From Klebsormidium nitens (Eukaryota; Plantae; Klebsormidiophyceae), in the NCBI GenBank assembly GCA_000708835.1, contig DF237064.1, positions 1-64,000 on the forward strand: a DNA stretch of 64,000 bases, written 5' to 3'. The notes beneath the pieces were generated by a model. That model saw only the letters and a program-made list of their open reading frames with translations, ran no database searches and was not told the origin of the DNA. Shown piece by piece: positions 1 to 64,000 of this stretch. The position numbers were made by a program, and so were the translations under genes. Positions within the stretch are counted from its first letter, which is position 1. Every line of letters starts with the position of its first letter.

Positions 1-1592
1 TAAGTAGGGTCTCCTTATACAGTACGGCTTCTAATTGTGGTACCAGCTTCTACTAGGTAGCATTATTACCAAGGGTTTTCCCTTCAGCTCTCACGTGTGT
101 GATGCAATATGGCGCCATGCAGCTGGGCCTGAGCCGTTAATCATCGGACGTCAAGTTTCAACTTCCAAATATCCATACATTGCCAGAGAGCGAGGCCATG
201 CAAGATGTGAATCCAAGATGTAATGTTTCTATATTAGTACCGTAGGCCGTAGTTGATATTTGAAGGGGTGGTAGCGTCTGTGCAGCTTGATGGCTTCCGA
301 AGCCCGATGTCACCATTGCAAGCTGCAGCCAGGAGCTGCCAGGGCCTGCTGGATACATAGAATCTTTAAGATGCGTTCCGATGCTCTCAAATCGTCACTG
401 ATTGTCATTAATACTGGTAATACCACCTGAGCGAGGACTCGTCATCATGATCCTTCTAATTGCGGAATGCATGCAGCATCCGGGCGGCAGCTTCCGGCTT
501 CCGAAGCTCTCGAGTCTTGGTTGGGCCGAGTGCATGACGCGCTCGGCTCGCCCGGTACTGTCCGATTTCTGCATGCTCAGGAAGCTCAGGCAGGAGGTCG
601 CTGACGTCGTCCGTTGTTCGCACGTGGTTGGTCGAGAGTCGAGATCTTGCCTTGAGAAGACGGCGCCAGCCTTTTGCGGGTTCTGACACCAACAGAATCG
701 TTTGTGACGCCAGCGATAATACTGTTGTACACAGTATCATGTGGTTAAAACCATCCTGGCTCTTCTAGCTATTTCCAACGTAAAAACCAGCCTGAGGTGT
801 GTTCCCGCTATAGTCACTTTGCTCGAGAAATAAGGTAAGAAGAGCTGCACTCGCCGTACCTAACAATTGATCAGTCAATGGTAAGCTGACAGACTTTACG
901 TGCGCTAACGTATAACGGCCGACCAGCTGTACGGCCGCACGCAGCTGGCTGACGCAGGGCCGAAGACGGTGCTAAGGGTCGAATGGCAGAATACCGTATA
1001 CGGAGAGCTTGGGCAGGAGGTGTGTGGTCAAAAACATATATATTAGAAACTCTTTGAGGCAGCCGGACGGGCCAGAACTTTAAGTTAGGACGTTGTAGGT
1101 ACCAGCTGAACTTGGGAACAAGGCTTTCCAGTGTGAAAGACATACTTGATGATCAGCATTTGGCACTCCAGTGGCGGCTGGTCCTGAAGTTTCGAAGGAG
1201 GAGCAATTTCAGTGAGGTATGCGGCACAAATCATACATGAATCAGGAGCCCAGCATGTTGCACCTAAAGAAGAATTAAGGCAATCTGCAGGAAAGTCTGA
1301 TAATCTACAGCACCGTGCAAGACCAGGACCGTGCAATCCATGTCCCGGTGGGAAAGTCCTGTTGACCCCTAAGAGAGCTCGCTGTACATTCAAAGAAGGG
1401 ACACCAAAAGAACACTAGATGCATATAGTCCAAGACAAAGAAGGGCTTCCGTGTTGGCACCCTGCGCGCAGTGATTCAGAACTTGCAGACACAATCGGGC
1501 CTGCCTAGCTCAGCTTGCGTCATTCTCTAGGATCTTCTAGCGCCGTTCAACTATAGCCACTCCTGTCAACTGCAAGAGAGTTTCACCAGCTT

Positions 1593-4024
1593 ATGCCGGC
1601 AAGAGATGCAGGTTTGCAATCTTCTGAAGAGGGGACTGCCTGTGCAAGCGCAGCACAGTTGCACCCAGGTGGATTGCAAAGCAATTGCTGCTTTGAGATG
1701 GACAGATTGCTTCCAGCTGCCAGCGATGGCACAGATACGGTTGGTGAGGAGAGTTCACTTCACCCTCAGCCCTGTTCCCTGCCTAATGCAAGCAGTCCCC
1801 GGGGGGGCTACTGCCGCTCCCCTTGTGCCGCCTGCAAGGTGCTACGAAGGAAATGCACTGAGGAGTGCCTGCTGGCCCCTCACTTCCCACTCAGGGAGAA
1901 GGACAAGTTTCTGGTCTTGCACAAGTAAGACTTTAACACTAACGCTAGGACCTTGCAAGTGTTTGCCTCACAAGCTTTCAAGTCCCTCCTTTGAGTCTTA
2001 TTTGCACTTGTCCTGAATGGCCATGGACAGAGGACCTGAATCAAAAAGCTCTCTTTTTCATCCCAATCTGGTTTCCACAGGCATCATCTAATGTACTTTG
2101 AAAAACTTGGTTAAATATTGAAAGCCCAGCATAATTGTTGCCGTTCATTTCTTGCTGGAAGGAAAGTAGGATGATCTACTAAACTGGTCCTTGCTCGACT
2201 GATCAAGGCTGATAGTACATATACCAGCAACCTCCGTTGATTGTAGAAGGGAACATTTAGGTGCTGAGAAGATGAGGGAGCTTTCAAAGTGCTGACTGCT
2301 TACATGGACTGAAGCTGCTTTGTAAAAGTTTTGCCGGCTCTGACAAGTTTCTTCAACCTCGTGATGCGCTTTAGTAATACCTGAGCTCTCAGCTTCTCAT
2401 CTGCCTTGATCCTTCTCCCAGTCACGATATCTGTACCAGCATTGGTATCGAAGCTTCAGTACAGCCAGGTTATCAAATTAAGCTTGCACTTTTGTTGAGG
2501 TTCTTGGTAGTCCTATCCATTGTAGACGAGAAGCTTTAGTCTCTGGCGGTCTCACACCACTGGCGTCTGTGTTTTTGATGCATGTGGGTTGATCAGCGAC
2601 TCTATCTAGAACTCTTGTGAGTCTCTCAGGACTCTTTGTTCTCTAATCTTCCATTTGAAAGCGTCCGTAGACCTCCTATGCCCAGCCTGTAGGGTGAAAT
2701 GTCAGCTCTCCAAATGGATCGTCTTTTTATCAAGGCTGGTCCAAGTCTTATGACACAGGGTCATACTACGTTTTGGCGCTTACCTTCAGGAGGCTCTTGC
2801 TTGCGATGAAATTTGTGAACAAAGCATCATCTGCTAGTGTATTGGAAGCTACTATCTCAACCTTTCGCTGCCCATCGTAGCCCTTCGGCTGATTCGCCTG
2901 ATTCTTCACCAGATTGTCGGGCCCTACTTAGATCCCCAGTGCGAAAGTGCTAGCCAGAAATAAAGTTTGTGTCACAAGACCTGCTACACCAGAGAACGTT
3001 GACCCGGGCGATGGAAGCATTGAGCTCTGATCCAGAGCGATATTACGAGACGGTTTCAAGCAGCTTCTAAATAATCGTTGGTGTGTTCCGATGAACTCTT
3101 ACATGGTCCTTTATGGCCGGATGCAGGTGCTATGGAGCTGCCAATCTGATGAAGATCCTGGCTGACATTCCAAAGTATCTTCGAGGTGATGCGATCAGCT
3201 GCCTCGCTTATGAAGCTCAAGCACGGTGAGTTAAGTCTTTCCTCGATGCTCACTCGAATTTTGCAGTCGAGATCTAGCTACCACAGTGAAAACCTTAGAA
3301 AGAAGGTTTCAGGTCTAGATCAAGCTGGTCAGAAGCTCGCTGGATGACCCGAGCCTCGCGATGGAAAGGCGATGCTTCGTACAAGTATACTTTTCTTTCC
3401 TTCCGGCCGAGTACGAGAGCAGCAAGGCTGAAACTCAACAGGGTTCATCAGGGACTTAATCGGAAGCCTTGAATGACTTGATACTTACAGTTTGCGACCT
3501 TCATCCCTCACAGAGTTATCCGTTCTGATTGTAAAGTCGGGCATTTTGGCAATCCAGTTCTGCTTGTGAACCTGGCGTCAAGTACTATCGCTTCTCTTCC
3601 AGGACTCTAGACCCCGTATATGGCTGTGTTGGGATAATTGCCGTCTTGCAGGACCAGATTGCAAGTCTGCAGGTGAGCTGAAGCTTCTATAACATTCAAG
3701 AGTCTGACGGTTCTTTCTTGGTTGGACGAGCCTGACTGCAAAATGGAATGTCAATCCGCAAATCATGTAGCATCTTGTATGTATCTTCTCAGCTTCTATA
3801 CTCTTGCTCAGGCCCCCCCTAAAGCTCCTTGTTGTGAACCTCACTGTAAAAGCTACTCTGGTCTGGTTTGCTTGGCAGTGTCTATAACTTAAACTTGACA
3901 CCCTCGTATAAGAAACTCGCAGGCGGAGCTAGAGACGGAGAGGTCCAATCTAGCAGGCATGAGACGAGTTCGATCGCTTAGCACCCTCTCACAGGACAGT
4001 AAACAAGCAATCCAGCTACCAGCG
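1593..4024 (+). CDS. LOB-domain (LBD/AS2 family, class I-like) transcription factor; exons 1593-1924, 3127-3225, 3603-3672, 3923-4024; 3' end not resolved
   Basis: The GT-AG spliced exons keep frame and give CAACKVLRRKCTEECLLAPHFP (CX2CX6CX3C), then HKCYGAANLMKILADIPKYLRGDAISCLAYEAQARTLDPVYGCVGII (GAS block), then LQDQIASLQAELETERSNL (zipper-like). A further exon near 4742 is possible but unsupported. Confidence 0.9.
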
Positions 4025-7000
4025 GTGAGTTCTGCGCTCTGGATCGCAACAACGGGCAACAAGTGATCGATCAGACTCCCTTCAAGTCAATGACTTGTGT
4101 CTTTGGCTCCACTCTTTTCCCGCCTTGCTGGATTGGACTATGTTCTTTCTTCTATGGAGAGCTCCCTTTTGCGCGCAGTTATTGGAACTGCCAGAGTCCG
4201 AGAAAAGAGATTCGCGACAAGTCAAAGAGGAGGCCCTACAATTGAGTCAAACCTGGCAACCCTCGACACCCTCCACACAGGTATGGGAGCGGACTACTGA
4301 GCCTTTCTGAAATTGAGTGGCGCTACTAAGGCTTTGCAGACGTTAACCCAACTTCATGCGAGCAGATTATGATTCAGCGAAGGACTCCCGTAGCCAAGTT
4401 CTGATCCTTCGACTTCCGCTGTTTTGTACCAGAGTCTTTCAACTGGCTGCAGCTTAACGTTTCCCTAACATCTGCATATACTTGCCGAGCAGGCCTGTAA
4501 GTGCGATTTTGGCCGTCAGGTACCAGGAAAGTCACTTCTTGCTACCGACCTCTACACGGCTGAGTGCTTGCAGCGAAGCTCATGTTCTGTGATCCACAGG
4601 CACACTTGTGCACTTTGAAGGAGCGACTGAACAATAAGCTCGCTAGCCGCCCCTCCTGTCTAAAAATTCTGACTTGTGATCGAATCAAGTCGCATCATGC
4701 TATTGCAAGAATTGAAGCCAATTGCGCGCGCGGCCGTGCAGGCCGGTGTGCATAACATGCAACTCTGCGGCGTGACAGCGATGCCAGCGGACTTGGCCCC
4801 TGCTAGTGCTCCACAGTATCCTGTCTCGGTGCCAGGGGCACAGGAGGTAATCTCGCCTCTGATTCTTTTATTAAGGAAGGTCGAAGGACCTTCGCATTCT
4901 TGCTTCTGCATGCAACGCGGGTAGCAGAAGTGAACGCTGTAGCCTTGCTGTGCGTTAGCTTCGGTTCGTTTCAAAAAGTCTCCCAGCGGCACTAGCTGCA
5001 GCACGTTGTGCGACTTTGTCACACATGATCAGCTTCAAGTATAGGAACCGGGACTGTATCAAAAGGATGCTTTGAGAGGACGAGTCCTGCCAAAAGATAA
5101 GATGGTGCTTTCGATTTAAAGCTCGAAATACATTCGCGCTCTTCTTGCCCCTCCGCTGCTGCGCTCGTTCATATAAGGAAACGGAAACATTAAATTGACC
5201 GACGTAGTTCTTGGCTAACTTTCGGTCAGCTTTTGATTTGCAGAAGACGAGGTCGAAACATGCCTGTCTGAACGGTCGTGGACCGGTGCTTGCCATCGAA
5301 TCAGGGTTCAAAAGAATTGTCACAACCGCAATTTTGATAATTTGATTGCAGATCGCACAGAGCTCGCAGAGCACAGCAGCCCTCGACTTCGCCGTTCCTC
5401 ATTTTGCTTTTGGGCCCGATGATGACGTGGGCAATAACAACGACGGGGCCCATCCGGCCACCTGGGGTTCCTACGCGGACCCCATTGCCGACTTCCACCA
5501 TTGAAGAAGCTCGGATTAATTATTATCCACTAACATGACCTAGAACGGATTTGACATTCAGCCACTGATCAATCTGCGGTTTGAGATCGTCATTAATTAC
5601 CTGCAAGCTTGAAGGAGATACTTAACTCATTCGGTTAATTGGTTGTACATAGTACAGGACACGATCTTGCAAAAAAGTTGTGAATGCATTAATCAACCCT
5701 CCAATTTAGGGTGGAGAGCACCCGTTATTCTAAGTACTGTACTCTGCAAAGTCAGCGCGTGACAATTGCGCCAGCTCGGTTACCAGCAAAAGAGAAGACT
5801 TGGAGAGCATGACACGTCACAAGCAAGAACGGATAAGACAGGACCACCAGCGTGCATGTGAAGAGTAGCAGATTGAATTTGAAGTATGCAATGCTAAGAC
5901 AGACTCTGCTAATCGTCGGTGTACTCCAAAGGTACTTCGAAGAATCAAGGATACTCCAATAACCTCAACGAGCAACTTTATACGTCATGATTTGATCAAA
6001 ACAAACTTATTAAGAGCAAGTCAGGTAACATCGATATCATGATGAATTCAATGGCATCCATGCTTTACTCACTGCCCGGCAGTAAGCTTTTGCGGGCGGG
6101 CGGCCCGCAAGACATCTATCCTTCAAGATTCCAAAGGCTTCCAAGGCTGTGCCGGGTCATTCGTCGACCAACTTAATGCACAGGTATGCACATACGGCGA
6201 TGGCAGTCGGTCAGATGATGACGCGTTGACTTGGAGAAATATCTCCACCAGCTGATCACTTGGGGGCAGTACATGCAATAAAGCACTGGAGCCGTCTCGA
6301 CGAACAGAAGATTCAGAAAGTTTGTAAGGACTTGCTCAGCTTAGGATCTAGTACAAGAACGTACGTCATCGGAACGTGACTAGAGTTGGAGCTTCGTGTT
6401 GGGCTCTTCAGCATATCGGACAGTACTCATGTATTACGGTGCTAGGTCCGGCGAGGCGCGGTATACCGTGCACTGCTGAAGTAGTGAACCCTACAGTGAT
6501 TAAGGATGTTGATTTGGTTTGCTAGAACTTCTTTGAGGCTTCTTTGGCCATTGAGTGAGAAAAAGGGAATCGCCAATTATGCATCTAATGGCCTCAAAAT
6601 GTGTCACAGTAAGACCAACAAAAGAAGCTCAATATCATCCGCCTGGCAGGCTATCCTTCAGTACCTCGTATCTCTACATTACCGTCCTCACGTGACGGTA
6701 TTGCCACACAGTCGCCCTTGATTGACCACTGACGACGTGTACTATAATTCTCCTTTTACCCAACCGTCAAGTACGAGCTGCGCAGCCTGGCTGGCACGGT
6801 CTGCGCGGCCGCGCGCCGGGCGCGGTCAAGGTTAGTATAGTAGAGGAGTGCTGCAGTATATACCTGGTACCTTCGTTGGATAGTAGGTAGCTAGGTAGGT
6901 AGTTGTGAAGAGTATGTACCGTACCCTGATGATTGTCCGTACGTCCTTCAATAAAAGTTGCGCGGCGCTCGCGTGATTTTCGAGCCGATTTATAGCCTTC

Positions 7001-8847
7001 CGATGTTGTGCTATTCAAAGCGGACCGTCCATTATACTTAGTTATCACCTGCCTAAGCTGCGGTAGTGCACAGCTAGGGGTTTGAAAATCCGATGCAGGC
7101 GGCCAGCGAATGCAATGTGCACCCTGCTGTGCACCGTCAATAAATTGACCTCATACCGTCTTCAAATGAGCTTCAACTTATAGCTGGCCGGCGCCGGCTC
7201 TAATCATGTGCTGTAGTCGGCGGCAAACTCCGGGGAGACGCAGATTATTGCACGTGGTTTTCGAAAGCTAGGTTGTATCGGAGTCGTCCATACGTTTTCA
7301 AATCGGGCCTGTCTCACACAAATTGACATCGCTGACCTTAGATCGCGTCGATATGAAACCCCAAGTCACCTGAGAGCAATGCAAGACTGGAGGCAGCACT
7401 TTGCCACGTCTTGGAGAAGGAGAATTGAGATTGGAAGAGGAAGCTGATTAATATCGAGTCTTTGGATACTGGTCCACTGAAAACTCTGAGGCCATTCATG
7501 TCGCCGCAGATTCCACATAGCCTACTTCCAAATATCCATGTTGAGGTGCGGCATTGCGCGAATTACTTCCCAATTACTACCTGCAGTCTAAAAATTTGAG
7601 TAGGTAAGCATCGTGCCGAACTTCTGCGCTGTCTTTGCGTTTTGCGTGAGGATCTAGTTCAGCGGAAGGGAAGACTTCGAGCAGTGGTGAAGAGTCTGGC
7701 TACACTGATCTAGAAGGCTCTTTTGGTGAGAGGAGCGGAAGGCAAAAAACGAAGGAAGAATCAGGTCTGAATACGTCGTGCACAATGACGTCAAACGACG
7801 TACACGTGGCCCGCATGGCGAGCAGCACGTGTCCAGCGGAACCCAAAGCCGCGAGGGGGACGGAAGAGTACCACGGTCTGGGATCCACCCAGTCGCTGGT
7901 CAGGCGGGGGGGTGACATCATTGCGGTGGGTGCCACGTAGAACAATCCATGGCTAGGTGTCTGCATTTGAGGCGTTCATAGCCTAGTGCGGGGCTCCGAC
8001 AGAGATTTTGGGTTGTTCGAAAGCCTGTGATCAGGCGTTTACGTTCGAGCGGAATTCTACTCATAAGGAAGGGGATGCATATAAGTCAGAAAATTGAATT
8101 GCTGCCCACAAGAAACATGGGTGTAAATGCAGAAGAGGTGCTGGTGGTTGTCTTGGCGGGCCGCTAAGAAACTTGTCCATAACAGAAGCCCTTGCTTATA
8201 CAACTCATGAACAGATGTTTGGGCTCTAAACATTTCAGAGATTTCAGTTGACCATCAGGTGCAGAGATGCAGGGACTCGTCATAAGTAGCTGATTCACCG
8301 TCGGGAACGTTTCAAGACCATCAAAGTCTGATTGCCATTAAGAACAACCAACCCACCAGCTCGCTTATCACCGACTTTGGTCGAATGTAGTCAAAGGGCT
8401 CTAGTTTCATGCGTCCCTTAGACAGAATCGAGCAGATTAAGGTCAGTCAGTTGGCACCAGTTGTACCCCTTGAAAACCACTCTTTCTTTAGTGCAAAGTC
8501 GTGCACAATTTCATCTTAGCTTGCATGGTCTTCGGAAGGTTGAATTGAGAATCAGTCATGCTGTGAGAATCCAGTAAAACGAGATTGCCAGCCAAGAGAA
8601 CCGAATCTCTTCCATACGTAGCACCATCTCCTTTGCAGATGTGACAGTGAGTGAATAAGTGCAGATTCAAACGTAGTTACGCTAGCTCGCTGGTTGGTGG
8701 AATCAGAGCGTAAACCAGAAAGCTGTGCAAAGGGACCGGATAGCCGTTCAAAAGCCAGGGCTCGACGAGGGACGCATAACTGACAGGCTGAGTATATGGT
8801 GATGTTCATCCGACAAGCACTGAGCAATGGGCACTTTTTCTCGACAG

Positions 8848-10958
8848 ATTGCCCACCCGCTCCCGAAGACTGGGTACAAGGCCCCGAACGCGTATGGAGC
8901 GAAGCCAATCTTCCAAGACGCCACGTAAGCGCCCTAGCCTACCTGCTTTCTCTTGTCAGAACTTTGCCGAAGGAATTGTTCCTGAGCGTGCTGGTTTATC
9001 GAGCGCCGTTTGGGACTCTAGTAGCTGACGTCGGGTCGTTACGTCAGACACACTCGGGATATTGCCGGCTAAAACCGAGTCGTTCCGGTGTATTTCGGGT
9101 GCTTTGGGGAAGCAATCCGGAGACGGGTTCGGGCCGAAAGCCGTCCAGCTGGATGAATCTGAACGATGTTTAGGCACGACGACTGAACCGTCTCGACCAG
9201 TTTCGGACGCAGAGCGGCCCCCATAGAGCATCAGCGAACCAGACGGACAGCTTTGGGACGCAGTTTCGGCCCCTAGAGAGAATCAACGGACCAAATGGAC
9301 AAGTTGCGGACGATAATTTACTGGTTGGACGCTCTTTGGACGCAGGACGACGGGGTCCGCGCAGAAGGCCGTCCAGAAGGTGGGCGACGAGAAGAAGAAG
9401 CAGCTGATGCCGTACGCGCCCAACGCGTCGCGCAACCGGCCCGCGGAGACGCGCACCAACACCGTCGGGCGGCGGACGATCTCCACACGAAACGCCAGCC
9501 AAGTCAGGTGGGCCTTCTATTTACGAATCTTTCTGAATGTACATATGCCCTTACCCGATTTTGTGTCCATTTGGATTCAGGGGAATGCGCATGAAATCGT
9601 CGGGCGGTCGATCGCCACCCACCCGCAGCCAAGTCAGGTGGGCCTTCAGATTCCCCTGGATTTTCAGTTGGTGACGTGTCATCTCTTAGGTTGTGGATTC
9701 TTCAAATAACCCCTCCCAGGAAAGCCAGCCAAGTCAGGTGGGCCGAACCCAACATTCTTCAGATTCTGCGGCGCCGCTCATCGAGATTCTAGGGGCCTGG
9801 ACTCACAGCGAGACGCGCGAAATCCAAAGGGGGTGAAGGATGATGTCCACACGGAACACTAGCCAAGTCAGGAAGCCGCCTGATCTCTCGAATATGAGAT
9901 GCAATTCTCGCATCATGTCTTCTGGATTCAAGAACACGCGCAAGCACACTTGGGCGGCGGCCGTTCCCACCCGGAACGCCGGCCATGCCATGTAGACGAT
10001 CCGATCTTCTAAATTATCCAAGGCTTGAACAGGCGAGCTCTTGGGTTTTGAATTCTGTTAGATTGAAAAGATGCGCAAGATACCCTCCGGCGGCGGACAA
10101 TCGCCACCCGGTACGCGCGCAAGACCAGGTGGCTTTTCAATTGAGATCAGAAGTTCGGCTGGACTCCTACCATGAGCTTTCATTCGGCAGCGAAAGAAAG
10201 GAACGCTTCGTTCTAAGAGTCTCTGTCAACAGTTCTTGTTCATCTTGCGCCGCCTGATGTTCCTGGCAGACCGTCATCAATGTACCTCCACCAATTGCTG
10301 TGAAATTTTGCCCACACTTGCTTTAGAACTTCTGCGTGCCTGAGGTACGGGCTTTAGAGGTCGTCCGAATTTCGTGACCAACAAACGTTACTGGGTCCTC
10401 AATCAGAGCTCTGACCCCTACAGGTTAGCAGACGGTGACCCCGACTCCCGGCGGCCTTCAAAGACGACGAACCAGGTTTACTCGGAGGGGATCCTGAAAA
10501 CGGACGTCATCGGACTCAGCAACCAGGGCATCTCGGCAGGTGGGTTGGTAAAACCCTCTTTGTAAACCCGGGGACGGTTAGCACTTGACATGGCTGCGTG
10601 TTTTTGTCGAGTTGGGCTGATTAACCCTGCATTGAAAACCGGGTCAACCGCGGGGGGTTCAGTGCTATCGGAGGAGTTTATTCATCGAGCCAAGGAATAA
10701 GGAGACAACCAGCTAGGAGCAGCGGAGATTGGCTTCGAAGTCAATCGTACATTTCTAGAAACTTGTCAACTCTCATTGAAGACGACTGCATACTTTGTCG
10801 CACCACAGCCAAGCGTGTCTCAATCTACCCACTTTGATCCGGCAGCTCCTTTACCCGAGGTTTCCGCCTGAATCGAGCAACTGCGCCTCAGCTGAACCGT
10901 TGTAATTTTGCCACCTGCAGAGATTGCAAGGAACATGCATGCGAAGCAGAGGCGATAG
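8848..10958 (+). CDS. Hypothetical basic protein, 5'-incomplete; exons 8848-8924, 9346-9507, 10424-10539, 10921-10958
   Basis: Four GT-AG exons with matching phases (0/2/2/1) give 130 aa ending in TAG: IAHPLPKTGYKAPNAYGAKPIFQDATTTGSAQKAVQKVGDEKKKQLMPYAPNASRNRPAE...LSNQGISAEIARNMHAKQRR. Exon 2 has strong GC3 codon bias. No family recognised; start exon not found. Confidence 0.65.
9490..9880 (+). repeat. Donor-side exon echoes: four copies of GCCAAGTCAG|G(T/A), the end of exon 9346-9507
   Basis: cagccaagtcaggtgggcc at ~9497 (the real donor), ~9626 and ~9726; tagccaagtcaggaagcc at ~9860. Confidence 0.85.
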
Positions 10959-12711
10959 GGTTTTGAGGGTCAGATCCGGCAAGGACGCCAACGTAATTAA
11001 AAATAAAGCTGTCGGTAAAGGACTAAGACGGCGAGAATGAGATCACCAGCACTGCTCCCTCGTCTGCCTCCCTTGCTGCCCTGGTGGGCCTGTCAAATTG
11101 ACAGATATAATTGATAGTACAGAGTTTCGGGGCGGCCAAACGCCGCAAGTCAACTTGAAGCCCACCTGGAACGGGGGTGACAGCAAGTAGGTGATGCTAT
11201 GAAGGGAGGCGGGACGTCGAAAGATTTGTGATTGTGTATATAAAGAGTGGTTACTGACAATCCCTAAGAGACTGCTTTTACTGTAGTTTATTCGACCTGA
11301 GAGCGCTGCGATGGGGTGACATGTCTGCGGTTGTGATCGACCAGAATTTAAGGCATCAGGTTTACAATCGTCAAGCTCGCTTCGCGGCGGCTTCGCCGTC
11401 GAGTGACCGTTGAAGTCATCGAGCACGGGTGAGCAACATCATGCAATATAGGTAGAACCATATACAGGTTTAGTGATTGTACAGGGACGACCTGTCCGAG
11501 TCCGCCTTCTTAGCTCAGACAATTCAAATGAGCGTGTTGCACTTGAAGGCTTTGCGCTCAATTGCTAATGCTCTTGAACGTTCCGACCTAGAATATGTTG
11601 ACACAGTGGGAAACGCTTGGCCGGAGTATACGTCCGATCAATCTGCGACCTTGCATGACCCGAGTCAGTACATGTTCCGTGGTTAGCAACCGTACAACGA
11701 TGAAGCTACTGTAGGAGCTCACTATAACATGCAAGAGATAAGACTTACTGCTGTACGCGGTAGCTGCCGTACAACAATTCAATGATTGCCGCATATGCTA
11801 GGGGGACTCAAAGTGGGATTTCCGAAGTCCACCGTGGACCGGTTATCTAGGCTAGGTAGTACCATACGTCGGATCGATCGGATAAGTCCATATTGGGCGG
11901 CTTGTGAAAAAGGGGCCGCCTGAAAGCTAAAAACATGTTGCGCATGTGGGCCCCAATTCTTTGGCATACCGAGGAGAGATACGCCAATCATGCCTATCAG
12001 AAGCCGTTACCCAGCATGTTGTTCTGGAGCCAACTTCGTGATCATCATTTGCAGGTCGGATGCAACCGGCAGATTTAAGCGAACATGCAAGCTCGATAAC
12101 GTTGCGGTCCGGAGTAGATCGTTTGTTAAATCTTCAAGGTAGTGGATCCAACATGGTCAAAAACCTTCGCCTTCACAGGTGTGTCAATGCACGAGTGACG
12201 TGACCTCACTCATGAGCAGCCTCTGAAACCGCGATTTGATCAATTCCTCAAAATGTAAGTACGCAGGCTAGCTCACAATCGTGCTTCATTAGGTTGTTTC
12301 CTTAGCAGCGAGAGTAGCTAACTTTTGACTCAGTGTTCCTTAGCTTCGCTACACAATCTTATGCTACCGTGAAGTAGGCCTGCAGACGCAGGGCCAAAAG
12401 GTTCCACGTAGACGCTTAGGGTCCTTGAAACAAACAATCAAAGAATACGCACCTTGTAGGATACCTTTATTCTGCTACCTGTCATGACCGTCCGGAAAGT
12501 CTAGCCGCACTATCCCTAAGCAAATGATGCTCATGCAGATCAACCCCAGGCATCCAAGCCGCACATGATTTGAACGGACTGAAACACTAAAGCCGATGAC
12601 TCTTATGCTACCGTGATTGATGCTCAACAGCCTGTACAAGCGTGCTACTCCACACTACAGCCGCCCGATCCCTACCCCTAAATGATGAGCTCGACTACCA
12701 CGTATGTTCCC

Positions 12712-15700
12712 TCAGAACGACTTCAACTCATGCAACAAAAGAGGGTCGACTTCGACCTTTTGACTGTCTGTAATCTCGGCGGCGCTGAACGCCCCGGAAT
12801 GACCGCTCGGTAAGCGGCGGGCGCCAGAGCCGCTCGCGGCCGCGCCTCCGTCTGAGCCCGGCTGAGCGGGCGGGGAATCGTTCTGCTTCTTGTCCAGGAT
12901 GATCTGAAACGACAACTTGCCACGTCTAAGAAGTCGAAACGTAAATGAATTTAGCAATAAGACGAGACAACTAGCACGGGGACACGAGACACCGCATTCG
13001 AGCGGACTCCACCAAGTCGAGGACCTAGTACCGCTACGTCGCAAATGCATGCCACAGGAAGGACCTAAGATGTGGATAGGGGAACGACTGGCTCTATTGC
13101 ACACGAAACACCAAATATGACGGGGAGTGACGTGGGGAGGTAACAGCCTACGCCGATAGGAAGAAAAGGGTTGAAACTCGACGAACGAAGCAAAAAGTTG
13201 AGCAGATGTCCGAGGTCTAGGGTCCTGTTGTCCCGGATCAGGAAGCTGTCAGCAACCCACACCCGCCTTCCTTCGGCAATGCAAGTTGAGCAACGAAAAC
13301 CGCAGCGAAGTGTTCTGGGTCCATCAGCTGAACCTTAAGTGCTTGCCGAACAATGAAAGCCAAAGGCTAGGATTGCCCGCCTGATCCCGGGCCCCGCACT
13401 TAACATCAGTCCTTACTCAGACTCTAGGGCTAACGTCAGCAATCCAAAGGCAAACAGAAACGGAAAAGAAGCGAATGTTAAACCTAGTCGCTTTACTTCC
13501 GCTCACCAGGCGGCCGTCCCTGTCAGGTAGAACACGATGCAGTCCCCCGGGGCTAAGTCCAACGGCTGACGTCAGCGACAGAAGGTAGATCAATGCGCCG
13601 AAATCAGCAAATAGAGAGTGGAAAGAGAAACACCGAACCCCGGACGCCTTGCTGTCGCTCACCAGGCGTCCGTCGTTTACCCGATGGCGCCCCCCCGGGG
13701 CTGATTCAAAGTGCTGACGTCAGCAATACCAAAGCCAAAGTTCCGCGCTATAATAACGAAAATCAGCACTCGGAAAAGAAGAGCGGCGAGTCTCAGTGTC
13801 TACCAGGCGACCATTCTCTGCCCGGTAGATAGAGAATAAGTTACCGAGGGCTAAAGCAAAGCGCTGAGATCGGCGAAAGCAAATGCAGATTGGATTTCGA
13901 AAGCAATAAACTTCTCTCGCTTACCAGGCGGCGGTCGTCTGCCCGGTAGAAAGCGAGAAGATCCCCTGGCGCGAGCCCGCGCGATTGGAGGAAGTCGCCC
14001 GCGTGCTCCAGAACGTACATTCGGCTCCTGTTGTTGAGCCAGACGCTGCAAAGAGGATGGGCATTTATGGTCTTCATTCCCGATCGAAATGTATCCCTTT
14101 CGTGGCTGGAAAGAACGTTTCCCGCGTGCTCGAAGACGTACATCCGGCTCCTGTCAAGCCATACGCTGCAAAGAACGAAACGAGCGCTGATTATACTGTG
14201 CTCCAATCCAATGAATCCGTTTTGTGCTCCAATCCAATGACTCCGTTTTGTGTCGACAGCTGGACCCACTATCCGGCACCAAGTGGCTCTGTCGTCTTTC
14301 TCGGGTCGCTAGCTTTCGTGGGTGGACAGAAAGAAGCGATCTTCGCGAACCCCTCGAGCTATTTCAGTCTCCAAGAACCATCTGCTGCGGGAAAACGAGC
14401 AGTCGAGTGGGAATGGTCAAGCTGCAAAAGGAAGGGCCGGGGAAAAACGGTCGAACGCCAACTAACGTCCTGCCCGCATTCCCTTAGCTCGATCCCTGCA
14501 GCTGACAAAACTGATGGAAAAGCCGCTTCTTGGAAACGGCCTTCCTATGTACTGAGCCTCCCCGTGTTTTCATCAGAAGCAGAGCAGACAAACGCAACGG
14601 AAGTGCCGGTTTTGGCAACGGCCTTACCTGTAGCGGAGCTGCCACGTCTTCCCGTCAGCGTCCGTCACTGTCAGGGTGCAGCTCTCCTTGCCGGCCATCC
14701 GAGGCAGATGCCCCTCCGCTTGAACCTGCGGAGATGAAGCCGCTTCAGGGTTGAGAAACCGGTTGCTTGCCCCCTATAACTTCCAAAACTAAACTAGTGT
14801 GCAGGACTTCACAAATTTCCTGCACATATTGGTTCCTTTTTCCCCCGTCCATGAATGATAAGCACTCCCATGTAATTTCACCAGCGGGATGCACGAACCA
14901 TGACGCTGTAAACAGTCTCGTCAGAGGGGGCCAATCGCTTGCTCCTGCTTCCAAGACCGCAAGACCCCATTCCAAGACGGATGACAGTTTCGCAGTTGCT
15001 AAAACGGAAGGGCGACAAACAAGCTCGTTCAAAAACATAAAAGATCTTCTAGCATTTGCAAGACCGGAACAGAAATGAGCGCGACTTCAGACAGTCGCAT
15101 ATCCACACAACCAGAAAAGCGTCCCCTTGCGAAGAAAACAATCCGTTGAGCCGCTGTAACGGCCTTCGCGGCGGTAAGAAGATACGTGCAAGAATAAGGG
15201 CGTCCCACAAAAGGAAGATTGTTGACTGACCTTGGGCATGACGATCCTTCCCAACGGATTGGTGTCGCTTATCGTCAGCGCCTTCTCGAACAGGTACGTG
15301 CAGCCCGGGAGCTCCGCCGTGACCTTCCGCTCCTGCGATTCCGTCCGTTCCATCCGTCCGGCGGAATGCCGCCTCTCACCTCCAAAAGAAGGCCGGAAAT
15401 CGCCGGAAGCATTTCTGGACGGGTTAGGGAAGCTGTTGACAAGCTCTGGGATTGACTGGGGTGAATGGGCACCGACTTGGTGACTAGGGGTTTGACGTTC
15501 TTGACTACTCTGGTTAGCGAAACCCGCCATTGCTGAAGTCAGCTGCTGACTCTCACCCGCAGTTCCTGCGGGCTGGTCAGCGTTAACCGAGGTGATTCCG
15601 GCCTCGATCCCCCAGTGAGAAAGATCTATCGACGGAAAAGATGGGAGAGTGCTCAACGTTCGGCCTCCCGACCCGTCCCAAACCGCTTGGCTGGGAGCGC

Positions 15701-17762
15701 CATTTTCCAGGGGGGTCTGCTTTCCTTCACTGGGGTTCAGAATTTGGACGGGCTCGAGGATCAGCGGGTTGAAGTCAGTAAGCGGCTTTTCACACTCCGT
15801 CAACTCCGAATCGTCGCCGCTTTCGCTTGGAAAGGTCCGACGATTTGGGCTTAAAATGGGGGCGCTAGAAGGGGTGGGGGGGGCGAGGACCGGGGGGAGT
15901 GGGCTAGGCGCTTCTGTGCGCTGCCTCTTAGTGGGGGGGTCCAGGCCCTCTAACAAGGTGCCCCCCGCTTTGAGGAGCGAGCGCTTTTGACGGTACTCCA
16001 TGCAGAGGTCGAACAACTTCCGGACCTGAAGACAAAGCGGAGACACCGTCAGTGCTAGGTTACCCAAAGTAGAAACAAACCTTAGCGTTCGCCCCATCAA
16101 GAAAGGCAACACGCACAACTTGAGCTTTCACCAGTTTCTTTCTTCGAACCTGTCCTTACTCGACCTGTGCCACCGCTTCTAACGCCCACAAAGAGGGGTT
16201 GGCACAAGCTTTAATGCTTCCCCTGACCTCGAACTGTCAACTAGGAGCCTTCTTGTGACGCAAATACAGAGTGGTCTTGACGAATCAAGTCCCGGATCTC
16301 AGCAGAGAATGGACAAGAAAACAACTTTTTTGATTTTCAGCAACAATTCCAGGACGGATGCCTCAGAGCACCGCACCTTCTCCGGCTCGAAGTCCTTCAG
16401 CTTCCTGCGCAGCACTTTCTTCACGTTGTCCACGGCCAGCCCCGTGTCGCCTCGCATCGACGCCTCACTCGCCAGCCCCCCCTCGTTTTGCGACCCCTGG
16501 CTCCCTATGCTGCTCCCGCTACCCCCCCCGAAAGAGAGGGGCCCGTTTACCTGGTAGGGAACATCCACCACAGTCCCAATCACCCCTCCAAAAGGTAACT
16601 GCATTCCCGCCCCAAAGGGAGGCACGAATGCTGCAGGGGGGATCCCTTGAGGCCACTGGCCTGGGGCCGGGGGGTGGAACGGGCCCTGCACTGTTGGGGG
16701 GGGGACAAACGGACCGACAAACGGCTGCCCCATCACAGCCGCCTGCGCGGCAGCGAGGCTTGCGAGCGCCGCTCTACTGAGGGGGGGGTGCGAACCATCT
16801 GTGATCAGCCCCGCCGGTATGCTCCAGGGGGGGTGCGACACGGGGGGCTTGTGTTCCTTCGGCCGGTGGTTCGAGATCCACTTTTTGAGCTGGCGCATCC
16901 CCATGCCGATCAGTTCGCACATCTGCTGTGCCCGAGGATCGTTCTCTAGCCCGGGCGTTGCCCACTTTATGCTCTCCCCGAAGTCGTAGAGCGCTTTCTG
17001 TTGCTGGGGAGTGAAGCGCATACGGGGGCCCGCGAGGGGGTCCTGCATATCCAGGGGGGGCGGGGTCGAGGGCAGCATCGGGCGGCCGATCTTGCGGGAG
17101 CCGGAAGAGGCGGTTTGGCGGGTGCCGGAGGACCGCCGAGAGACGGCACTTTGGAAGGGCGGCCGGGCTGAGAGTGCATAATAGGCTGCATCGCTGCGCT
17201 TCCAAGCCTGCGCCTGTGAGCCAGCATTGGGCGCCTTTCCCATCTTTGCTTCCCATTGCAACTGCTGGTCAGCGCTTGGCGGAGCGAAGTCCGGGGAGCC
17301 ATCTTGCCCACCAATTTCAGAGGCCCACCCGCTCTCCAAACTTCTTTTGCCACCTTCCCCGCTACCCCCCGTACTCTCCCCCTCGATCACGTGAGCAGCC
17401 CCCTCTCCAGTATCCCCAAGAGCTGCGAGCAAGCCCTCATCCGTCCAGTCATTCGACACCCCCGATGCCCCTTCCAGTGGGGCCGCCTGCCCCTCCGCCA
17501 GCCCCCCATCCCAATCAAAGAGCTCTGTGAGTAACTCTAAGCTGGCAAGCCTGGTTAGCTTTCGCTCCTCATGCCCTGGGGGTTTGAAGTTCTCGAAACC
17601 CTCGGATGACAGGAGGTCTGACACGAAATCTAAACTGGCGAGACGATCCAACCCCTTGAACGCCTCCCCCTCCCCACCCCCCTCCAGTTCTGCCAGAACA
17701 TTCTCCCAAGGAATGTTGCTAGGGTTTGGTGCGGGGGCCTGGACGGTACCTTCTGAAGTCAT
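12712..17762 (-). CDS. Transcription factor with ZF-HD-type homeodomain and LAV (ABI3/VAL)-type B3 domain, ~863 aa; exons 17762(17772)-16377, 16025-15231, 14725-14628, 14045-13925, 12903-12712
   Basis: The spliced B3 reads YLFEKALTISDTNPLGRIVMPK|VQAEGHLPRMAGKESCTLTVTDADGKTWQLRYS|VWLNNRSRMYVLEHAGDFLQSRGLAPGDLLAFYRADDRRL|IILDKK. The upstream exon encodes RMRFTPQQQKALYDFGESIKW...QQMCELIGMGMRQLKKWISNHR. An acceptor at 17773 means a further upstream exon may exist. Confidence 0.88.
13495..14175 (-). repeat. Echoes of B3 exon 14045-13925: three donor-side copies (~13800-13840, ~13655-13720, ~13497-13575) and one acceptor-side copy (~14108-14175)
   Basis: CGCCTG|GT is repeated at each donor echo. 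The acceptor echo tttgcag|CGTATGGCTTGACAGGAGCCGGATGTAC lies 120 nt upstream of the real acceptor. Confidence 0.9.
14197..14248. repeat. Near-perfect 26-nt tandem duplication in an intron
   Basis: tgtgctccaatccaatga(a/c)tccgttt occurs twice in tandem. Confidence 0.85.
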
Positions 17763-19390
17763 GCTTTCCAACCTGCGAAAGCAGAGAAGGTGAGCGTCAG
17801 GCTGGGTATGCATCGAAGATGCAATGGCAGGTATGGTGCATCATGAAACGTGATAACCTAAAAGACGCTTGATGCCAATCACAAAATGCTGGACAAGGGC
17901 TGATTAATGGCTACCCTATGTATCGCTGGACGCACTTGCAACAAGTGAAAGCTAGGCACGGCGTAACATGTAATACAAAATTGGACAAGACAGTGTGAGA
18001 AGAAGCATCCGCTTGATAGTGCAGAAGATGTTGCGGATTCAGTAAGTCAGAAGAATTAGCCACTGGCAAAGCAAGCACAGATTCTGTTCGATGATGCACT
18101 GCATAAAATATTTTCAGAATTGTTGAATGGGTGTATGTTTCTCAGTATCTGGTCTACATTCAGAATTCAGAATCGTTTCGGTTATGCAGTCTTACGATAC
18201 GCCGATTATTGTGCTCATCAAGCATGTTCCTTTTCATCATAGGTGGCCAACTTCATTCAAACACTCCACCTAGCAATGCATCAACAGCCTCTAAGAACCA
18301 TGAAACTGGCTCTCTGCAATTGGTGATCGACTTTGTGACAGATGGACCTGCAACCTTTCTTTCAGAACACAACAAGCAGTTCTCCCTTGTCTTTTTTGAA
18401 TGAGTAGGCCCAAATCTGTCAGCAATAGAGCATGTCATCAAAATGCCAGTCGCTACTATGGAAGTTAAGAACACACTCACTTGCAAGGGTCTCTCAACAC
18501 TCGCTGCACGTGGCAGGAACAGGATGTCTGTCAGGCCTCCGCTGAAATCGGTGTCTCCATGGGGTAAGGTTTCAACTTGCAACACCATGTGCTTGCCACC
18601 TTTGCATGTTCACCTCTTCTTTCAGGCAGTGCTCCAATCTACTTTTAATCCATCATGCTCTCACAGCCCTTCTGCAAAGACGTGACATACGCCCCCCTGT
18701 CTTGAGCGAAGCTGGTGAGGCTAAAATAACATGGGACTCCGAAGCGGCCGTCATGATCAGCTACAACAAAGTGCACGACGCCCTAGCTCCCTCCCATTCC
18801 GCTTGCCAACTTGTCCTTTCAACTTGTTCGCCGCCATGTTGCTGCCAAAGCGCCGGTGACGTGTCCATCCATTTGCAAGTGGTTACAATCGCTCATGATG
18901 AGCCTCGCCCGCGTCTCCTCAAGCGCCCCAAGTTCCGAACACATTTTCCACCATGGAAATTCATCGCCAATGACAACTTGCCAGCAAGAGAACAGAGCTC
19001 ATCCGAAAGCCCCAAAAAGAAGAGGCGGCCACTTTTGCAGAGGACAGCCTGCATGTGGTCCGTTTGCGGAGTGCAATTTGCGACGGTGCCTCGACGTGCG
19101 GGTCAGACTTGGCAGGCCGACATCGCGACGCTTGGCGTTTGTTGGGATGAGTCAAACTGTTCGGCCAATCAGAACTTGGCATAAGAATGCGCGATCAGAT
19201 TGCAACAACGACCAGATCTTTCGGGATTGGAGCCGCCTGACATTGCATATGATTGAAGTTTTGCAGCTCACCAAGTTGGAAGTTGCTTACATACTCAAGT
19301 TGCTTCAGGGAGCACGATTCTGCTGCATTCTGCTGCATGCAAATTGCAATGCCAATGGTTTCTTTCCCTTTGAACAATCGGTGCTGATTC

Positions 19391-19736
19391 NNNNNNNNNN
19401 NNNNNNNNNNNNNNNNNNNNNNNNNNNNNNNNNNNNNNNNNNNNNNNNNNNNNNNNNNNNNNNNNNNNNNNNNNNNNNNNNNNNNNNNNNNNNNNNNNNN
19501 NNNNNNNNNNNNNNNNNNNNNNNNNNNNNNNNNNNNNNNNNNNNNNNNNNNNNNNNNNNNNNNNNNNNNNNNNNNNNNNNNNNNNNNNNNNNNNNNNNNN
19601 NNNNNNNNNNNNNNNNNNNNNNNNNNNNNNNNNNNNNNNNNNNNNNNNNNNNNNNNNNNNNNNNNNNNNNNNNNNNNNNNNNNNNNNNNNNNNNNNNNNN
19701 NNNNNNNNNNNNNNNNNNNNNNNNNNNNNNNNNNNN
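19391..19736. other. Assembly gap (346 N)
   Basis: Run of N in the sequence. Confidence 1.
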
Positions 19737-19945
19737 CGGTACACGACACCGATTCCCCGACAGCCTTGCGACGGTGGGTTTCAGGATAATTTCATTTTCA
19801 TTTTTGCCAATAGTTTCAAGTTCTACCGAGGAGGGCTCGAAGTTGGAGAGTGGAGGCGCGCCGGCCAGAGGACTGGCGCCTTTTTCACACTATCATCCTG
19901 TTGGCTTTGCAAGAGACATTCCTAGTAGCATGGTAACATTCTAAG

Positions 19946-21229
19946 ATGGAGGGAAAGCGACTTCGCTGCGGAAAGGTCTGCGGTGCGCAGGTTGCTGTAA
20001 GCGAGTCGGCAGAACAGCCTGAGGCATCTGCATTTGCCACGTTCCTCCCGAGCTTTTGAGGCGCATTCTTGATCTCGTCTTGGAAGGCGATGCAACTTGT
20101 AGCAGGGCTTCGTGTAAGCTGGTGTGCAGGGAGTGGCGGGATCAATTACGAAGCGCTGCTACTAGGCTGGTAAGTGGAGGAGCTGGCAAGTACAGAGATT
20201 TAGAAATGGCGCTGCAAAACAATCTGCACATTGTGGACCTAGCAGTCCGGAATGGACATAAGGACCTAAAGGGCAGAGTTTCCGATCAGAAGTATGACGT
20301 GCTTTCCCGTAGAGCTTGGTCCATTGTGACTCTATGCCCAGACAAAGGATCCCAACGAGGCCCCAAATCCCTTCCCACATTCTTAGCAGCTTCGCATGAT
20401 AGCCTGACGAGCCTTACCCTTGGAGATATCTCCCTTGATGTGGCTGATTTTGCTCAGGCCTTGATGGGCTCAGCAAGTCTGCGGAAGCTCGTTCTACGAA
20501 GAGAGTGCCTCACGGCCCCTGGGATTACGGGACTGCTGAAGAGCTTGGATCCTTTGACAGGTCTGAAGGAACTTCATCTGGAAGCTCATTTCAGTAACAG
20601 TAGGGGGGGCTTGCTACACATGTTGACCGATCATACTCTTGCCGTGCTACCTTCCAAATTCCCAAACCTTAAGATCCTGTCTCTCCACGCGTGTCTCTTC
20701 AGCATACGTGAGCCTTTTGAAAGGCCTGTTCGGTTTGACAACGCTAAGGATGGAGTTTATGGAGGTCCACCGTTTGGACACTGTCCCCGCTATTGTGGCA
20801 CAACACTCTCCTCAACTAAGGGAATTGAGTTTAAGAGCCTGGGGGGAAAGCGGGAGCTCGCACGTCTTTGAGAGTGGGGTGATGGCTGCTCTGGAGCAAT
20901 GCTCCTCTCTCAGCACTCTGAGGTTGCCAAGAATGCCAATGACTCTTGAGAAAGGGCCGATGGTTCTAGGGAAGATGGGCAACATTGAGGCACTAGAGTG
21001 TTACTTGAGCGACTGTAGTCCCTCGTTGCTTGGGACCTTGGTGAAGTTGCGTCACTTGACATTGACGGATGTTTGCAACGATCTGGATTCGGTGGCAAGG
21101 GTCGTCAAGCACTTGCCCCACTTTTCCAAGCTCAGCATCTTGAATCAGACGCTTCAGCCGCAGCAGGCTCGCTCCTTGCAAGCCCTTTTGCCCGGTGTTA
21201 CCTTGGAATATGGAAGGCCCACATTTTAG
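19946..21229 (+). pseudogene. Intronless F-box/LRR-type gene with two frameshifts (near 20042 and near 20700)
   Basis: ATG 19946 reads MEGKRLRC...SAFAT. A -1 shift then gives PPELLRRILDLV...CKLVCREW (F-box-like) and LRR-like units (LTSLTLGDI, LRKLVLRR, LKELHLEAH, LKILSLHAC). A +1 shift gives LTTLRMEF, LRELSLRAW, LSTLRLPRM, LRHLTLTDV, FSKLSILN to the stop at 21229. The frameshifts could be assembly errors. Confidence 0.75.
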
Positions 21230-21379
21230 GAAGATCTACTAAGTCATGGCTTTTGGTTGTCGATGGTCTAGAGCACTGGGAGTCGGTGGCGGCTGGATGG
21301 GACATAGCGTATCTGGCGGATTCGGTTGCAGTGCCAAAATCTGAAACGGCCACGCTACCGGAGCATTCGACAGGCTAGT

Positions 21380-22950
21380 TATTGAGCGGTTGAGTATTGT
21401 GTAGACCCGGGTCTCCACAATACTAGCTAGTGTATCAACAGACTGTAGGCCTGCATTTTGTAAACTTTTAATAGTTGGGCCACGTACCCGATCTGCGTCG
21501 ATGGTAGCTTAAACAACCAGCCGACAACGATCTACTGTCTGATCTACCATGTTAGCAGGCTCGTCAACCGCTTGTTCTTGTTTCCATGATTCGTTCAATG
21601 AATCTAGAAAAATTCAAGGCTGAAAAAGATTCTGTTCATGAGTCGGCGCATAAAACAGTGGTTGGCATTTAGCTCTTCAGTGTGATACAAGAATCATGAC
21701 CATGCACCGTGATAGTTCATGTTGCTGAGCAACATTCTATCTCTTTATTGTATTCACTTACTGCAGACTCGGTTAATTCTCGGTTGAGCACTACAGCTCA
21801 AGAATTAGCTCTGCCACATGCGCCGCGGCGCCATGGCATGCAGCTGAGCAAGCTAGCTAACATGTGATTCCATACACCCGGTATCAGTGGGCCCACAATG
21901 ATCTTGTGAATCAAGAATTAGTATGTACAAACATAAAATTACTCATATGTCTGTGCCGATGATACCGTCACATGCGTATAGTCCGATCGGGCAGCGCTGC
22001 AGCTGAGTCTAGCCTCGGTCACGTGCACATGTGTGCATGCATATAATGCGGCAATGATTTACAGCATGGCCTATAGCGGGCCTATTATACCCTGCCTGCA
22101 TGTGCCGCCTAAGTCATGCTTGCATATATGCATATGCGACTAGAAAACATTTAGTTGCGGCTCTGCCCGGCACTGGCATCTCAATTTGAACTAGATCAGT
22201 ATATGTTGGCCGCGCTGTGACGTACTTATAGCTCACCGGCCATATAATTCAATCGATGCACATGATATATGTTAATTTGATTACTCTATCTTCGCGGACG
22301 ATTAGTGACAACCGTCCGACTACTGATTATATGCAAATCGATCTGAGCGCAGATTTGAGTTTATTTGTATGCCATGGCCGTTGGATTACCGTATACCGGT
22401 ACTAAACACGGCAATCGGTCATGACACTGTGCCATATGTCTTCGACAATAATTTAGGCTTGCAGTGGATGCCAGTTCACATTAATCCGACAGTTACATAG
22501 ATGCGAATATAAGTGAAACCGAACTTATATATACAGCCCATGCAGCATTCGATGAGCTAAGTGCAATGTGATATTGCAATTGGCAGTGTGCAAGCGATCA
22601 ACTGAGTGCACAGTAGGTCGCGCTCAGTAACGTATATATGGTATATGGCATACCGAGCAAAGGTGTCTGCATGCAAACCGAAATGTCCAGCCTATACTGG
22701 TGGTGTGAACGTACTTGGGCGTTTGTTCCTGACAGATTGAAGAATCCTGAAGCAAGCCTGACGACAAGACCAAAATAGTGCAGGATGTCACTTACCGTAC
22801 TTGATATCAACACCCTATGCCACGTGGTACCATGAGCAACGCTCTTGTAAGATGGGGCGTACAATGAGCGCTGCTGACCACAGAGTTGACTGCTCATGCA
22901 CTAAGATGCTGCATATATGGCGGCACAGATTGCTTGAACGTGTGCTGGCA
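21380..22950. mobile_element. CpG-decayed non-coding tract, probable old transposon relic
   Basis: By eye, rich in CATG/TGCA/CTAG/TATA words, with no spliceable ORF, between two genes. No termini or transposase motif identified. Confidence 0.3.
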
Positions 22951-23025
22951 GGACCGGACCTAATATCTACATACGTTTTACACCTAATATTCTATGTTGG
23001 ATTTTAAGAATTGGACAATCCAAGA

Positions 23026-26000
23026 TCACGACTTTGATGCATACCAGGATACTCCATTAAATGGAAGGTGTAAAAGACTTGCACAAATCACCAAGGTCCC
23101 GGCGCAAGGGTATGACGTCTCTAGAAGCACTGCAAACGACGGCGAACGTTAGAGACTGGGACATTTCGTCCATCAGACGAGACTAAGTACAAGCGCTATG
23201 AAGGAAGGTGCACCGCAGATTATTTTCCTCCTAGAGCGAAGACGGAGTTCACGCAGCTGGGGATGCCTGCAGAAAGTTCATCTCGAGGCAGCTTCTTGTC
23301 TTCTTCGTGTGGAAGATGACAATCCTTTTAAGCCCACGCTTCGTGTTGAGCAAGACAGTCTGTGCAGACATGTCCATGCGAAACGACTTTTTACTGTTCT
23401 TATCTAGGTGCCACCTTGATTGAAAGATGGGAGAAATTCCCAAAAAATGGTGGTTGAATTTGTACACCAGGACGACACTCGCATCCAACGGAACCTGAGG
23501 AGCTCCTTGACTCGTTGAACCTGCTCAGCCGAAAAGGAAACCTGCAACGACCTATTTCGACTTGCGACTTGTCTCGAAGCAGTCACGACGAAGGGCTTTC
23601 CAAACCAACGATGGTGGGACGAAATGCAAGGATTAACGCACCTTTTAGGGCCGTGACGTTTGAAGTCAGAACAAAGAAGTCGAGGAGTACGACCATCGCC
23701 CGCTCGAACCTCCAAATCTGGACAGAGAAAAAGAATCAGCTTAGAGAAGATCGGCGGTTGATCGCATGGCTGTTTATCCATTCTGTGCAAGGCCTTACTT
23801 ACAGCTACGGTGGCCTAGAGACAAAAGAGCCAAAGCTTTGACTGGTACTTCGTTTTGACGTTTTTGAGTTACTTGTTTTGAAGTTCACTCCCGGAGCCTC
23901 CGTAGAGTCGGTTGACCAAGACCCGAATGAAACGAAACGGAAAATGCAGATAAAGCAGCCCGGGTTTGCGACACCCTGACGTGGCTAGCAGATATTGACA
24001 TGACAAGAAAAGGCGTACAAGATTCCCGGCGGATGAAGCGTCTCTTTTCTGTATCACACGTTGAAAATATGGAACCACATTTTTTATAACTTGAGAATAC
24101 TGTTGTCCGCTTTCCTTATTGCTGAAAGGACCCTTGACGATGCAAACCACTTTATAGTGACGACTTTAGTTTTTGAGGGGATGCACGCATTCTGGTCTCC
24201 TTCTCGGGCCGTCACTTCCAAATTGCTGATCAATCCCGGGTAATCTTGCCGCAGCACCGACTTAAGGCTGACTTTCCGACAGGCTGACCCTAGCCGCCTG
24301 ATCGACAGGCAAAGGACCATTAGACTGACCACCTCAATTGTGGTAGAGAGCACAACTCAAATTCTGGTGAGGCGGCCAGTTTGACGAGTTGCCAATTGGC
24401 TGGTCGTATCTTTCTGCGGCCATCGTCATTGCAAAAGAAGTTCGTGTAGGGGCACGCAAAAGCGGATCGCTCGCATTATCAAGTCGGGGACAACCGGTTG
24501 AAGACCAGAACAGCTCAAGTGAAAGTTGCAAGAGCCGGGGTTCGAATCCCATTCTGCCTCAGGATTAGCGTGGACAGTGAAAGCGAGAAGAGTTTTTTCA
24601 GTCGCTTATGAGAAAGTGACCGACGAAGACCAGCTCGAACGACACTTCTACAAGGAAGCACGTTCGGGAGAGTCTGGGCACTGACCAGCATAGGAATCGC
24701 GAACAGCTTGAAGAAGCTGGAGACATGGACGGCCAAGAGGACGTCTAACCACCTGCAATCCGGACGACGACTGCGGTTTGCGTTTCTCTTTCTTTCTTAA
24801 CGCAAGAAAATGGGTTTGACTTCTCCAGAGGACACAGGCAACCTCTACGCCGCCGCTTAAGAACGTTGTACATGCAGAGACGATGCTTCAGACCTGTCAA
24901 CTGCGGTGCAAAGCGGCGCAGGACTGCAAGAGGCGGGACGGATCCTGCGGCTAATATGCCTTTGCTCTGGCGAGGCAACAGGGAAAAGCACGACTTACAG
25001 GGCTGGACGATCACGTCAGAACATGCCACTGTAAAAAGTTTTGCCCTCCCTTTGACGTAACGCGTGACGTCACTCAGCGAAGCAGCCACGTAGCTCTTAC
25101 CTGCGCTTCGGAGCCAGCTTCCAGTGGTGGACAAGGAGGAGGATGACTGCGGTGTACGGAAGGGTACCCAGCACGAGCTCCGTTAGGAAACACTGCGCAG
25201 AATGGGTCCAGAAACTCAGTTACAGAAACGGTTGAGCGGGACTCGTGATTGGATGCCGATTTTTGGTCTGAAGCGACTGAAGTGTTACGGCAGTACTGAC
25301 TTCAAACAAGCGGGAAGCGGGCCGGGGACGCGGGCACCTGTTCTTGTATAACAACGATTTTGACCTTCAGAGCTCATGACTCGGATTCAAGTGACATTTC
25401 TCGCCAGACTACACTGCGCACGCGGAAATACGGTTCTCAACCCGCGAAACCCCCAAAGGACACCAAAGACTGTAGATCAATCTTTGCGAAAGAGGAAAGA
25501 GCATGCGAGGTTGCGAGAGCCATGTTGGTGTTCATTCGTTACACGAAGAAAAGTGAGCAAATAGCCGGACCCCATTTATGACGTCGAGGGTACACGTCGT
25601 GTCGAAGCTTCGTATTACATGAGGTTCGCACCGATTAGACTTTCTGCATCTCCCTTCTGCACGCAACTTGGCCTCGAAAGCGTCGCAGACGGCACTTCAT
25701 TGCGCTCTTCAATCAATCGAGCCTTCGGAGTCTCCACCAGGATGTCGCACGCATAAGTCTCAGACTTCATTACGTAAAACCCAATTGGAGGGGTTAGAGA
25801 GGCTGAAAAGTCAATTGCTGGCAAGAGATTATGGGAACCTTTGCGGCCTTTGTACTCGCTTCGCAATCTTCAGTTGGAAGCAGACATGTCCTCACGGCAG
25901 ACGTTTTCCGCACGTTTCCCTCACGGCCACGTATCAGATGGAATGCCTTTGGAGTATGAGATAAGCCGCCTGGTAATCAGAAAGTTTCACAATGCTCTTG

Positions 26001-28107
26001 ACTTACCCGGAAGAAGCTAGACAAAGTTGGCCAGATTGGGCCGTCGAAGATCGTCGTTGCTTTGTGATCATGCAACCACCTCTTTCCTGCAACCAGAAGC
26101 TCGGTAAGAGATTGGTTGAAAGCTCGTTTCAGAGAACAGTTGAGACGAGCAGATTTATAAGACGATATCTGCCCGTAGGTGAAGCGATTATCTAATCAAA
26201 GTGGATACTCGAACAAATAAACGGAGACAACAACAAGGACACCGAGGCGGGCGAAAAGGGATGACTTTGGAAGACGTACACTTGGACTGAGACAACAAAA
26301 CCTCACAAGTGTACTGCTAATGGTAAGTGAAAAGTTTGAGCGAGCGCCTTACAAGGGAGCCGAGAGCACTGTTGAAATGGGCCATGCGCTTCGGTCAGAT
26401 CAGAAGCGCAGCTGACCGAATCCGCTGGTCTCAAGCGGCGTTTCATAACCGTTCTAGCAGCTTCGCAATGAGCTGGCTTGACGCAATCACACAAAAAACT
26501 GCCGACTTCAAGCTGGGACGCATTCTGAGGGGCTGTACATGTCAAAGCTACGAAAGAAAGGTCTAAAAAGTCAGCAAGTTGAGCCAGCCCTCGTTGCTCC
26601 TACAGCTGAAGCGGCCAACTAAAAGCAAAATGTGCTTACCTGAATCAAGGAGGAGGATAGCGATTGTCGACTTCCAGAGGTACCCCTGCAGTCTATAGGA
26701 GAAAACGGCTTACTTGAGGCTTTCTGAGCGCTTTATAGAAGAGGCTTTCAGGGAGGAAACGAAAGACTGCAGACGGCCAGGAAGCAAAGGGTAGCTTATC
26801 CTAGAAAAGGGATGGCACTAAAATTCCTATCCTGGGCAGATCGTCAGCAAGCCGCTCCATCATGCACTTTACTGCACAGAGGTATACGGCATATTCCTCC
26901 AAGAATCGAGCAGGGAGAGGAAGCTGAAACGAGTCAGTTGCCAAAAGTCGGGTTATGCAGCATCCAACTTGTCGTTGACAATCGAGTGTTTGCCCCACAC
27001 CCACCTTCAGGTTTTGCCGGTGCTGAAGAGGGACGTTAAAGAGGAGGTGACGGTATGCTCTCTCCCTATGCAAGACGAGGTCGATCCAGACAACCTGTAA
27101 TAATTTAAAAACTGATTCTGATCTCAGCCATGCGATACCAGAAAAGTCTGCTCTCCAAATCAGTAGGTCAGGGCTCTAAGATTTCGTGTTTGATCTGTTG
27201 CCTCTATAGCCGCTGCACTTGACTCCTGTCTGTGTGGAGCGTCCTTGTTATACCACAAACTTCAGACTATTAATGTCATTAGCAGATGACATTAGAGGCA
27301 ACAAGCAGGGCACTAATAAGATAGTCCTTTTAGTGTCAGCAAGTACTGGGCCATGGTCTGAGCAGGGTAGATCCAAGTGCCAAACACGCACATATATCAC
27401 ACGATCAGCCTGCTTAAATGACGAACACCTTTGTCCCCCTCAAGAAACCAGATGCTACTGCCAACTATAGGGCCAACTTATCACTTCTCAACTTCACAAT
27501 AGAATTGTGATCCTATCATCTATGCTGTTTAAAGCAGTACGTAAAGCCAGCAGCTTGTGATCTTTCAAAGGCTAAAGGGTTTCCTCACTCACCATCATCT
27601 CGTGCTCGACGTACTCGTCAGCATAACAATGGCAGCGGTCCTGCAACAGGGTGTGCAGAGCGGTTGAGCCTTCAATGTTTTGGATTTGTAACAACAATGG
27701 TATTACCTCTGCTTCATTGCCCACCAACGTAGAATAGACTCTAGACTCTCTGACCCTTCGATCTTATCTGCATCTATATCTGCTCAAAATGGTGAGATGG
27801 TGAGGCAAACCTGACACTTTCTATCAAAAGTTTTTAGAGAGCGTTGTTCCGTCAACTTGCTGAATCAGTGTGCTTTGTCTAAGGCCTATTGATACCAGGG
27901 AGCATATTTGACAGATTATATGAAACATTCAATGAACGCATACTGAAAGGATACAACCGCGCCTTGCTCGTTCAGAAGTGTTGCACTGTAAGGGTTGCTT
28001 ACACAGCGTGTGAGCTTGATGTTGCCGGGTGAGTATTCCTGGTAAAGACTGGGGACCACATTGCTGCACTCAATGCATCGAAGAGCGACTGCAGATTCAT
28101 CTGCCAT
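23026..28107 (-). CDS. ARV1: ARV1 family ER sterol/lipid homeostasis membrane protein, 235 aa; exons 28107-28003, 27640-27593, 27094-27005, 26685-26640, 26086-26007, 25192-25101, 24752-24686, 23717-23642, 23129-23026
   Basis: Nine GT-AG exons keep frame from ATG to TGA. They give CIECSNVVPSLYQEYSPGNIKLTRCDRCHCYADEYVEHE, WIDLVLHRERAYRHLLFN, LWKSTIAILLLDS, LLAVHVSSFFKLFAIPMLIWRF and VLTSNVTALKV, all typical Arv1 motifs. Confidence 0.95.
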
Positions 28108-28539
28108 CTTGAGGGAGGGGTTGCTACATATGGCCACACTAATCAAAAGGTCAATATGCCACCAAAGAAGCTCAATGTGGCCACCAGCGCACAAGAAAGT
28201 AGAGCTACCGCATGTAAGCTACTAGATGAAGCATTGCTGAGATGGGTTTGCTGGCAGCACATATGCGGTGGGTTCAGTCGTCAAGTTGAGCATGTCTCCT
28301 GATAGACGGCATGGTGGTTCATTGCTGAATATAGTAGCCAGAGATTTCCGTGTGCCAGCTGCACGCCTCTCTATTTCTAACCGTTTTTCAGCGCTCCCTT
28401 CTCACAGCTCAGATAAGGTTGCGGCTAGACCATTGCAGCTGATCGTTGGCAGCCATCAGCATTGTGATCACCATTACATTCTTGCCCGGCCTGCATCCTT
28501 TTCTGCGCCCATAAGTGAGAAAACAAAACGATAGACTGA

Positions 28540-28760
28540 AGAGATTAGGCCCTAAAACAGAATTTAGGGTTCTCTTTTGGAGATTGACTCCTAGAGCTCT
28601 AGCTGTCTCCCGCGCGCGCACGGCCGGGAACCGTAGGTTCCGACAAGCTGCCGCGAAGGCGGCCGCGATCCCCCCGATACAAACTTGAAAGGCCCAAAGT
28701 CACGGTTCAAAGCCCCAAACCCTTCTACAAAACCGAAGCGCAAATTCAAGTCCGTCCGAT
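28540..28760. promoter_or_regulatory. Putative bidirectional promoter core between divergent ARV1 and UVI4-like genes
   Basis: CpG-rich patch (cgcgcgcgcacggccggg...ggcggccgcg) and telobox-like words (ccctaaa...tttagggtt at ~28550-28570; aaaccct at ~28717) between head-to-head starts at 28107 and 29141. Confidence 0.5.
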
Positions 28761-29140
28761 GCGAAAGGAATCACCACTGATCGTCGATGCTCCCGCAAAC
28801 ATTCGAAATATAAAATTTGATACAAACTTTACCGCTCCAGACTCCCTCCACAGACTTGACTCACAGATCAGTCACAGCAAGTCACAGATGCACAGACTGC
28901 AGCCCAGTCCACACTTTGAGTCCTGCGTCTTCAATCTGCATTTCTTCTTCGTTGCTCACAATCGCCTTTCAAGGATCATTTTGAGAAGAACGTCCTGCAG
29001 GCTGCATCACTTTCAGAACAGGAGGGAAGCACATTTCCACAATTTGGCCGCTTCTGCTTCACAAGCATAGACTTCCAGGTATATCCTTCAGGCGCTTTGC
29101 TTTTTCCCTACACCGCCGTTTGCCGCTCACAGCAGGCAGA

Positions 29141-30235
29141 ATGGACTACACCAACCGCTTCTTCTCCGACGCCGCAGCACAGGAGAGTCCGGCTGAGCAG
29201 ATGCATTTTGCATTCTCCTCCCCAGCATCAAGGTCAACCTCTTCCAATCCAAGCAGCAGCAGTATTTACGAGGATAGAGAAAACATTGATCCAGTCACTC
29301 TGAGATCAGCACTCACCGGCAGGCGGGTTTTGGATCGGGAGGAGCCATCAGTCAGCGGCGCAGGACAACCCCGTCTGGTAGATGCAGAGGGCAACGATCT
29401 TCCACAGTCCAGGAGTCCACTTCCAGAGAACTATCCCAGGGTCCCTCTTCAAGACATCACTGCAGTCCTGGAGCAGGTATGTCACCTAGTGCTTTGGACT
29501 TGTTCTGCTTTACACCCAAGGGGACCAGTACGCCGTCAGAGGCACTCCATTTGTTGCATGCCTTGTTTTCTGCTCCAAGAGGATGGGTTGTCAGTAGATG
29601 GGCAATAAGGAAGGTTTCCGTTGTTGGCTCCTTTTCGGAATCCAGAAGTTTTCACGAGTAGGCTCATAAAGAGATTCATCTTGCGGATTGCTTGCTGATT
29701 GCATGTGAACCAAACTTTGGGATTGATTTTGCACATTTTGTTCTGGCCTGGAAAGTGGTTTGAGTCTTCAGGAGTAAGTGCATTGTAGCAGGATAAAGTT
29801 GGTCAGGAGGCTTGGATTTCGTCTGACCGCATGTGCGGCAAATGTCTGTCGAGTATTTCATCTGTCACCCGTGAGTGCAGCAGGAAGATAGTGGATACAG
29901 CATGACTTTTCTTGCAGTGGCCCAAAAGGATGAAACCAGAATATGGTTGGCAATCATAACAAGAGCAGATTTCTTACCAGCCCTTGCAATTTCTTTTGAT
30001 AGCCATTCTCAGATTCCATTGTCCGTGCTCTTAAATTTCTGCTTCATTTTTGCAGCAAGAGTACGAGAAAGCACGAGCAAAGGTCAAAGCAGCCGCCGTG
30101 GCCAAGTCCTTTGCTCTTGAGGGTATGATGCGGGGAGGGGCGTCGTCAAAAAGCAGCACCAGCAACCAGTCAAAAGCACGCCAACTTTCAATGAGCAACT
30201 CATCAAGAAGCACGCAGCTGCGGAGTCTTCGGTGA
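29141..30235 (+). CDS. UVI4/POLYCHOME-OSD1/GIG1-like APC/C inhibitor, 171 aa; exons 29141-29476, 30056-30235
   Basis: Contains RENIDP, then RSPLPENYPRVPLQDITAVLE (resembles the S-W-Y-P-R-T-P-L-R-D-I-T core of UVI4/OSD1), and ends in LRSLR (resembles the C-terminal MR/IR tail). The intron is GT-AG and phase 0. Confidence 0.7.
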
Positions 30236-30559
30236 CATCGACACTGTAGTGTACGGGACAAACCGATGGTTGAGGCTGCTCTGGTTAACTTATCCCTGCG
30301 TTTCTGACGAAACATGGTTGACCTTCAGGGAACCAGCAGGACCAGGTTGAAGGGCAGGAAAGAAATATTTATTCAAGAGCCCTGTCTGGCTGTAAGACAG
30401 TTAACACGATCACAATGTAATAATTTGATCAAGGTGGTAAGAAGGCAGAACGGTGAAGAGACTCTCCACTTAGGGATTGAGTTGAAAGTGCCTACCGGCC
30501 TAGTGAGGTCAAGCTGCACTGCAAGTACCTTCAACGAGGACCTTCACTTGACGATTAGT

Positions 30560-31400
30560 GGTACACTTGTATGTTTGGTAACGTAACTGAAATCTTTAAG
30601 CGAGAGGCCTGTGCTAACCTTCGAGAGTTTCTAAGTGGGCTCTCGCAATCATCAGGGGTTGTCCAACGTTTTTTTGTTTGATTGAGCATAATGTTCGCAC
30701 GCCTCTGACTATTCTGCAGTGGAATCTGGCACATGCCTTTGCCAAAGCTTATGCTATGGTCACCATCCACTAGTTCTGTGTTCATGGACCAGCGCGCCTG
30801 CTCCCCGTTGCATGGATGGACATCAATCATGTGCATGTCGTTTTGCGCATTGACCATATTGCGAAGTTTCTTGTTTACTTGGTTACCCAACATTGTAAAG
30901 GCCTCGTGATGATGCACTGAGCCATGCTTTCCAGAAGTATCGTTCAAGCATACGTATGATCGGTGACTGTAGTCTGTAGCATTGGTATGAGCTGCGACAT
31001 AAACTTATATTCAATGTGTCACGCAACTGATTCATATGGCGCGATTGATACGTTCAGTGCATGCCATGCAGTCAATACCTGCATGGCGCGCGGCACGCAA
31101 TTTGGCCCGATGGGATGACTCAACAGCTAGGCGACTCTAAGTCCGTTCGATCCACAGACTTCAGAAGCATGGACCGTTTGATCGCGGTCATTTTTGTCAG
31201 ACATGCATCATTCACATTACCATCATTCACATCCGGCCAAATATGACGAGTCTGGCACATATGCGCGCGGGCCAGGGCGGGCAGTACATGCACTGAACAT
31301 ATATTGCTTCAGGCGCGGTTGAGCAGCTTTAAGCAAGTAAGTTACAAAATCTTTGATTGCCACTGCAAATTTGAAAACATGCGAGCCAACCTGACCTTGA
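30560..31400. mobile_element. CpG-decayed intergenic tract, possible transposon relic
   Basis: Same CATG/TGCA-rich composition as 21.4-22.9 kb, lying between convergent 3' ends. No termini found. Confidence 0.25.
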
Positions 31401-31492
31401 TTGATCACAGAAAGTTTTGACAAATTACCTATCGCGGCTCAGTGTTCGACTGGATTCACAAATTATGCTGTTCAATCCCTCCAATGTTCCTA

Positions 31493-34400
31493 CTACTGCG
31501 GCACCTGAAGCCACACAACCTCTTCTTGGTACGCCTCTTTTCCCTTACACGACTTGCCACATGTGTATACCGCTATTGTCCCCCAGTCCAGAGTCTCCGG
31601 GTCGCTGCTATCGACGTGCATGTAGTACAGCAGCTGAGGCAGCACTTGGAACTCAAAGATGCGCTCGCTGCCGCACTCGGGACACGGTGGGATGCCTTTC
31701 TCGGACGGCCGATGGTCGGACGACGGCCACAGCGGCTTTGCGTCCGGTGAGCGGCAGTACCTGCGGGAAGATTGAGTCCTCTGAGAAAGAGAATTTGCGT
31801 CCGAGTGACCAAAGGTGTAAAGAACACCTTGCTAGATAGAGCAACTGTCCCCAGCAATACCAGTGCAGCGACACTTCTCTTGAGAGAGGGTATTATTGGA
31901 CTTAGACCTGTGTCCGGAGAATGACGTCGTAAGGATCGGAACCCTTTCTCGGCGTGTCTTCCAGCGTCACAACTCTTTCCAAGGCGTAATGACATGCCTG
32001 GCTCGATGCCGAAACGCAAAAAGCTAGTGCATCTCCCGGCAAAGGGCATCGCCGAGCCGAGAACAGCACTCTTCCAGGAGGAAAATCAACACTGCCATTT
32101 ACAAATACGCTTCGAAGGCCCAAACTACAAAAACCTCCACACACCTGAAAGAGGGCTGTCCTCCTGCTCTGGTATGCAGGATCAGATGGCAAACCGCCGC
32201 ACAACAGATCCCCTATCTCCGAATCCGAACGACACAATACGAATACCGCACCCGACTTCCAGTCGTCACCTTCGATGCCAAATACTACTATGAATTCTTT
32301 CATCAATCCGGCAGACCTAGACTCGACTGCCAAAAAGCACCCAGTACCGCTCCTGATAACTCCTCAAGTTCACCCTTGACAGAAACTTTTCTCCATCTCG
32401 CTCGAGCAAAAGGGTTAAGAGTACGAATCTCAGTTGAGGCAGCATAAGCGTGGGCTCACCTCAAGACCTGCTCGGGCGCGGCTGCCAGCCGCGCCTCAAA
32501 CGCCGCCCACTGCTTCTTGTCGCCCCCCATATCCCGCATCCCCGCTTCAGCCTCTTCTAAATCCTCCTCGGAAAACTCCCTTTTCTTTTCCACCCGCCGC
32601 CCGTACTGCTCCAGCAACGCGGAAACGTCGCTTAACCCGCTGTTAACCCTTCCGCTAACCCCGGCTTCCGATTCGCCCTGGTAGTCCCCCTCGGATTCGA
32701 CGGCAATTTCGAGCTCCGGCCATAGCTTCGGGTCGAGCGCCCAGGGCTTAACCACAGCGGTTAACTCCGCGGTTCTATCCCCGCCCGTCTCTTCAGTATT
32801 CTGGTTCTTCCCTGCCCCGCCTTCTGAAGCGGACTCAAACTTTTTCTGCGTCTGGCCGGACGGCCCTGCACCGCTGACGTCAGCACCGCTGTGCTGCGAC
32901 TCTGTACTGCCGTCGACGTCACGTTGCCTGCCACTAGCAGAACCGACATCAGCCTGCCTCAGCTGACCGCCCGAACTGGGCCCCAGGTCTTCGCTCCTTA
33001 TCCCAGTCTCTTTGAGCCCCTGTTCGGGGGCCCCCGCGTTCCCATCTGAAGCAGCCCCGCTCTGCCGATCGGTCCCAGCCTCCCAATCTACGGGGCTTGC
33101 AGGAAATCCAGCATCGTCCACGCCAAGCGCCGCAACCCTCTCTGTGACGTCAGCCGTCTCTCGCGTGACGTTATCTGCCCCCGTGCTACTGGCAGCCCCG
33201 CCGTCCCGACTCTCGCTCCGCGCTTCCTGAACCTTCTCCGACTCCGTACTCGCACCGCTCTCCTCCTTCCCTCGGGTTCCATGTTCTTTTATTCTCTCAG
33301 CGTCCCCCCCTTGACCCATCTCCTCTCGGGTACTGATTCCTGCGCTCTCTATCCCAGCTCTCGGGTCTACTTCCGAGCTGGTCCCTAAAGAGGCCGCTTC
33401 CTGAGAACCGCTCGCAGCAGGCCCCTGGACAGCTTCCGTCGAACACCTCGCAACTGTGTCCCGCTTACCCAACGGTTCAGCGTTCCTTGACCGCGTTTCT
33501 TCAGCGGCGTTGGACGCTTCGGACGGCCCCGCCTGTGCGTCTGCCCGGTCGCTTACGGACGGCGCACGCTTGTCCAGCCGCTTGCACGCCACTGAGTGAC
33601 CGGCCCTCCAGTGCTCGACCTGGGGAGACGGGAGGAGCCGCCGTTCAGTGCAGTGGATGCTTGGGATTGATCTTGTCACGTTTTGGTGTCAAGAAGGCTT
33701 ACATTCCGTTACTCAATCGAGATCCGTTGACAGTCCATTCTGTGAACTGCCAGAAAGGGAACTGAGTATTCTGGAATCTCTTTGCAGAAAACAGATCTCT
33801 TTCTGGCCAGAAATGTATTGGAGTGAGGCACTTTTCGAGCCGCCAAAGCAGAAACAACGTCCAATGACTCTTCTGAGAACACGGAGAAACCATGGACGAA
33901 ATTCGTGCACAAGAGTCGTGCCAAATACCTGGTGGTCTTTGGAGCAGTAGGAATGATCCCGGCACCCCCCGCAGCGCTTGTTCGCCTCCCAGGCTCCGCA
34001 CCAGTCGCACAGGGGGGCGGCGGGGCCGGCCGGGGGGAGAGTCCCGGGCTTGGCCGGCTGGAACGAGTAGAAGGGGTTGGAGCGTGGAAGCTGGCACCGG
34101 AAAACCCGGACACTGCAGCAGAGAAGGGGAAAAGAATCTGGTGTCAACAAGATGGAACAGAGGGACGAGTGGAAGGGGATGGAGCGTGGAAGCTGGCAAT
34201 CGGAAAACAGGACAGTGCAAAATAGAAGGAGACAAGGATTCGGTGTCATCAAGCTGGAACGGAGGGACGAGTGGAAGGGGTTGGAGCGCAGAAGCTGGCA
34301 CCGGAAGACCCGGATACTGCAGCCGGAGAGGGAAAGTGAGATTCGGCGTCATACGGTTTGGGGAAACTGGCTCAAGAAGATATGATACATGGGGCATTGA

Positions 34401-36504
34401 TATCGCCACGCTGGATTGAGAAACTCACAAACGAAATGACAATTGCATTTGATGGAGGCGGAAGTTAGTAAGAGCGCCCATGGTTGGTCTGCTGTGCTTC
34501 GGCGAACCTAGCCCGAAGAATCGGTTCTGCCCACGACCAATTGCACTGACATTGCTCTGGTTCACCATCGACAGAATGTTCATATGACTGTCCGACAGAA
34601 TGTTAATATGACCGTGCGACAGAATGCCAACGTGACCGTCCCACAAAGTCCTGCCCCCAGGCCCCAGCCGAGGCCCAACCGTTCTCTCGCAGGATTTATT
34701 CTAGAACAGCTGGGCACAGGCTCGGTCTCAATGAGCCAGAACCAAGGCCCAATTGTGGCTGAAAGATGAGAACACCATACGAGACCAAGAAAGAAGCAAC
34801 AGCTGCAACAATAATGGCTAATTCAGATAACTGGCATTGGCAAAGATGGACACTGCTGCAGAAGATAGTGCCGAGACTTCTTCGGACTGTTCAAAGACGG
34901 TGGCCTCTCGTTGAGGAGTGCGGCAGATCCTGAGCGAAATTGTCTGTTGCGGCGCATCCGTGAAGAATAAACGGGAACACCTGTTTCGACCACCCCTTGG
35001 AACGGAAAGTTTGATGTGGCCCAAAAGGTGTTCCGTTCTCCAGCATCTTCGGATCAGCGACGGACGCGTGTTTTGGGGCTATATCGACAAGAAAGCAGGA
35101 AAGTCCAGAAGGGGAAAAACTGACCTGTGCTTTCTATCAGGAGCCTCCTGCTGCCGGAAATGACGTTTGAGGCACGTGTTGCTCTTGCATACAAAGAGGA
35201 AGAGGGTGCGGTGGAACGCAGAAGGCTCGGACTCGAGAGGTCCGTACACCTGTGAAAGCGATCAATGAGAAGAAGAGCACCTCAACAATGTTCATTGCGA
35301 ACCTCATCACTACTGACCTCACTATTGTCACCACCAATTTGACGAGATTGGATTGAGTTCTTGCAGTCACTACCTTACTTTTTCCACATCAACAACACTA
35401 CGGAATCGCTTGTTGGTGGCAGCTTTTCACAGTGTAATCACGGTCGTGGCAGTGTTCCTTCCATGTAGACGGACGTGGAAGGTTGCCCGTAAAATCACAA
35501 ATGCCAAGACAAGGTTGGAGAACTGTGGTGCATTCTGCTGCCCAAATCCAGAAAACATCATGCCCAGCCGAAGAAAGCGTGATGGATTAATTTCAAGAAG
35601 CAGGGACATAAAGTAGTAGCCACCTGATGCATGGTGAAAAAGTCCGAATATTCTGAGCTTTACAGACTCCTTTGTGGTAAAACTGTAACCGGTACTTCCG
35701 TCGCCGGGGAAGTACTAACTTGAACAGAACTTGGCACACGAACAAAAGCATAAGAGCCCCAAACTATCTCGACCACCACCACTGCTAAAATCAAACAAGA
35801 ACCATAAGCGCCCACACACAATCTTATTGTGTTTTACTTGCTTTTTGTTTTCTAAAAGATTCTAGCCACACCCAGCTCATTTTTGATGGGGTCCGCAGAC
35901 AGGCACACCCCGTCGAAGAAAAATAAGCCCTCACACTCTGAAACCTCAATGCTTGCATATTCAACCACCACGACACGTACAATATGGACCGCTGAATGCT
36001 GCCAACATTTGGGAGCAAACCCTTACTAAACTCCAACTCTTTGACCGCACTCGAAGTCTAGTTGGTAATGGTGGCGCCCAAGGAGACAGTCTTCTTTTAA
36101 AATAGGAACATGCTCATATCTTTCACATATCAACTTGTAATTGAATTCCAAAAGATATAAAGGCTGCTTTTCTCATGAGCTGTTTTTCCACAACGGAACA
36201 GCATTTTGCAGAGTCCTGTCACACGCCAAGATACCAGATTGATATGCGGTGGTGCAACACTTACCTGCATCAGAAATGCAAGGGGTTTGCCGCAAAAGCC
36301 GCACACTGTTGCTCCCCCCTGCGGCAGCTTTACAGGGTCGAGCCATGCCGGCACACCCCCAACCTTGCTTGGAAAGAAATGCCGCTCAAGGGATTCCGGA
36401 TTTGCTGCTTCGTCCACAAACCCTAAAAGAACCTCTTCTTCCTCCTCTCCTTCCGATTCCACCTCCTCCTCGTCTTCCGAGAAAACCTCCTCTAATTTCA
36501 CCAT
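31493..36504 (-). CDS. PDCD2: Programmed cell death protein 2 (zf-MYND + PDCD2_C), 658 aa; exons 36504-36265, 35249-35125, 34112-33929, 33619-32460, 31760-31493
   Basis: Contains FPSKVGGVPAWL, CGFCGKPLAFLMQVYGP, AFHRTLFLFVC, VRVFRCQLPRSNPFYS, the MYND finger CDWCG...CGGC...YCSKDHQVEHWRAGHSVAC, and EQVLRYCR...PLW...IPPCPECGSERIFEFQVLPQLL...LDWGTIAVYTC. Splice phases are consistent. Confidence 0.95.
34130..34345 (-). repeat. Two ~102-nt acceptor-side echoes of PDCD2 exon 3
   Basis: Copies of the exon start at 34214 and 34316 versus the real start at 34112; on the plus strand gagtggaagggg.tggagcg..gaagctggca recurs in each. Confidence 0.9.
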
Positions 36505-36639
36505 GGCTCCTTGTCCCTCTACTTCTGAAAAAACTCAACAAAGAAATGAAAAATACCTCTGAAAAGTTTCACTTTGCACATGATGGTTCCTATGCATGTA
36601 CTATGATGTAGGCTTGGAGCGCCCTTCAGCATCAGGCCG

Positions 36640-37100
36640 GGCGGCCGCGCGCCTTGCAACTAGCTGCATCTTTCTGCGCTCGGCTAGCTCAGCTGGCTAG
36701 AGTGCAGCTCGATACAACTGCCACGTGCCTTCCACTTGTGGTTGGCCCGAAGGTCCGCGGGTCAAATCCCGTAGTTTGCAACTTTCTCTGGACGGAGGGG
36801 TTGGCCTGCCTCCTTTCGGAATTTTCTGTGGATCTGGCTAAAGGTCCTTCAAGTATGCCTGGCTGCGGAGAAAATCTTCGCTAGCCGGCGCAGAGAGATA
36901 ACCCGAAGTCACCACTTGAATATATAAGGCTTTTTGGCAGGGGGCGGCCTAGTCTCGGCGGCCGCGGCGGCCGGCAGCTCGCGCGCAGTCGAGCGGGTTT
37001 GGCAAAGGCCACGTCACCAACTTCAAGTTGTTGGCCCGCACGCTTCAGCTTCGGTTGAGTCGACGTGGAGGGCGGCAACTTTCGAGTTTCCACCGAGTGG
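36640..37100. promoter_or_regulatory. Putative bidirectional promoter (CpG-rich core with TATA-like box at 36921-36927)
   Basis: GC boxes ggcggccgcgcgcc (~36640) and ggcggccgcggcggccggc (~36958) plus TATATAA, between divergent PDCD2 and ARM genes. Confidence 0.5.
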
Positions 37101-38156
37101 AAAGCTTGGCGAACCGGTTGTGAGAACACGGGTGGCGAACCCCAAAGTGTCGACGCTACAACTAGGTTAAACTGGGGTTGGTCATGGCTCCGGGTTCTTA
37201 GCACACTACACATTGCCTAGGTTAAGCTTAGCCGTGCAGTATCTAGAAGTTAGCATTTCCTGTCGAAGCAGCATGAAGGTGTCGAGCCCGGTGTGACCCG
37301 CCGGACGCCCCTTGGGTTTTGAATTTGAATCTGGATCCCATATTCTCGCAACGCCCTCATCCACAAATGGAAAACCGCTAATGCCGGCCGCAAATTTGAA
37401 GGCCCTGTTCCGGCGTCGAATCCTTTCCACGCTTTCAAGCGCCAGATTCTTCGATGAATCTCCTTCGATAGTGCGATTCTCGTGTCCAGCTGGCGCCGCG
37501 TAGCACCACCAAGCGTGGAAGAAGCTCTTGTCACTTGTGCAGAGATACCCTTCGCTTCTGGAAGCTCATCCATCATGGAGCCGTCCCATGCGCGCTTTTA
37601 GGGCAGCCCTCGATCAGGAAAAGTGGAGGGAAGTGTTCAAAGGTGGAGGCGCAAGATTCTGCAAGCTTGAAGAAGCGCGGCTGGAGAGAGAAGAAGCAAA
37701 TTGAATAACTGGGTTGTTGTGATCCAACGGCTTGTTCCTTGAAAGTTGATGTGGCACCTAGCTGGTTCGCTCTGGAGTGTCTGAAGCTGCAGCAGCACAC
37801 GAGAACGGGACGGCAGTGCGAGGACGTTTTTGCTTCTTCGAAGCATTCCCGGAGCATTGTTTTGCAAGGGTCAACTCAAATAAGGCAGTCAGCTGACAGC
37901 TAGGCGAGCTTTAAGTCCACTTCATCTCTGCATGCTCATCGCTTCCAAGAGAAGCTCAGGACAAGTGTGAAGGAGTCAGTGCGGGACGAGCTTGGGCAAC
38001 TAGAAAGCCTATCCAAAACTCTGTCGACTGAAGCTGGCATGGCATGCTGACCATCAATAAGATGAAGTCCCTTTCATGAGAAGCTAGAAACTTTGAAAGC
38101 CCGCACAAGGCTGTCGCCCTTTCTTACTTCTTCAGTCGCCAGCACCAATCTGGTTC

Positions 38157-41100
38157 ATGGAAGATGAGCTTCCCTCGATTCCGACTGCTGAATTGGTGGA
38201 AGTCATCCATACACGACGCTTCAAATTCCGCTCCGTCTCAGTCGCTAGTATACTTACACAGCTGGTTGGACGAGCGCTGAGTCTTTTACAGGTAAGAAAC
38301 TTTGGTCTTTATTGTTATAGGTTCATGCTCAGATTCTCGGCACATGATTGTGAGTCATTGGTTCTGATGGAGCAGCGTGTCTGACCAGAACTCTCTGAAC
38401 TTCAAACCAGATGTGTCTGCTAGCACAGGAGTGTAACCTCTGGCAGCTGCATTGTTACGCAGGCCCAGTCCCTCTTCACTGGGAGAACATATTGGTCTTT
38501 GACATGCATTTTAGGGACCGGCAAGCTGATCAGTGCCTTCACAGCACTCCAGCTTATGGAAAACCTGCAATGCTGCATAATGTGGTTAAAATACTAGATG
38601 CTGGTAGTGCAATGAGAGGTGTTTTGGCCGGTATAATGATGTGGACAATGCTGTCGACATCGTTTTCTTTTCTGAGCAGAAATTAAAGAATAAGGCCCGT
38701 ATCTGGTTGACGTCCTGACATTGTCCTGAGTCAACAGAATGCTGGACACATTTAGCTTAGAGATGTCATTGATGAGTAATGCCGATCAAGACTGGCGATG
38801 TACTTTCACGATTATCAGATAGATTGGGTGCAATCTGCATTGTGAGGAGGCATGCCCCTTAGTAGCCAGCTTCAAATGTGGACAGTTTCAAGAGAAAAGG
38901 CATTCTTGACATGCTCTTCGTACTTTGCCATATGGTGTCCCGTCTTGCCACATCAAGAGTTATTGGAAGAAGTAAAGAAGACAAAATATGCTGGTTCTCT
39001 GCAGTGTACGCAGGGCTTGATCTGAATTCTTGACTTTCTGTGATACAGGCTGGGGAGTCAGCGCAGAGTCCTGCCACGGCCTTTGCTGATGAATTCGATG
39101 ATGGGGCGGCCGAGCTGGAGGCGATTGAAGCTGAGCTTGAGGCCTTGTATGATATCCGAGTGTGCACCTTTCTGGTGTCACTGCTAAGCTCGGCCTCTGC
39201 AAGCACGCGCGTGCTGGCTGGGGCCACGTACTTGCTGGCAATGATGACAGCAGGGAAGGGAAGCAATGCTGAGGAGTGGAGGATGCAGGTGAGCCCCTTG
39301 TGCTTTTCCATGATCTGTTATAGTCGTTCAGAACCGGTCGGCTAGTCTAGTGCTCTTCGGGGGGGTGAAATATGTCACCAGCTGATTGAACTACTCAGCA
39401 ATGCTGAGAAGGGGAGGATGCAGGTGTGCCCCTCTTACTTTCCCATGATCTGTCATGATCTTCAAGGGTCGGTTGGTTAGTCTTGTTCTCTCTGGGGGCA
39501 ACATGTGTCACCAGCTGATTGAAGTATTCGGCCAAGTCTCCTCATGCCTAATGTTTGGATTTTATTTTAAATTCATTGGGCTTGTCACCCAGGATGCACG
39601 ACAATGTGGGGCACATGCAAACGCGCCCCTCATTTCGACTCTCATCCTCATGTATCGTAACCTATGCAATGGTTGCGATCAAGGCCGAAAACACCTATGT
39701 CGCCCGTCGAGGCATCATTTCTAAACCCTGAACTTTCTGTGGAGTTCTTCCCAATCATATCGAAAGAACGAAGTACCCCTGCATTCATTTTCTGCGGCCT
39801 GGTCCCATTTAACTCTCTGCCAAAATGCTGACAACTTTGACGACTCTCATACACAATGCTGACACCGTCTTCATCGCTGGCCCTTTCCACATCATCAACA
39901 TGTCTCATCTCCTTCTCGCAGATGACTAAAGGGTGCGGGATCCTGCGCCTGGTGGCCCTGCTGTCCGCCCAGAGCAGCTCCGTGCGCTTCAACGCGCTCC
40001 TCGTCCTCGTGAACTTCCTGCGCCACTGCCCCGCCAGCCACAAGGAGGTGCTGCGGCTGGGGGCGCTCCGCAAGTTTGCGCTCCTGCTGGAAGAGGCGGA
40101 GGACGAGCCGCAGCAGAACCTGTGCGCCGACGCGTTCGAGTGCCTGGCGCGTTCGGAGGTGCCGGCAATGCAGGGGGAGTTGCTGCAGACAGGTGAGGCA
40201 GTAAGGAAAATAGGCTTGAGAAAGATACATTTCATCTCTTGTTGTGATCTCTTGCCGCCTGGCCCTCTGGTTCACTTTGCGTGGAAGGGCCTTATGCATG
40301 CACCCTCTCCACTAGTTTTGAATATGTTAAGGCAAAGTTATGACTGGTTCATATCAGGCATGCCCTTTAATTGGCCTTGGGCTTGGGGATAAACTCAAAA
40401 GTAGAGCGCTACCGAGTAAGCCACGTCTCCATTTGCCAACCCAGTTCTTCAAAGAATGTCTACTGCCAAAGGATTCCTACTGCGGACTAACCTGGGGTTC
40501 TCTTGCAGGCTGTATGGCCAAAATAGTGTCATGGTTGGGCTGTGCCAGCAGCGACCGGGTGGCTGGAAAGGTCCTCAAGTCCCTAGCTGGGATGGTGGAG
40601 TGGGACGGGCCTTTTGACACCAGCCTGGCAGTGGGTCTCCAGCTTGCGGGGCCGCTTATGGCGCTCGTTAGAGGCACGGGCTCGACGGCGCTGCGTGCGG
40701 TGAGCCACTCTGCTGACTTTGGCTCAAAGGTTGTGGCCCTATCGGTCGTCAGAGCTGTTAGGAGAAAGTCAGGTGGCTTAGATGATCCTAAAGGACACGG
40801 TGTCAGGATCTGTGGACAGACATCATGAATTTTTGTTGTAATCTGCATGGAGTGGAAGCCCAGAATTCCGTCACCAAAGCTGCACAATCAACCCTTCAAT
40901 GACAGCAGACACAATCTGTTCTGTTCCCTCAAACCCTGCGCTAACCAACCTCGACTACGTTTATAACTACAGGTCGCCCTGGAAGCTCTCGCCACCATCT
41001 GCGCAGCGCCAGAGCATGGTCCCCGTCACCGCGAGGAGTGCCGTGCGCAGGGGTGCGTCTTGCTGCTGGTCGGTCTGTTGGAGAGCGCCAACGACAGGGA

Positions 41101-42274
41101 AACACTTGTCCAGGTAGGGGCCCGCGAAGCAGAGTTTGCAGATCAAGCAACTGGTTCGGGAAGAGTTGGCTCTCCAGATTTTACTGTTTGTGGGCGAGGT
41201 CTTGGTTATTCAACTAATCAGTTCATTCGTCGTTTGTTAGGAAGGGAGTCGATGTGGTGGCCTCGAAAAGGTGTCAGAAGTGGCATTGTTCGAGCTTGAT
41301 GACCCGCTCGTACTTTCTCAATCTCGGTTGGAGTGCCCAATGAGTCCCCTTTGTTGTTTTTGAAAACGAAGACATCCCCACAACCTCTCTGATAAGTCCG
41401 TTCATGTAGAGGCTGACTTCGTTTGCTTTCTCAGTCCTCTTTCCTTCCCAGGTGCTCAATATTCGATCCGTCTCACCTCCCCAAAGACTGGTGTTGTCCC
41501 CACCGTTTGTCCTTCGGATTTCCGAGAAGCTCGAGGCTAGCCGCCTCTCCATTATCCGGCGCCCATTGCCACCTCTAAAAGTAGTCTTTACCACAACTTC
41601 CTTCTCAGACCTTCCTCTTCTAAAGTCTTCGAACAATGCCGTACGGGAAATTGCCATCTGCCCACTCGGCCCGCTTCCAGGTGCTCAATTCTTTGGCCGT
41701 CCTCCCATCATCCGCGTCCCCAAGCACCCTGAACCATGCGGTACCCCTCCTCTCACATCTTCACGCCTTACGGAAGATCCACGCCTTGCGGAAGATCCTT
41801 TACCATCCGCTCACTCGGTTCCCCTCCCTCTCCAGGTGCTCAACTTCCTGGCCGTCCTCGCCGCCCTCGACCCCCGCTGCCGCGAGGAGATCTGCAACAG
41901 CAGCTGCCAGTACCAGCTGCAGCGCTTCGTGCGGCCGCCCGGCCTGACGAGCCCCCGCAAGAGCTACGCGGCCGTCATAAAAGAGGAGAAAAAGCCCGGG
42001 AGCGACGCGCCGCTCGAAGTGGACGAGACGCTGGTGGCCGAGGAGCATGCGGCCCTGGTGCACTTCCTTCTGCAGGTGGGTTAGGGCGTCGTTTCTTTTT
42101 TGGGTTAGTGTTGAGGCTGAGTTTGGGTGCGGCGAGTTGGGGTTGAAGCGTGCACTAACCATGTACCGAAACCTTGGATGATCAAAACGGGTTTCCTTCA
42201 AACAGGTTTGGTCGAGGTTGGTGATGGCCGACGGTCAGGATGTGCCAAAAGGTTTACAGAGCGATTTTCATTGA
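38157..42274 (+). CDS. Armadillo-repeat protein (>=428 aa); exons 38157-38291, 39049-39288, 39922-40192, 40509-40699, 40973-41113, 41836-42075, 42206-42274; 5' end uncertain
   Basis: Phase-consistent GT-AG exons with ARM-like helices: GCGILRLVALLSAQSSSVRFNALLVLVNFL, LGALRKFALLL, GCMAKIVSWLG, AGPLMALV, QGCVLLLVGLL. An acceptor-like ttcag at ~38135 suggests extra upstream exon(s). Confidence 0.82.
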
Positions 42275-43966
42275 GCAAGCAGCTTTGATGCGTACGCTCG
42301 GTTTGCTTTTCAATTGGATAGGATCCGCTTTTTATGCGTTGAAGAACATAGGGCATTCGGATTGTTGTCGGAATCTGCATAAAAAATTCCGCTTGCCTGG
42401 TCGGATTGTTGGAAAATAATTCTATGCTGATTGGCTGGAATCCTATGCTGATTGGCCGGCATTTCGAGCCAGTTTTCGAGCTTTTGTGGCAGTGAGTAGG
42501 TCCAAAACTGAAACCTTGGATGAGAAGGTCAACTTTTCTGCAGTATGTCTCTTATAGACAGGCAACAACACAACCGTGCTGCTCAGTATTTTTGGAGCTC
42601 AAATTTAAGTAGAGTCAAATAGTAGCTTGCTGACATCCCCAAGACTTGAAAGTCCGCTAAAATTCTGAGCACGACGAGCCAAAATCATGGATGCCCGAGT
42701 GAGTTCTTTTGTATTGGTCCGAATCTGCAGGAACGGTCTCTCAACCTAGTTGCTCGATTCGTGCAGATCTGCTCAACGAAGCGTCCTCTTCACTTTCCGG
42801 AGTGCCGTGACAAGGTGTCCTCGCCTGTGAAAATTGGAGCCAAGATTGCGGCTCGCGTCGGTGCTGATTAGCGGCTCCAGTCGGCTATGTGTATATACAC
42901 TGCACCGGCTTATACCATATGAAGGCAGTTCCGCCGCATCTTAGAAGCACTTGCTGGGAAGTTGCACAGATAGTCCCAGGTGTACATATACTGTAACACG
43001 CACTCAACATACTCGCAGGGGTGAGGTTTTTAACACACTTCAGGCTCGATCCTACCCCAGACACTCAGTAGCCACTAGATTCTTTTATTCTTTACATTGA
43101 ATCTCACCCGTCTGGAGTGCGGTCTTGCGAAGCAGGTTCATCCTGCCAAGTTTTGGCGCTCCAGAAACGCTGGAAGTGACATTTAAACAAATGGTACACA
43201 AGAGGTAGCTTCATTACTTTGTCAACCTGTTACTTTTGAAGCAATGTACACTAAGGCTGATGAGGGCAGGCTGTAATTTGAGAAAGCGGAAGCTCTTGGG
43301 CCCTATTTCTAAAGCTATCGGACATCTCTTCTTGTTCTGAACTGTCGCGACATGGACTGATTGCATCCCTCCAATGGTAATTGCTTGTATAGAAAGTTCT
43401 GTCCCTTTGGAGAGCCTTTCATGCCCGGATTCTAATTGGAGAACCCGCTGTGTCGTGTGCATGATACGCTAGGTAGCTTTGATAACAAGTTCAGCTCATA
43501 TATCAGCTTTGGGCACGCCGCATCGATCCAGAGGACGTTCATGCTTAGCAGCTGAAATAAACGTCTGCATTTGCAATGCCACATGACGGGACTTACTGTT
43601 GATATGCGGGCTAGATTAATCAAACGCATGTCTGCCTCACTTCAACCTGGCCAATAGGCCGTAGCCTGGGTGCTGCAGCTGGGAATTACAGCTATCTTGT
43701 GCAGCAGATTGCAATGCCATGAGAGAAGATTGATGATTTCAAATTGTATGCCGAGTACATCTGACGGCCACTTTGACGATAATGTCATAGCCGATGCCGG
43801 GCCAGGCCTCAGCAGTCGAGTCAATTGAGGCACTTGACACATACGTGATATAGCATAAGCAATCCGGAACGAAATATCAGTGCGGCAAAGCTAGGAGGAT
43901 GCATAAGCACTGTCCTGAGAGCTTACTGGTTCGACCCCGCTGACCCACAAAGCTTCAAAGCGACTA

Positions 43967-45366
43967 TTACTGTTCGCAAACAGCGCTATGGCCTGCCTTC
44001 CATGCTCTTTTCTGACAGGCCCTGCTGCAATACGCTGTGAGCTTACACTGGCTACAACTCGCAAACTCTTTTGACCGCTCCTCGACGTTCTTGCAATCAG
44101 GTGCGGAACACTGCCTCAGCGGATGCGTGATCAACTTGAAAGATCTGGCTTTGCCTGGCTCTTGTGGACCAGGCTCCTGACCTGATCGAACGCTACTATT
44201 CTCCTCAATCCCGTTATCTTCCCCAAGCTCGCGATCAAGGAGTGAGGTTAGGCGTGACTTTTCCGTCGCACAGATCTGGGAGAGAGTCCGTGACCGAGCC
44301 AACATGGGCCGGCTCTTCATGATCCCCTTCCTTATCTTGCGTCGCTCCTCCTCAGTTGTCTTCCCTCCCATTAGCCTGATGTAATCTGTTTGGTTTAGTT
44401 GCACACCCCCCTTCCTCTGAACCTCGCTCCACAATACTGCCTCCCCAAAACGTTTTGAGAAGACACTGAGGCTGGAGCAGGCAGCAAGCGCCCTGGCACA
44501 ATCTAGAAACTCGCGATCGGTGAAGAAGTGGGAGCAGAGGAACGGGAGGTTGAAGGCGGCAAGTTTGTGAAGGATAACCAGTACAGTCTCAATCTCGTGC
44601 CGAGACTCGCTCTCGCTCAGATGGTTCACCGCTGCAAGGCACAGTGGTGCAATCCTTTCCAATGTGCGGGGGAGCATGTGAGGCGCCGGCCAAAGGACGA
44701 CCATCAGCGCCTCGTTCACGTATCTCCCATCGTAAAAATACTCCCCGACCCTTCTGAGAATGCAGTTCAGGAACACGGCACGCCTGGCTAGGCTCCGCTT
44801 GACGCCGTGAGACCAGATGAGCAGAGTATGGAGCGTGCTTAGAAGCGCCCCCCCTGTGGCAAAGACAAATGCATCCATTGTTCCATTGGTGCACGGGCCC
44901 GGGTAGTCGGCCGTCTCGAGCAGGTACAGCCTCTGCAGCACATCCAGTAGATCCTCGCACCGATCTAAGACGAACCTTGCGCACCGCTTATCTTGCATCA
45001 GCTTCTCCAGAACTCGGCAGTAGAGCACGCCTTGTTCAAAACGAGCTCGTCACCCCCCTCCCGTTTTACCTCCACCCAGTTTCCATTGGCGGCCTCCTCC
45101 AGACCCCTCAAAACCTCCCCAAGCAAACCGTTCTCCAGCAGGTACGTCGCTGCTCCAACCCCCGTGCCAATGTGCTCCTCGAAAGGGTTTGGCAGGGCGG
45201 ACTGTAGGCCTTGAAGCACATCAAGCTTCTCGTAAACAGTGCCTGAGGCAGTGCACTCCAGGACTTTCTTGAGGAAGGGGCACGTTTCTGGCGCCTCAAA
45301 TCTGATAGTGGGTGCAGGTTGGTCTTCGACCGGTCGGCAGAGAGTGCTGATCGATAGTGAGCCCAT
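43967..45366 (-). pseudogene. Intronless C-terminal zf-MYND protein with one frameshift near 45030
   Basis: ORF 45366-44998 and ORF 45028-43967 overlap in different frames and join as ELVLNK/VLYCRVLEKLM with a 1-nt shift. The C-terminus is CSAPDC...CSQCKLTAYCSRACQKRAWKAGHSAVC. Could be a sequencing error rather than a true pseudogene. Confidence 0.75.
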
Positions 45367-45649
45367 ATTCTCATGCCACCGCAGGTCTTTAGTACGTCGC
45401 TGGATGCAGCTGTCTGGCTGCTATCGCTTTGAGAGGGTAGCCGTGGGCAGGCGCAGCCTCCAGCTGTAGGTGTCCTCAACCAGGGGTTTCAGCTCAACTT
45501 CCGACTCTCTGAGTCTCTGACTCGTCTCTCCGACTCTCTCGTCCAAACGATGCAAAGCTTGGCACCTTCTTGAAGTTCAAGACGAAGCCGCCAACTTGTG
45601 AATGAATTTCTCTAACTGCTGCTGAAACCCGCGCGAACCCTTAGGTAGC

Positions 45650-45740
45650 TGAAGCCTTGTTACGGTCGGAGCCGGCCGCCGGCGCGGCCGGCCTCGCGGC
45701 GGCCACTGGCCGCGCCCGGCCGCGAACCGGCCGGTCTTCT
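45650..45740. promoter_or_regulatory. CpG-rich promoter-like island upstream of the MYND gene
   Basis: Nearly pure GGCC/CGCG tract ~300 nt upstream of ATG 45366, similar to the islands at ~6790, ~28610 and ~36960. Confidence 0.4.
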
Positions 45741-46824
45741 GGTCCAGCTGCTGCAGCGCCAGCAATGCAACGTACAGGCTAAACATGCGCTCAATGATTG
45801 AGACCCCGGCGCTCGCATGCGGCTTAAGATACTGTTAGTCGGTTGCTAAGGGGGCGGCAGCTGCGCCCCCGGGCCCTGCAACGATGCAAAACAGCATAGT
45901 CACTGCACTGAGCCGCAGCCGCGACGTGATTATCTTGCGATTCCGTATGATCATGATGGTCCGACTCGGCAAGTATCCTCGATCCGGTCATATTGATCCG
46001 AGGGTCCGACTTTTGACTACTGCATAGCTTGCCTGGACTAAATCCAAATGTCAAACGAAGGACCTGTGAGAATTGTGTGTGTGGAGTCTAGACATACCGT
46101 ACTGATCGGCCGGGCAACAATTCTAGTAGGACCTCAGGTTGCGAGCCAGTGCATCATGGCGTAAGAACGGGGCAGCCGAGCGAATAGCTCCATATATGCA
46201 GCCCGCCCCGCTTCTTCGTTCAATTAAGAGTCCCCCGTCACATGAACTCTCAAAATCTAGCTGGTGCATCTAGGTGTTGCCAGCCCGGCCACGTGAATAC
46301 TTGTGGCCAAGAGGCACTGATGAAAGCTCGTGCTGACAATCTGGATGCGTTAGTTGTCCACTTGTCGATCTTGACCGATCGTGCAGAAGTGCAACCGGCA
46401 TTAGTCGTAAGCTTAGTCTTGACTTTTTGTTCGTGTCGAACTTGCAAACTGCTGATCTTTATGCACAAATATTGATAAAGTACCTTTTCAACCTTTTGCC
46501 GAAGGACTTCATACGACAAAGAGCGTGGACGATTTCGAAGGTTCCCCCTTAAGCTCATCGTGTCTCTTGACGGGTGGCCGATTCAAGTTTCAAGACTTCG
46601 CTCAAAAGCCTAGCAGGAACACATACCACAGAGAGCTCGAACGAGCAACCGATGGTACCTCGAACCTAGCCCGTCTTTTGACTCTCAACCTACTCGACAC
46701 ACGTCCTTCTAATCATGATTTCCGCTGCTTCATATGACAAGGACGAAGGCCAGAACGTATGACTTTGAGCTACGAACGATTCTACTGACCGTTAGGTTTT
46801 GACATCCGCAACACAAGCTGGTCA

Positions 46825-49800
46825 TTACCGGTAAGAGCTGCCCCCGAACCGACGTATTCTAAACCGCCCGACGCCCGTTTCACTCTTGAGACTGACGCTC
46901 CCAGTGCTCTTCTCCGCACGGGGGGATCCCCCGGGCCGTTGCGCCGCCTCTGGTTTCGCTATCGGGACCCCATCTGTTGCCAACCGGGGGGACGCGATCG
47001 GCGGCAGATTTCCGGCGACGCTCTCCCGCCGAAGGCTAGAGTTATGCAGCAGAAAGGTCGCCGCGTCGGGAGTCCCCGGCCGCTGAGTCGACGACTGCCG
47101 CCGGCCGTCGACGAGCCAGTTCGGCGCAGACGCGTCGATCCAGGACGGCGCCACGTCGGCGCCCGGTTCAGTCCCCCGGGCTTCGACCTCTTCCGAAGCT
47201 CGCCTTCCGGGGGCTTCGCTCATCCGCCGCTCTAGGAGTTGGACCAGCGGATTCCGCTCGGGGGCTTGGCTCAATCTTCCGTCTGGCGCTTGACTCATTT
47301 TCCTCTCTGGCGCTTGGCTCATTCTTCTCTCGGGTGATTGATCCGTGGAGGGGTGGTTTGTTGACTTGCGCGAAACACGACTACCGACGGGTGACTCGAC
47401 GTTTTCCCTGGCACTGACTTGAGACATTTTCCTTTCGTTTTCTATAGACGCTGCGTTCGACTCTCTTAGATGGTGGTCATATTGCTGCGCTTTCTGGTGG
47501 AGGGGGAACAGTTTCAGCGGCCGGGCGTTCTTCCGGGGGATCATCTTCGGGTCCTTCGTGCCCGGTAGGTGCAGCCCGAGCGCCTTCCGCTCCGCGCGCG
47601 CCATGTTGCGCGCGGCCACGTGGCACCGCGGGTGGTCTGCCCCGAGCTCCGACTGGAAGAGCAGGAGGGCGATCTCGAGCAACTCAATTGCCTGCAGGAA
47701 GGTCGAATGTAATTTTGAGAGACAAAGAGGCTAGCTTGAGTTCCGAGCAGGCATTGGAGATAAGGAATGGCAAGGCGGGCAAGCTCGAGCAATTCAGTCG
47801 CCTGCAGGAAGGTTGGATGCAAGCTTGAGATTGAAGCAGAAGCGCTAGAAAGAAAAGGATCGAGCACGATTGAAGCAGAAACCCAAAAAAGAGCATGCAT
47901 GCGTCTATTGTATTGTACAGCGCGGAAACCATTTTCGGGAAAGCGAGACTCTTTGACAATGTTTGGCTATTCCGATGGACATTATATCGTCATAAATGAA
48001 GACGGAACGCGAGGATCGGCGCTCGTAAAGTCCAAAAAGACGTCCGGACTCGAGCATCCCACAACCATGTACCCATGCAAAGTACGGGTGAAACTCAAAC
48101 AAAGAGCACGCAGTGCAAGTATAACTCGGTTATATGCCTCCACGCGTCTTCAGAGAGGCAAGTGGCGATGATTAGAATACACGTGATCAATTGAAAGGCT
48201 GACACGTGGCAGGCGCGTTCTTGCCTTGTGGATCTGGCCGCACCGCTCCAGGCAGCACGCCATGTTGTGGTACGTCAGCGCCAGGTCAGCCTGTGGGGCG
48301 CCGGATTCGGCTTCCTTCTCGCGGAATGTCTGCAGCAACGGGCTCTGCTTACGTCAGCACATTGCCGAGAACTTCTCGGATCCCTTCTAGCAGGTTTTGT
48401 GATGTGCTTCCTTGCTTTGACTGGTTTTAAGAGTGTACATTCTCTTGGGAAGAATCTGCGCAGGTAAACGCATCGCGCGACTCCAAAGAGTATCAGAAAC
48501 CGTCGGCATACCCGCAGAACTTCTCAAAGCTTGCAACCCTGAACTCGCTAGAAAGCTTATGAAGCAACGAAAGCCAGAGCACACAACCGACGGCGAAAGT
48601 TTCTCCGACCGCCGCTCCTTGACGTCACTTCAACCTGCTTCGAGGACGGATCACGTGACGTCACTTGCCATGGTTTCTAGGAAGAGCTCAAACGCCTTGG
48701 CGAAGTCGCCGCGGTGGAAGTGCGCGCACGCCCGGCAGCTCGTCGGGAGGACCTTCGCGGGCGCGTCCGCGTCCAGCTTCGCGGCCGCGTCGGCCGCCTC
48801 CTGCGAGGGTTCAGGTGAAGGTTTTAGCTGAAGGATTGCGGAAGGCTTTCGCGCAATTTAAGGGACCTCTCGTGTCCAGATTCCAGCCTTCGGCCGCCTC
48901 CTGCGGAAAGGTTTACGTGCTTAGGTGCAGGCCTCTCGAAGAACCACAAGAAAGTCCGCGTCGGGGTATGCGGCTGCGTAAAGTTATTTCCAGCCAGAGG
49001 GTTTAGAGTTGAAGCATTTTTGCATTACTAAAGACCAGGGCCCTTGGCTTGTTTCAGAAAGCTAACATGTAAGCGGTCGTCTTCCGGAGAGTCATTGCGC
49101 AACTGTGAAAGTGAGTTCAACTCCGGTTCTGAAACTTCTAGTACTTAAACTTCTAAGCACTGTTCCGACTCATTTACATTTGCCTCGGTGTTTTCCCAGC
49201 ACTAACTAGTGCACGGTCAATTCAACTTCCCTCCCCCCACGATTGTAAGCATCCCGATTGTCATCACGATTGTAAGTGAATTTTCCTTTACCTGGTATTT
49301 CTCCAGCGCCAGATCGTCTTGCCCCATGCTCTCGTAGACCCCCCCCACCGCGCACCCCAAAAACACGCACGCCTCTGACGTCATCTTGGCGCGCCCGTCC
49401 GCTTGACAGGCGGCCATCCACAGCTCTTCCGCGAGTCGAAACGCCAAAAGTGCCTCGTCGAATCTGCCCACGGTGTGGCAGTAGACGGCGCGTTCGATCT
49501 GGGCTTCGACGCTTGGGGGTGCGTCGGGGGCGCAGATGACCTCTCGGATAAGACCTGCAGAAAGGCCGAGGCAGAAACTCGTCCGGTGGTGTGAATTTAA
49601 TCCTATGATCTGCTATTCTCATCGTTCCATGGGAACGGGCCGCAAAAGCGCAATCGTAGGACCAACACTATGATCAGACCTGCTTGCTGGAAGACGGAGC
49701 CATCTAATGCGGTTTAACAATCATCTCCGCATTAGTCCGCTGATCAACGCCGTGATCTCATTAAAATAACGCCGAGGTAGTCGACGCACAAATCGAGCCG

Positions 49801-52800
49801 CATGTAGAACGGGAAGTCGGTGCTTAGTCTCCACTTTTACCGGTCAACCAACGCGGTATCCAGTTACACAATGCCCTTCCGTCAACGGGCCAAAGCCGCG
49901 GAGAAACCATCTCAGCTGAGAACCTGAGAGCTAAGCTAAAAACACCCGCTTCCGGACTTACACAGTGGAAAGTCGGTGCTCGATCCCCAGTACCACCGGT
50001 CAGCTGACGCGGGGTCCAGCTTTAGGGACAGCCACGGGTTCGCCGGCGCCTCCGACTTGGCTTTCCCCTTTCTTTCCCTCTTTCCGCCGGTCGTCTTGGG
50101 CCGGATCTTCATGAAGTCGAGCAGCGCCCGGACCTTGTCCCCGGGCGACGGATACCTCTCGGCGTCCCTGCATATGAGTGACACGAATATCAGGGTTTTG
50201 GTTTTCGAGATTTCAGGGTTTTATCGTCCTTTTTTCCCTCGTCTTTTCCTTCCTCCCGTCGTTTTGGGCCGCAATCTCATCAAGTCGAGCAGCGCCCGGA
50301 GCTTTTCCCCGGGCGACGGATACTTTTCGGCATCCCTGCAAATGAGTGCCAGGGAACTTTTGGGTCTCTATCCCGACTTTCCGGCGCAACATTGATAAGT
50401 TGTCGAATTCACCCTCCGCGAACGGCGCCGTTCTGAGAGCCCATCAAATTGAAACTTATTCAAACCTTCAAAAGTCACCTTTGTTTCTGATCTCAGTATA
50501 GGACACAAAAGTTACAGATCGGAAGGAGCCCATGACGTCAGCACGTTGCACACCGGAGGGCCCTTTTAGTTTGAGACTCATTCAGCAGCGCAACGAGAAC
50601 AGGTTGGAACTCCAAAGCAAAGACTCTCAAGAGGTGCCCACAAAGACTCTGCCAAAAAGGAAAGGGCCGCCGGATCGGGTGGTGTCAAGGGGCTTACTTC
50701 CTCGTGGAGTAGGCCATCATTGACACCAGGCTGAGCGCCTCCAGGAACTCAGAGTACGTCATGCTGAGGTAATTGCCGTCACCCCGTGGTCCGAACTTGG
50801 CCTTCCGGAACGCCACCTCCAGCCGCCGGCGGGTGACCCTACAACGACACGTGCCCATTTATGACGTCAGCTCGTGCGAAGAAGACAGCTCCGGAGCTTA
50901 CTTGATACCTTGCCTTGTTACTTTGTCGAAAAGTAGCATAGGGTATTGTTTTCTTTGTTCCCTTAGCCCGTCTTTCTGGTCTATCTGCTCACCATTTGGC
51001 GGCACTCAGGGGTTCTGACAGTACTCGCATGCCGCACAAGCTGCGCATCACCAGCGTTCCCCGCTGGTGGAATGACTTCAAGCACAGTTAAGCAAGCTTT
51101 TGTCGTTCTCCAAATGCAAGTGACGTGTTTGGCGGTAGAACCTTGTCTTTTGCTTCACGTCTAACGCTCCATAATGGCGACGGAACGTCTCCGTTACATA
51201 ACCCAGACTCGTCGTATACACAGGGAAGGCGCAAAGCAAGCGGATCAAACGGGGAGGGCAAAAAGCGGTAAACATGAAGAAGCAATTGACCCGAAGGTCA
51301 ATACTTCGGCCGGAACGAGACGAAGGCGCCGAGCGAAAAGGGCACGGAACGGGAACAGACTCAGAGCAACCATCCTGGAATCAGTGGAAGAAATTTAGCG
51401 GATCAGAAGCGTGCGAGACCGGAGCGAAACGACTGACGCCATTAGTTTTGGGACCGCCTCACATTCTGGGCATGAGGTCGTGCTTCGCGCACAGGGTTTT
51501 GAACTCCGCCGCGCTGAGGGCGGCCGCGGCGTCAGCGGGCGCGGCGCCCCACGCGGCCTTGCCCGTGAAGCCGACGTTCACGCTGTCCACGCCCGCGAAG
51601 GAGGCGAACAGCGCGCGCAGCGCGACCTCGTTCTCCTGGAACACCTCGGTGACGTCACGGTCGACTGCGGAAGGGGAGGAGTGACGTCAGCACACTTCAA
51701 TTCAAGTTTTTGTACGTGCGACGTTCACGCTGTTCACGCCCGCGAAGGAGGTGAACAGCGCGCGCAGCGCGACCTCGTTCTCCTGGAATACATCGGTGAC
51801 GTCACGGTCCACTGCAAGAAAAGAAGGCACGGTATCATCATTCTCGAACTTTTGATCCTTTGAAGCCGATGTTCACACTGTCCACGCCCGCGAAGAAAGA
51901 GAACAACATGCGTAGGCGTCCTCCGTTTCCTGGATTATCTCGGTGACCTCATCTTAGACTGGCTTGCCTTTTGATGCAGCATCTTCGACTTGCGAACGAA
52001 GTCCGCTGGAAACGAAAGCACAGTGATGACGATACTCCAGAATCCCCTGACACTCGAAACACAGGTTCGCGTGATCGAAACAATCTGAAAGGATGACGTC
52101 AGCGGAGACTCACGGATGACGTCCTGGAAGTCTGCCACGTCCTGGTTGACGCGGCGCGCGACGGGCGCGATGTGCTTCTCCACCAGGTAGCGGTACGCGG
52201 CCGCGGCGTCGGGCGCGTCCGGGAACTTGGTCAGCGCGATGCTCGTCAGGACGTCCGCGAAGCGCTCGCGGCTCAGCCCCGTGATCTGCAAACAGTCAAG
52301 GATGACGTCAGTAAACGGATCTAGATCTGTTTTCTATTCTGTGTTGTACGTGGTCGTGTCAATCTTCTGGAATGAAAGGTCCGTGAGGTTCGCCAGAGGA
52401 CGTCAGCGAAGCACGGGACGGCTCAGCCACGCAATCTGCGGGGCACGACATGATGACGTCAGCTCAAGAAAAGAAGACCCGCCGCCTCTTTGTTTCACTA
52501 CGTGGTTGTGAGACACGATCCAGAAACGCAGAAGTCCAGGGACACCTCGCTAGAGTTGCAGTCGGAAATTTGAAGAAGTATGAACTGTCCAACCAGACAT
52601 ATTTCTCTTCCAAGCCCTGTGTTCGCTGTGTTGCTGCGAAATGCAAATAGTCCAAAGACGGGAAGCTCTTCCAACCAGGTCTGGCCCCTTAAAGCCTAAA
52701 CCACTCATCCTGCTGTTTGATTCGGGCGGCGCTCTGGTGGCATTCAGGAAGAGCAACTTCATGTCCTTGGCCAAGAGGCTCTCCTAAGGTTGTAAAACTT

Positions 52801-55800
52801 ATGACTCCTCAAATCTCAGAAGCCTGAACCGTTGGACCCGGGCTGCGCTTTAGTCGCCTCCAAAGAGAGCAGGTCTATGTCCCCCGCCTTAACGCCCTCC
52901 AAGCCTAAAATACAACCTTAAACCGAATCCCCAAAACCTACACGCCCACCTTGACACTTGACCCGGGCGGCGCTTTGGTCGCCTCAAGGAAGAGCAGGTT
53001 CATGTCCGCGGCCGCGAGGCGCTGCCCCTCTGCCAGCTGGCAGTCGCGGCAGATGCGCAGGAAAGCCGGGCGGTCGATCTCCACGCGGTGGTTCACCTCG
53101 CCCAGGCCGCAGTAGCGCGAGAACAGCAGCGTCACCTGGCCGAAACGATGACGTCGGATGACGTCAGGTGACGTATTTTTTGGCCTAATTGCTTTCTCGT
53201 TTTGAATTTGGATCCCGGCAATCGGAAATGGGTGCAGGCCGCAGTACCGTGAGAACAGAAGCGTTACGTGGGAAGAGGAAAAAATGTTAGAGGAAGTCAG
53301 GTACAATTGAGTTTTGGGTACTTGGGATGCAAGACCAAATATCGCTCACCGGTGCTTGACTCTTAGATAGCTAAGGACAATGTCGCCCCTCCTTCAAGAA
53401 GCTTACAGAACAGCTCACCCCAGTTTTATTGTAACTTCTCGACGTTGATTATCTTACTCAAACGAAAACAGTTCCCACAATTGCGGAAAGTATGCATTCG
53501 CTTTTGCGCGCGCAGAAAGGCGACCAAACAGCTGCGCGCACCTCTGCCTCGACCGCCTCGTTCGTTGGCAGCGGCACGTAGTACTTCTCGGGGTGCAGCC
53601 GCTCGTCCTTGAACAGCGCGAGCGCGCGCAGCGTGCGCTCCAGCCTGTGCGCGAGCGTGTTGGCGCCCTTGAACTTGGGCTCCGGGCGCACGATGCTGGC
53701 GCGAGCGACGAAAAGGACGTCAGTACGATAAGTAAGAAGGGCTGAGTCATTCATATTAACGAAAAGCTGACGACAGCGATGCCCGCAGATGTGCGGGAGC
53801 GTGTTCGCCCTTAAAATTGGGCTCCGGGCGCACGATGCTGGCATGTATGACAACGATGATGTCAGCAAAAAGATCACAAGAAGTCCCTGACGCCAGCGAT
53901 GCCCTCGGATGTGCGCGAGCGTGTTGGCGCCGTGAAATCTGGGGGGCGCACGATGCTGACACAAGCGACGAAGATGACGTCAGCACGACGCGTACGACGG
54001 GCTGGATTCAGGAGAAGGACCAAAAGAGAGCCGACGTCAGCAATAAAGTCGGACGTACGCGGGCGTGATTGCGGCTTACACGCTTCTTCGGCACACTATG
54101 CTGGCGGGAACGGATAGAAGATGCAGCGGGGCAACTTGTCACAACGAGAGTGACGTCAGCAGGACTAGTGAGAGCGCCGCCGGTGCACAATCGTGGTCGT
54201 GCCCTTTGACTCCGATTTGAAGTGCACGATGCTGGCGCTCGGATTAGCCACATGTTTCCGAAACGCAACGACAAGCAGTCGGCACCTGTGAGTGGTGTGT
54301 CGCTGCAGATTTCCCACATGTTCATTATTTCCGCGACATTTAAACGACATCTGTGAGTTGTGTGTCGCCGCAGAGCCACGTGGGCCTCACTTCGCCGCGC
54401 AGAGCAGGATCGTCTCCAGAAACTCCGGAAACAGCAGCACCCTGGGTCCCTGTAAACGCCTCGGATACGGCCTCTCGCCCAGATGCAAGGCCTCGACGAC
54501 ACGTGGCACGTTGGCGTCGATTGAGAGCAGGCCCGAGCCGCGCAGCAGTTGGAGTGCCAGCTGGCAGCCGATGCTGCAGTTCTCGCGCTCCACGTGGAGA
54601 CGCGTGGCGAGCGCGGATTCGTCGAAGAGCGCGGCCTTGTTGCCGTCGTTGGCGAGGTAGGCAAATACCTGACGGGGTTAAAAAGAGTTAAGAGAGGGTT
54701 AGGTGATATGGAAAAAGGTGCCGGGGTTGACTAGAAGGTTTACAGACGGTTAAGAGAATGGAAAAGGTTGGCTTGGTTAAGAAGAGTTGACAAGGTTCAG
54801 GAATATCGAAAAAACTAGTGGCCAACTAAGACAGGTCTAAAGATGGTCAGGAACACTAGAGCGAAACGACCAGAAGGGTTGAGGCCATCACTACCTAGAG
54901 ATGATCAAATTCCTTTGCAGATACCGCCAAAAGTTGTGTAGGTATACCTTCTTGGTGCTTGATGGGCTTACCACTGAATAGATGGTGTCCCAGTCTATTC
55001 AGTAGCACAGGGAAGAAAGCTCGCTTCAAAAGAGATGGTGAGAACTTTGATTTTCTGAAAGTGCCCCCGGGTGCGCGTTGGCAGCTTTGTCGAGTAGACA
55101 AGTGGCGGATGAAAGCACTCACACTCCAACTCTCATGCTTACATTATTCCTTCCAGTCGTTCTGAAAATGTTTCGCCAATTCATCGCTATGTTTGTGTGC
55201 CATAGCTTACCTGATACAACATGACGAGATCCCCCTGCAGCATCTGGAAGTGCTCCGGCTTCATGATCCCGGGGAAAGCCCGGTCCATCACCACCCGCTG
55301 CTCCAGAGCTGCCACGTGGCGGCCCAGGAGCTGCCGCGTGAACGCATCCTCCTCAGACTCGGTACGTACCGCTCCTGCAACCGTTTCCACCGGCTTTGCG
55401 GCGACGAAGTTCGATGCAGGAGTGGTGGGTCGCGTCGGGCTTCCGCGCATTCCGGTGGCAGTAACGGAACCGGACAGCTTCCGTGTTCTGTGATCTGAAG
55501 CGGGACGGGAACCAAGCACCGGGGAGGTTTCCCACCGGTTACCCCGCCGCGCCGAGACGCCGCTTGCCAACCCGCGCTGCGACTGGGGTGATGCCACGTG
55601 GCCGTCTGAGATGACGTCAGCGATGAGCTCCGCCAGAACGAGGTCTACCTCGTCCTCGACGCTGAGGACGCCGGCGGATGGACCGCCCGGCGGACTGATC
55701 AACGGAACGGTCACCGGAATGCTCAGGGCCGGAACGGCTATCGGAACCGCGGAATACTCCTTGGCCGCCTCTCTCTTGTGGGCGAACAACACCGTCGAGA

Positions 55801-58800
55801 CCAGCCAGAGTGCGTCCTTAAACCCCTCAAACCCTAGCATTTTTTCCTCGTCGAAAGCGCGCTGCGGCGGGCGCGCGCCTTCGCTGCTCCCCGTCTGCCG
55901 CGTGTCCTTCTTTGATTGGCCGCGATCGCTGCCAGCGGGCGTCGCCCGCCGTAGATCGCCCGCAGGGGACATCGGACGGCGGAGTTCGCTCCCCGCGGAG
56001 TCGAGCTGGCGGAACGCGCTCTCTCCCGTTTCCGGCCGGGTCATCGCGCTTCCGCCGGAATCCGGACGGCCCACGCTGCTCCATGCGGAGTCCGGACGGT
56101 CCGAACCGCTCGATTCCAACATCGGACGGCCGAGGCTGCTATGCCCCGTCATTGGACGGACCGAGTCCGTTGAGTAGGGGGTCGCCGCGCGACCGTTCTG
56201 TCCGTTTTCCGTCCCCAAGCTGGAGCGGAACCATACCTCCCGGCTAGAACGGAACCGCCTCGGCCCCGACTTCGAGCTGTTCGAACTGCTCTTGCTCTCA
56301 GGCCGCTCGGAGACCAGGTCCGACAGCCGCCGTCCCGACTCGCTTTTCTCCGAGTCGCTCTTTCCGCTTCCGCTCGATTCCGCTGCTCTTCCGCTGTCCC
56401 GGCTCGAACGCGAACGCCGGCCGTCCGATCGCCGAAAATTCGAATTGCGGCGCGACGAATGGCTGCCGCGGACGGTGCTTTCCCAGGACGGAGGATCGGC
56501 GTCCTCGTCCTGGTCCGCCGGAATCGTTCCGGCCTCCTCTTCTTGGCAGCGGAACGCGGTCTCGAAAATGTCCCCGGCGTCGAAGTGCGCGAACGCGTTG
56601 TCGTACAATAAACACTCCCGGAGGAAGAGTAGCCAAGCGGCCTTTGAAATTTGGGGTGGAAGTGGTTTGGCGCCCTGAAAAGATACATTTTGGATCTTGA
56701 AGATTGTCACGTCGCAATCGCAAATGATTAGTAAACAGGTTAGTAGGTGGCTTTTCGGAAAGGAATGCGGTTAGGCTGGTGATTGTTCGAAGGGGGCTGC
56801 TTGTAAGCGTCGCCCTCATCGTCAAAAGGCAATCACGTTTGGGCGAGTACCGTATAAACAGACAAACACAGAAGGAGGTTCATGGGTAAAAGCAGATAGC
56901 TGAACCTCCGTTCCAACATCGTCTACTTTCTTAGTTCACCTAATCAGTCTTGTTCACCGAGGCTGCTTGCCATCCAGGAAAGAAAGGGCGAAGGAAAACA
57001 AGATCACGAAGCCCTAGCAAGGAGCTCCGTGCACGAGGGTATGCCTAATCGTCCTTGACAACCAAATTGACTCCTTCCTGAAGGCTTTCGGTCTTAAGTA
57101 CGGATTCTGAAAAGCTCGACGGGTCGGCTTATCACGTAAGAATCTCGGGCGAGGCTGGCATACGTATCAGAATCTGCAAGGTTGTGCAGGTGCAACCTCA
57201 CTTGCTAGGCCTACTCTCCAAGCAATTGTGCACTACGCCGGACCCATTCTTGTTAACCTGCCGAGTTTTGCCAGGAGTTACTAAAGATCATCTCGAAGTG
57301 GATGGCTTCCAGAAGTTCCCGAAGAACACAAAGACGGGACAAAAAGACGACAAATCACTTAAAAAAGGTCTCACTTCCGTCGAGCTGCAGTACGCCTCAA
57401 AGATCGCCGCGAGCGCGTCTCGCATGTTCGACCCCTGCAGCTCCGGTTCGTACCGCTCCTCCCCGCTCAGCAGCACCGTGTGGTTCGCCCCGCACGCGAT
57501 CCCCGCGGCCTTATTCACACCGCCCAGCTTGACCGTGTTCACATGGACGCTCCGCCACGCGCCGACCGGGAAGCTCATCGGGACGCGCTCCACTGTCGGG
57601 TGATCGGTGCCCAGTCTGCCGATGCTACTATTGCCCCACGTGATAACCCGCCCGTCCACGGTCACCACTGCTGCGTGCTGGTTACCCAAACCCACATGGG
57701 TTACGCGCTTTTGGTCGAGAATCCCGAACGGTAACGGTATGGCGAGGCCCTGGTGTGCCGGCTCTGGGTGGCCCACGTGCTCGTCCGCGCCCCAGATGTA
57801 CAGCCGACCGTCCGAACCGACCGCCGCGGACACTATGGCCGCGGCGATTTGGACGACTTGCACGGGCGGCGGCGGCGGCTTCCGCAGCGCCGTGTCGCGC
57901 GGTAACGGTTCGCGCGAGCTGCAGCTGCCGTCTTGAAACGCGGCGATCTTCGAGGGCGAGCTCTTGTTGTCGGTGTGGCCGAGACCGAGGCAGCCGTTCC
58001 CATTGAAGCCCCAGCTGTAAACGGAGCCGTCGCTCGCGAGCGCGAGCGTGTGCGCCCAGCCGCACGCCACCTAGCAGATTTGGCAGCCACGTGTCATGCA
58101 CTTACGAGGTGCTTTCGATTCCCAATTCTCGCTTCTTCAAGAGGCTCTTGTTCCGCGAATCGGACGGACGGAAGTGCGCTCGAACGACAAACAAGCAGCA
58201 TTTTGAATTCGAGGTATCAAAAGTATAAAGCAGAGCTCGTGTTCGTTTCCCCATTTTGATCAAATCTATCAAATTGGTCGGATGTTTTGAATGAAGCATC
58301 CCCATCGGAAATGCTTCTACATCTTCTCGGGTTTGCAGTTTTAAGCTCCGCGCGATATTCGAACTCCGTTGCGGAGATGCTGAAAGCGAAACGAAGTGAT
58401 CACATAGGGTTTTCTGAGAGCTATCCGATCAGCAAATGCGTCCGAGCGCTTCGTAAGCATTCCCATTAAGATGATTCTGATTATTCAGGGACACACTTCT
58501 CTAGGAGGTAGGGGAACAAATAGATGAACCCCCATGTTCTTCGAGGGCAGTTGATCGAGAGCCTTTCCGAATCCAACGCAAAAACGTGTCAACCATTTTC
58601 TTCCGATCAAGTAAAAAGGAGGCAGCTATAAGGGCAGACGTCCTGGATTCGAGGCAAAGAATCCGGGCTTAATTGAACTTGTCATCTTTTTGGGCAGATT
58701 AAATTTCTTCGAGTAGAAAATAGACTAGGTGAAGACGTCCTGACTTGCGCCAAACTTTCCGGAAAGTACAAACATTTTGATCAACGATGAGCGGCGCAAA

Positions 58801-61800
58801 TGCTTCGCGATCTCCAGCAGAAATTGAAACGCGAGCATCCAGAACGGGCGGAATCTCGAGAGGAGAGACTTCAAACGTCCACGAGAAATTGTTGAGCTTT
58901 TGAACGCGACCCCTTTGCAACAGCACTGTCGCAATTATCCGCGCAGACTGTGCTGTCGGTCCGGCCTGCGCTGAAGGCGATTCGAAACCGTACGGTAAAT
59001 AGTCCGGTAAGTCTTCTCGTAGGGCAACGACGCCGGCTGACTACCATCCAGAGCCCGCTGTCCAAATCGGACAGTGTTGCGTTTCCGGACAGAGATCCAA
59101 GATCGGACGCTCACCTGCGTACAAAAGACGTCCGCCAACGCCTGCACGCGCCGCGGCGCCTGTCGGCTGGGCTCGGACGCGTGGCCCAGCTGTCCGGAGC
59201 GTCCGCAGCCCCACGTCAGCAGCTCGCCGCCTTCCAGAACCGCAGCGCTGTGCTGCTGCCCGCACGCGATTTGCGCCGTCCGAGTTTCCGTTCCGCTCAG
59301 CGCCGGGACGAGCGCCGGAATGCGCCGCTCCTCCACGTCGTCGAAGCCCAGCTGTCCGCAATCGTTCGCGCCCCAAGCGAAAACCTGACACGTGCAATCA
59401 TGGATTTTCGGAATATGGATAAAGTAAACCACACCTAAACTGAGTAATCTTTCTACTTTTTGCTGCTCAGAGCATGTCGGGCTGTAAGTTCAATTCTGGC
59501 AATTGCAGAGGTAAAAATGCAGCAGAGAAGAGTGGCGCAAAAAGAGAATACGGATCGGTAAAATCAAAAGTAAGAGCTTTCCGAAAGAAGGAAGATAACA
59601 GAGGCTTTTCAACATCAGGCTTCGCTTGAGGCGAAGTGACTAGCACTCTTGTCTATCCATCAAGGGGGAATGTAATCTCTGACATCAATCGCGCTGAAAG
59701 GAGCAAAGCACTTACGTGACCGTTGGACAGGAGTGCTATTGAATGTTCGGCGCCACAGGCGATTTGGGCGACCGGCTGGGGCAGCTGCAGGAGAACCGGG
59801 GTCGCCCAGCTGCGGTTCCCGTTCTGCACAGTGGAACGGCGTACCATGAAACCTCCCTTGACAATCAGCATGGCCCTCAGCATTCGGAGGGAACATAAGA
59901 TCAGCATGCTGTCATGGAGGACTTTTGTGAGCCGCCCAACACCTTGAGAAGCTTCATCTGTTCAACCTCTTTTCCGTGTGCTCATCCGCATTTGCAAAGA
60001 TTTGCGCGGCCAGCGATAATCGCCCGACGGATCGTTTCTTCAGCCGTTGTGAAGCGCCTAAGTCTGAATCTTATTTACCTCGTAAAGTCGACCCTGCTGC
60101 TGATGAGAGACCAGTCACAGGATGATTCGCAACCGGTCAAGTCATAGCGTCATCCAAAACTTCGTTACCAAACTCACCCCGTTCCGGTCCCGCCGCAGCC
60201 CAAGCTGCCCCTTGTTATTATGCCCCCACATGTACAGATCCCCCGCTGACGTCAGCGCGGCCGCGTGGCGCGCGCCGGCCGCGACCGCCGTGAAAACCCT
60301 CTCCGCGAGCGCCGTGTGCGGCCGGAGGCAGAACTTGGGCCCTTCCGCGGCCGCCTGTCCTTTGACGTTGTCGCCCCAGGTGTAAATGGGGGTGTGCTTA
60401 GCTTCCCCACGCAAGAGCTGCCACACGTCGTACCTGTAAGAAGGGGGCGCGAAGATCTCGGAAGGGGTGTCGAAACTTTGGGCTTTAATAGACGCCGTTC
60501 TCAGGTGTAAATGGAGGTGTGCGTTGCGTCCCCGCGCAAGAGCTGCCCTACGTCGTGCCTGCGGAGAGGAGGGCGCGGAGAATCGGAAAGGGTTCGGTTC
60601 GGATTTGGTGAGCTTTTGGTCTGACGTTTTTGGATTTGTTTATGGGGGTATCGAGCTGTCGCTCCAGGTATAGACCGGGGTGTGCGTTGCATCACCCCTC
60701 GAGAGCTGCCACACGTCGTACCTGTGGAAGGAGGGGCTGGAATCACTCCGGAAGGTCTGAATATCTGTGGACCTCGGGTGTGTCTTGCTTTCTCTGCAAG
60801 GGCTGCCACACGTTGAACCTGTGGGAAGGGGCGCGCGTAAAACTGGGATTGGAGAAATCTGGAAGTGTCTTGGATCTGCTACGCTTTTGCTTCTGGACTT
60901 TGAAGCTATCGGCCCAAGTAAAGACTAGGGCCTGCTTCGGTTCCCCTCGGCAAGAGCTGCTTCACGTCGTGCCTGAGGGAAGAGGGCGAGGATTGCTTGA
61001 GGCGTTCAGAAACTTTTCTGTGTTGTTGTCAACCTCTTGTCGTCCGACGTGGAATTGAGAATGCGCTTCGCTTCTTCTCACAAGACTTTCCACACGTTGC
61101 GACTTTGGAATCAAGGGGGTTCAGAGTCGGAAGGCACCCGAACGACAGTCTCTCGTTTCTTTTTGTTTGCATCGATTTGACACAGGACAATCTTCGCGCA
61201 ATCCGATCCGAGGCAACACTCTGCAGCCCCGCTTTGGAGATTAGTTGACTTTGCGGTCAAAAGATGATTCAAATAGCAAAGCCCCTCACCCTTCATCGCG
61301 CCCCGCCCCGCCGACCCTGCGCGGCCGCATTGGCGCGGGCACCTCCACCCGCTGCTTCTCGATCCCCTTGATTACCGCTTCCGGCTTTTCCGCCACCACT
61401 TCGATCTCCTCCTCCCAATCGCCCGCAACGCTTTCGTCATCGACCAAAATCTCGTCCGCTTTTGTTACTTCCTCTTCTCCCCCACCCTCGAGCGCAGCCT
61501 CTTCAGTATCTTCCCCGTTTTCCACCCCCTCTTTCTGTGTCTTCGTCTGATTCTCGCTCCCCGCCTCCTCATCGCTCTCATCGTCCCCCGAACTTTCCCC
61601 CTCGCTGCTGATGCTGTCCTCAAACGAAGCCTTGACTCTGTTCTTTCGGACATTCATCCCCTTTTGTCCCATTTCAGAAGCCTTCCCTGTCCCCGGACTA
61701 CGTATCACCCCCGCACTCTTGGCAGGCAAACCGACCCCCGAAACGTTCTTCCCGGCTGCCGTCGCTCCCCCCCGCCCTGCAACACTACCAATGCTTGCTT

Positions 61801-63754
61801 CCGCTCTCCCTCTTCCCACCCCCCTCTTCGCAGCAGCTCCGCTCCAAGGCCCCAAACCGCTGCCACTTGGCGGCCGCTCGTGCGCCCTTGCCGGGAGGTG
61901 CTTCGCTCCGGGGGGGCCTCCCCCCAGGTCCGACATCCCCCCCTCCGGGAACAGGCTCGACAGCTTTTCCCTTTCCTTCTTTTTCCGCGCCTTTTCGATG
62001 CTCGCAAGGAGCTCCAACGACGGGCCCGAGGACCGCCGCTTCGCTTTTGAGCGCTTTTTCTTCAGCTTCTTCTTCGGCTTTTCTTCGGGCTGGATCGCCG
62101 CCCCGACGGCAACGACCGGTTCCGAAGCACTTTCGTCCGCATTCTCCACGTCGGAATCCCGTTCTCCGGGGGAAAGGAAATGCGGTGCCCTCGTCCCCGT
62201 TTCGGGGGGCTCGCCGTCTTTCCCCTGACCACGCCCCGCAATCAGCATCTCTGACAACTCGTCCTCCGACTCCGCCCCCTCCATTCTGAACAGTCGCGAG
62301 TCCGTCCCTTCTAACAATCGTAAGCGCGGGCTGACCTCTCCTCCCTTCTTTCGCTTCCTCATCCCTTCCTCTCCATCTACCATCTTGCTCCCCTCCATTC
62401 TGAAGTCCAGCGGCGAACCCGCCCGCGATCTGTGGCTCTTTTCGGGGGTCCGCAGCTGCGGGGGGGTCCCTGCGGGGCTCCTGACAACGACAGGTGTCGC
62501 AATGCCATTGACCACTTCCCTTGGCCGCCACGCTTCCAACTGGTGCTCAAACACCCAGTCCGAGTACGCCGACGTTTTCGCAAATATGGTTCGAAACGGG
62601 ATTCGTATCGGCTCGGGGGCTCCGTCGGCCTTCATCTGCTTTTCTGGGAGGGTGTTCACACTTTCGTTGTCAGAGCCGTGGTCCATCCACTTCCCTTCTT
62701 TCCTCGCGCCTTGTTTCTTCTTCCTGGGATCTAGAATTCCCCAGCTGCGCTTGCTTGGCGCCGTCACACTCTTCAAGGACGAAAACATGTTCCTCAGGCG
62801 CACTGGCTTCTGCTTCCCCTTTGCTTCAGGACCCTCGTATGCCCCCCGCGAAGCCTCCACCTCTTTCCGAGACACACTGCTCTGCGGCCTTGACTCCGCA
62901 AACCGACTCCTCCCCAGCTCTCGTCTCTCCCTACTGGAGGCCCCCCTTTTCCCCTCGTCGTCCGGCCCCCCCCTCGGCGGAGCATGGTCCCCCGTCAACC
63001 GCCGCAGAAACAGGGCCCGCAGGTCCAACTGCGACTCAGGCGTGCGCGCCCGCAGCCTTTGGATGTATTCACGCTCCACATCACCCACGCTCGGCTCAGG
63101 CGTGGGCTCCGGTGTGAATTCTTTCACCTCCTTCGCGGCTCGCTGCTTCGCGAGACTGTCGAGCTGCGCCGCGAGCGCCTCCCGAAATGCGAGCTCGGAA
63201 TTGACCGAGTCTTCCAAGAGCCGGGAGCTCGGCAGACTGAGGACTCGGTGCGCGTGAGCTCGTGCGAGGCTCGCCCGGTTCGCCGCCGCGAGCTGTGCCA
63301 GCTCGTCTTCCACGCTCAGGAAAGCCTTGAGCTTCTTCTTCCTTTTCTTGGCCCCAGGCATCCCATCCGAAGCTTTAGCCTTCCCTTCCGAAAGCCCCAG
63401 AGAGACGCTCCGGATTAACACCGGATGCCCCCTTTTCTGCAGCAGGGGGGTCTCCACCCTGCTCGTCGTGTGCCACGGCGACGCCCCCCGCAGCGGAGGA
63501 GGGCTCTTTCTCGGCGTGCGCTGATCTGGCGTGCTGTGATTGGAGGAGCTGTCCCTGCTCAGGGTTTCCAGCATTCTGGCTTTGAGCTCCTCTGAAAGGG
63601 CCTTCGTTTCTTCTATGTGCATGCGCAGGCTCCTGCGGCTCTCAGCAGAGGAGGAAGAGGCAATGGACTGGACGCTGGCGCCGCCCTCGGACCGGTGGGT
63701 GTCCATTTCGGACGACCGGTGAGTGTCCAGCTGAGAGGGGTGTGGACTGTCCAT
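46825..63754 (-). CDS. Giant multidomain protein (~2654 aa): low-complexity N-terminus, RCC1 repeats, several p25alpha/EF-hand-like helical repeats, TPR repeats. Exons 63754-61290, 60433-60178, 59823-59716, 59384-59115, 58070-57375, 56674-55211, 54668-54391, 53695-53542, 53135-52950, 52285-52114, 51664-51463, 50838-50698, 50167-49962, 49554-49292, 48800-48669, 48329-48225, 47691-46825
   Basis: All 16 junctions keep frame (7965 nt total; two are GC-AG). RCC1 motifs: VAAGARHAAALTSAGDLYMWGHNNKGQLG, IACGAEHS, VFAWGANDCGQLG, VACGWAHTLALASDGSVYSWGFNGNGCLG. Helical units: ALAAIFEAYC...AAWLLFLREC, LLFSRYC...AFLRICRDCQL, MTYSEFLEAL. TPR-like: LALTYHNMACCLERCGQIHKAIELLEIAL. Confidence 0.82.
60490..60985 (-). 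repeat. Four acceptor-side echoes of the first RCC1 exon
   Basis: Ycag|G(T/C)(A/T)C(G/A)ACGT..(G/A)GCAGC recurs at 60558, 60721, 60818 and 60972 versus the real acceptor at 60433. Confidence 0.9.
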
Positions 63755-64000
63755 GGCTGCAGGCCAATCTGCAGACCTCAGAGTTCAAAACCAGCTCATA
63801 ATCTCTGGAATGACTGTCAGCTGAAAATAGGAAAGGAGTGTTGGCTATGGCCTGCTAGGCAGAATCTTTGGAGAGATGACTCAGCAGGGAAGCGTCTTCA
63901 GACTCTTCTTGCAGGGCCCAATGCTGCAGGCCCTTTCCGCCGCTTGCACCATTATCTAGCTAGCGTGTGTGTCAAAGTTGATTCTCCTGCATGAGGGAAA

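Follow-up and report, generated by a model that had tools for sequence, protein, structure and literature searches.

Introns of five genes in the 64-kb window (the whole stretch of DNA analysed here) contain imperfect copies of their own exon edges, and these are probably the relics of serial, short tandem duplications at the DNA level which overlapped exon edges and lengthened the introns. A junction-by-junction search of the window, with a cut-off score of at least 29, found 32 diverged units at 16 junctions in 15 introns, each consisting of an exon edge and its splice site; we call these units echoes. The duplicated unit is about 100-170 bp long (mean 131), since echoes are spaced by 97-168 nt (131 +/- 20 nt over 30 intervals). 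They are 72-95% identical to the real copy, i.e. 5-28% diverged. The original prediction, of one to four imperfect tandem copies of exon boundaries in more than a dozen introns of five genes, was confirmed by self-comparison, with the correction that the maximum is five copies. As it had also stated, copies on the acceptor side are found upstream of the real exon, those on the donor side downstream of it, and only part of the exon is copied: each echo holds 24-106 nt from a source exon of 121-260 nt, and no whole-exon copy was present among the units. Recognisable echo accounts for 21% of the sequence in the affected 15 introns, or for as much as 46% if unit spacing is used, which supports the predicted recurrent duplication straddling splice sites and lengthening introns.

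Significant repeats in the window are all local and direct. Self-BLAST gave 38 direct matches scoring 30 bits or more within 1 kb, no inverted match of that score within 1 kb, and about 4 direct matches beyond 5 kb; the 20 matches with E<=1e-3 all join sequences within 540 nt of each other. Repeat families obtained with TRF and by repeat finding agree with self-BLAST. Between 48500 and 54499, Smith-Waterman comparison of introns with adjacent exons produced scores of 36-162 in 7 of 16 pairs, and the maximum among the 56 non-adjacent pairs was 26. The rest of the 64-kb window is devoid of local repeats, in agreement with the reported absence of copies in the ARV1, LBD and UVI4-like genes.

In most arrays homology extends into the intron part of the unit (70 nt in PDCD2, 68 nt in ARM, 49 nt in G53.6 and 35 nt in G60.4), meaning that these are true head-to-tail duplications of a segment straddling the junction. 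Within the unit the junction can fall anywhere between 20 and 65% of the length, and breakpoints are not fixed. Acceptor-side units always include at least about 30-50 nt of intron, with branch point and pyrimidine tract, and donor-side units hold intron sequence past the GT; for six acceptor-side echoes, homology starts only 4-9 nt upstream of the AG. Microhomology at unit breakpoints was discarded as a criterion, the copies being too decayed for reliable reading.

Coordinates are collected in the table. Nine exons of the giant RCC1/TPR gene, between 48500 and 54499, were fixed by RNA contigs from two runs and a relative's transcriptome, and their introns are all GT..AG. Exon boundaries outside 48.5-54.5 kb were deduced from open frames, motifs and GT/AG rather than from RNA, and the frame of the B3 exon was set from the B3-like peptide VWLNNRSRMYVLEHAGDF. 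A Pfam search of single-exon ORFs confirmed RCC1, MYND and a weak F-box only; the B3, ARM and PDCD2 identities come from motifs read by eye and from the original prediction. A coding map based on codon usage, tried for the genic/intergenic split, was abandoned because it was too weak in lower-GC genes.

Table. Exon-edge echoes and other features of the 64-kb window (scores, spacing and identities as found in the search).
Feature	Position	Strand	Source exon or junction	Details
Hypothetical gene, array of five donor-side echoes	9461..10142	+	exon end 9507, GT 9508-9509	spacing 130, 100, 134, 120, 137 nt; GT kept in 4 of 5
Hypothetical gene, individual echoes	9603-9647, 9713-9744, 9838-9872, 9936-9993, 10082-10132	+		identity to real copy 83, 91, 86, 75, 75%
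B3 gene, three donor-side echoes	13500..13835	-	exon end 13925	units 13801-13835, 13652-13683, 13500-13553; GT kept in all
B3 gene, one acceptor-side echo	14121..14174	-	exon start 14045	120 nt upstream; CAG kept; 82.5% identity, one 3-nt indel
Assembly gap	19391..19736	.		346 N in AT-rich sequence; not part of the echo phenomenon; >5 kb from any array
MYND/PDCD2-like gene, three acceptor-side units	34183..34862	-	exon start 34112	102-nt units 34183-34284 and 34285-34335, remote copy 34831-34862; period 102, 2.5 copies; AG -> AC in one echo
ARM gene, one donor-side echo	39397..39491	+	donor 39288/39289	135 nt downstream; 79% identity; 27 nt of exon end, GT and 68 nt of intron
ARM gene, one acceptor-side echo	41651..41704	+	exon start 41836	about 150 nt upstream; 75% identity; CAG kept
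Giant gene, acceptor-side echo	47773..47830	-	exon start 47691	spacing 110 nt
Giant gene, acceptor-side echo	48871..48905	-	exon 48669-48800 (from RNA)	
Giant gene, donor-side echo	49811..49863	-	exon 49962-50167	GT lost
Giant gene, acceptor-side echo	50247..50351	-	exon 49962-50167	spacing 168 nt; 85% identity; score 110; 89-106 nt of exon start, CAG and pyrimidine tract
Giant gene, two acceptor-side echoes	51735..51961	-	exon 51463-51664	147-nt units; score 162
Giant gene, acceptor-side echo	52397..52439	-	exon 52114-52285	
Giant gene, two donor-side echoes	52717..52898	-	exon 52950-53135	spacing 125, 116 nt; GT lost in both; score 62
Giant gene, acceptor-side echo	53235..53271	-	exon 52950-53135	AG -> AC
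Giant gene, three acceptor-side echoes	53790..54238	-	exon 53542-53695	score 72
Intron-only tandem duplicate	54280..54374	-	adjoins donor of exon 54391	65-nt period
Giant gene, five acceptor-side echoes	60504..61106	-	first RCC1 exon, start 60433 (RCC1 from Pfam)	spacing 125, 163, 97, 154, 130 nt

The giant gene alone accounts for 18 echo units at 10 junctions. Its largest array, which fills most of the 857-nt first intron, illustrates the relation between identity and position: identity drops with distance from the exon, from 81 and 81% to 77, 74 and 72%. Over all arrays, identity is lower the further a unit ranks from the junction (Spearman -0.74, P 7e-5), and in 4 of the 7 multi-copy arrays no echo resembles another echo more than it does the real copy. 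Elsewhere the order is less simple. The two proximal units of the 53790..54238 array are 82% alike, compared to 70-75% with the real copy, which indicates echo-to-echo duplication. The two distal units of the B3 donor array are 70% alike, compared to 49-56% with the real copy. In the proximal echo at 51.7 kb the exon part is 95% identical to the real exon and the intron part only 51%; plain duplication followed by decay does not account for this one, which needs gene conversion or another origin. The 65-nt repeat at 54280..54374 is the sole local repeat of the window without a recognisable exon part.

Differences between echo and exon are distributed over the three codon positions as 15.7, 12.1 and 23.9%, giving a dN/dS of 0.46 (CI 0.34-0.61). 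The original prediction had taken the conservative differences as a sign of non-neutral evolution. This argument is not supported: the ratio matches that of a simulated copy decaying freely beside an exon under purifying selection (0.43-0.51). Most echoes carry frameshifting indels, and GC to AT changes outnumber AT to GC changes (110 vs 70, P 0.0035). In-frame stops are somewhat rarer than expected, 2 instead of 5-6 (P about 0.06-0.09), a shortage that counts against the duplication model. Between two related contigs, L002 and L003, orthologous echoes are 71% identical, below the introns (80-88%) and the exons (92-93%). The copies thus look like unused debris decaying neutrally. As for the idea that they archive older exon versions, it holds in a trivial sense only, as it would for any dead copy, which retains some ancestral states, and nothing points to allelic versions.

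In the relatives, arrays of this kind occur at different junctions of the same gene, from which we conclude that they are specific to lineages and that the process continues. Among the introns checked, those flanking exons A-F are present in L002 and L003, and intron 1 in L001, L002 and L003. The L001 contig ends within the orthologous array. One data set from a relative, X18, is listed as DNA, and its spliced sequences identify it as RNA.

The predicted retention of AG or GT in most echoes proved correct, with 26 of 32 keeping it, but neutral decay at the 14% divergence estimated for the echo lineage would leave it in about 24. Among echo acceptors, AG is kept in 18 of 20, and the pyrimidine fraction is 0.70, compared to 0.75 at real sites and 0.48 in the background; to judge from their sequence, these acceptors still look competent. 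In the RNA contigs of three transcriptomes, where rare isoforms tend to drop out, no joint at an echo splice site was found and every joint used the site next to the full exon. The predicted alternative or NMD-coupled splice sites are not supported by these contigs; a rare use of competent-looking acceptors would nevertheless escape them, a point to be weighed against the duplication model. Recursive splicing through echo acceptors was rejected as a general explanation, as only 3 of 11 real exons begin with GT. Over the whole window there were 0 Rfam 15 matches at gathering thresholds, and a snoRNA or miRNA array is not indicated.

Could the arrays be produced by assembly, for instance through collapsed or stuttered haplotypes? 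The window does contain one N gap, and Logan DNA contigs break within the youngest array, the one with 95% identity. However, copies diverged by 5-28% are far above assembler stutter, and the same array pattern occurs in relatives assembled by others. Independent contigs match with 0 differences. For the DNA runs, Logan contigs extend over 48609-51635 and 51759-54499; for RNA, unspliced contigs obtained from libraries of other studies include the arrays at 49.8, 52.7-52.9 and 53.7-54.4 kb, and one unspliced RNA-run contig (53666-54420) covers the entire 53790..54238 array. The confident arrays nearest to the gap end near 14174 and begin at 34183, with a sub-threshold 28-point match at 14313-14331; the gap being more than 5 kb from the arrays, the finding is independent of it. 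We regard an artefact as a negligible risk. A functional system, with echoes that provide alternative or NMD-coupled sites, act as splice-site decoys or store older or allelic exon versions, also appears very improbable. It would fit the CAG and pyrimidine tract kept by echo acceptors, the B3 acceptor echo, which is in frame and open for 120 nt up to the real exon, and the shortage of in-frame stops, although the latter is not significant. It would also fit the core motif CAG/G or CAG/GT found at 58 of 59 sites (P 2.6e-5, flank identity 79-80%) when only echo alignments reaching 10 nt or more to either side of the junction are taken. Such alignments are, however, chosen for a conserved junction, and we rejected this count as evidence of selection, the figure for all echoes being close to neutral expectation. 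Against function also stand the neutral-like dN/dS with its frequent frameshifts, the silence of echo sites in the three transcriptomes, the orthologous echoes less conserved than introns, and the differences in arrays among relatives.

Two other accounts concern the link with junctions. Duplications of ~130 bp might occur uniformly, only those straddling a junction being harmless and lasting enough to be detected, so that the association would reflect selection and detection. This would explain why echoes hold partial exons only, why acceptor-side units contain their minimum of intron, and why whole-exon copies are absent, and it agrees with the variable junction position; moreover, echo-exon pairs stay detectable longer because the exon evolves slowly. 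Yet duplicates internal to introns should be neutral, and detectable when young, whereas only 3 lie wholly inside introns and 18 young units were born at junctions. Compared with uniform placement, this excess has a P of 0.006 in the most conservative test, with ancestral introns taken without echo sequence, and of 2e-6 if introns are given the lengths they have today. No such repeats occur in echo-free introns of 320-1000 nt, nor in the long stretches at 1-9 kb and 14.4-34 kb, and we find this account unlikely. Still harder to believe than a function is an RNA-mediated origin, in which pre-mRNA or splicing intermediates were reverse-transcribed and inserted back close to the junction. The junction link and the six acceptor-side echoes with short upstream homology would be accounted for; but units are head-to-tail and mostly carry a homologous intron part, breakpoints fall off the branch point and splice site, the short-homology echoes still carry a pyrimidine tract and not the end of the upstream exon, and donor-side units include intron sequence after the GT. 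A variant with reverse transcription halting at the branch point was rejected, as unit starts do not match the branch-point motif.

We therefore favour serial DNA duplication, which probably proceeds as follows. A short tandem duplication would copy a segment overlapping one exon edge. With a partial exon, a single splice site and no partner across the exon, the extra copy would be skipped by the splicing machinery and stay in the intron, leaving the mRNA unchanged and the duplication harmless, hence tolerated. New units mostly arise beside the working junction, producing the gradient of identity with distance described above. To judge from three arrays, some units may later have been duplicated from another echo, lost when unequal exchange collapsed the array, or replaced in part through gene conversion by the exon. 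Copies then decay neutrally to an intron-like composition, as the substitutions reported above illustrate, and the net outcome would be intron growth.

The duplication model does not itself explain the preference for junctions, for which the conservative test is only moderately significant. Because edges are over-represented relative to uniform placement in introns, a bias linked to chromatin, replication or transcription/splicing is probably involved. A stronger proposal, which we put forward tentatively and hold to be possible rather than likely, is that Klebsormidium-type algae have a duplication mechanism aimed at exon edges, which would time and again copy ~130 bp across working splice junctions and be one of the main forces behind intron growth in this lineage. 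Candidate links are with exon-positioned nucleosomes, Okazaki-fragment processing, R-loops or co-transcriptional splicing. Should the junction bias prove mutational, gene structure or chromatin would be linked to a specific class of ~130-bp duplications; if the mechanism is truly aimed at edges, it would be an undescribed mutational process reading gene structure.

The lengthening of introns, and the large differences in intron size between lineages, are usually credited to transposons and to slow drift by indels; here, between a fifth and nearly half of the sequence in 15 introns can be traced to copies of their own splice junctions. The differences in arrays between close relatives show the process to be recent and datable. 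The arrays also offer a natural experiment on splice-site choice, with dozens of competent-looking pseudo-sites ignored, and they can mislead gene predictors and short-read assemblers.

Several known systems resemble this one in part. Introners and other transposon-derived introns are dispersed families common to many genes and proposed genome-wide drivers of intron sequence gain (PMC9860276). Echoes are likewise proposed to drive the gain of intron sequence, but each matches its own neighbouring exon only, without distant or inverted matches in 64 kb. Terminal repeats and target-site duplications are frequent in introns of the transposon-derived type. Intron gain by internal or tandem duplication has been proposed in the Rogers model, by Hellsten et al. 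2011 and by Gao and Lynch 2009 (reviewed in PMC3443670); in the AGGT model, an exonic segment bearing AGGT is duplicated and the new intron runs between the two AGGT copies (PMC3443670). Our arrays share with it a short tandem duplication within the gene, the surplus copy being spliced out. They differ in that the source segment already held a splice site together with the pyrimidine tract or the beginning of the intron, and in that the introns pre-exist in relatives (L001-L003 for intron 1) and were lengthened rather than created. Tandem exon duplication, reportedly treated by Kondrashov and Koonin in 2001 and by Letunic et al. in 2002, is said to yield mutually exclusive exons or pseudo-exons. 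There too, copies of exon sequence sit in the neighbouring intron; however, that process copies a whole exon with both sites and its frame kept, whereas echoes comprise an edge and one site, with common frameshifts.

A close parallel is the minisatellite in intron 7 of human F7, a VNTR of 37 bp which begins with a unit lying across the donor of exon 7 (Borensztajn et al. 2006, PMC1557585); the pseudo-sites that follow in a row are silent and the authentic site adjacent to the exon is used (PMC1557585). As in F7 IVS7, units are head-to-tail with the first lying across the exon-intron boundary, and the pseudo-sites are silent, at the level of contigs from three transcriptomes. Minisatellite units of this kind are short (10-60 bp), near-identical and polymorphic in copy number; compared by length and identity, echo units of 97-168 nt and 72-95% identity fall outside that class. 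Furthermore, F7 is a single locus with near-identical, polymorphic 37-bp units on the donor side only, whereas the present copies are 5-28% diverged, lie mostly on the acceptor side and occupy 16 junctions of five genes in one 64-kb window. As far as the literature searched goes, the statement that no named element class fits holds, and the copying of exon edges is apparently an undescribed route of intron lengthening.

Self-comparison of the whole window (blastn, word size 7) returned 38 direct matches with 30 bits or more at distances of up to 1 kb, no inverted ones within that distance, and about 4 direct matches beyond 5 kb. All 20 matches with E≤1e-3 lay within 540 nt of each other, and the same repeat families were recovered by TRF and by a second repeat search, with periods of 102 and 147 nt for example. 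The short direct repeats of the window are all local, and their pattern is not a product of chance.

A catalogue was built by a search centred on each junction of five genes (hypothetical, B3, MYND/PDCD2-like, ARM and giant RCC1/TPR). It comprises 32 echoes, i.e. diverged intronic copies of the neighbouring exon edge with its splice site, at 16 junctions in 15 introns. The original prediction had placed such copies in more than a dozen introns of these same genes, acceptor-side copies upstream of the real exon and donor-side copies downstream, and this is the arrangement found (11 acceptor-side arrays with 20 units, 5 donor-side arrays with 12 units). Five echoes precede the first RCC1 exon, and five more follow the donor at 9507 in the hypothetical gene. 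Units are spaced by 97-168 nt (mean 131, SD 20, n=30) and carry 24-106 nt of exon together with the splice site and, in most arrays, 30-110 nt of homologous intron, so that they correspond to head-to-tail duplications of a junction-straddling segment. The 15 affected introns total 9,224 nt, of which 20.6% is aligned echo sequence, or 46% if calculated from unit spacing.

Nine exons of the giant gene, on the minus strand of 48500-54499, were defined by contigs of two RNA runs and of run X18, from a relative. The eight introns between them are all GT..AG, and the joined exons form one reading frame, open throughout. When every intron was aligned to every exon, 7 of the 16 adjacent pairs scored 36-162 and an eighth scored 24, while none of the 56 non-adjacent pairs exceeded 26. 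The self-comparison proposed along with the original prediction thus gave local, direct matches and, in this region, introns matching their adjacent exons. A copy of the adjoining exon edge is present in 7 of the 8 introns; the echo of intron 48801-49291 was detected only when the search included the junction itself, and neither intron-exon alignment nor junction search found an exon-edge copy in intron 50839-51462. Outside this region, junctions were inferred on a basis other than RNA, namely open frames, GT/AG and recognisable motifs (the B3-like VWLNNRSRMY peptide, MYND cysteines, and RCC1, Pfam-confirmed). Run X18 is listed as DNA of a related organism; it shares its exon-exon joints with the RNA runs and does not cover introns, and in this it behaves like a transcriptome. 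Scattered differences from the window (29 listed) are present in its exons. On the minus strand, exon 48330-48225, whose start is backed by a loose end in RNA contigs, appears to end in CACAAG, followed by GCAAGA, at 48225/48224. From the sequence this is a candidate donor of a GC-AG intron, whose splicing would keep the frame into the exon that begins at 47691.

That the arrays are genomic, a point marked for checking in the original prediction, was borne out by Logan contigs (assembled from public sequencing runs). Those of the DNA runs cover 48609-51635 and 51759-54499 with 0 differences, and unspliced low-depth contigs from RNA libraries of other studies match the 49.8, 52.7-52.9 and 53.7-54.4 kb arrays, also with 0 differences. 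Echo copies differ from each other by 5-28%, and the same pattern recurs in relatives whose contigs come from the assemblies of other groups. The N gap (19391-19736) has AT-rich surroundings and lies more than 5 kb from the nearest array; the finding is independent of it. The exon-edge arrays are a real and robust observation.

Positions of repeats and motifs in the window, and echoes and repeats in two homologous loci of relatives
Feature	Window	L002	L003
Sole local repeat without exon part (65-nt duplicate)	54280-54374		
Palindrome TGACGTCA, example sites	50862-50869, 51682-51689, 52303-52310, 53159-53166, 13567-13574, 13715-13722		
TGACGTCA at or near donor	48656-48663		
TGACGTCA within exon start	51650-51657		
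24-nt x3 repeat, coding (RKMSQAPE-like peptide)	47252-47341		
24-nt x3 repeat, PDCD2-like upstream intron or flank	34569-34645		
52-nt x2.2 repeat, just upstream of first coding exon of hypothetical gene	9201-9312		
Exon C acceptor-side echoes		two	one
Exon E acceptor-side echoes		two	one
Exon A acceptor-side echo		none	present
Exon A donor-side echo		present	
Exon C donor-side echo			present
Orthologous introns more than two-fold different in length		15480-16030	16155-17480
Orthologous introns more than two-fold different in length		18680-19030	20012-20850
Tandem repeat, period 120 nt, within large exon E			21721-21984

The best reading of these arrays is serial tandem duplication overlapping the exon junction, followed by neutral decay of the copies; an existing junction would be duplicated, and the existing intron would lengthen. 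The further an echo ranks from the junction, the lower its identity to the real copy (Spearman -0.74, P 7e-5). In 4 of the 7 multi-copy arrays, no echo is closer to another echo than to the real copy, a pattern that fits the birth of new units next to the working junction. In the B3 donor array and the 53.8 kb acceptor-side array of the giant gene, some pairs of echoes resemble each other more than they do the real copy, which points to echo-to-echo duplications. In the 51.7 kb array of the same gene, the proximal echo shares 95% identity with the exon across 93 nt, but only 51% across the 53 nt that lie upstream; gene conversion of an older echo by the exon may account for this pattern, though only in part.

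A functional role for the echoes was weighed against neutral decay. Echo-exon differences in the exon-homologous parts amount to 15.7, 12.1 and 23.9% at the three codon positions, with a dN/dS of 0.46 (bootstrap 0.34-0.61). The conservative nature of the residue differences had been taken to speak against neutral decay. We simulated a freely mutating copy beside an exon accepting synonymous changes only, or 10-20% of non-synonymous ones, and obtained a dN/dS of 0.43-0.51, which includes the observed value, and a third-position ratio of 1.45-1.60, compared to 1.66 observed. Since the neutral copy reproduces the conservative differences, they reflect the constraint on the exon itself, and that argument is lost. 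Most echoes carry frameshifting indels, and echo versus exon transitions number 110 GC>AT against 70 AT>GC (P 0.0035), an excess that is a drift towards intron composition. Most echoes keep AG or GT, as predicted (26 of 32: 18/20 acceptors, 8/12 donors), and about 24 would be expected to do so from decay alone, divergence along the echo lineage being estimated at 14%. The apparently strong conservation of the CAG|G core (58 of 59 sites) was discounted as a sign of selection, as only junction-spanning alignments were counted. Echo acceptors still look competent from their pyrimidine fraction (0.70; real sites 0.75, background AGs 0.48). Among transcript contigs of 48500-54499, which drop rare forms, none joins at an echo splice site. 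Given this and the neutral type of decay, the proposed regulatory or alternative-splicing role found no support, nor did the idea of an archive of older exon versions. The part of the original prediction that stands is the duplication process straddling the splice site.

Comparison with relatives leads in the same direction. Four homologues of the 822-aa first exon were found, and three loci (L001, L002 and L003) were compared, with orthologous exons mapped by tblastx. L002 and L003 are separate contigs from a single JGI sample. Their mutual identity is 92-93% in exons and 80-88% in introns, and they contain 13 and 11 local direct repeats respectively, inverted ones being at most 2. Of the junctions occupied in these two loci, only the exon A acceptor has echoes in the window (five); different junctions being occupied, the arrays are lineage-specific. 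In the single acceptor-side echo of exon C in L003, the 5′ part corresponds to the distal echo of L002 and the 3′ part to the proximal one, a mosaic such as would be expected from unequal exchange between units. Between L002 and L003, orthologous echoes share only 71% identity, less than the intron background, which speaks against a function. In L001, which is more closely related (81% amino-acid identity), there is one echo at 225 nt within intron 1 and another copy where the contig ends. The intron length differences in the Table, despite the exon identity, suggest very fast turnover of intron length in the group. The repeat in exon E of L003, whose period is a multiple of 3, may have been generated by the same process as the echoes, as an in-frame duplicate within an exon.

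The point of interest in the echo arrays is their preference for exon edges. Selection accounts for several features: whole-exon copies would be spliced in, hence partial copies; acceptor-side units always include their own branch-point and pyrimidine region, otherwise the downstream real site would be crippled; and echoes are skipped in splicing as they lack a partner site across an exon. What selection fails to explain is the rarity of wholly intron-internal duplicates. Young duplication events comprise 18 junction-born units versus 3 intron-internal ones, and uniform placement gave a P of 0.006 with all echo sequence removed from ancestral introns, and of 2e-6 with present-day lengths. In the self-comparison of the window, such repeats were absent from echo-free introns of 320-1000 nt and from the long stretches 1-9 kb and 14.4-34 kb. 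The junction lies at about 20 to 65% of the unit, which means that the process is not keyed to the splice-site nucleotide itself. From general knowledge, candidate causes would be exon-positioned nucleosomes with staggered nicks, Okazaki-flap duplications, or fork stalling linked to transcription or R-loops.

Other features of the window were recorded. The palindrome TGACGTCA occurs 22 times versus 0.8 expected, a count reached by no shuffle. In the RNA-supported giant gene it is often located 18-31 nt upstream of the acceptor AG, which is branch-point distance; it is also seen at or near donors and within exon starts, and copies are present in echo units. Intron 50839-51462, which has no echo, includes a 35-nt stretch (51028-51062) that recurs in other contigs of the DNA run and of all three RNA runs, where its long flanking sequences are different. 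It resembles a small transcribed element or motif with other occurrences in the genome. The three short-period repeats in the Table are of a different kind from echoes. The B3 acceptor echo (14046-14165, minus strand) is separated from the real acceptor, downstream of it, by exactly 120 nt, in an open frame (ORF 13844-14308), and use of its AG would add 40 in-frame residues repeating part of the B3 strand.

No known RNA family matched the window (Rfam), and we found no description of the echo pattern in the literature, that on Klebsormidium included; coverage was incomplete, so that the negative result amounts to no more than a lack of evidence. That tandem genomic duplication can give rise to new introns is accepted (review PMC3443670). 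In the AGGT model, duplication of an exonic AGGT segment creates a new intron (PMC3443670), whereas in the present case both the duplicated junction and the growing intron already existed. Introners form dispersed families (PMC9860276), unlike the present echoes, which match their own exon alone. The nearest described case that we found is the minisatellite of human F7 intron 7, in which the first unit, of 37 bp, extends across the donor of exon 7 and the pseudo-donors are silent (PMC1557585).

Follow-up and report, generated by a model that had tools for sequence, protein, structure and literature searches.

A probable Klebsormidium nitens transcription factor with a zinc-finger-less, ZF-HD-like homeodomain and a LAV-type B3 domain

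Does a single gene of Klebsormidium nitens encode both a homeodomain and a LAV-type B3 domain, and how might such a protein act? The question was raised by an initial annotation of 64 kb of scaffold DF237064.1 (the window, i.e., the whole stretch of DNA that was analysed), in which one spliced open reading frame was read as carrying a ZF-HD-type homeodomain (~16840–17030) and a B3 domain. We propose that KFL_001150030 (kfl00115_0030) is one nuclear gene whose product is very probably a transcription factor with a zinc-finger-less, ZF-HD-like homeodomain and a LAV-type B3 domain, both of them putatively DNA-binding.

Gene structure

The gene is a spliced, five-exon gene on the minus strand (Table 1). 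Translated, the exons match residues 28–890 of the KFL_001150030 protein, GAQ82542.1, with 100% identity, in agreement with the reading of the two domains as parts of one spliced frame. KFL_001150030 is placed at 12712–19338 of DF237064.1, scaffold coordinates being the same as window coordinates. All the exon junctions are GT-AG and in frame. The exon 1/2 junction, 16377/16025, is exactly the annotated junction, and the same splice is annotated in the paralogue KFL_008480040. A 504-aa minus-strand ORF contains, at 17024–16863, the peptide by which the homeodomain had been noticed, RMRFTPQQQKALYDFGESIKW...QLKKWISNHR. Whole-protein analyses were done with the database protein GAQ82542.1, which equals the spliced product, and the exons were searched singly. 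The protein, of about 863 aa, has both folded domains set in an otherwise disordered chain, with the B3 about 400 residues beyond the homeodomain.

Table 1. Features of the KFL_001150030 locus in window coordinates.
Feature	Position	Strand	Basis
Two annotated upstream exons, 27 extra N-terminal residues of GAQ82542.1	19338-19291, 18503-18480	-	mapped to GAQ82542.1
CAGE transcription-start cluster, IAA-induced	18874-19059	-	kfl00115_18874_19059_-, PMC10272232 supplementary data 1; placement assumes that kfl00115 and DF237064.1 coordinates coincide
Coding exon 1, 462 aa: cDNA-cloning ATG, N-terminal motifs, homeodomain, Pro-rich linker	17762-16377	-	GAQ82542.1 residues 28-489, 100%
Two conserved amphipathic motifs, GLDRLASLDFVSDLL and RKLTRLASLELLTELF	17514-17654	-	conserved block across paralogues; AF2 short helices, low confidence
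ZF-HD-like homeodomain without zinc finger	16857-17024	-	GAQ82542.1 residues 274-329; TIGR01565, PDB, AF2
Conserved helical hairpin motif, KKVLRRKLKDFEPEK and VRKLFDLCMEYRQKR, across the exon 1/2 junction	15957-16448 (intron 16376-16026 inside)	-	conserved block
Coding exon 2, 265 aa: VRKL motif to first B3 strand and N-arm YLFEKALTISDTNPLGRIVMPK	16025-15231	-	residues 490-754, 100%
LAV-type B3 domain, split over four exons	12880-15302	-	GAQ82542.1 residues 731-835; Pfam, PDB, AF2 pLDDT 83-94
Coding exon 3: B3 middle part	14725-14628	-	GAQ82542.1 residues 755-786, 100%
Coding exon 4: B3 C-arm WLNNRSRMYVLE and next strands	14045-13925	-	GAQ82542.1 residues 788-827, 100%
Degenerate tandem array, period about 120-156 nt, exon 4 being one unit	13426-14174	-	holds a partial in-frame copy of exon 4 (14165-14046)
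Coding exon 5: B3 end, C-terminal tail, stop codon	12903-12712	-	GAQ82542.1 residues 828-890, 100%

The fusion might be a gene-model artefact in which adjacent homeodomain and B3 genes were merged by annotation. Such a merger would fit the annotation of KFL_008480040 as homeodomain-only, the separate homeodomain and B3 models into which the Closterium NIES-68 annotation splits the gene, and the metagenome and Logan contigs, for which the ORF callers end at the end of exon 1. However, the short models, KFL_008480040 among them, stop exactly at a conserved AAG/GT donor. From the conserved VRKL motif through the first B3 strand, exon 2 stays open in one frame that bridges the two halves of the gene, and its homologue at another family locus also aligns without a stop. 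In addition, the layout is conserved at no fewer than eight loci, as described below. In PMC10272232, the forward cDNA cloning primer ends at the 17762 sequence (ATG) and the reverse primer matches the stop region at 12712; with this pair, the KFL_001150030 CDS was reportedly amplified from cDNA in this 2023 paper. The primers designed, and reportedly used, thus span the whole CDS, homeodomain exon and B3 stop included, and the notion that exon 1 belongs to a separate transcript is not borne out. We consider an annotation merger to be highly improbable.

The two annotated upstream exons are probably 5′ UTR and not coding sequence, since the CAGE cluster is downstream of the annotated start (19338) and the cloning primer begins at 17762. 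The conserved hairpin is predicted by AF2 as helices 468–482 and 487–509 (pLDDT 64–76), which straddle the exon 1/2 junction. When the N-terminal 520 residues were looked up in the ESM Atlas, no feature match was usable and all structural matches had TM < 0.2. Exon 3 is conserved among the six family loci compared, and exon 4 encodes conserved equivalents of VAL1 W349, N351, N352, and M356. The tandem array holds an in-frame upstream copy of the exon 4 acceptor and first half (14165–14046); a read-through ORF, 13841–14269, covers both exon 4 copies, and similar copies occur at two other family loci. Pfam is uninformative for the ORFs flanking the gene on either side, and no signs of mobile elements were seen there.

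The homeodomain

The putative homeodomain does find a profile match, to TIGR01565 (homeo_ZF_HD), with 30.6 bits and an E value of 2.4e-7 over model positions 5–57 of 58, a score that does not reach the curated cut-off of 57.45. TIGR01565 is the sole model that matches the homeodomain, and the relatives score from 14.7 to 37.4 bits. Pfam, including PF00046 (Homeodomain), gave no homeodomain match at E ≤ 1 for the exon-1 ORF or the full-length relatives. The silence of Pfam on single exon ORFs is explained as follows: the B3 pieces are too short to score, and no Pfam model sees the homeodomain. In a PDB sequence search, the homeodomain is matched best over its full length by the ZF-HD homeobox structures 1wh5 and 1wh7 (E 0.007). 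Designed TPR proteins, the top PDB matches, were discarded as sums of weak repeat matches of 2–7 bits each.

The three-helix homeodomain fold is found by both AF2 and Foldseek. AF2 places three helices, 18–30, 42–51, and 55–64, in a 70-aa segment (pLDDT 79.5), and the full-length model has the same three-helix homeodomain with block-mean pLDDT values of 89–96. The matches listed by Foldseek are homeodomains only, with TM of 0.5–0.7 and rmsd of about 2 Å.

To which class does the homeodomain belong? A profile search of 1.84 billion proteins returned 21 matches. The ten homeodomains outside the family are all of the ZF-HD class (TIGR01565 or PF04770), and no homeodomain of any other class was found at E ≤ 1e-3. 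An SRP54 protein in this search is spurious, its match covering just 12 positions of the profile and recurring in four stretches. By this search and the PDB comparisons, the nearest class by sequence is ZF-HD. The homeodomain could instead be a divergent generic type, its likeness to ZF-HD coming from convergence or from the few models compared. The gap in the PDB profile search is indeed modest, with 1wh7 ranking first and ZF-HD at E 0.012 vs 0.19–1 for other homeodomains, and Foldseek scores several animal homeodomains similarly. Against a generic type are the ten ZF-HD-class matches just described and class-specific features in common with a genuine ZF-HD-class sequence, that of the land-plant protein with an AIPP2 SPOC-like domain. 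These are the extended helix 1–helix 2 loop, with 44–45 residues rather than 40 from F8 to W48, the F-G-E...W motif, the helix 2 Cys, and IG-x-G-M-R-x-L. A generic origin is therefore doubtful, and ZF-HD stands as the nearest class. With a score under the cut-off and no zinc finger, the homeodomain is not a member of the ZF-HD class; of the original ZF-HD-type assignment, the kinship holds and the membership does not. None of five family proteins matches the ZF-HD dimerisation finger (PF04770/TIGR01566), and tblastn of the 64-kb window with genuine finger-bearing ZF-HD proteins matches the homeodomain only. The lack of a finger first noted for the identified exons thus extends to the protein and to the window.

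The recognition helix, QLKKWISNHRPK, is invariant over its 12 residues in seven loci, where its eight extra codon states are all synonymous, and helix 3 is under purifying selection. The pattern R-M-R-F...L...K-K-W-I-S-N-H-R is likewise invariant in the seven loci, and position 50 is Ser in the family alignment. By inspection, we take R5, F8, L16, W48, N51, and R53 to be the standard homeodomain positions, and all are kept. With R5, W48, N51, and R53 retained and the recognition helix invariant, the homeodomain would read a second short site, probably with an ATTA-like core as for ZF-HD proteins.

A different view of the module is that the fusion is real but the homeodomain no longer binds DNA, serving instead as a protein-interaction or dimerisation surface in place of the zinc finger and leaving the B3 alone to read DNA. 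The zinc finger that ZF-HD proteins normally need in order to dimerise is absent here. The sub-threshold profile scores, with TIGR01565 well under its cut-off, and the lack of a Pfam homeodomain match at E ≤ 1 count for this view and against DNA binding, as does the Closterium relative, in which Ala occupies the N51 position. On the other hand, R5, W48, N51, and R53 are present in the K. nitens protein, and a 12-residue helix that is invariant, with synonymous changes only, in paralogues ~37% identical overall has a pattern typical of a DNA-contacting helix. We judge the loss of DNA binding unlikely, if somewhat less so than a generic homeodomain, and favor a DNA-reading homeodomain.

The B3 domain

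GAQ82542.1 matches the Pfam B3 model (PF02362) over residues 735–825 with 41.2 bits vs a cut-off of 30.1, and has no other Pfam domain. The best solved matches in the PDB are LEC2 (72.4 bits), FUS3 (72.2), and VAL1 (67.9), followed by RAV1 (53), TEM1 (43.5), and NGA1 (42.4); no ARF chain is among the PDB matches at E ≤ 0.01. By sequence, then, the B3 is of the LAV type, closer to LAV than to RAV, ARF, or REM, as had been read initially. A word-indexed search with the B3 region returned only its own protein and no land-plant or chlorophyte B3.

The alignment to VAL1 runs gap-free over 102 residues. In VAL1, the residues reading the Sph/RY element are S302, I307, R309, V311, W349, N351, N352, and M356 (PMC5934628). 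Seven of these eight base-contact residues are identical in KFL_001150030, the exception being I307, replaced by the Leu that LEC2 and FUS3 also have. At two backbone-contact positions of VAL1, R306 and R347, KFL_001150030 has Pro and Ser, respectively. Because the base contacts are retained, the B3 is predicted to read the RY element, TGCATG/CATGCA, in the manner of VAL1. We suggest that the full protein would select composite or paired sites.

Family, known systems, and auxin

The homeodomain-then-B3 order recurs in four K. nitens paralogues, namely KFL_001150030 and three more, one of which is annotated as truncated. The same pairing was found in Klebsormidium-like assemblies of other samples and in Closterium. 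The homeodomain, linker, and B3 exons lie on one strand and in the same order in seven loci plus the Closterium locus, i.e., in at least eight loci, and the annotation gives both domains to one protein in three K. nitens cases and in Closterium CLOP_g17502. It follows from this recurrence that homeodomain-B3 is an old streptophyte-algal family and that neither a quirk of one lineage nor faulty annotation accounts for it. Its age is at least that of the common ancestor of Klebsormidiophyceae and Zygnematophyceae. Of the two origins initially entertained, lineage-specific or ancestral, the ancestral one fits better. The suggested bearing on LAV origins needs a caveat: since VAL-type B3+zf-CW proteins are already reported from chlorophyte algae onward (PMC6599366), the homeodomain-B3 form more probably branched off LAV within the streptophyte algae than gave rise to it.

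The family differs from known systems as follows. It is like the LAV factors (ABI3/VP1, FUS3, LEC2, VAL1-3/HSI2) in its B3, with 67–72 bits and the RY base-contact residues kept. In contrast, a homeodomain is described for no LAV protein in the literature found, and the zf-CW and PHD-like domains of VAL are lacking, Pfam finding nothing but the B3 in the three family proteins searched. With ZF-HD/PLINC proteins (Arabidopsis ZHDs; PDB 1wh5, 1wh7), KFL_001150030 shares the extended helix 1–helix 2 loop and the class motifs, but it lacks the defining N-terminal Cys/His finger, has about half the TIGR01565 cut-off score, and differs in its Ser at position 50. Land-plant proteins with a ZF-HD-class homeodomain and no finger do exist, one with an AIPP2 SPOC-like domain and one, from Cornus florida, with three homeodomains. 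These have other architectures, without B3, and with 98–125 bits their homeodomains clear the TIGR01565 cut-off by a wide margin.

The gene models are already public, and the homeodomain is noted in no paper found: full-text searches by gene, GenBank, and UniProt identifiers returned no paper, and the homeodomain-B3 pairing went unmentioned in topic searches. The architecture, which predates land plants, is new in the record to both the B3 and the homeodomain families, central regulators of plant development whose architectural origins in streptophyte algae are actively studied. Pfam-based domain-rule classifiers would file the family as plain ABI3/VP1-type B3 and miss the homeodomain, which may influence how the origins of the PLINC and LAV families are dated.

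The cluster kfl00115_18874_19059_- rises from 0 to 30.9 CPM with IAA (P 0.0024) and is bracketed as after the predicted start codon in the supplementary data (PMC10272232). In the published CAGE data, the KFL_001150030 start cluster is IAA-induced without cycloheximide and not significantly with it. Tounosu et al. 2023 report RY motif enrichment in IAA-induced Klebsormidium promoters and leave the RY-binding factor unidentified. From this enrichment and the behavior of its own start cluster, the family becomes a concrete candidate for Klebsormidium's RY-binding protein. It is tempting to go further, though we hold this wider picture to be improbable: the family would be the factor in question, acting in a secondary, protein-synthesis-dependent auxin response; it would be an ancient two-headed regulator that the algae ancestral to land plants possessed and that embryophytes lost or took apart; and its homeodomain would represent a lineage that is sister to, or the source of, the one in PLINC. 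Autoregulation through the RY sites at 18603, 19050, and 19334/19336 was set aside, these sites being indistinguishable from a window-wide TGCATG excess.

In the one published transient assay of K. nitens B3 proteins, done without replicates, only KnRAV strongly activated the KnLBD1 promoter. This KnRAV-only activation counts against the proposed explanation, as do the Closterium protein without N51, the Pro and Ser replacing VAL1 R306 and R347, and the split NIES-68 annotation. KnRAV (kfl00094_0070), a charophyte RAV-like AP2-B3-PB1 protein from the same species and paper, likewise has a B3 joined to a second DNA-binding domain. Its partner domain, however, is AP2 and its B3 is RAV-type, whereas KFL_001150030 has a homeodomain and a LAV-type B3. 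The RAV-type B3 binds CCTG, not RY.

A homeodomain and a B3 domain in one transcript

The initial annotation described a single spliced gene of Klebsormidium nitens in which a ZF-HD-type homeodomain is joined to a LAV-type (ABI3/VAL-type) B3 domain, an observation that is confirmed here. GT-AG junctions and reading frames define a gene of five exons, encoded on the minus strand of the window, with the remainder of the B3 domain on three short exons. Searches were run exon by exon and returned P0008, the 890-residue K. nitens protein KFL_001150030 (kfl00115_0030; GAQ82542.1; UniProt A0A1Y1HXQ3), which was used for whole-protein analyses. The annotated gene spans positions 12712-19338 in DF237064.1; the window is thus the start of this scaffold, and the two sets of coordinates are identical.

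Open reading frames and coding exons of the homeodomain-B3 gene
Feature	Position	Strand	Remarks
ORF, 504 aa	16299-17813	-	includes the homeodomain-like peptide first noticed
ORF	15087-16118	-	terminates in the first B3 strand, YLFEKALTISDTNPLGRIVMPK
Exon 1	17762-16377	-	GT-AG and frame; P0008 residues 28-489, 100% identity
Exon 2	16025-15231	-	GT-AG and frame; P0008 residues 490-754, 100% identity
Exon 3	14725-14628	-	two bases carried over; P0008 residues 755-786, 100% identity
Exon 4	14045-13925	-	P0008 residues 788-827, 100% identity
Exon 5	12903-12712	-	stop included; P0008 residues 828-890, 100% identity

Four lines of evidence place the homeodomain and B3 exons in one transcript. First, exon 2 is one open frame from VRKLFDLCMEYRQKR at its start to the first B3 strand at its end, and its counterpart in a 51%-identical relative (locus L002) likewise aligns as one block without stops. 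Second, in the annotation of the paralogue KFL_008480040 the homeodomain exon is spliced into VRKLVELCKKYRQ, the same splice as in the gene under study. Third, Tounosu et al. (2023) list kfl00115_0030 as one of nine K. nitens B3 candidates and report the coding sequences of these candidates as cDNA-amplified (PMC10272232); their forward primer ends in ATGACTTCAGAAGGTACCGTCCA, the ATG at 17762, and the stop region at 12712 is complementary to their reverse primer, so that the pair brackets both the homeodomain exon and the B3 exons. Fourth, the AF2 full-length model has a helical hairpin (residues 468-482 and 487-509; pLDDT 64-76) that spans the exon 1/2 junction.

The GenBank model carries 27 additional N-terminal residues, derived from exons 19338-19291 and 18503-18480. 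Since the CAGE start cluster reported for the gene (18874-19059; PMC10272232) lies downstream of the start predicted by GenBank, the ATG at 17762 is more likely than 19338 to be the start codon, and the 27 residues are probably not translated. The GenBank start and its two small upstream exons are also at odds with the ATG chosen for cDNA cloning. A 377-residue ORF on the plus strand (18811-19944), for which Pfam gave no match, diverges from the start-cluster region, and the two may share a bidirectional promoter.

The class of the homeodomain

Pfam gave no match to the homeodomain segment. The NCBIfam model of the ZF-HD class homeobox, TIGR01565, matches it over positions 5-57 of 58 (E 2.4e-7) at 30.6 bits, under the cut-off of 57.45; all relatives score 14.7-37.4 bits, likewise under the cut-off. 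In a phmmer search of the PDB, the Arabidopsis ZF-HD homeodomains 1wh5 and 1wh7 are the best full-length matches (E 0.007), with engrailed behind. Designed TPR proteins that ranked higher were discarded, their scores being sums of weak repeat matches. With a profile of seven family sequences, 1wh7 again comes top, followed by other homeodomains. AF2 models the segment as three helices, the first two joined by a long loop, at a pLDDT of 79.5 in isolation and 89-96 within the full-length model, and the Foldseek matches listed are all homeodomains.

In the most telling test, the family homeodomain profile was run against 1.84 billion representative proteins and 21 were found at E<=1e-3, none of them a homeodomain of another class. 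Ten belong to the homeodomain-B3 family and its divergent relatives, and one, an SRP54 protein, is a spurious match. The remaining ten are all of the ZF-HD class, led by Raphanus ZHD13 (E 1.4e-9): nine exceed the TIGR01565 cut-off, the tenth reaches 56.5 bits and has a finger, and six of the ten carry the PF04770 finger. Further class traits are common to the family and to P0016, a land-plant ZF-HD-class homeodomain protein that lacks the zinc finger. These are a distance from F8 to W48 of 44-45 residues rather than 40, F-G-E...W at the end of helix 1, a Cys in helix 2, and IG-x-G-M-R-x-L ahead of helix 3. The recognition helix, QLKKWISNHRPK, is unchanged in seven loci whose proteins elsewhere share about 37% identity; among its codons there are eight additional synonymous states and zero replacements.

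As the initial annotation had noted of the identified exons, there is no ZF-HD zinc finger, either in any family member or in the whole window. Among homeodomain classes, ZF-HD is the closest to this domain, given that its homeodomain matches outside the family in the search of 1.84 billion proteins are only of that class and that it shares the class traits, but with the finger absent and the score below cut-off the protein is not a ZF-HD protein by that family's own criteria.

P0016 (from Logan), P0017 (Cornus florida LOC132304501) and P0018 have two or three tandem ZF-HD-class homeodomains without a zinc finger, one of the three proteins also having an AIPP2 SPOC-like domain. To our knowledge, such architectures fall outside the usual description of ZF-HD proteins.

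The B3 domain and a proposed mode of action

The assignment to the LAV type holds. Pfam matches the B3 domain at 41.2 bits (cut-off 30.1). In a comparison with all solved structures, LEC2 (72.4 bits), FUS3 (72.2) and VAL1 (67.9) score highest, ahead of RAV1 (53), TEM1 (43.5) and NGA1 (42.4), with no ARF at E<=0.01. The alignment to VAL1 is gap-free across 102 residues. Of the base contacts defined by the VAL1-DNA structure (PMC5934628), S302, R309, V311, W349, N351, N352 and M356 (VAL1 numbering) are identical, and I307 is replaced by Leu, the residue that LEC2 and FUS3 also have. Backbone contacts are changed at two positions (R306 to Pro, R347 to Ser), and Q345 is Arg, the ABI3 state according to the same paper. 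The retained base contacts make recognition of the RY element TGCATG a well-founded prediction from sequence. No zf-CW or PHD-like domain was found in the protein with Pfam.

TGCATG occurs 64 times in the whole window against 39.7 expected, a count reached in 0 of 100 shuffles. Copies lie around the start cluster of the gene (18603, 19050, 19334/19336), at a density not above that of the rest of the window.

In the predicted protein, two domains are confidently modelled; the rest comprises the conserved helical hairpin, long disordered linkers and two short N-terminal amphipathic motifs (RLASLD/ELL..L). We propose that the B3 domain would dock on RY elements and a monomeric homeodomain would contribute an additional short site, with the spacing between the two kept variable by a flexible linker of about 400 residues. 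In the published CAGE data, the start cluster is reported to rise from 0 to 30.9 CPM with IAA (P 0.0024), a rise that is not significant with cycloheximide present (PMC10272232); from this one may speculate that the gene is a candidate secondary-response RY factor. In an unreplicated reporter screen on one promoter in that paper, strong activation was reported for KnRAV only.

Distribution, age and origin of the family

The same domain pair occurs in other algae. K. nitens has four paralogues, of which KFL_001150030, KFL_000730220 (1277 aa) and KFL_002190030 (1063 aa) are annotated with both domains. KFL_008480040 is annotated as 524 residues with the homeodomain only, in a model that is probably truncated: at a distance of 0.8-2.1 kb downstream, on its own strand (12826-14177 of DF237797.1), are intact, unannotated B3 exons. 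Frame breaks or unrecognised introns interrupt its linker region between 12066 and 12826. The adjoining gene at 3901-8175, of 1125 residues with Prim-Pol and D5_N domains, probably belongs to a primase-helicase transposon family.

Two K. nitens paralogues have relatives in assemblies from other Klebsormidium-like organisms (Logan SRR23617307; JGI metagenome 3300060285), where one more divergent member is also present; all of these keep the exon order homeodomain, linker, B3. The Closterium (Zygnematophyceae) protein CLOP_g17502, of 1611 residues, carries a more degenerate homeodomain at 239-283, with Ala at the N51 position, and the B3 domain at 1086-1174. This single gene of strain NIES-67 is annotated as two adjacent genes, CLOM_g7920 and g7921, in the sister strain NIES-68. 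From its occurrence in Klebsormidium and Closterium, the layout is at least as old as the last ancestor shared by Klebsormidiophyceae and Zygnematophyceae. The search of 1.84 billion proteins brought up none from land plants that combines the two domains; because the homeodomain was the sole query, this is weak evidence for absence from land plants.

The suggestion of a lineage-specific or ancestral factor relevant to LAV and ZF-HD origins is supported; of the two options, ancestral suits the spread of the layout better than lineage-specific, with one reservation as to LAV origins. VAL-type proteins (B3 and zf-CW) have been reported from chlorophyte algae to angiosperms (PMC6599366), and ABI3/HSL-like B3 domains are held to be ancestral in Viridiplantae (PMC11685440). 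Therefore, the homeodomain-B3 form more likely branched off from LAV among streptophyte algae than gave rise to LAV. The PLINC (ZF-HD) class has been dated to the ancestor of Klebsormidiales and Phragmoplastophyta by TAPscan v4 (PMC11712027) and to the base of streptophytes in another study (PMC7027972); both datings overlap with the homeodomain-B3 family.

A public gene model already exists, and the gene was cloned as a "B3 candidate" in a study reported to rely on Pfam only and in whose main text "homeo" is absent (PMC10272232). We found no mention of a homeodomain beside B3 in the open-access literature, and the recognition of a ZF-HD-like homeodomain in this gene and in a small, ancient algal family appears to be new.

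B3 exon 4 belongs to a degenerate tandem array on the minus strand (13426-14174; period about 120-156 nt), in which it forms a single unit. An upstream copy retains an AG acceptor and would insert 40 in-frame residues, so that the WL..RSRMYV.EHAG strand is repeated. At two other family loci, L003 (13807-13860) and L004 (7084-7523, four copies), the homologous introns contain partial copies of the exon start, and by tblastn part of the middle B3 exon of the Closterium NIES-67 locus (BQMB01000274.1) is duplicated (7479-7640 and 7807-7893).
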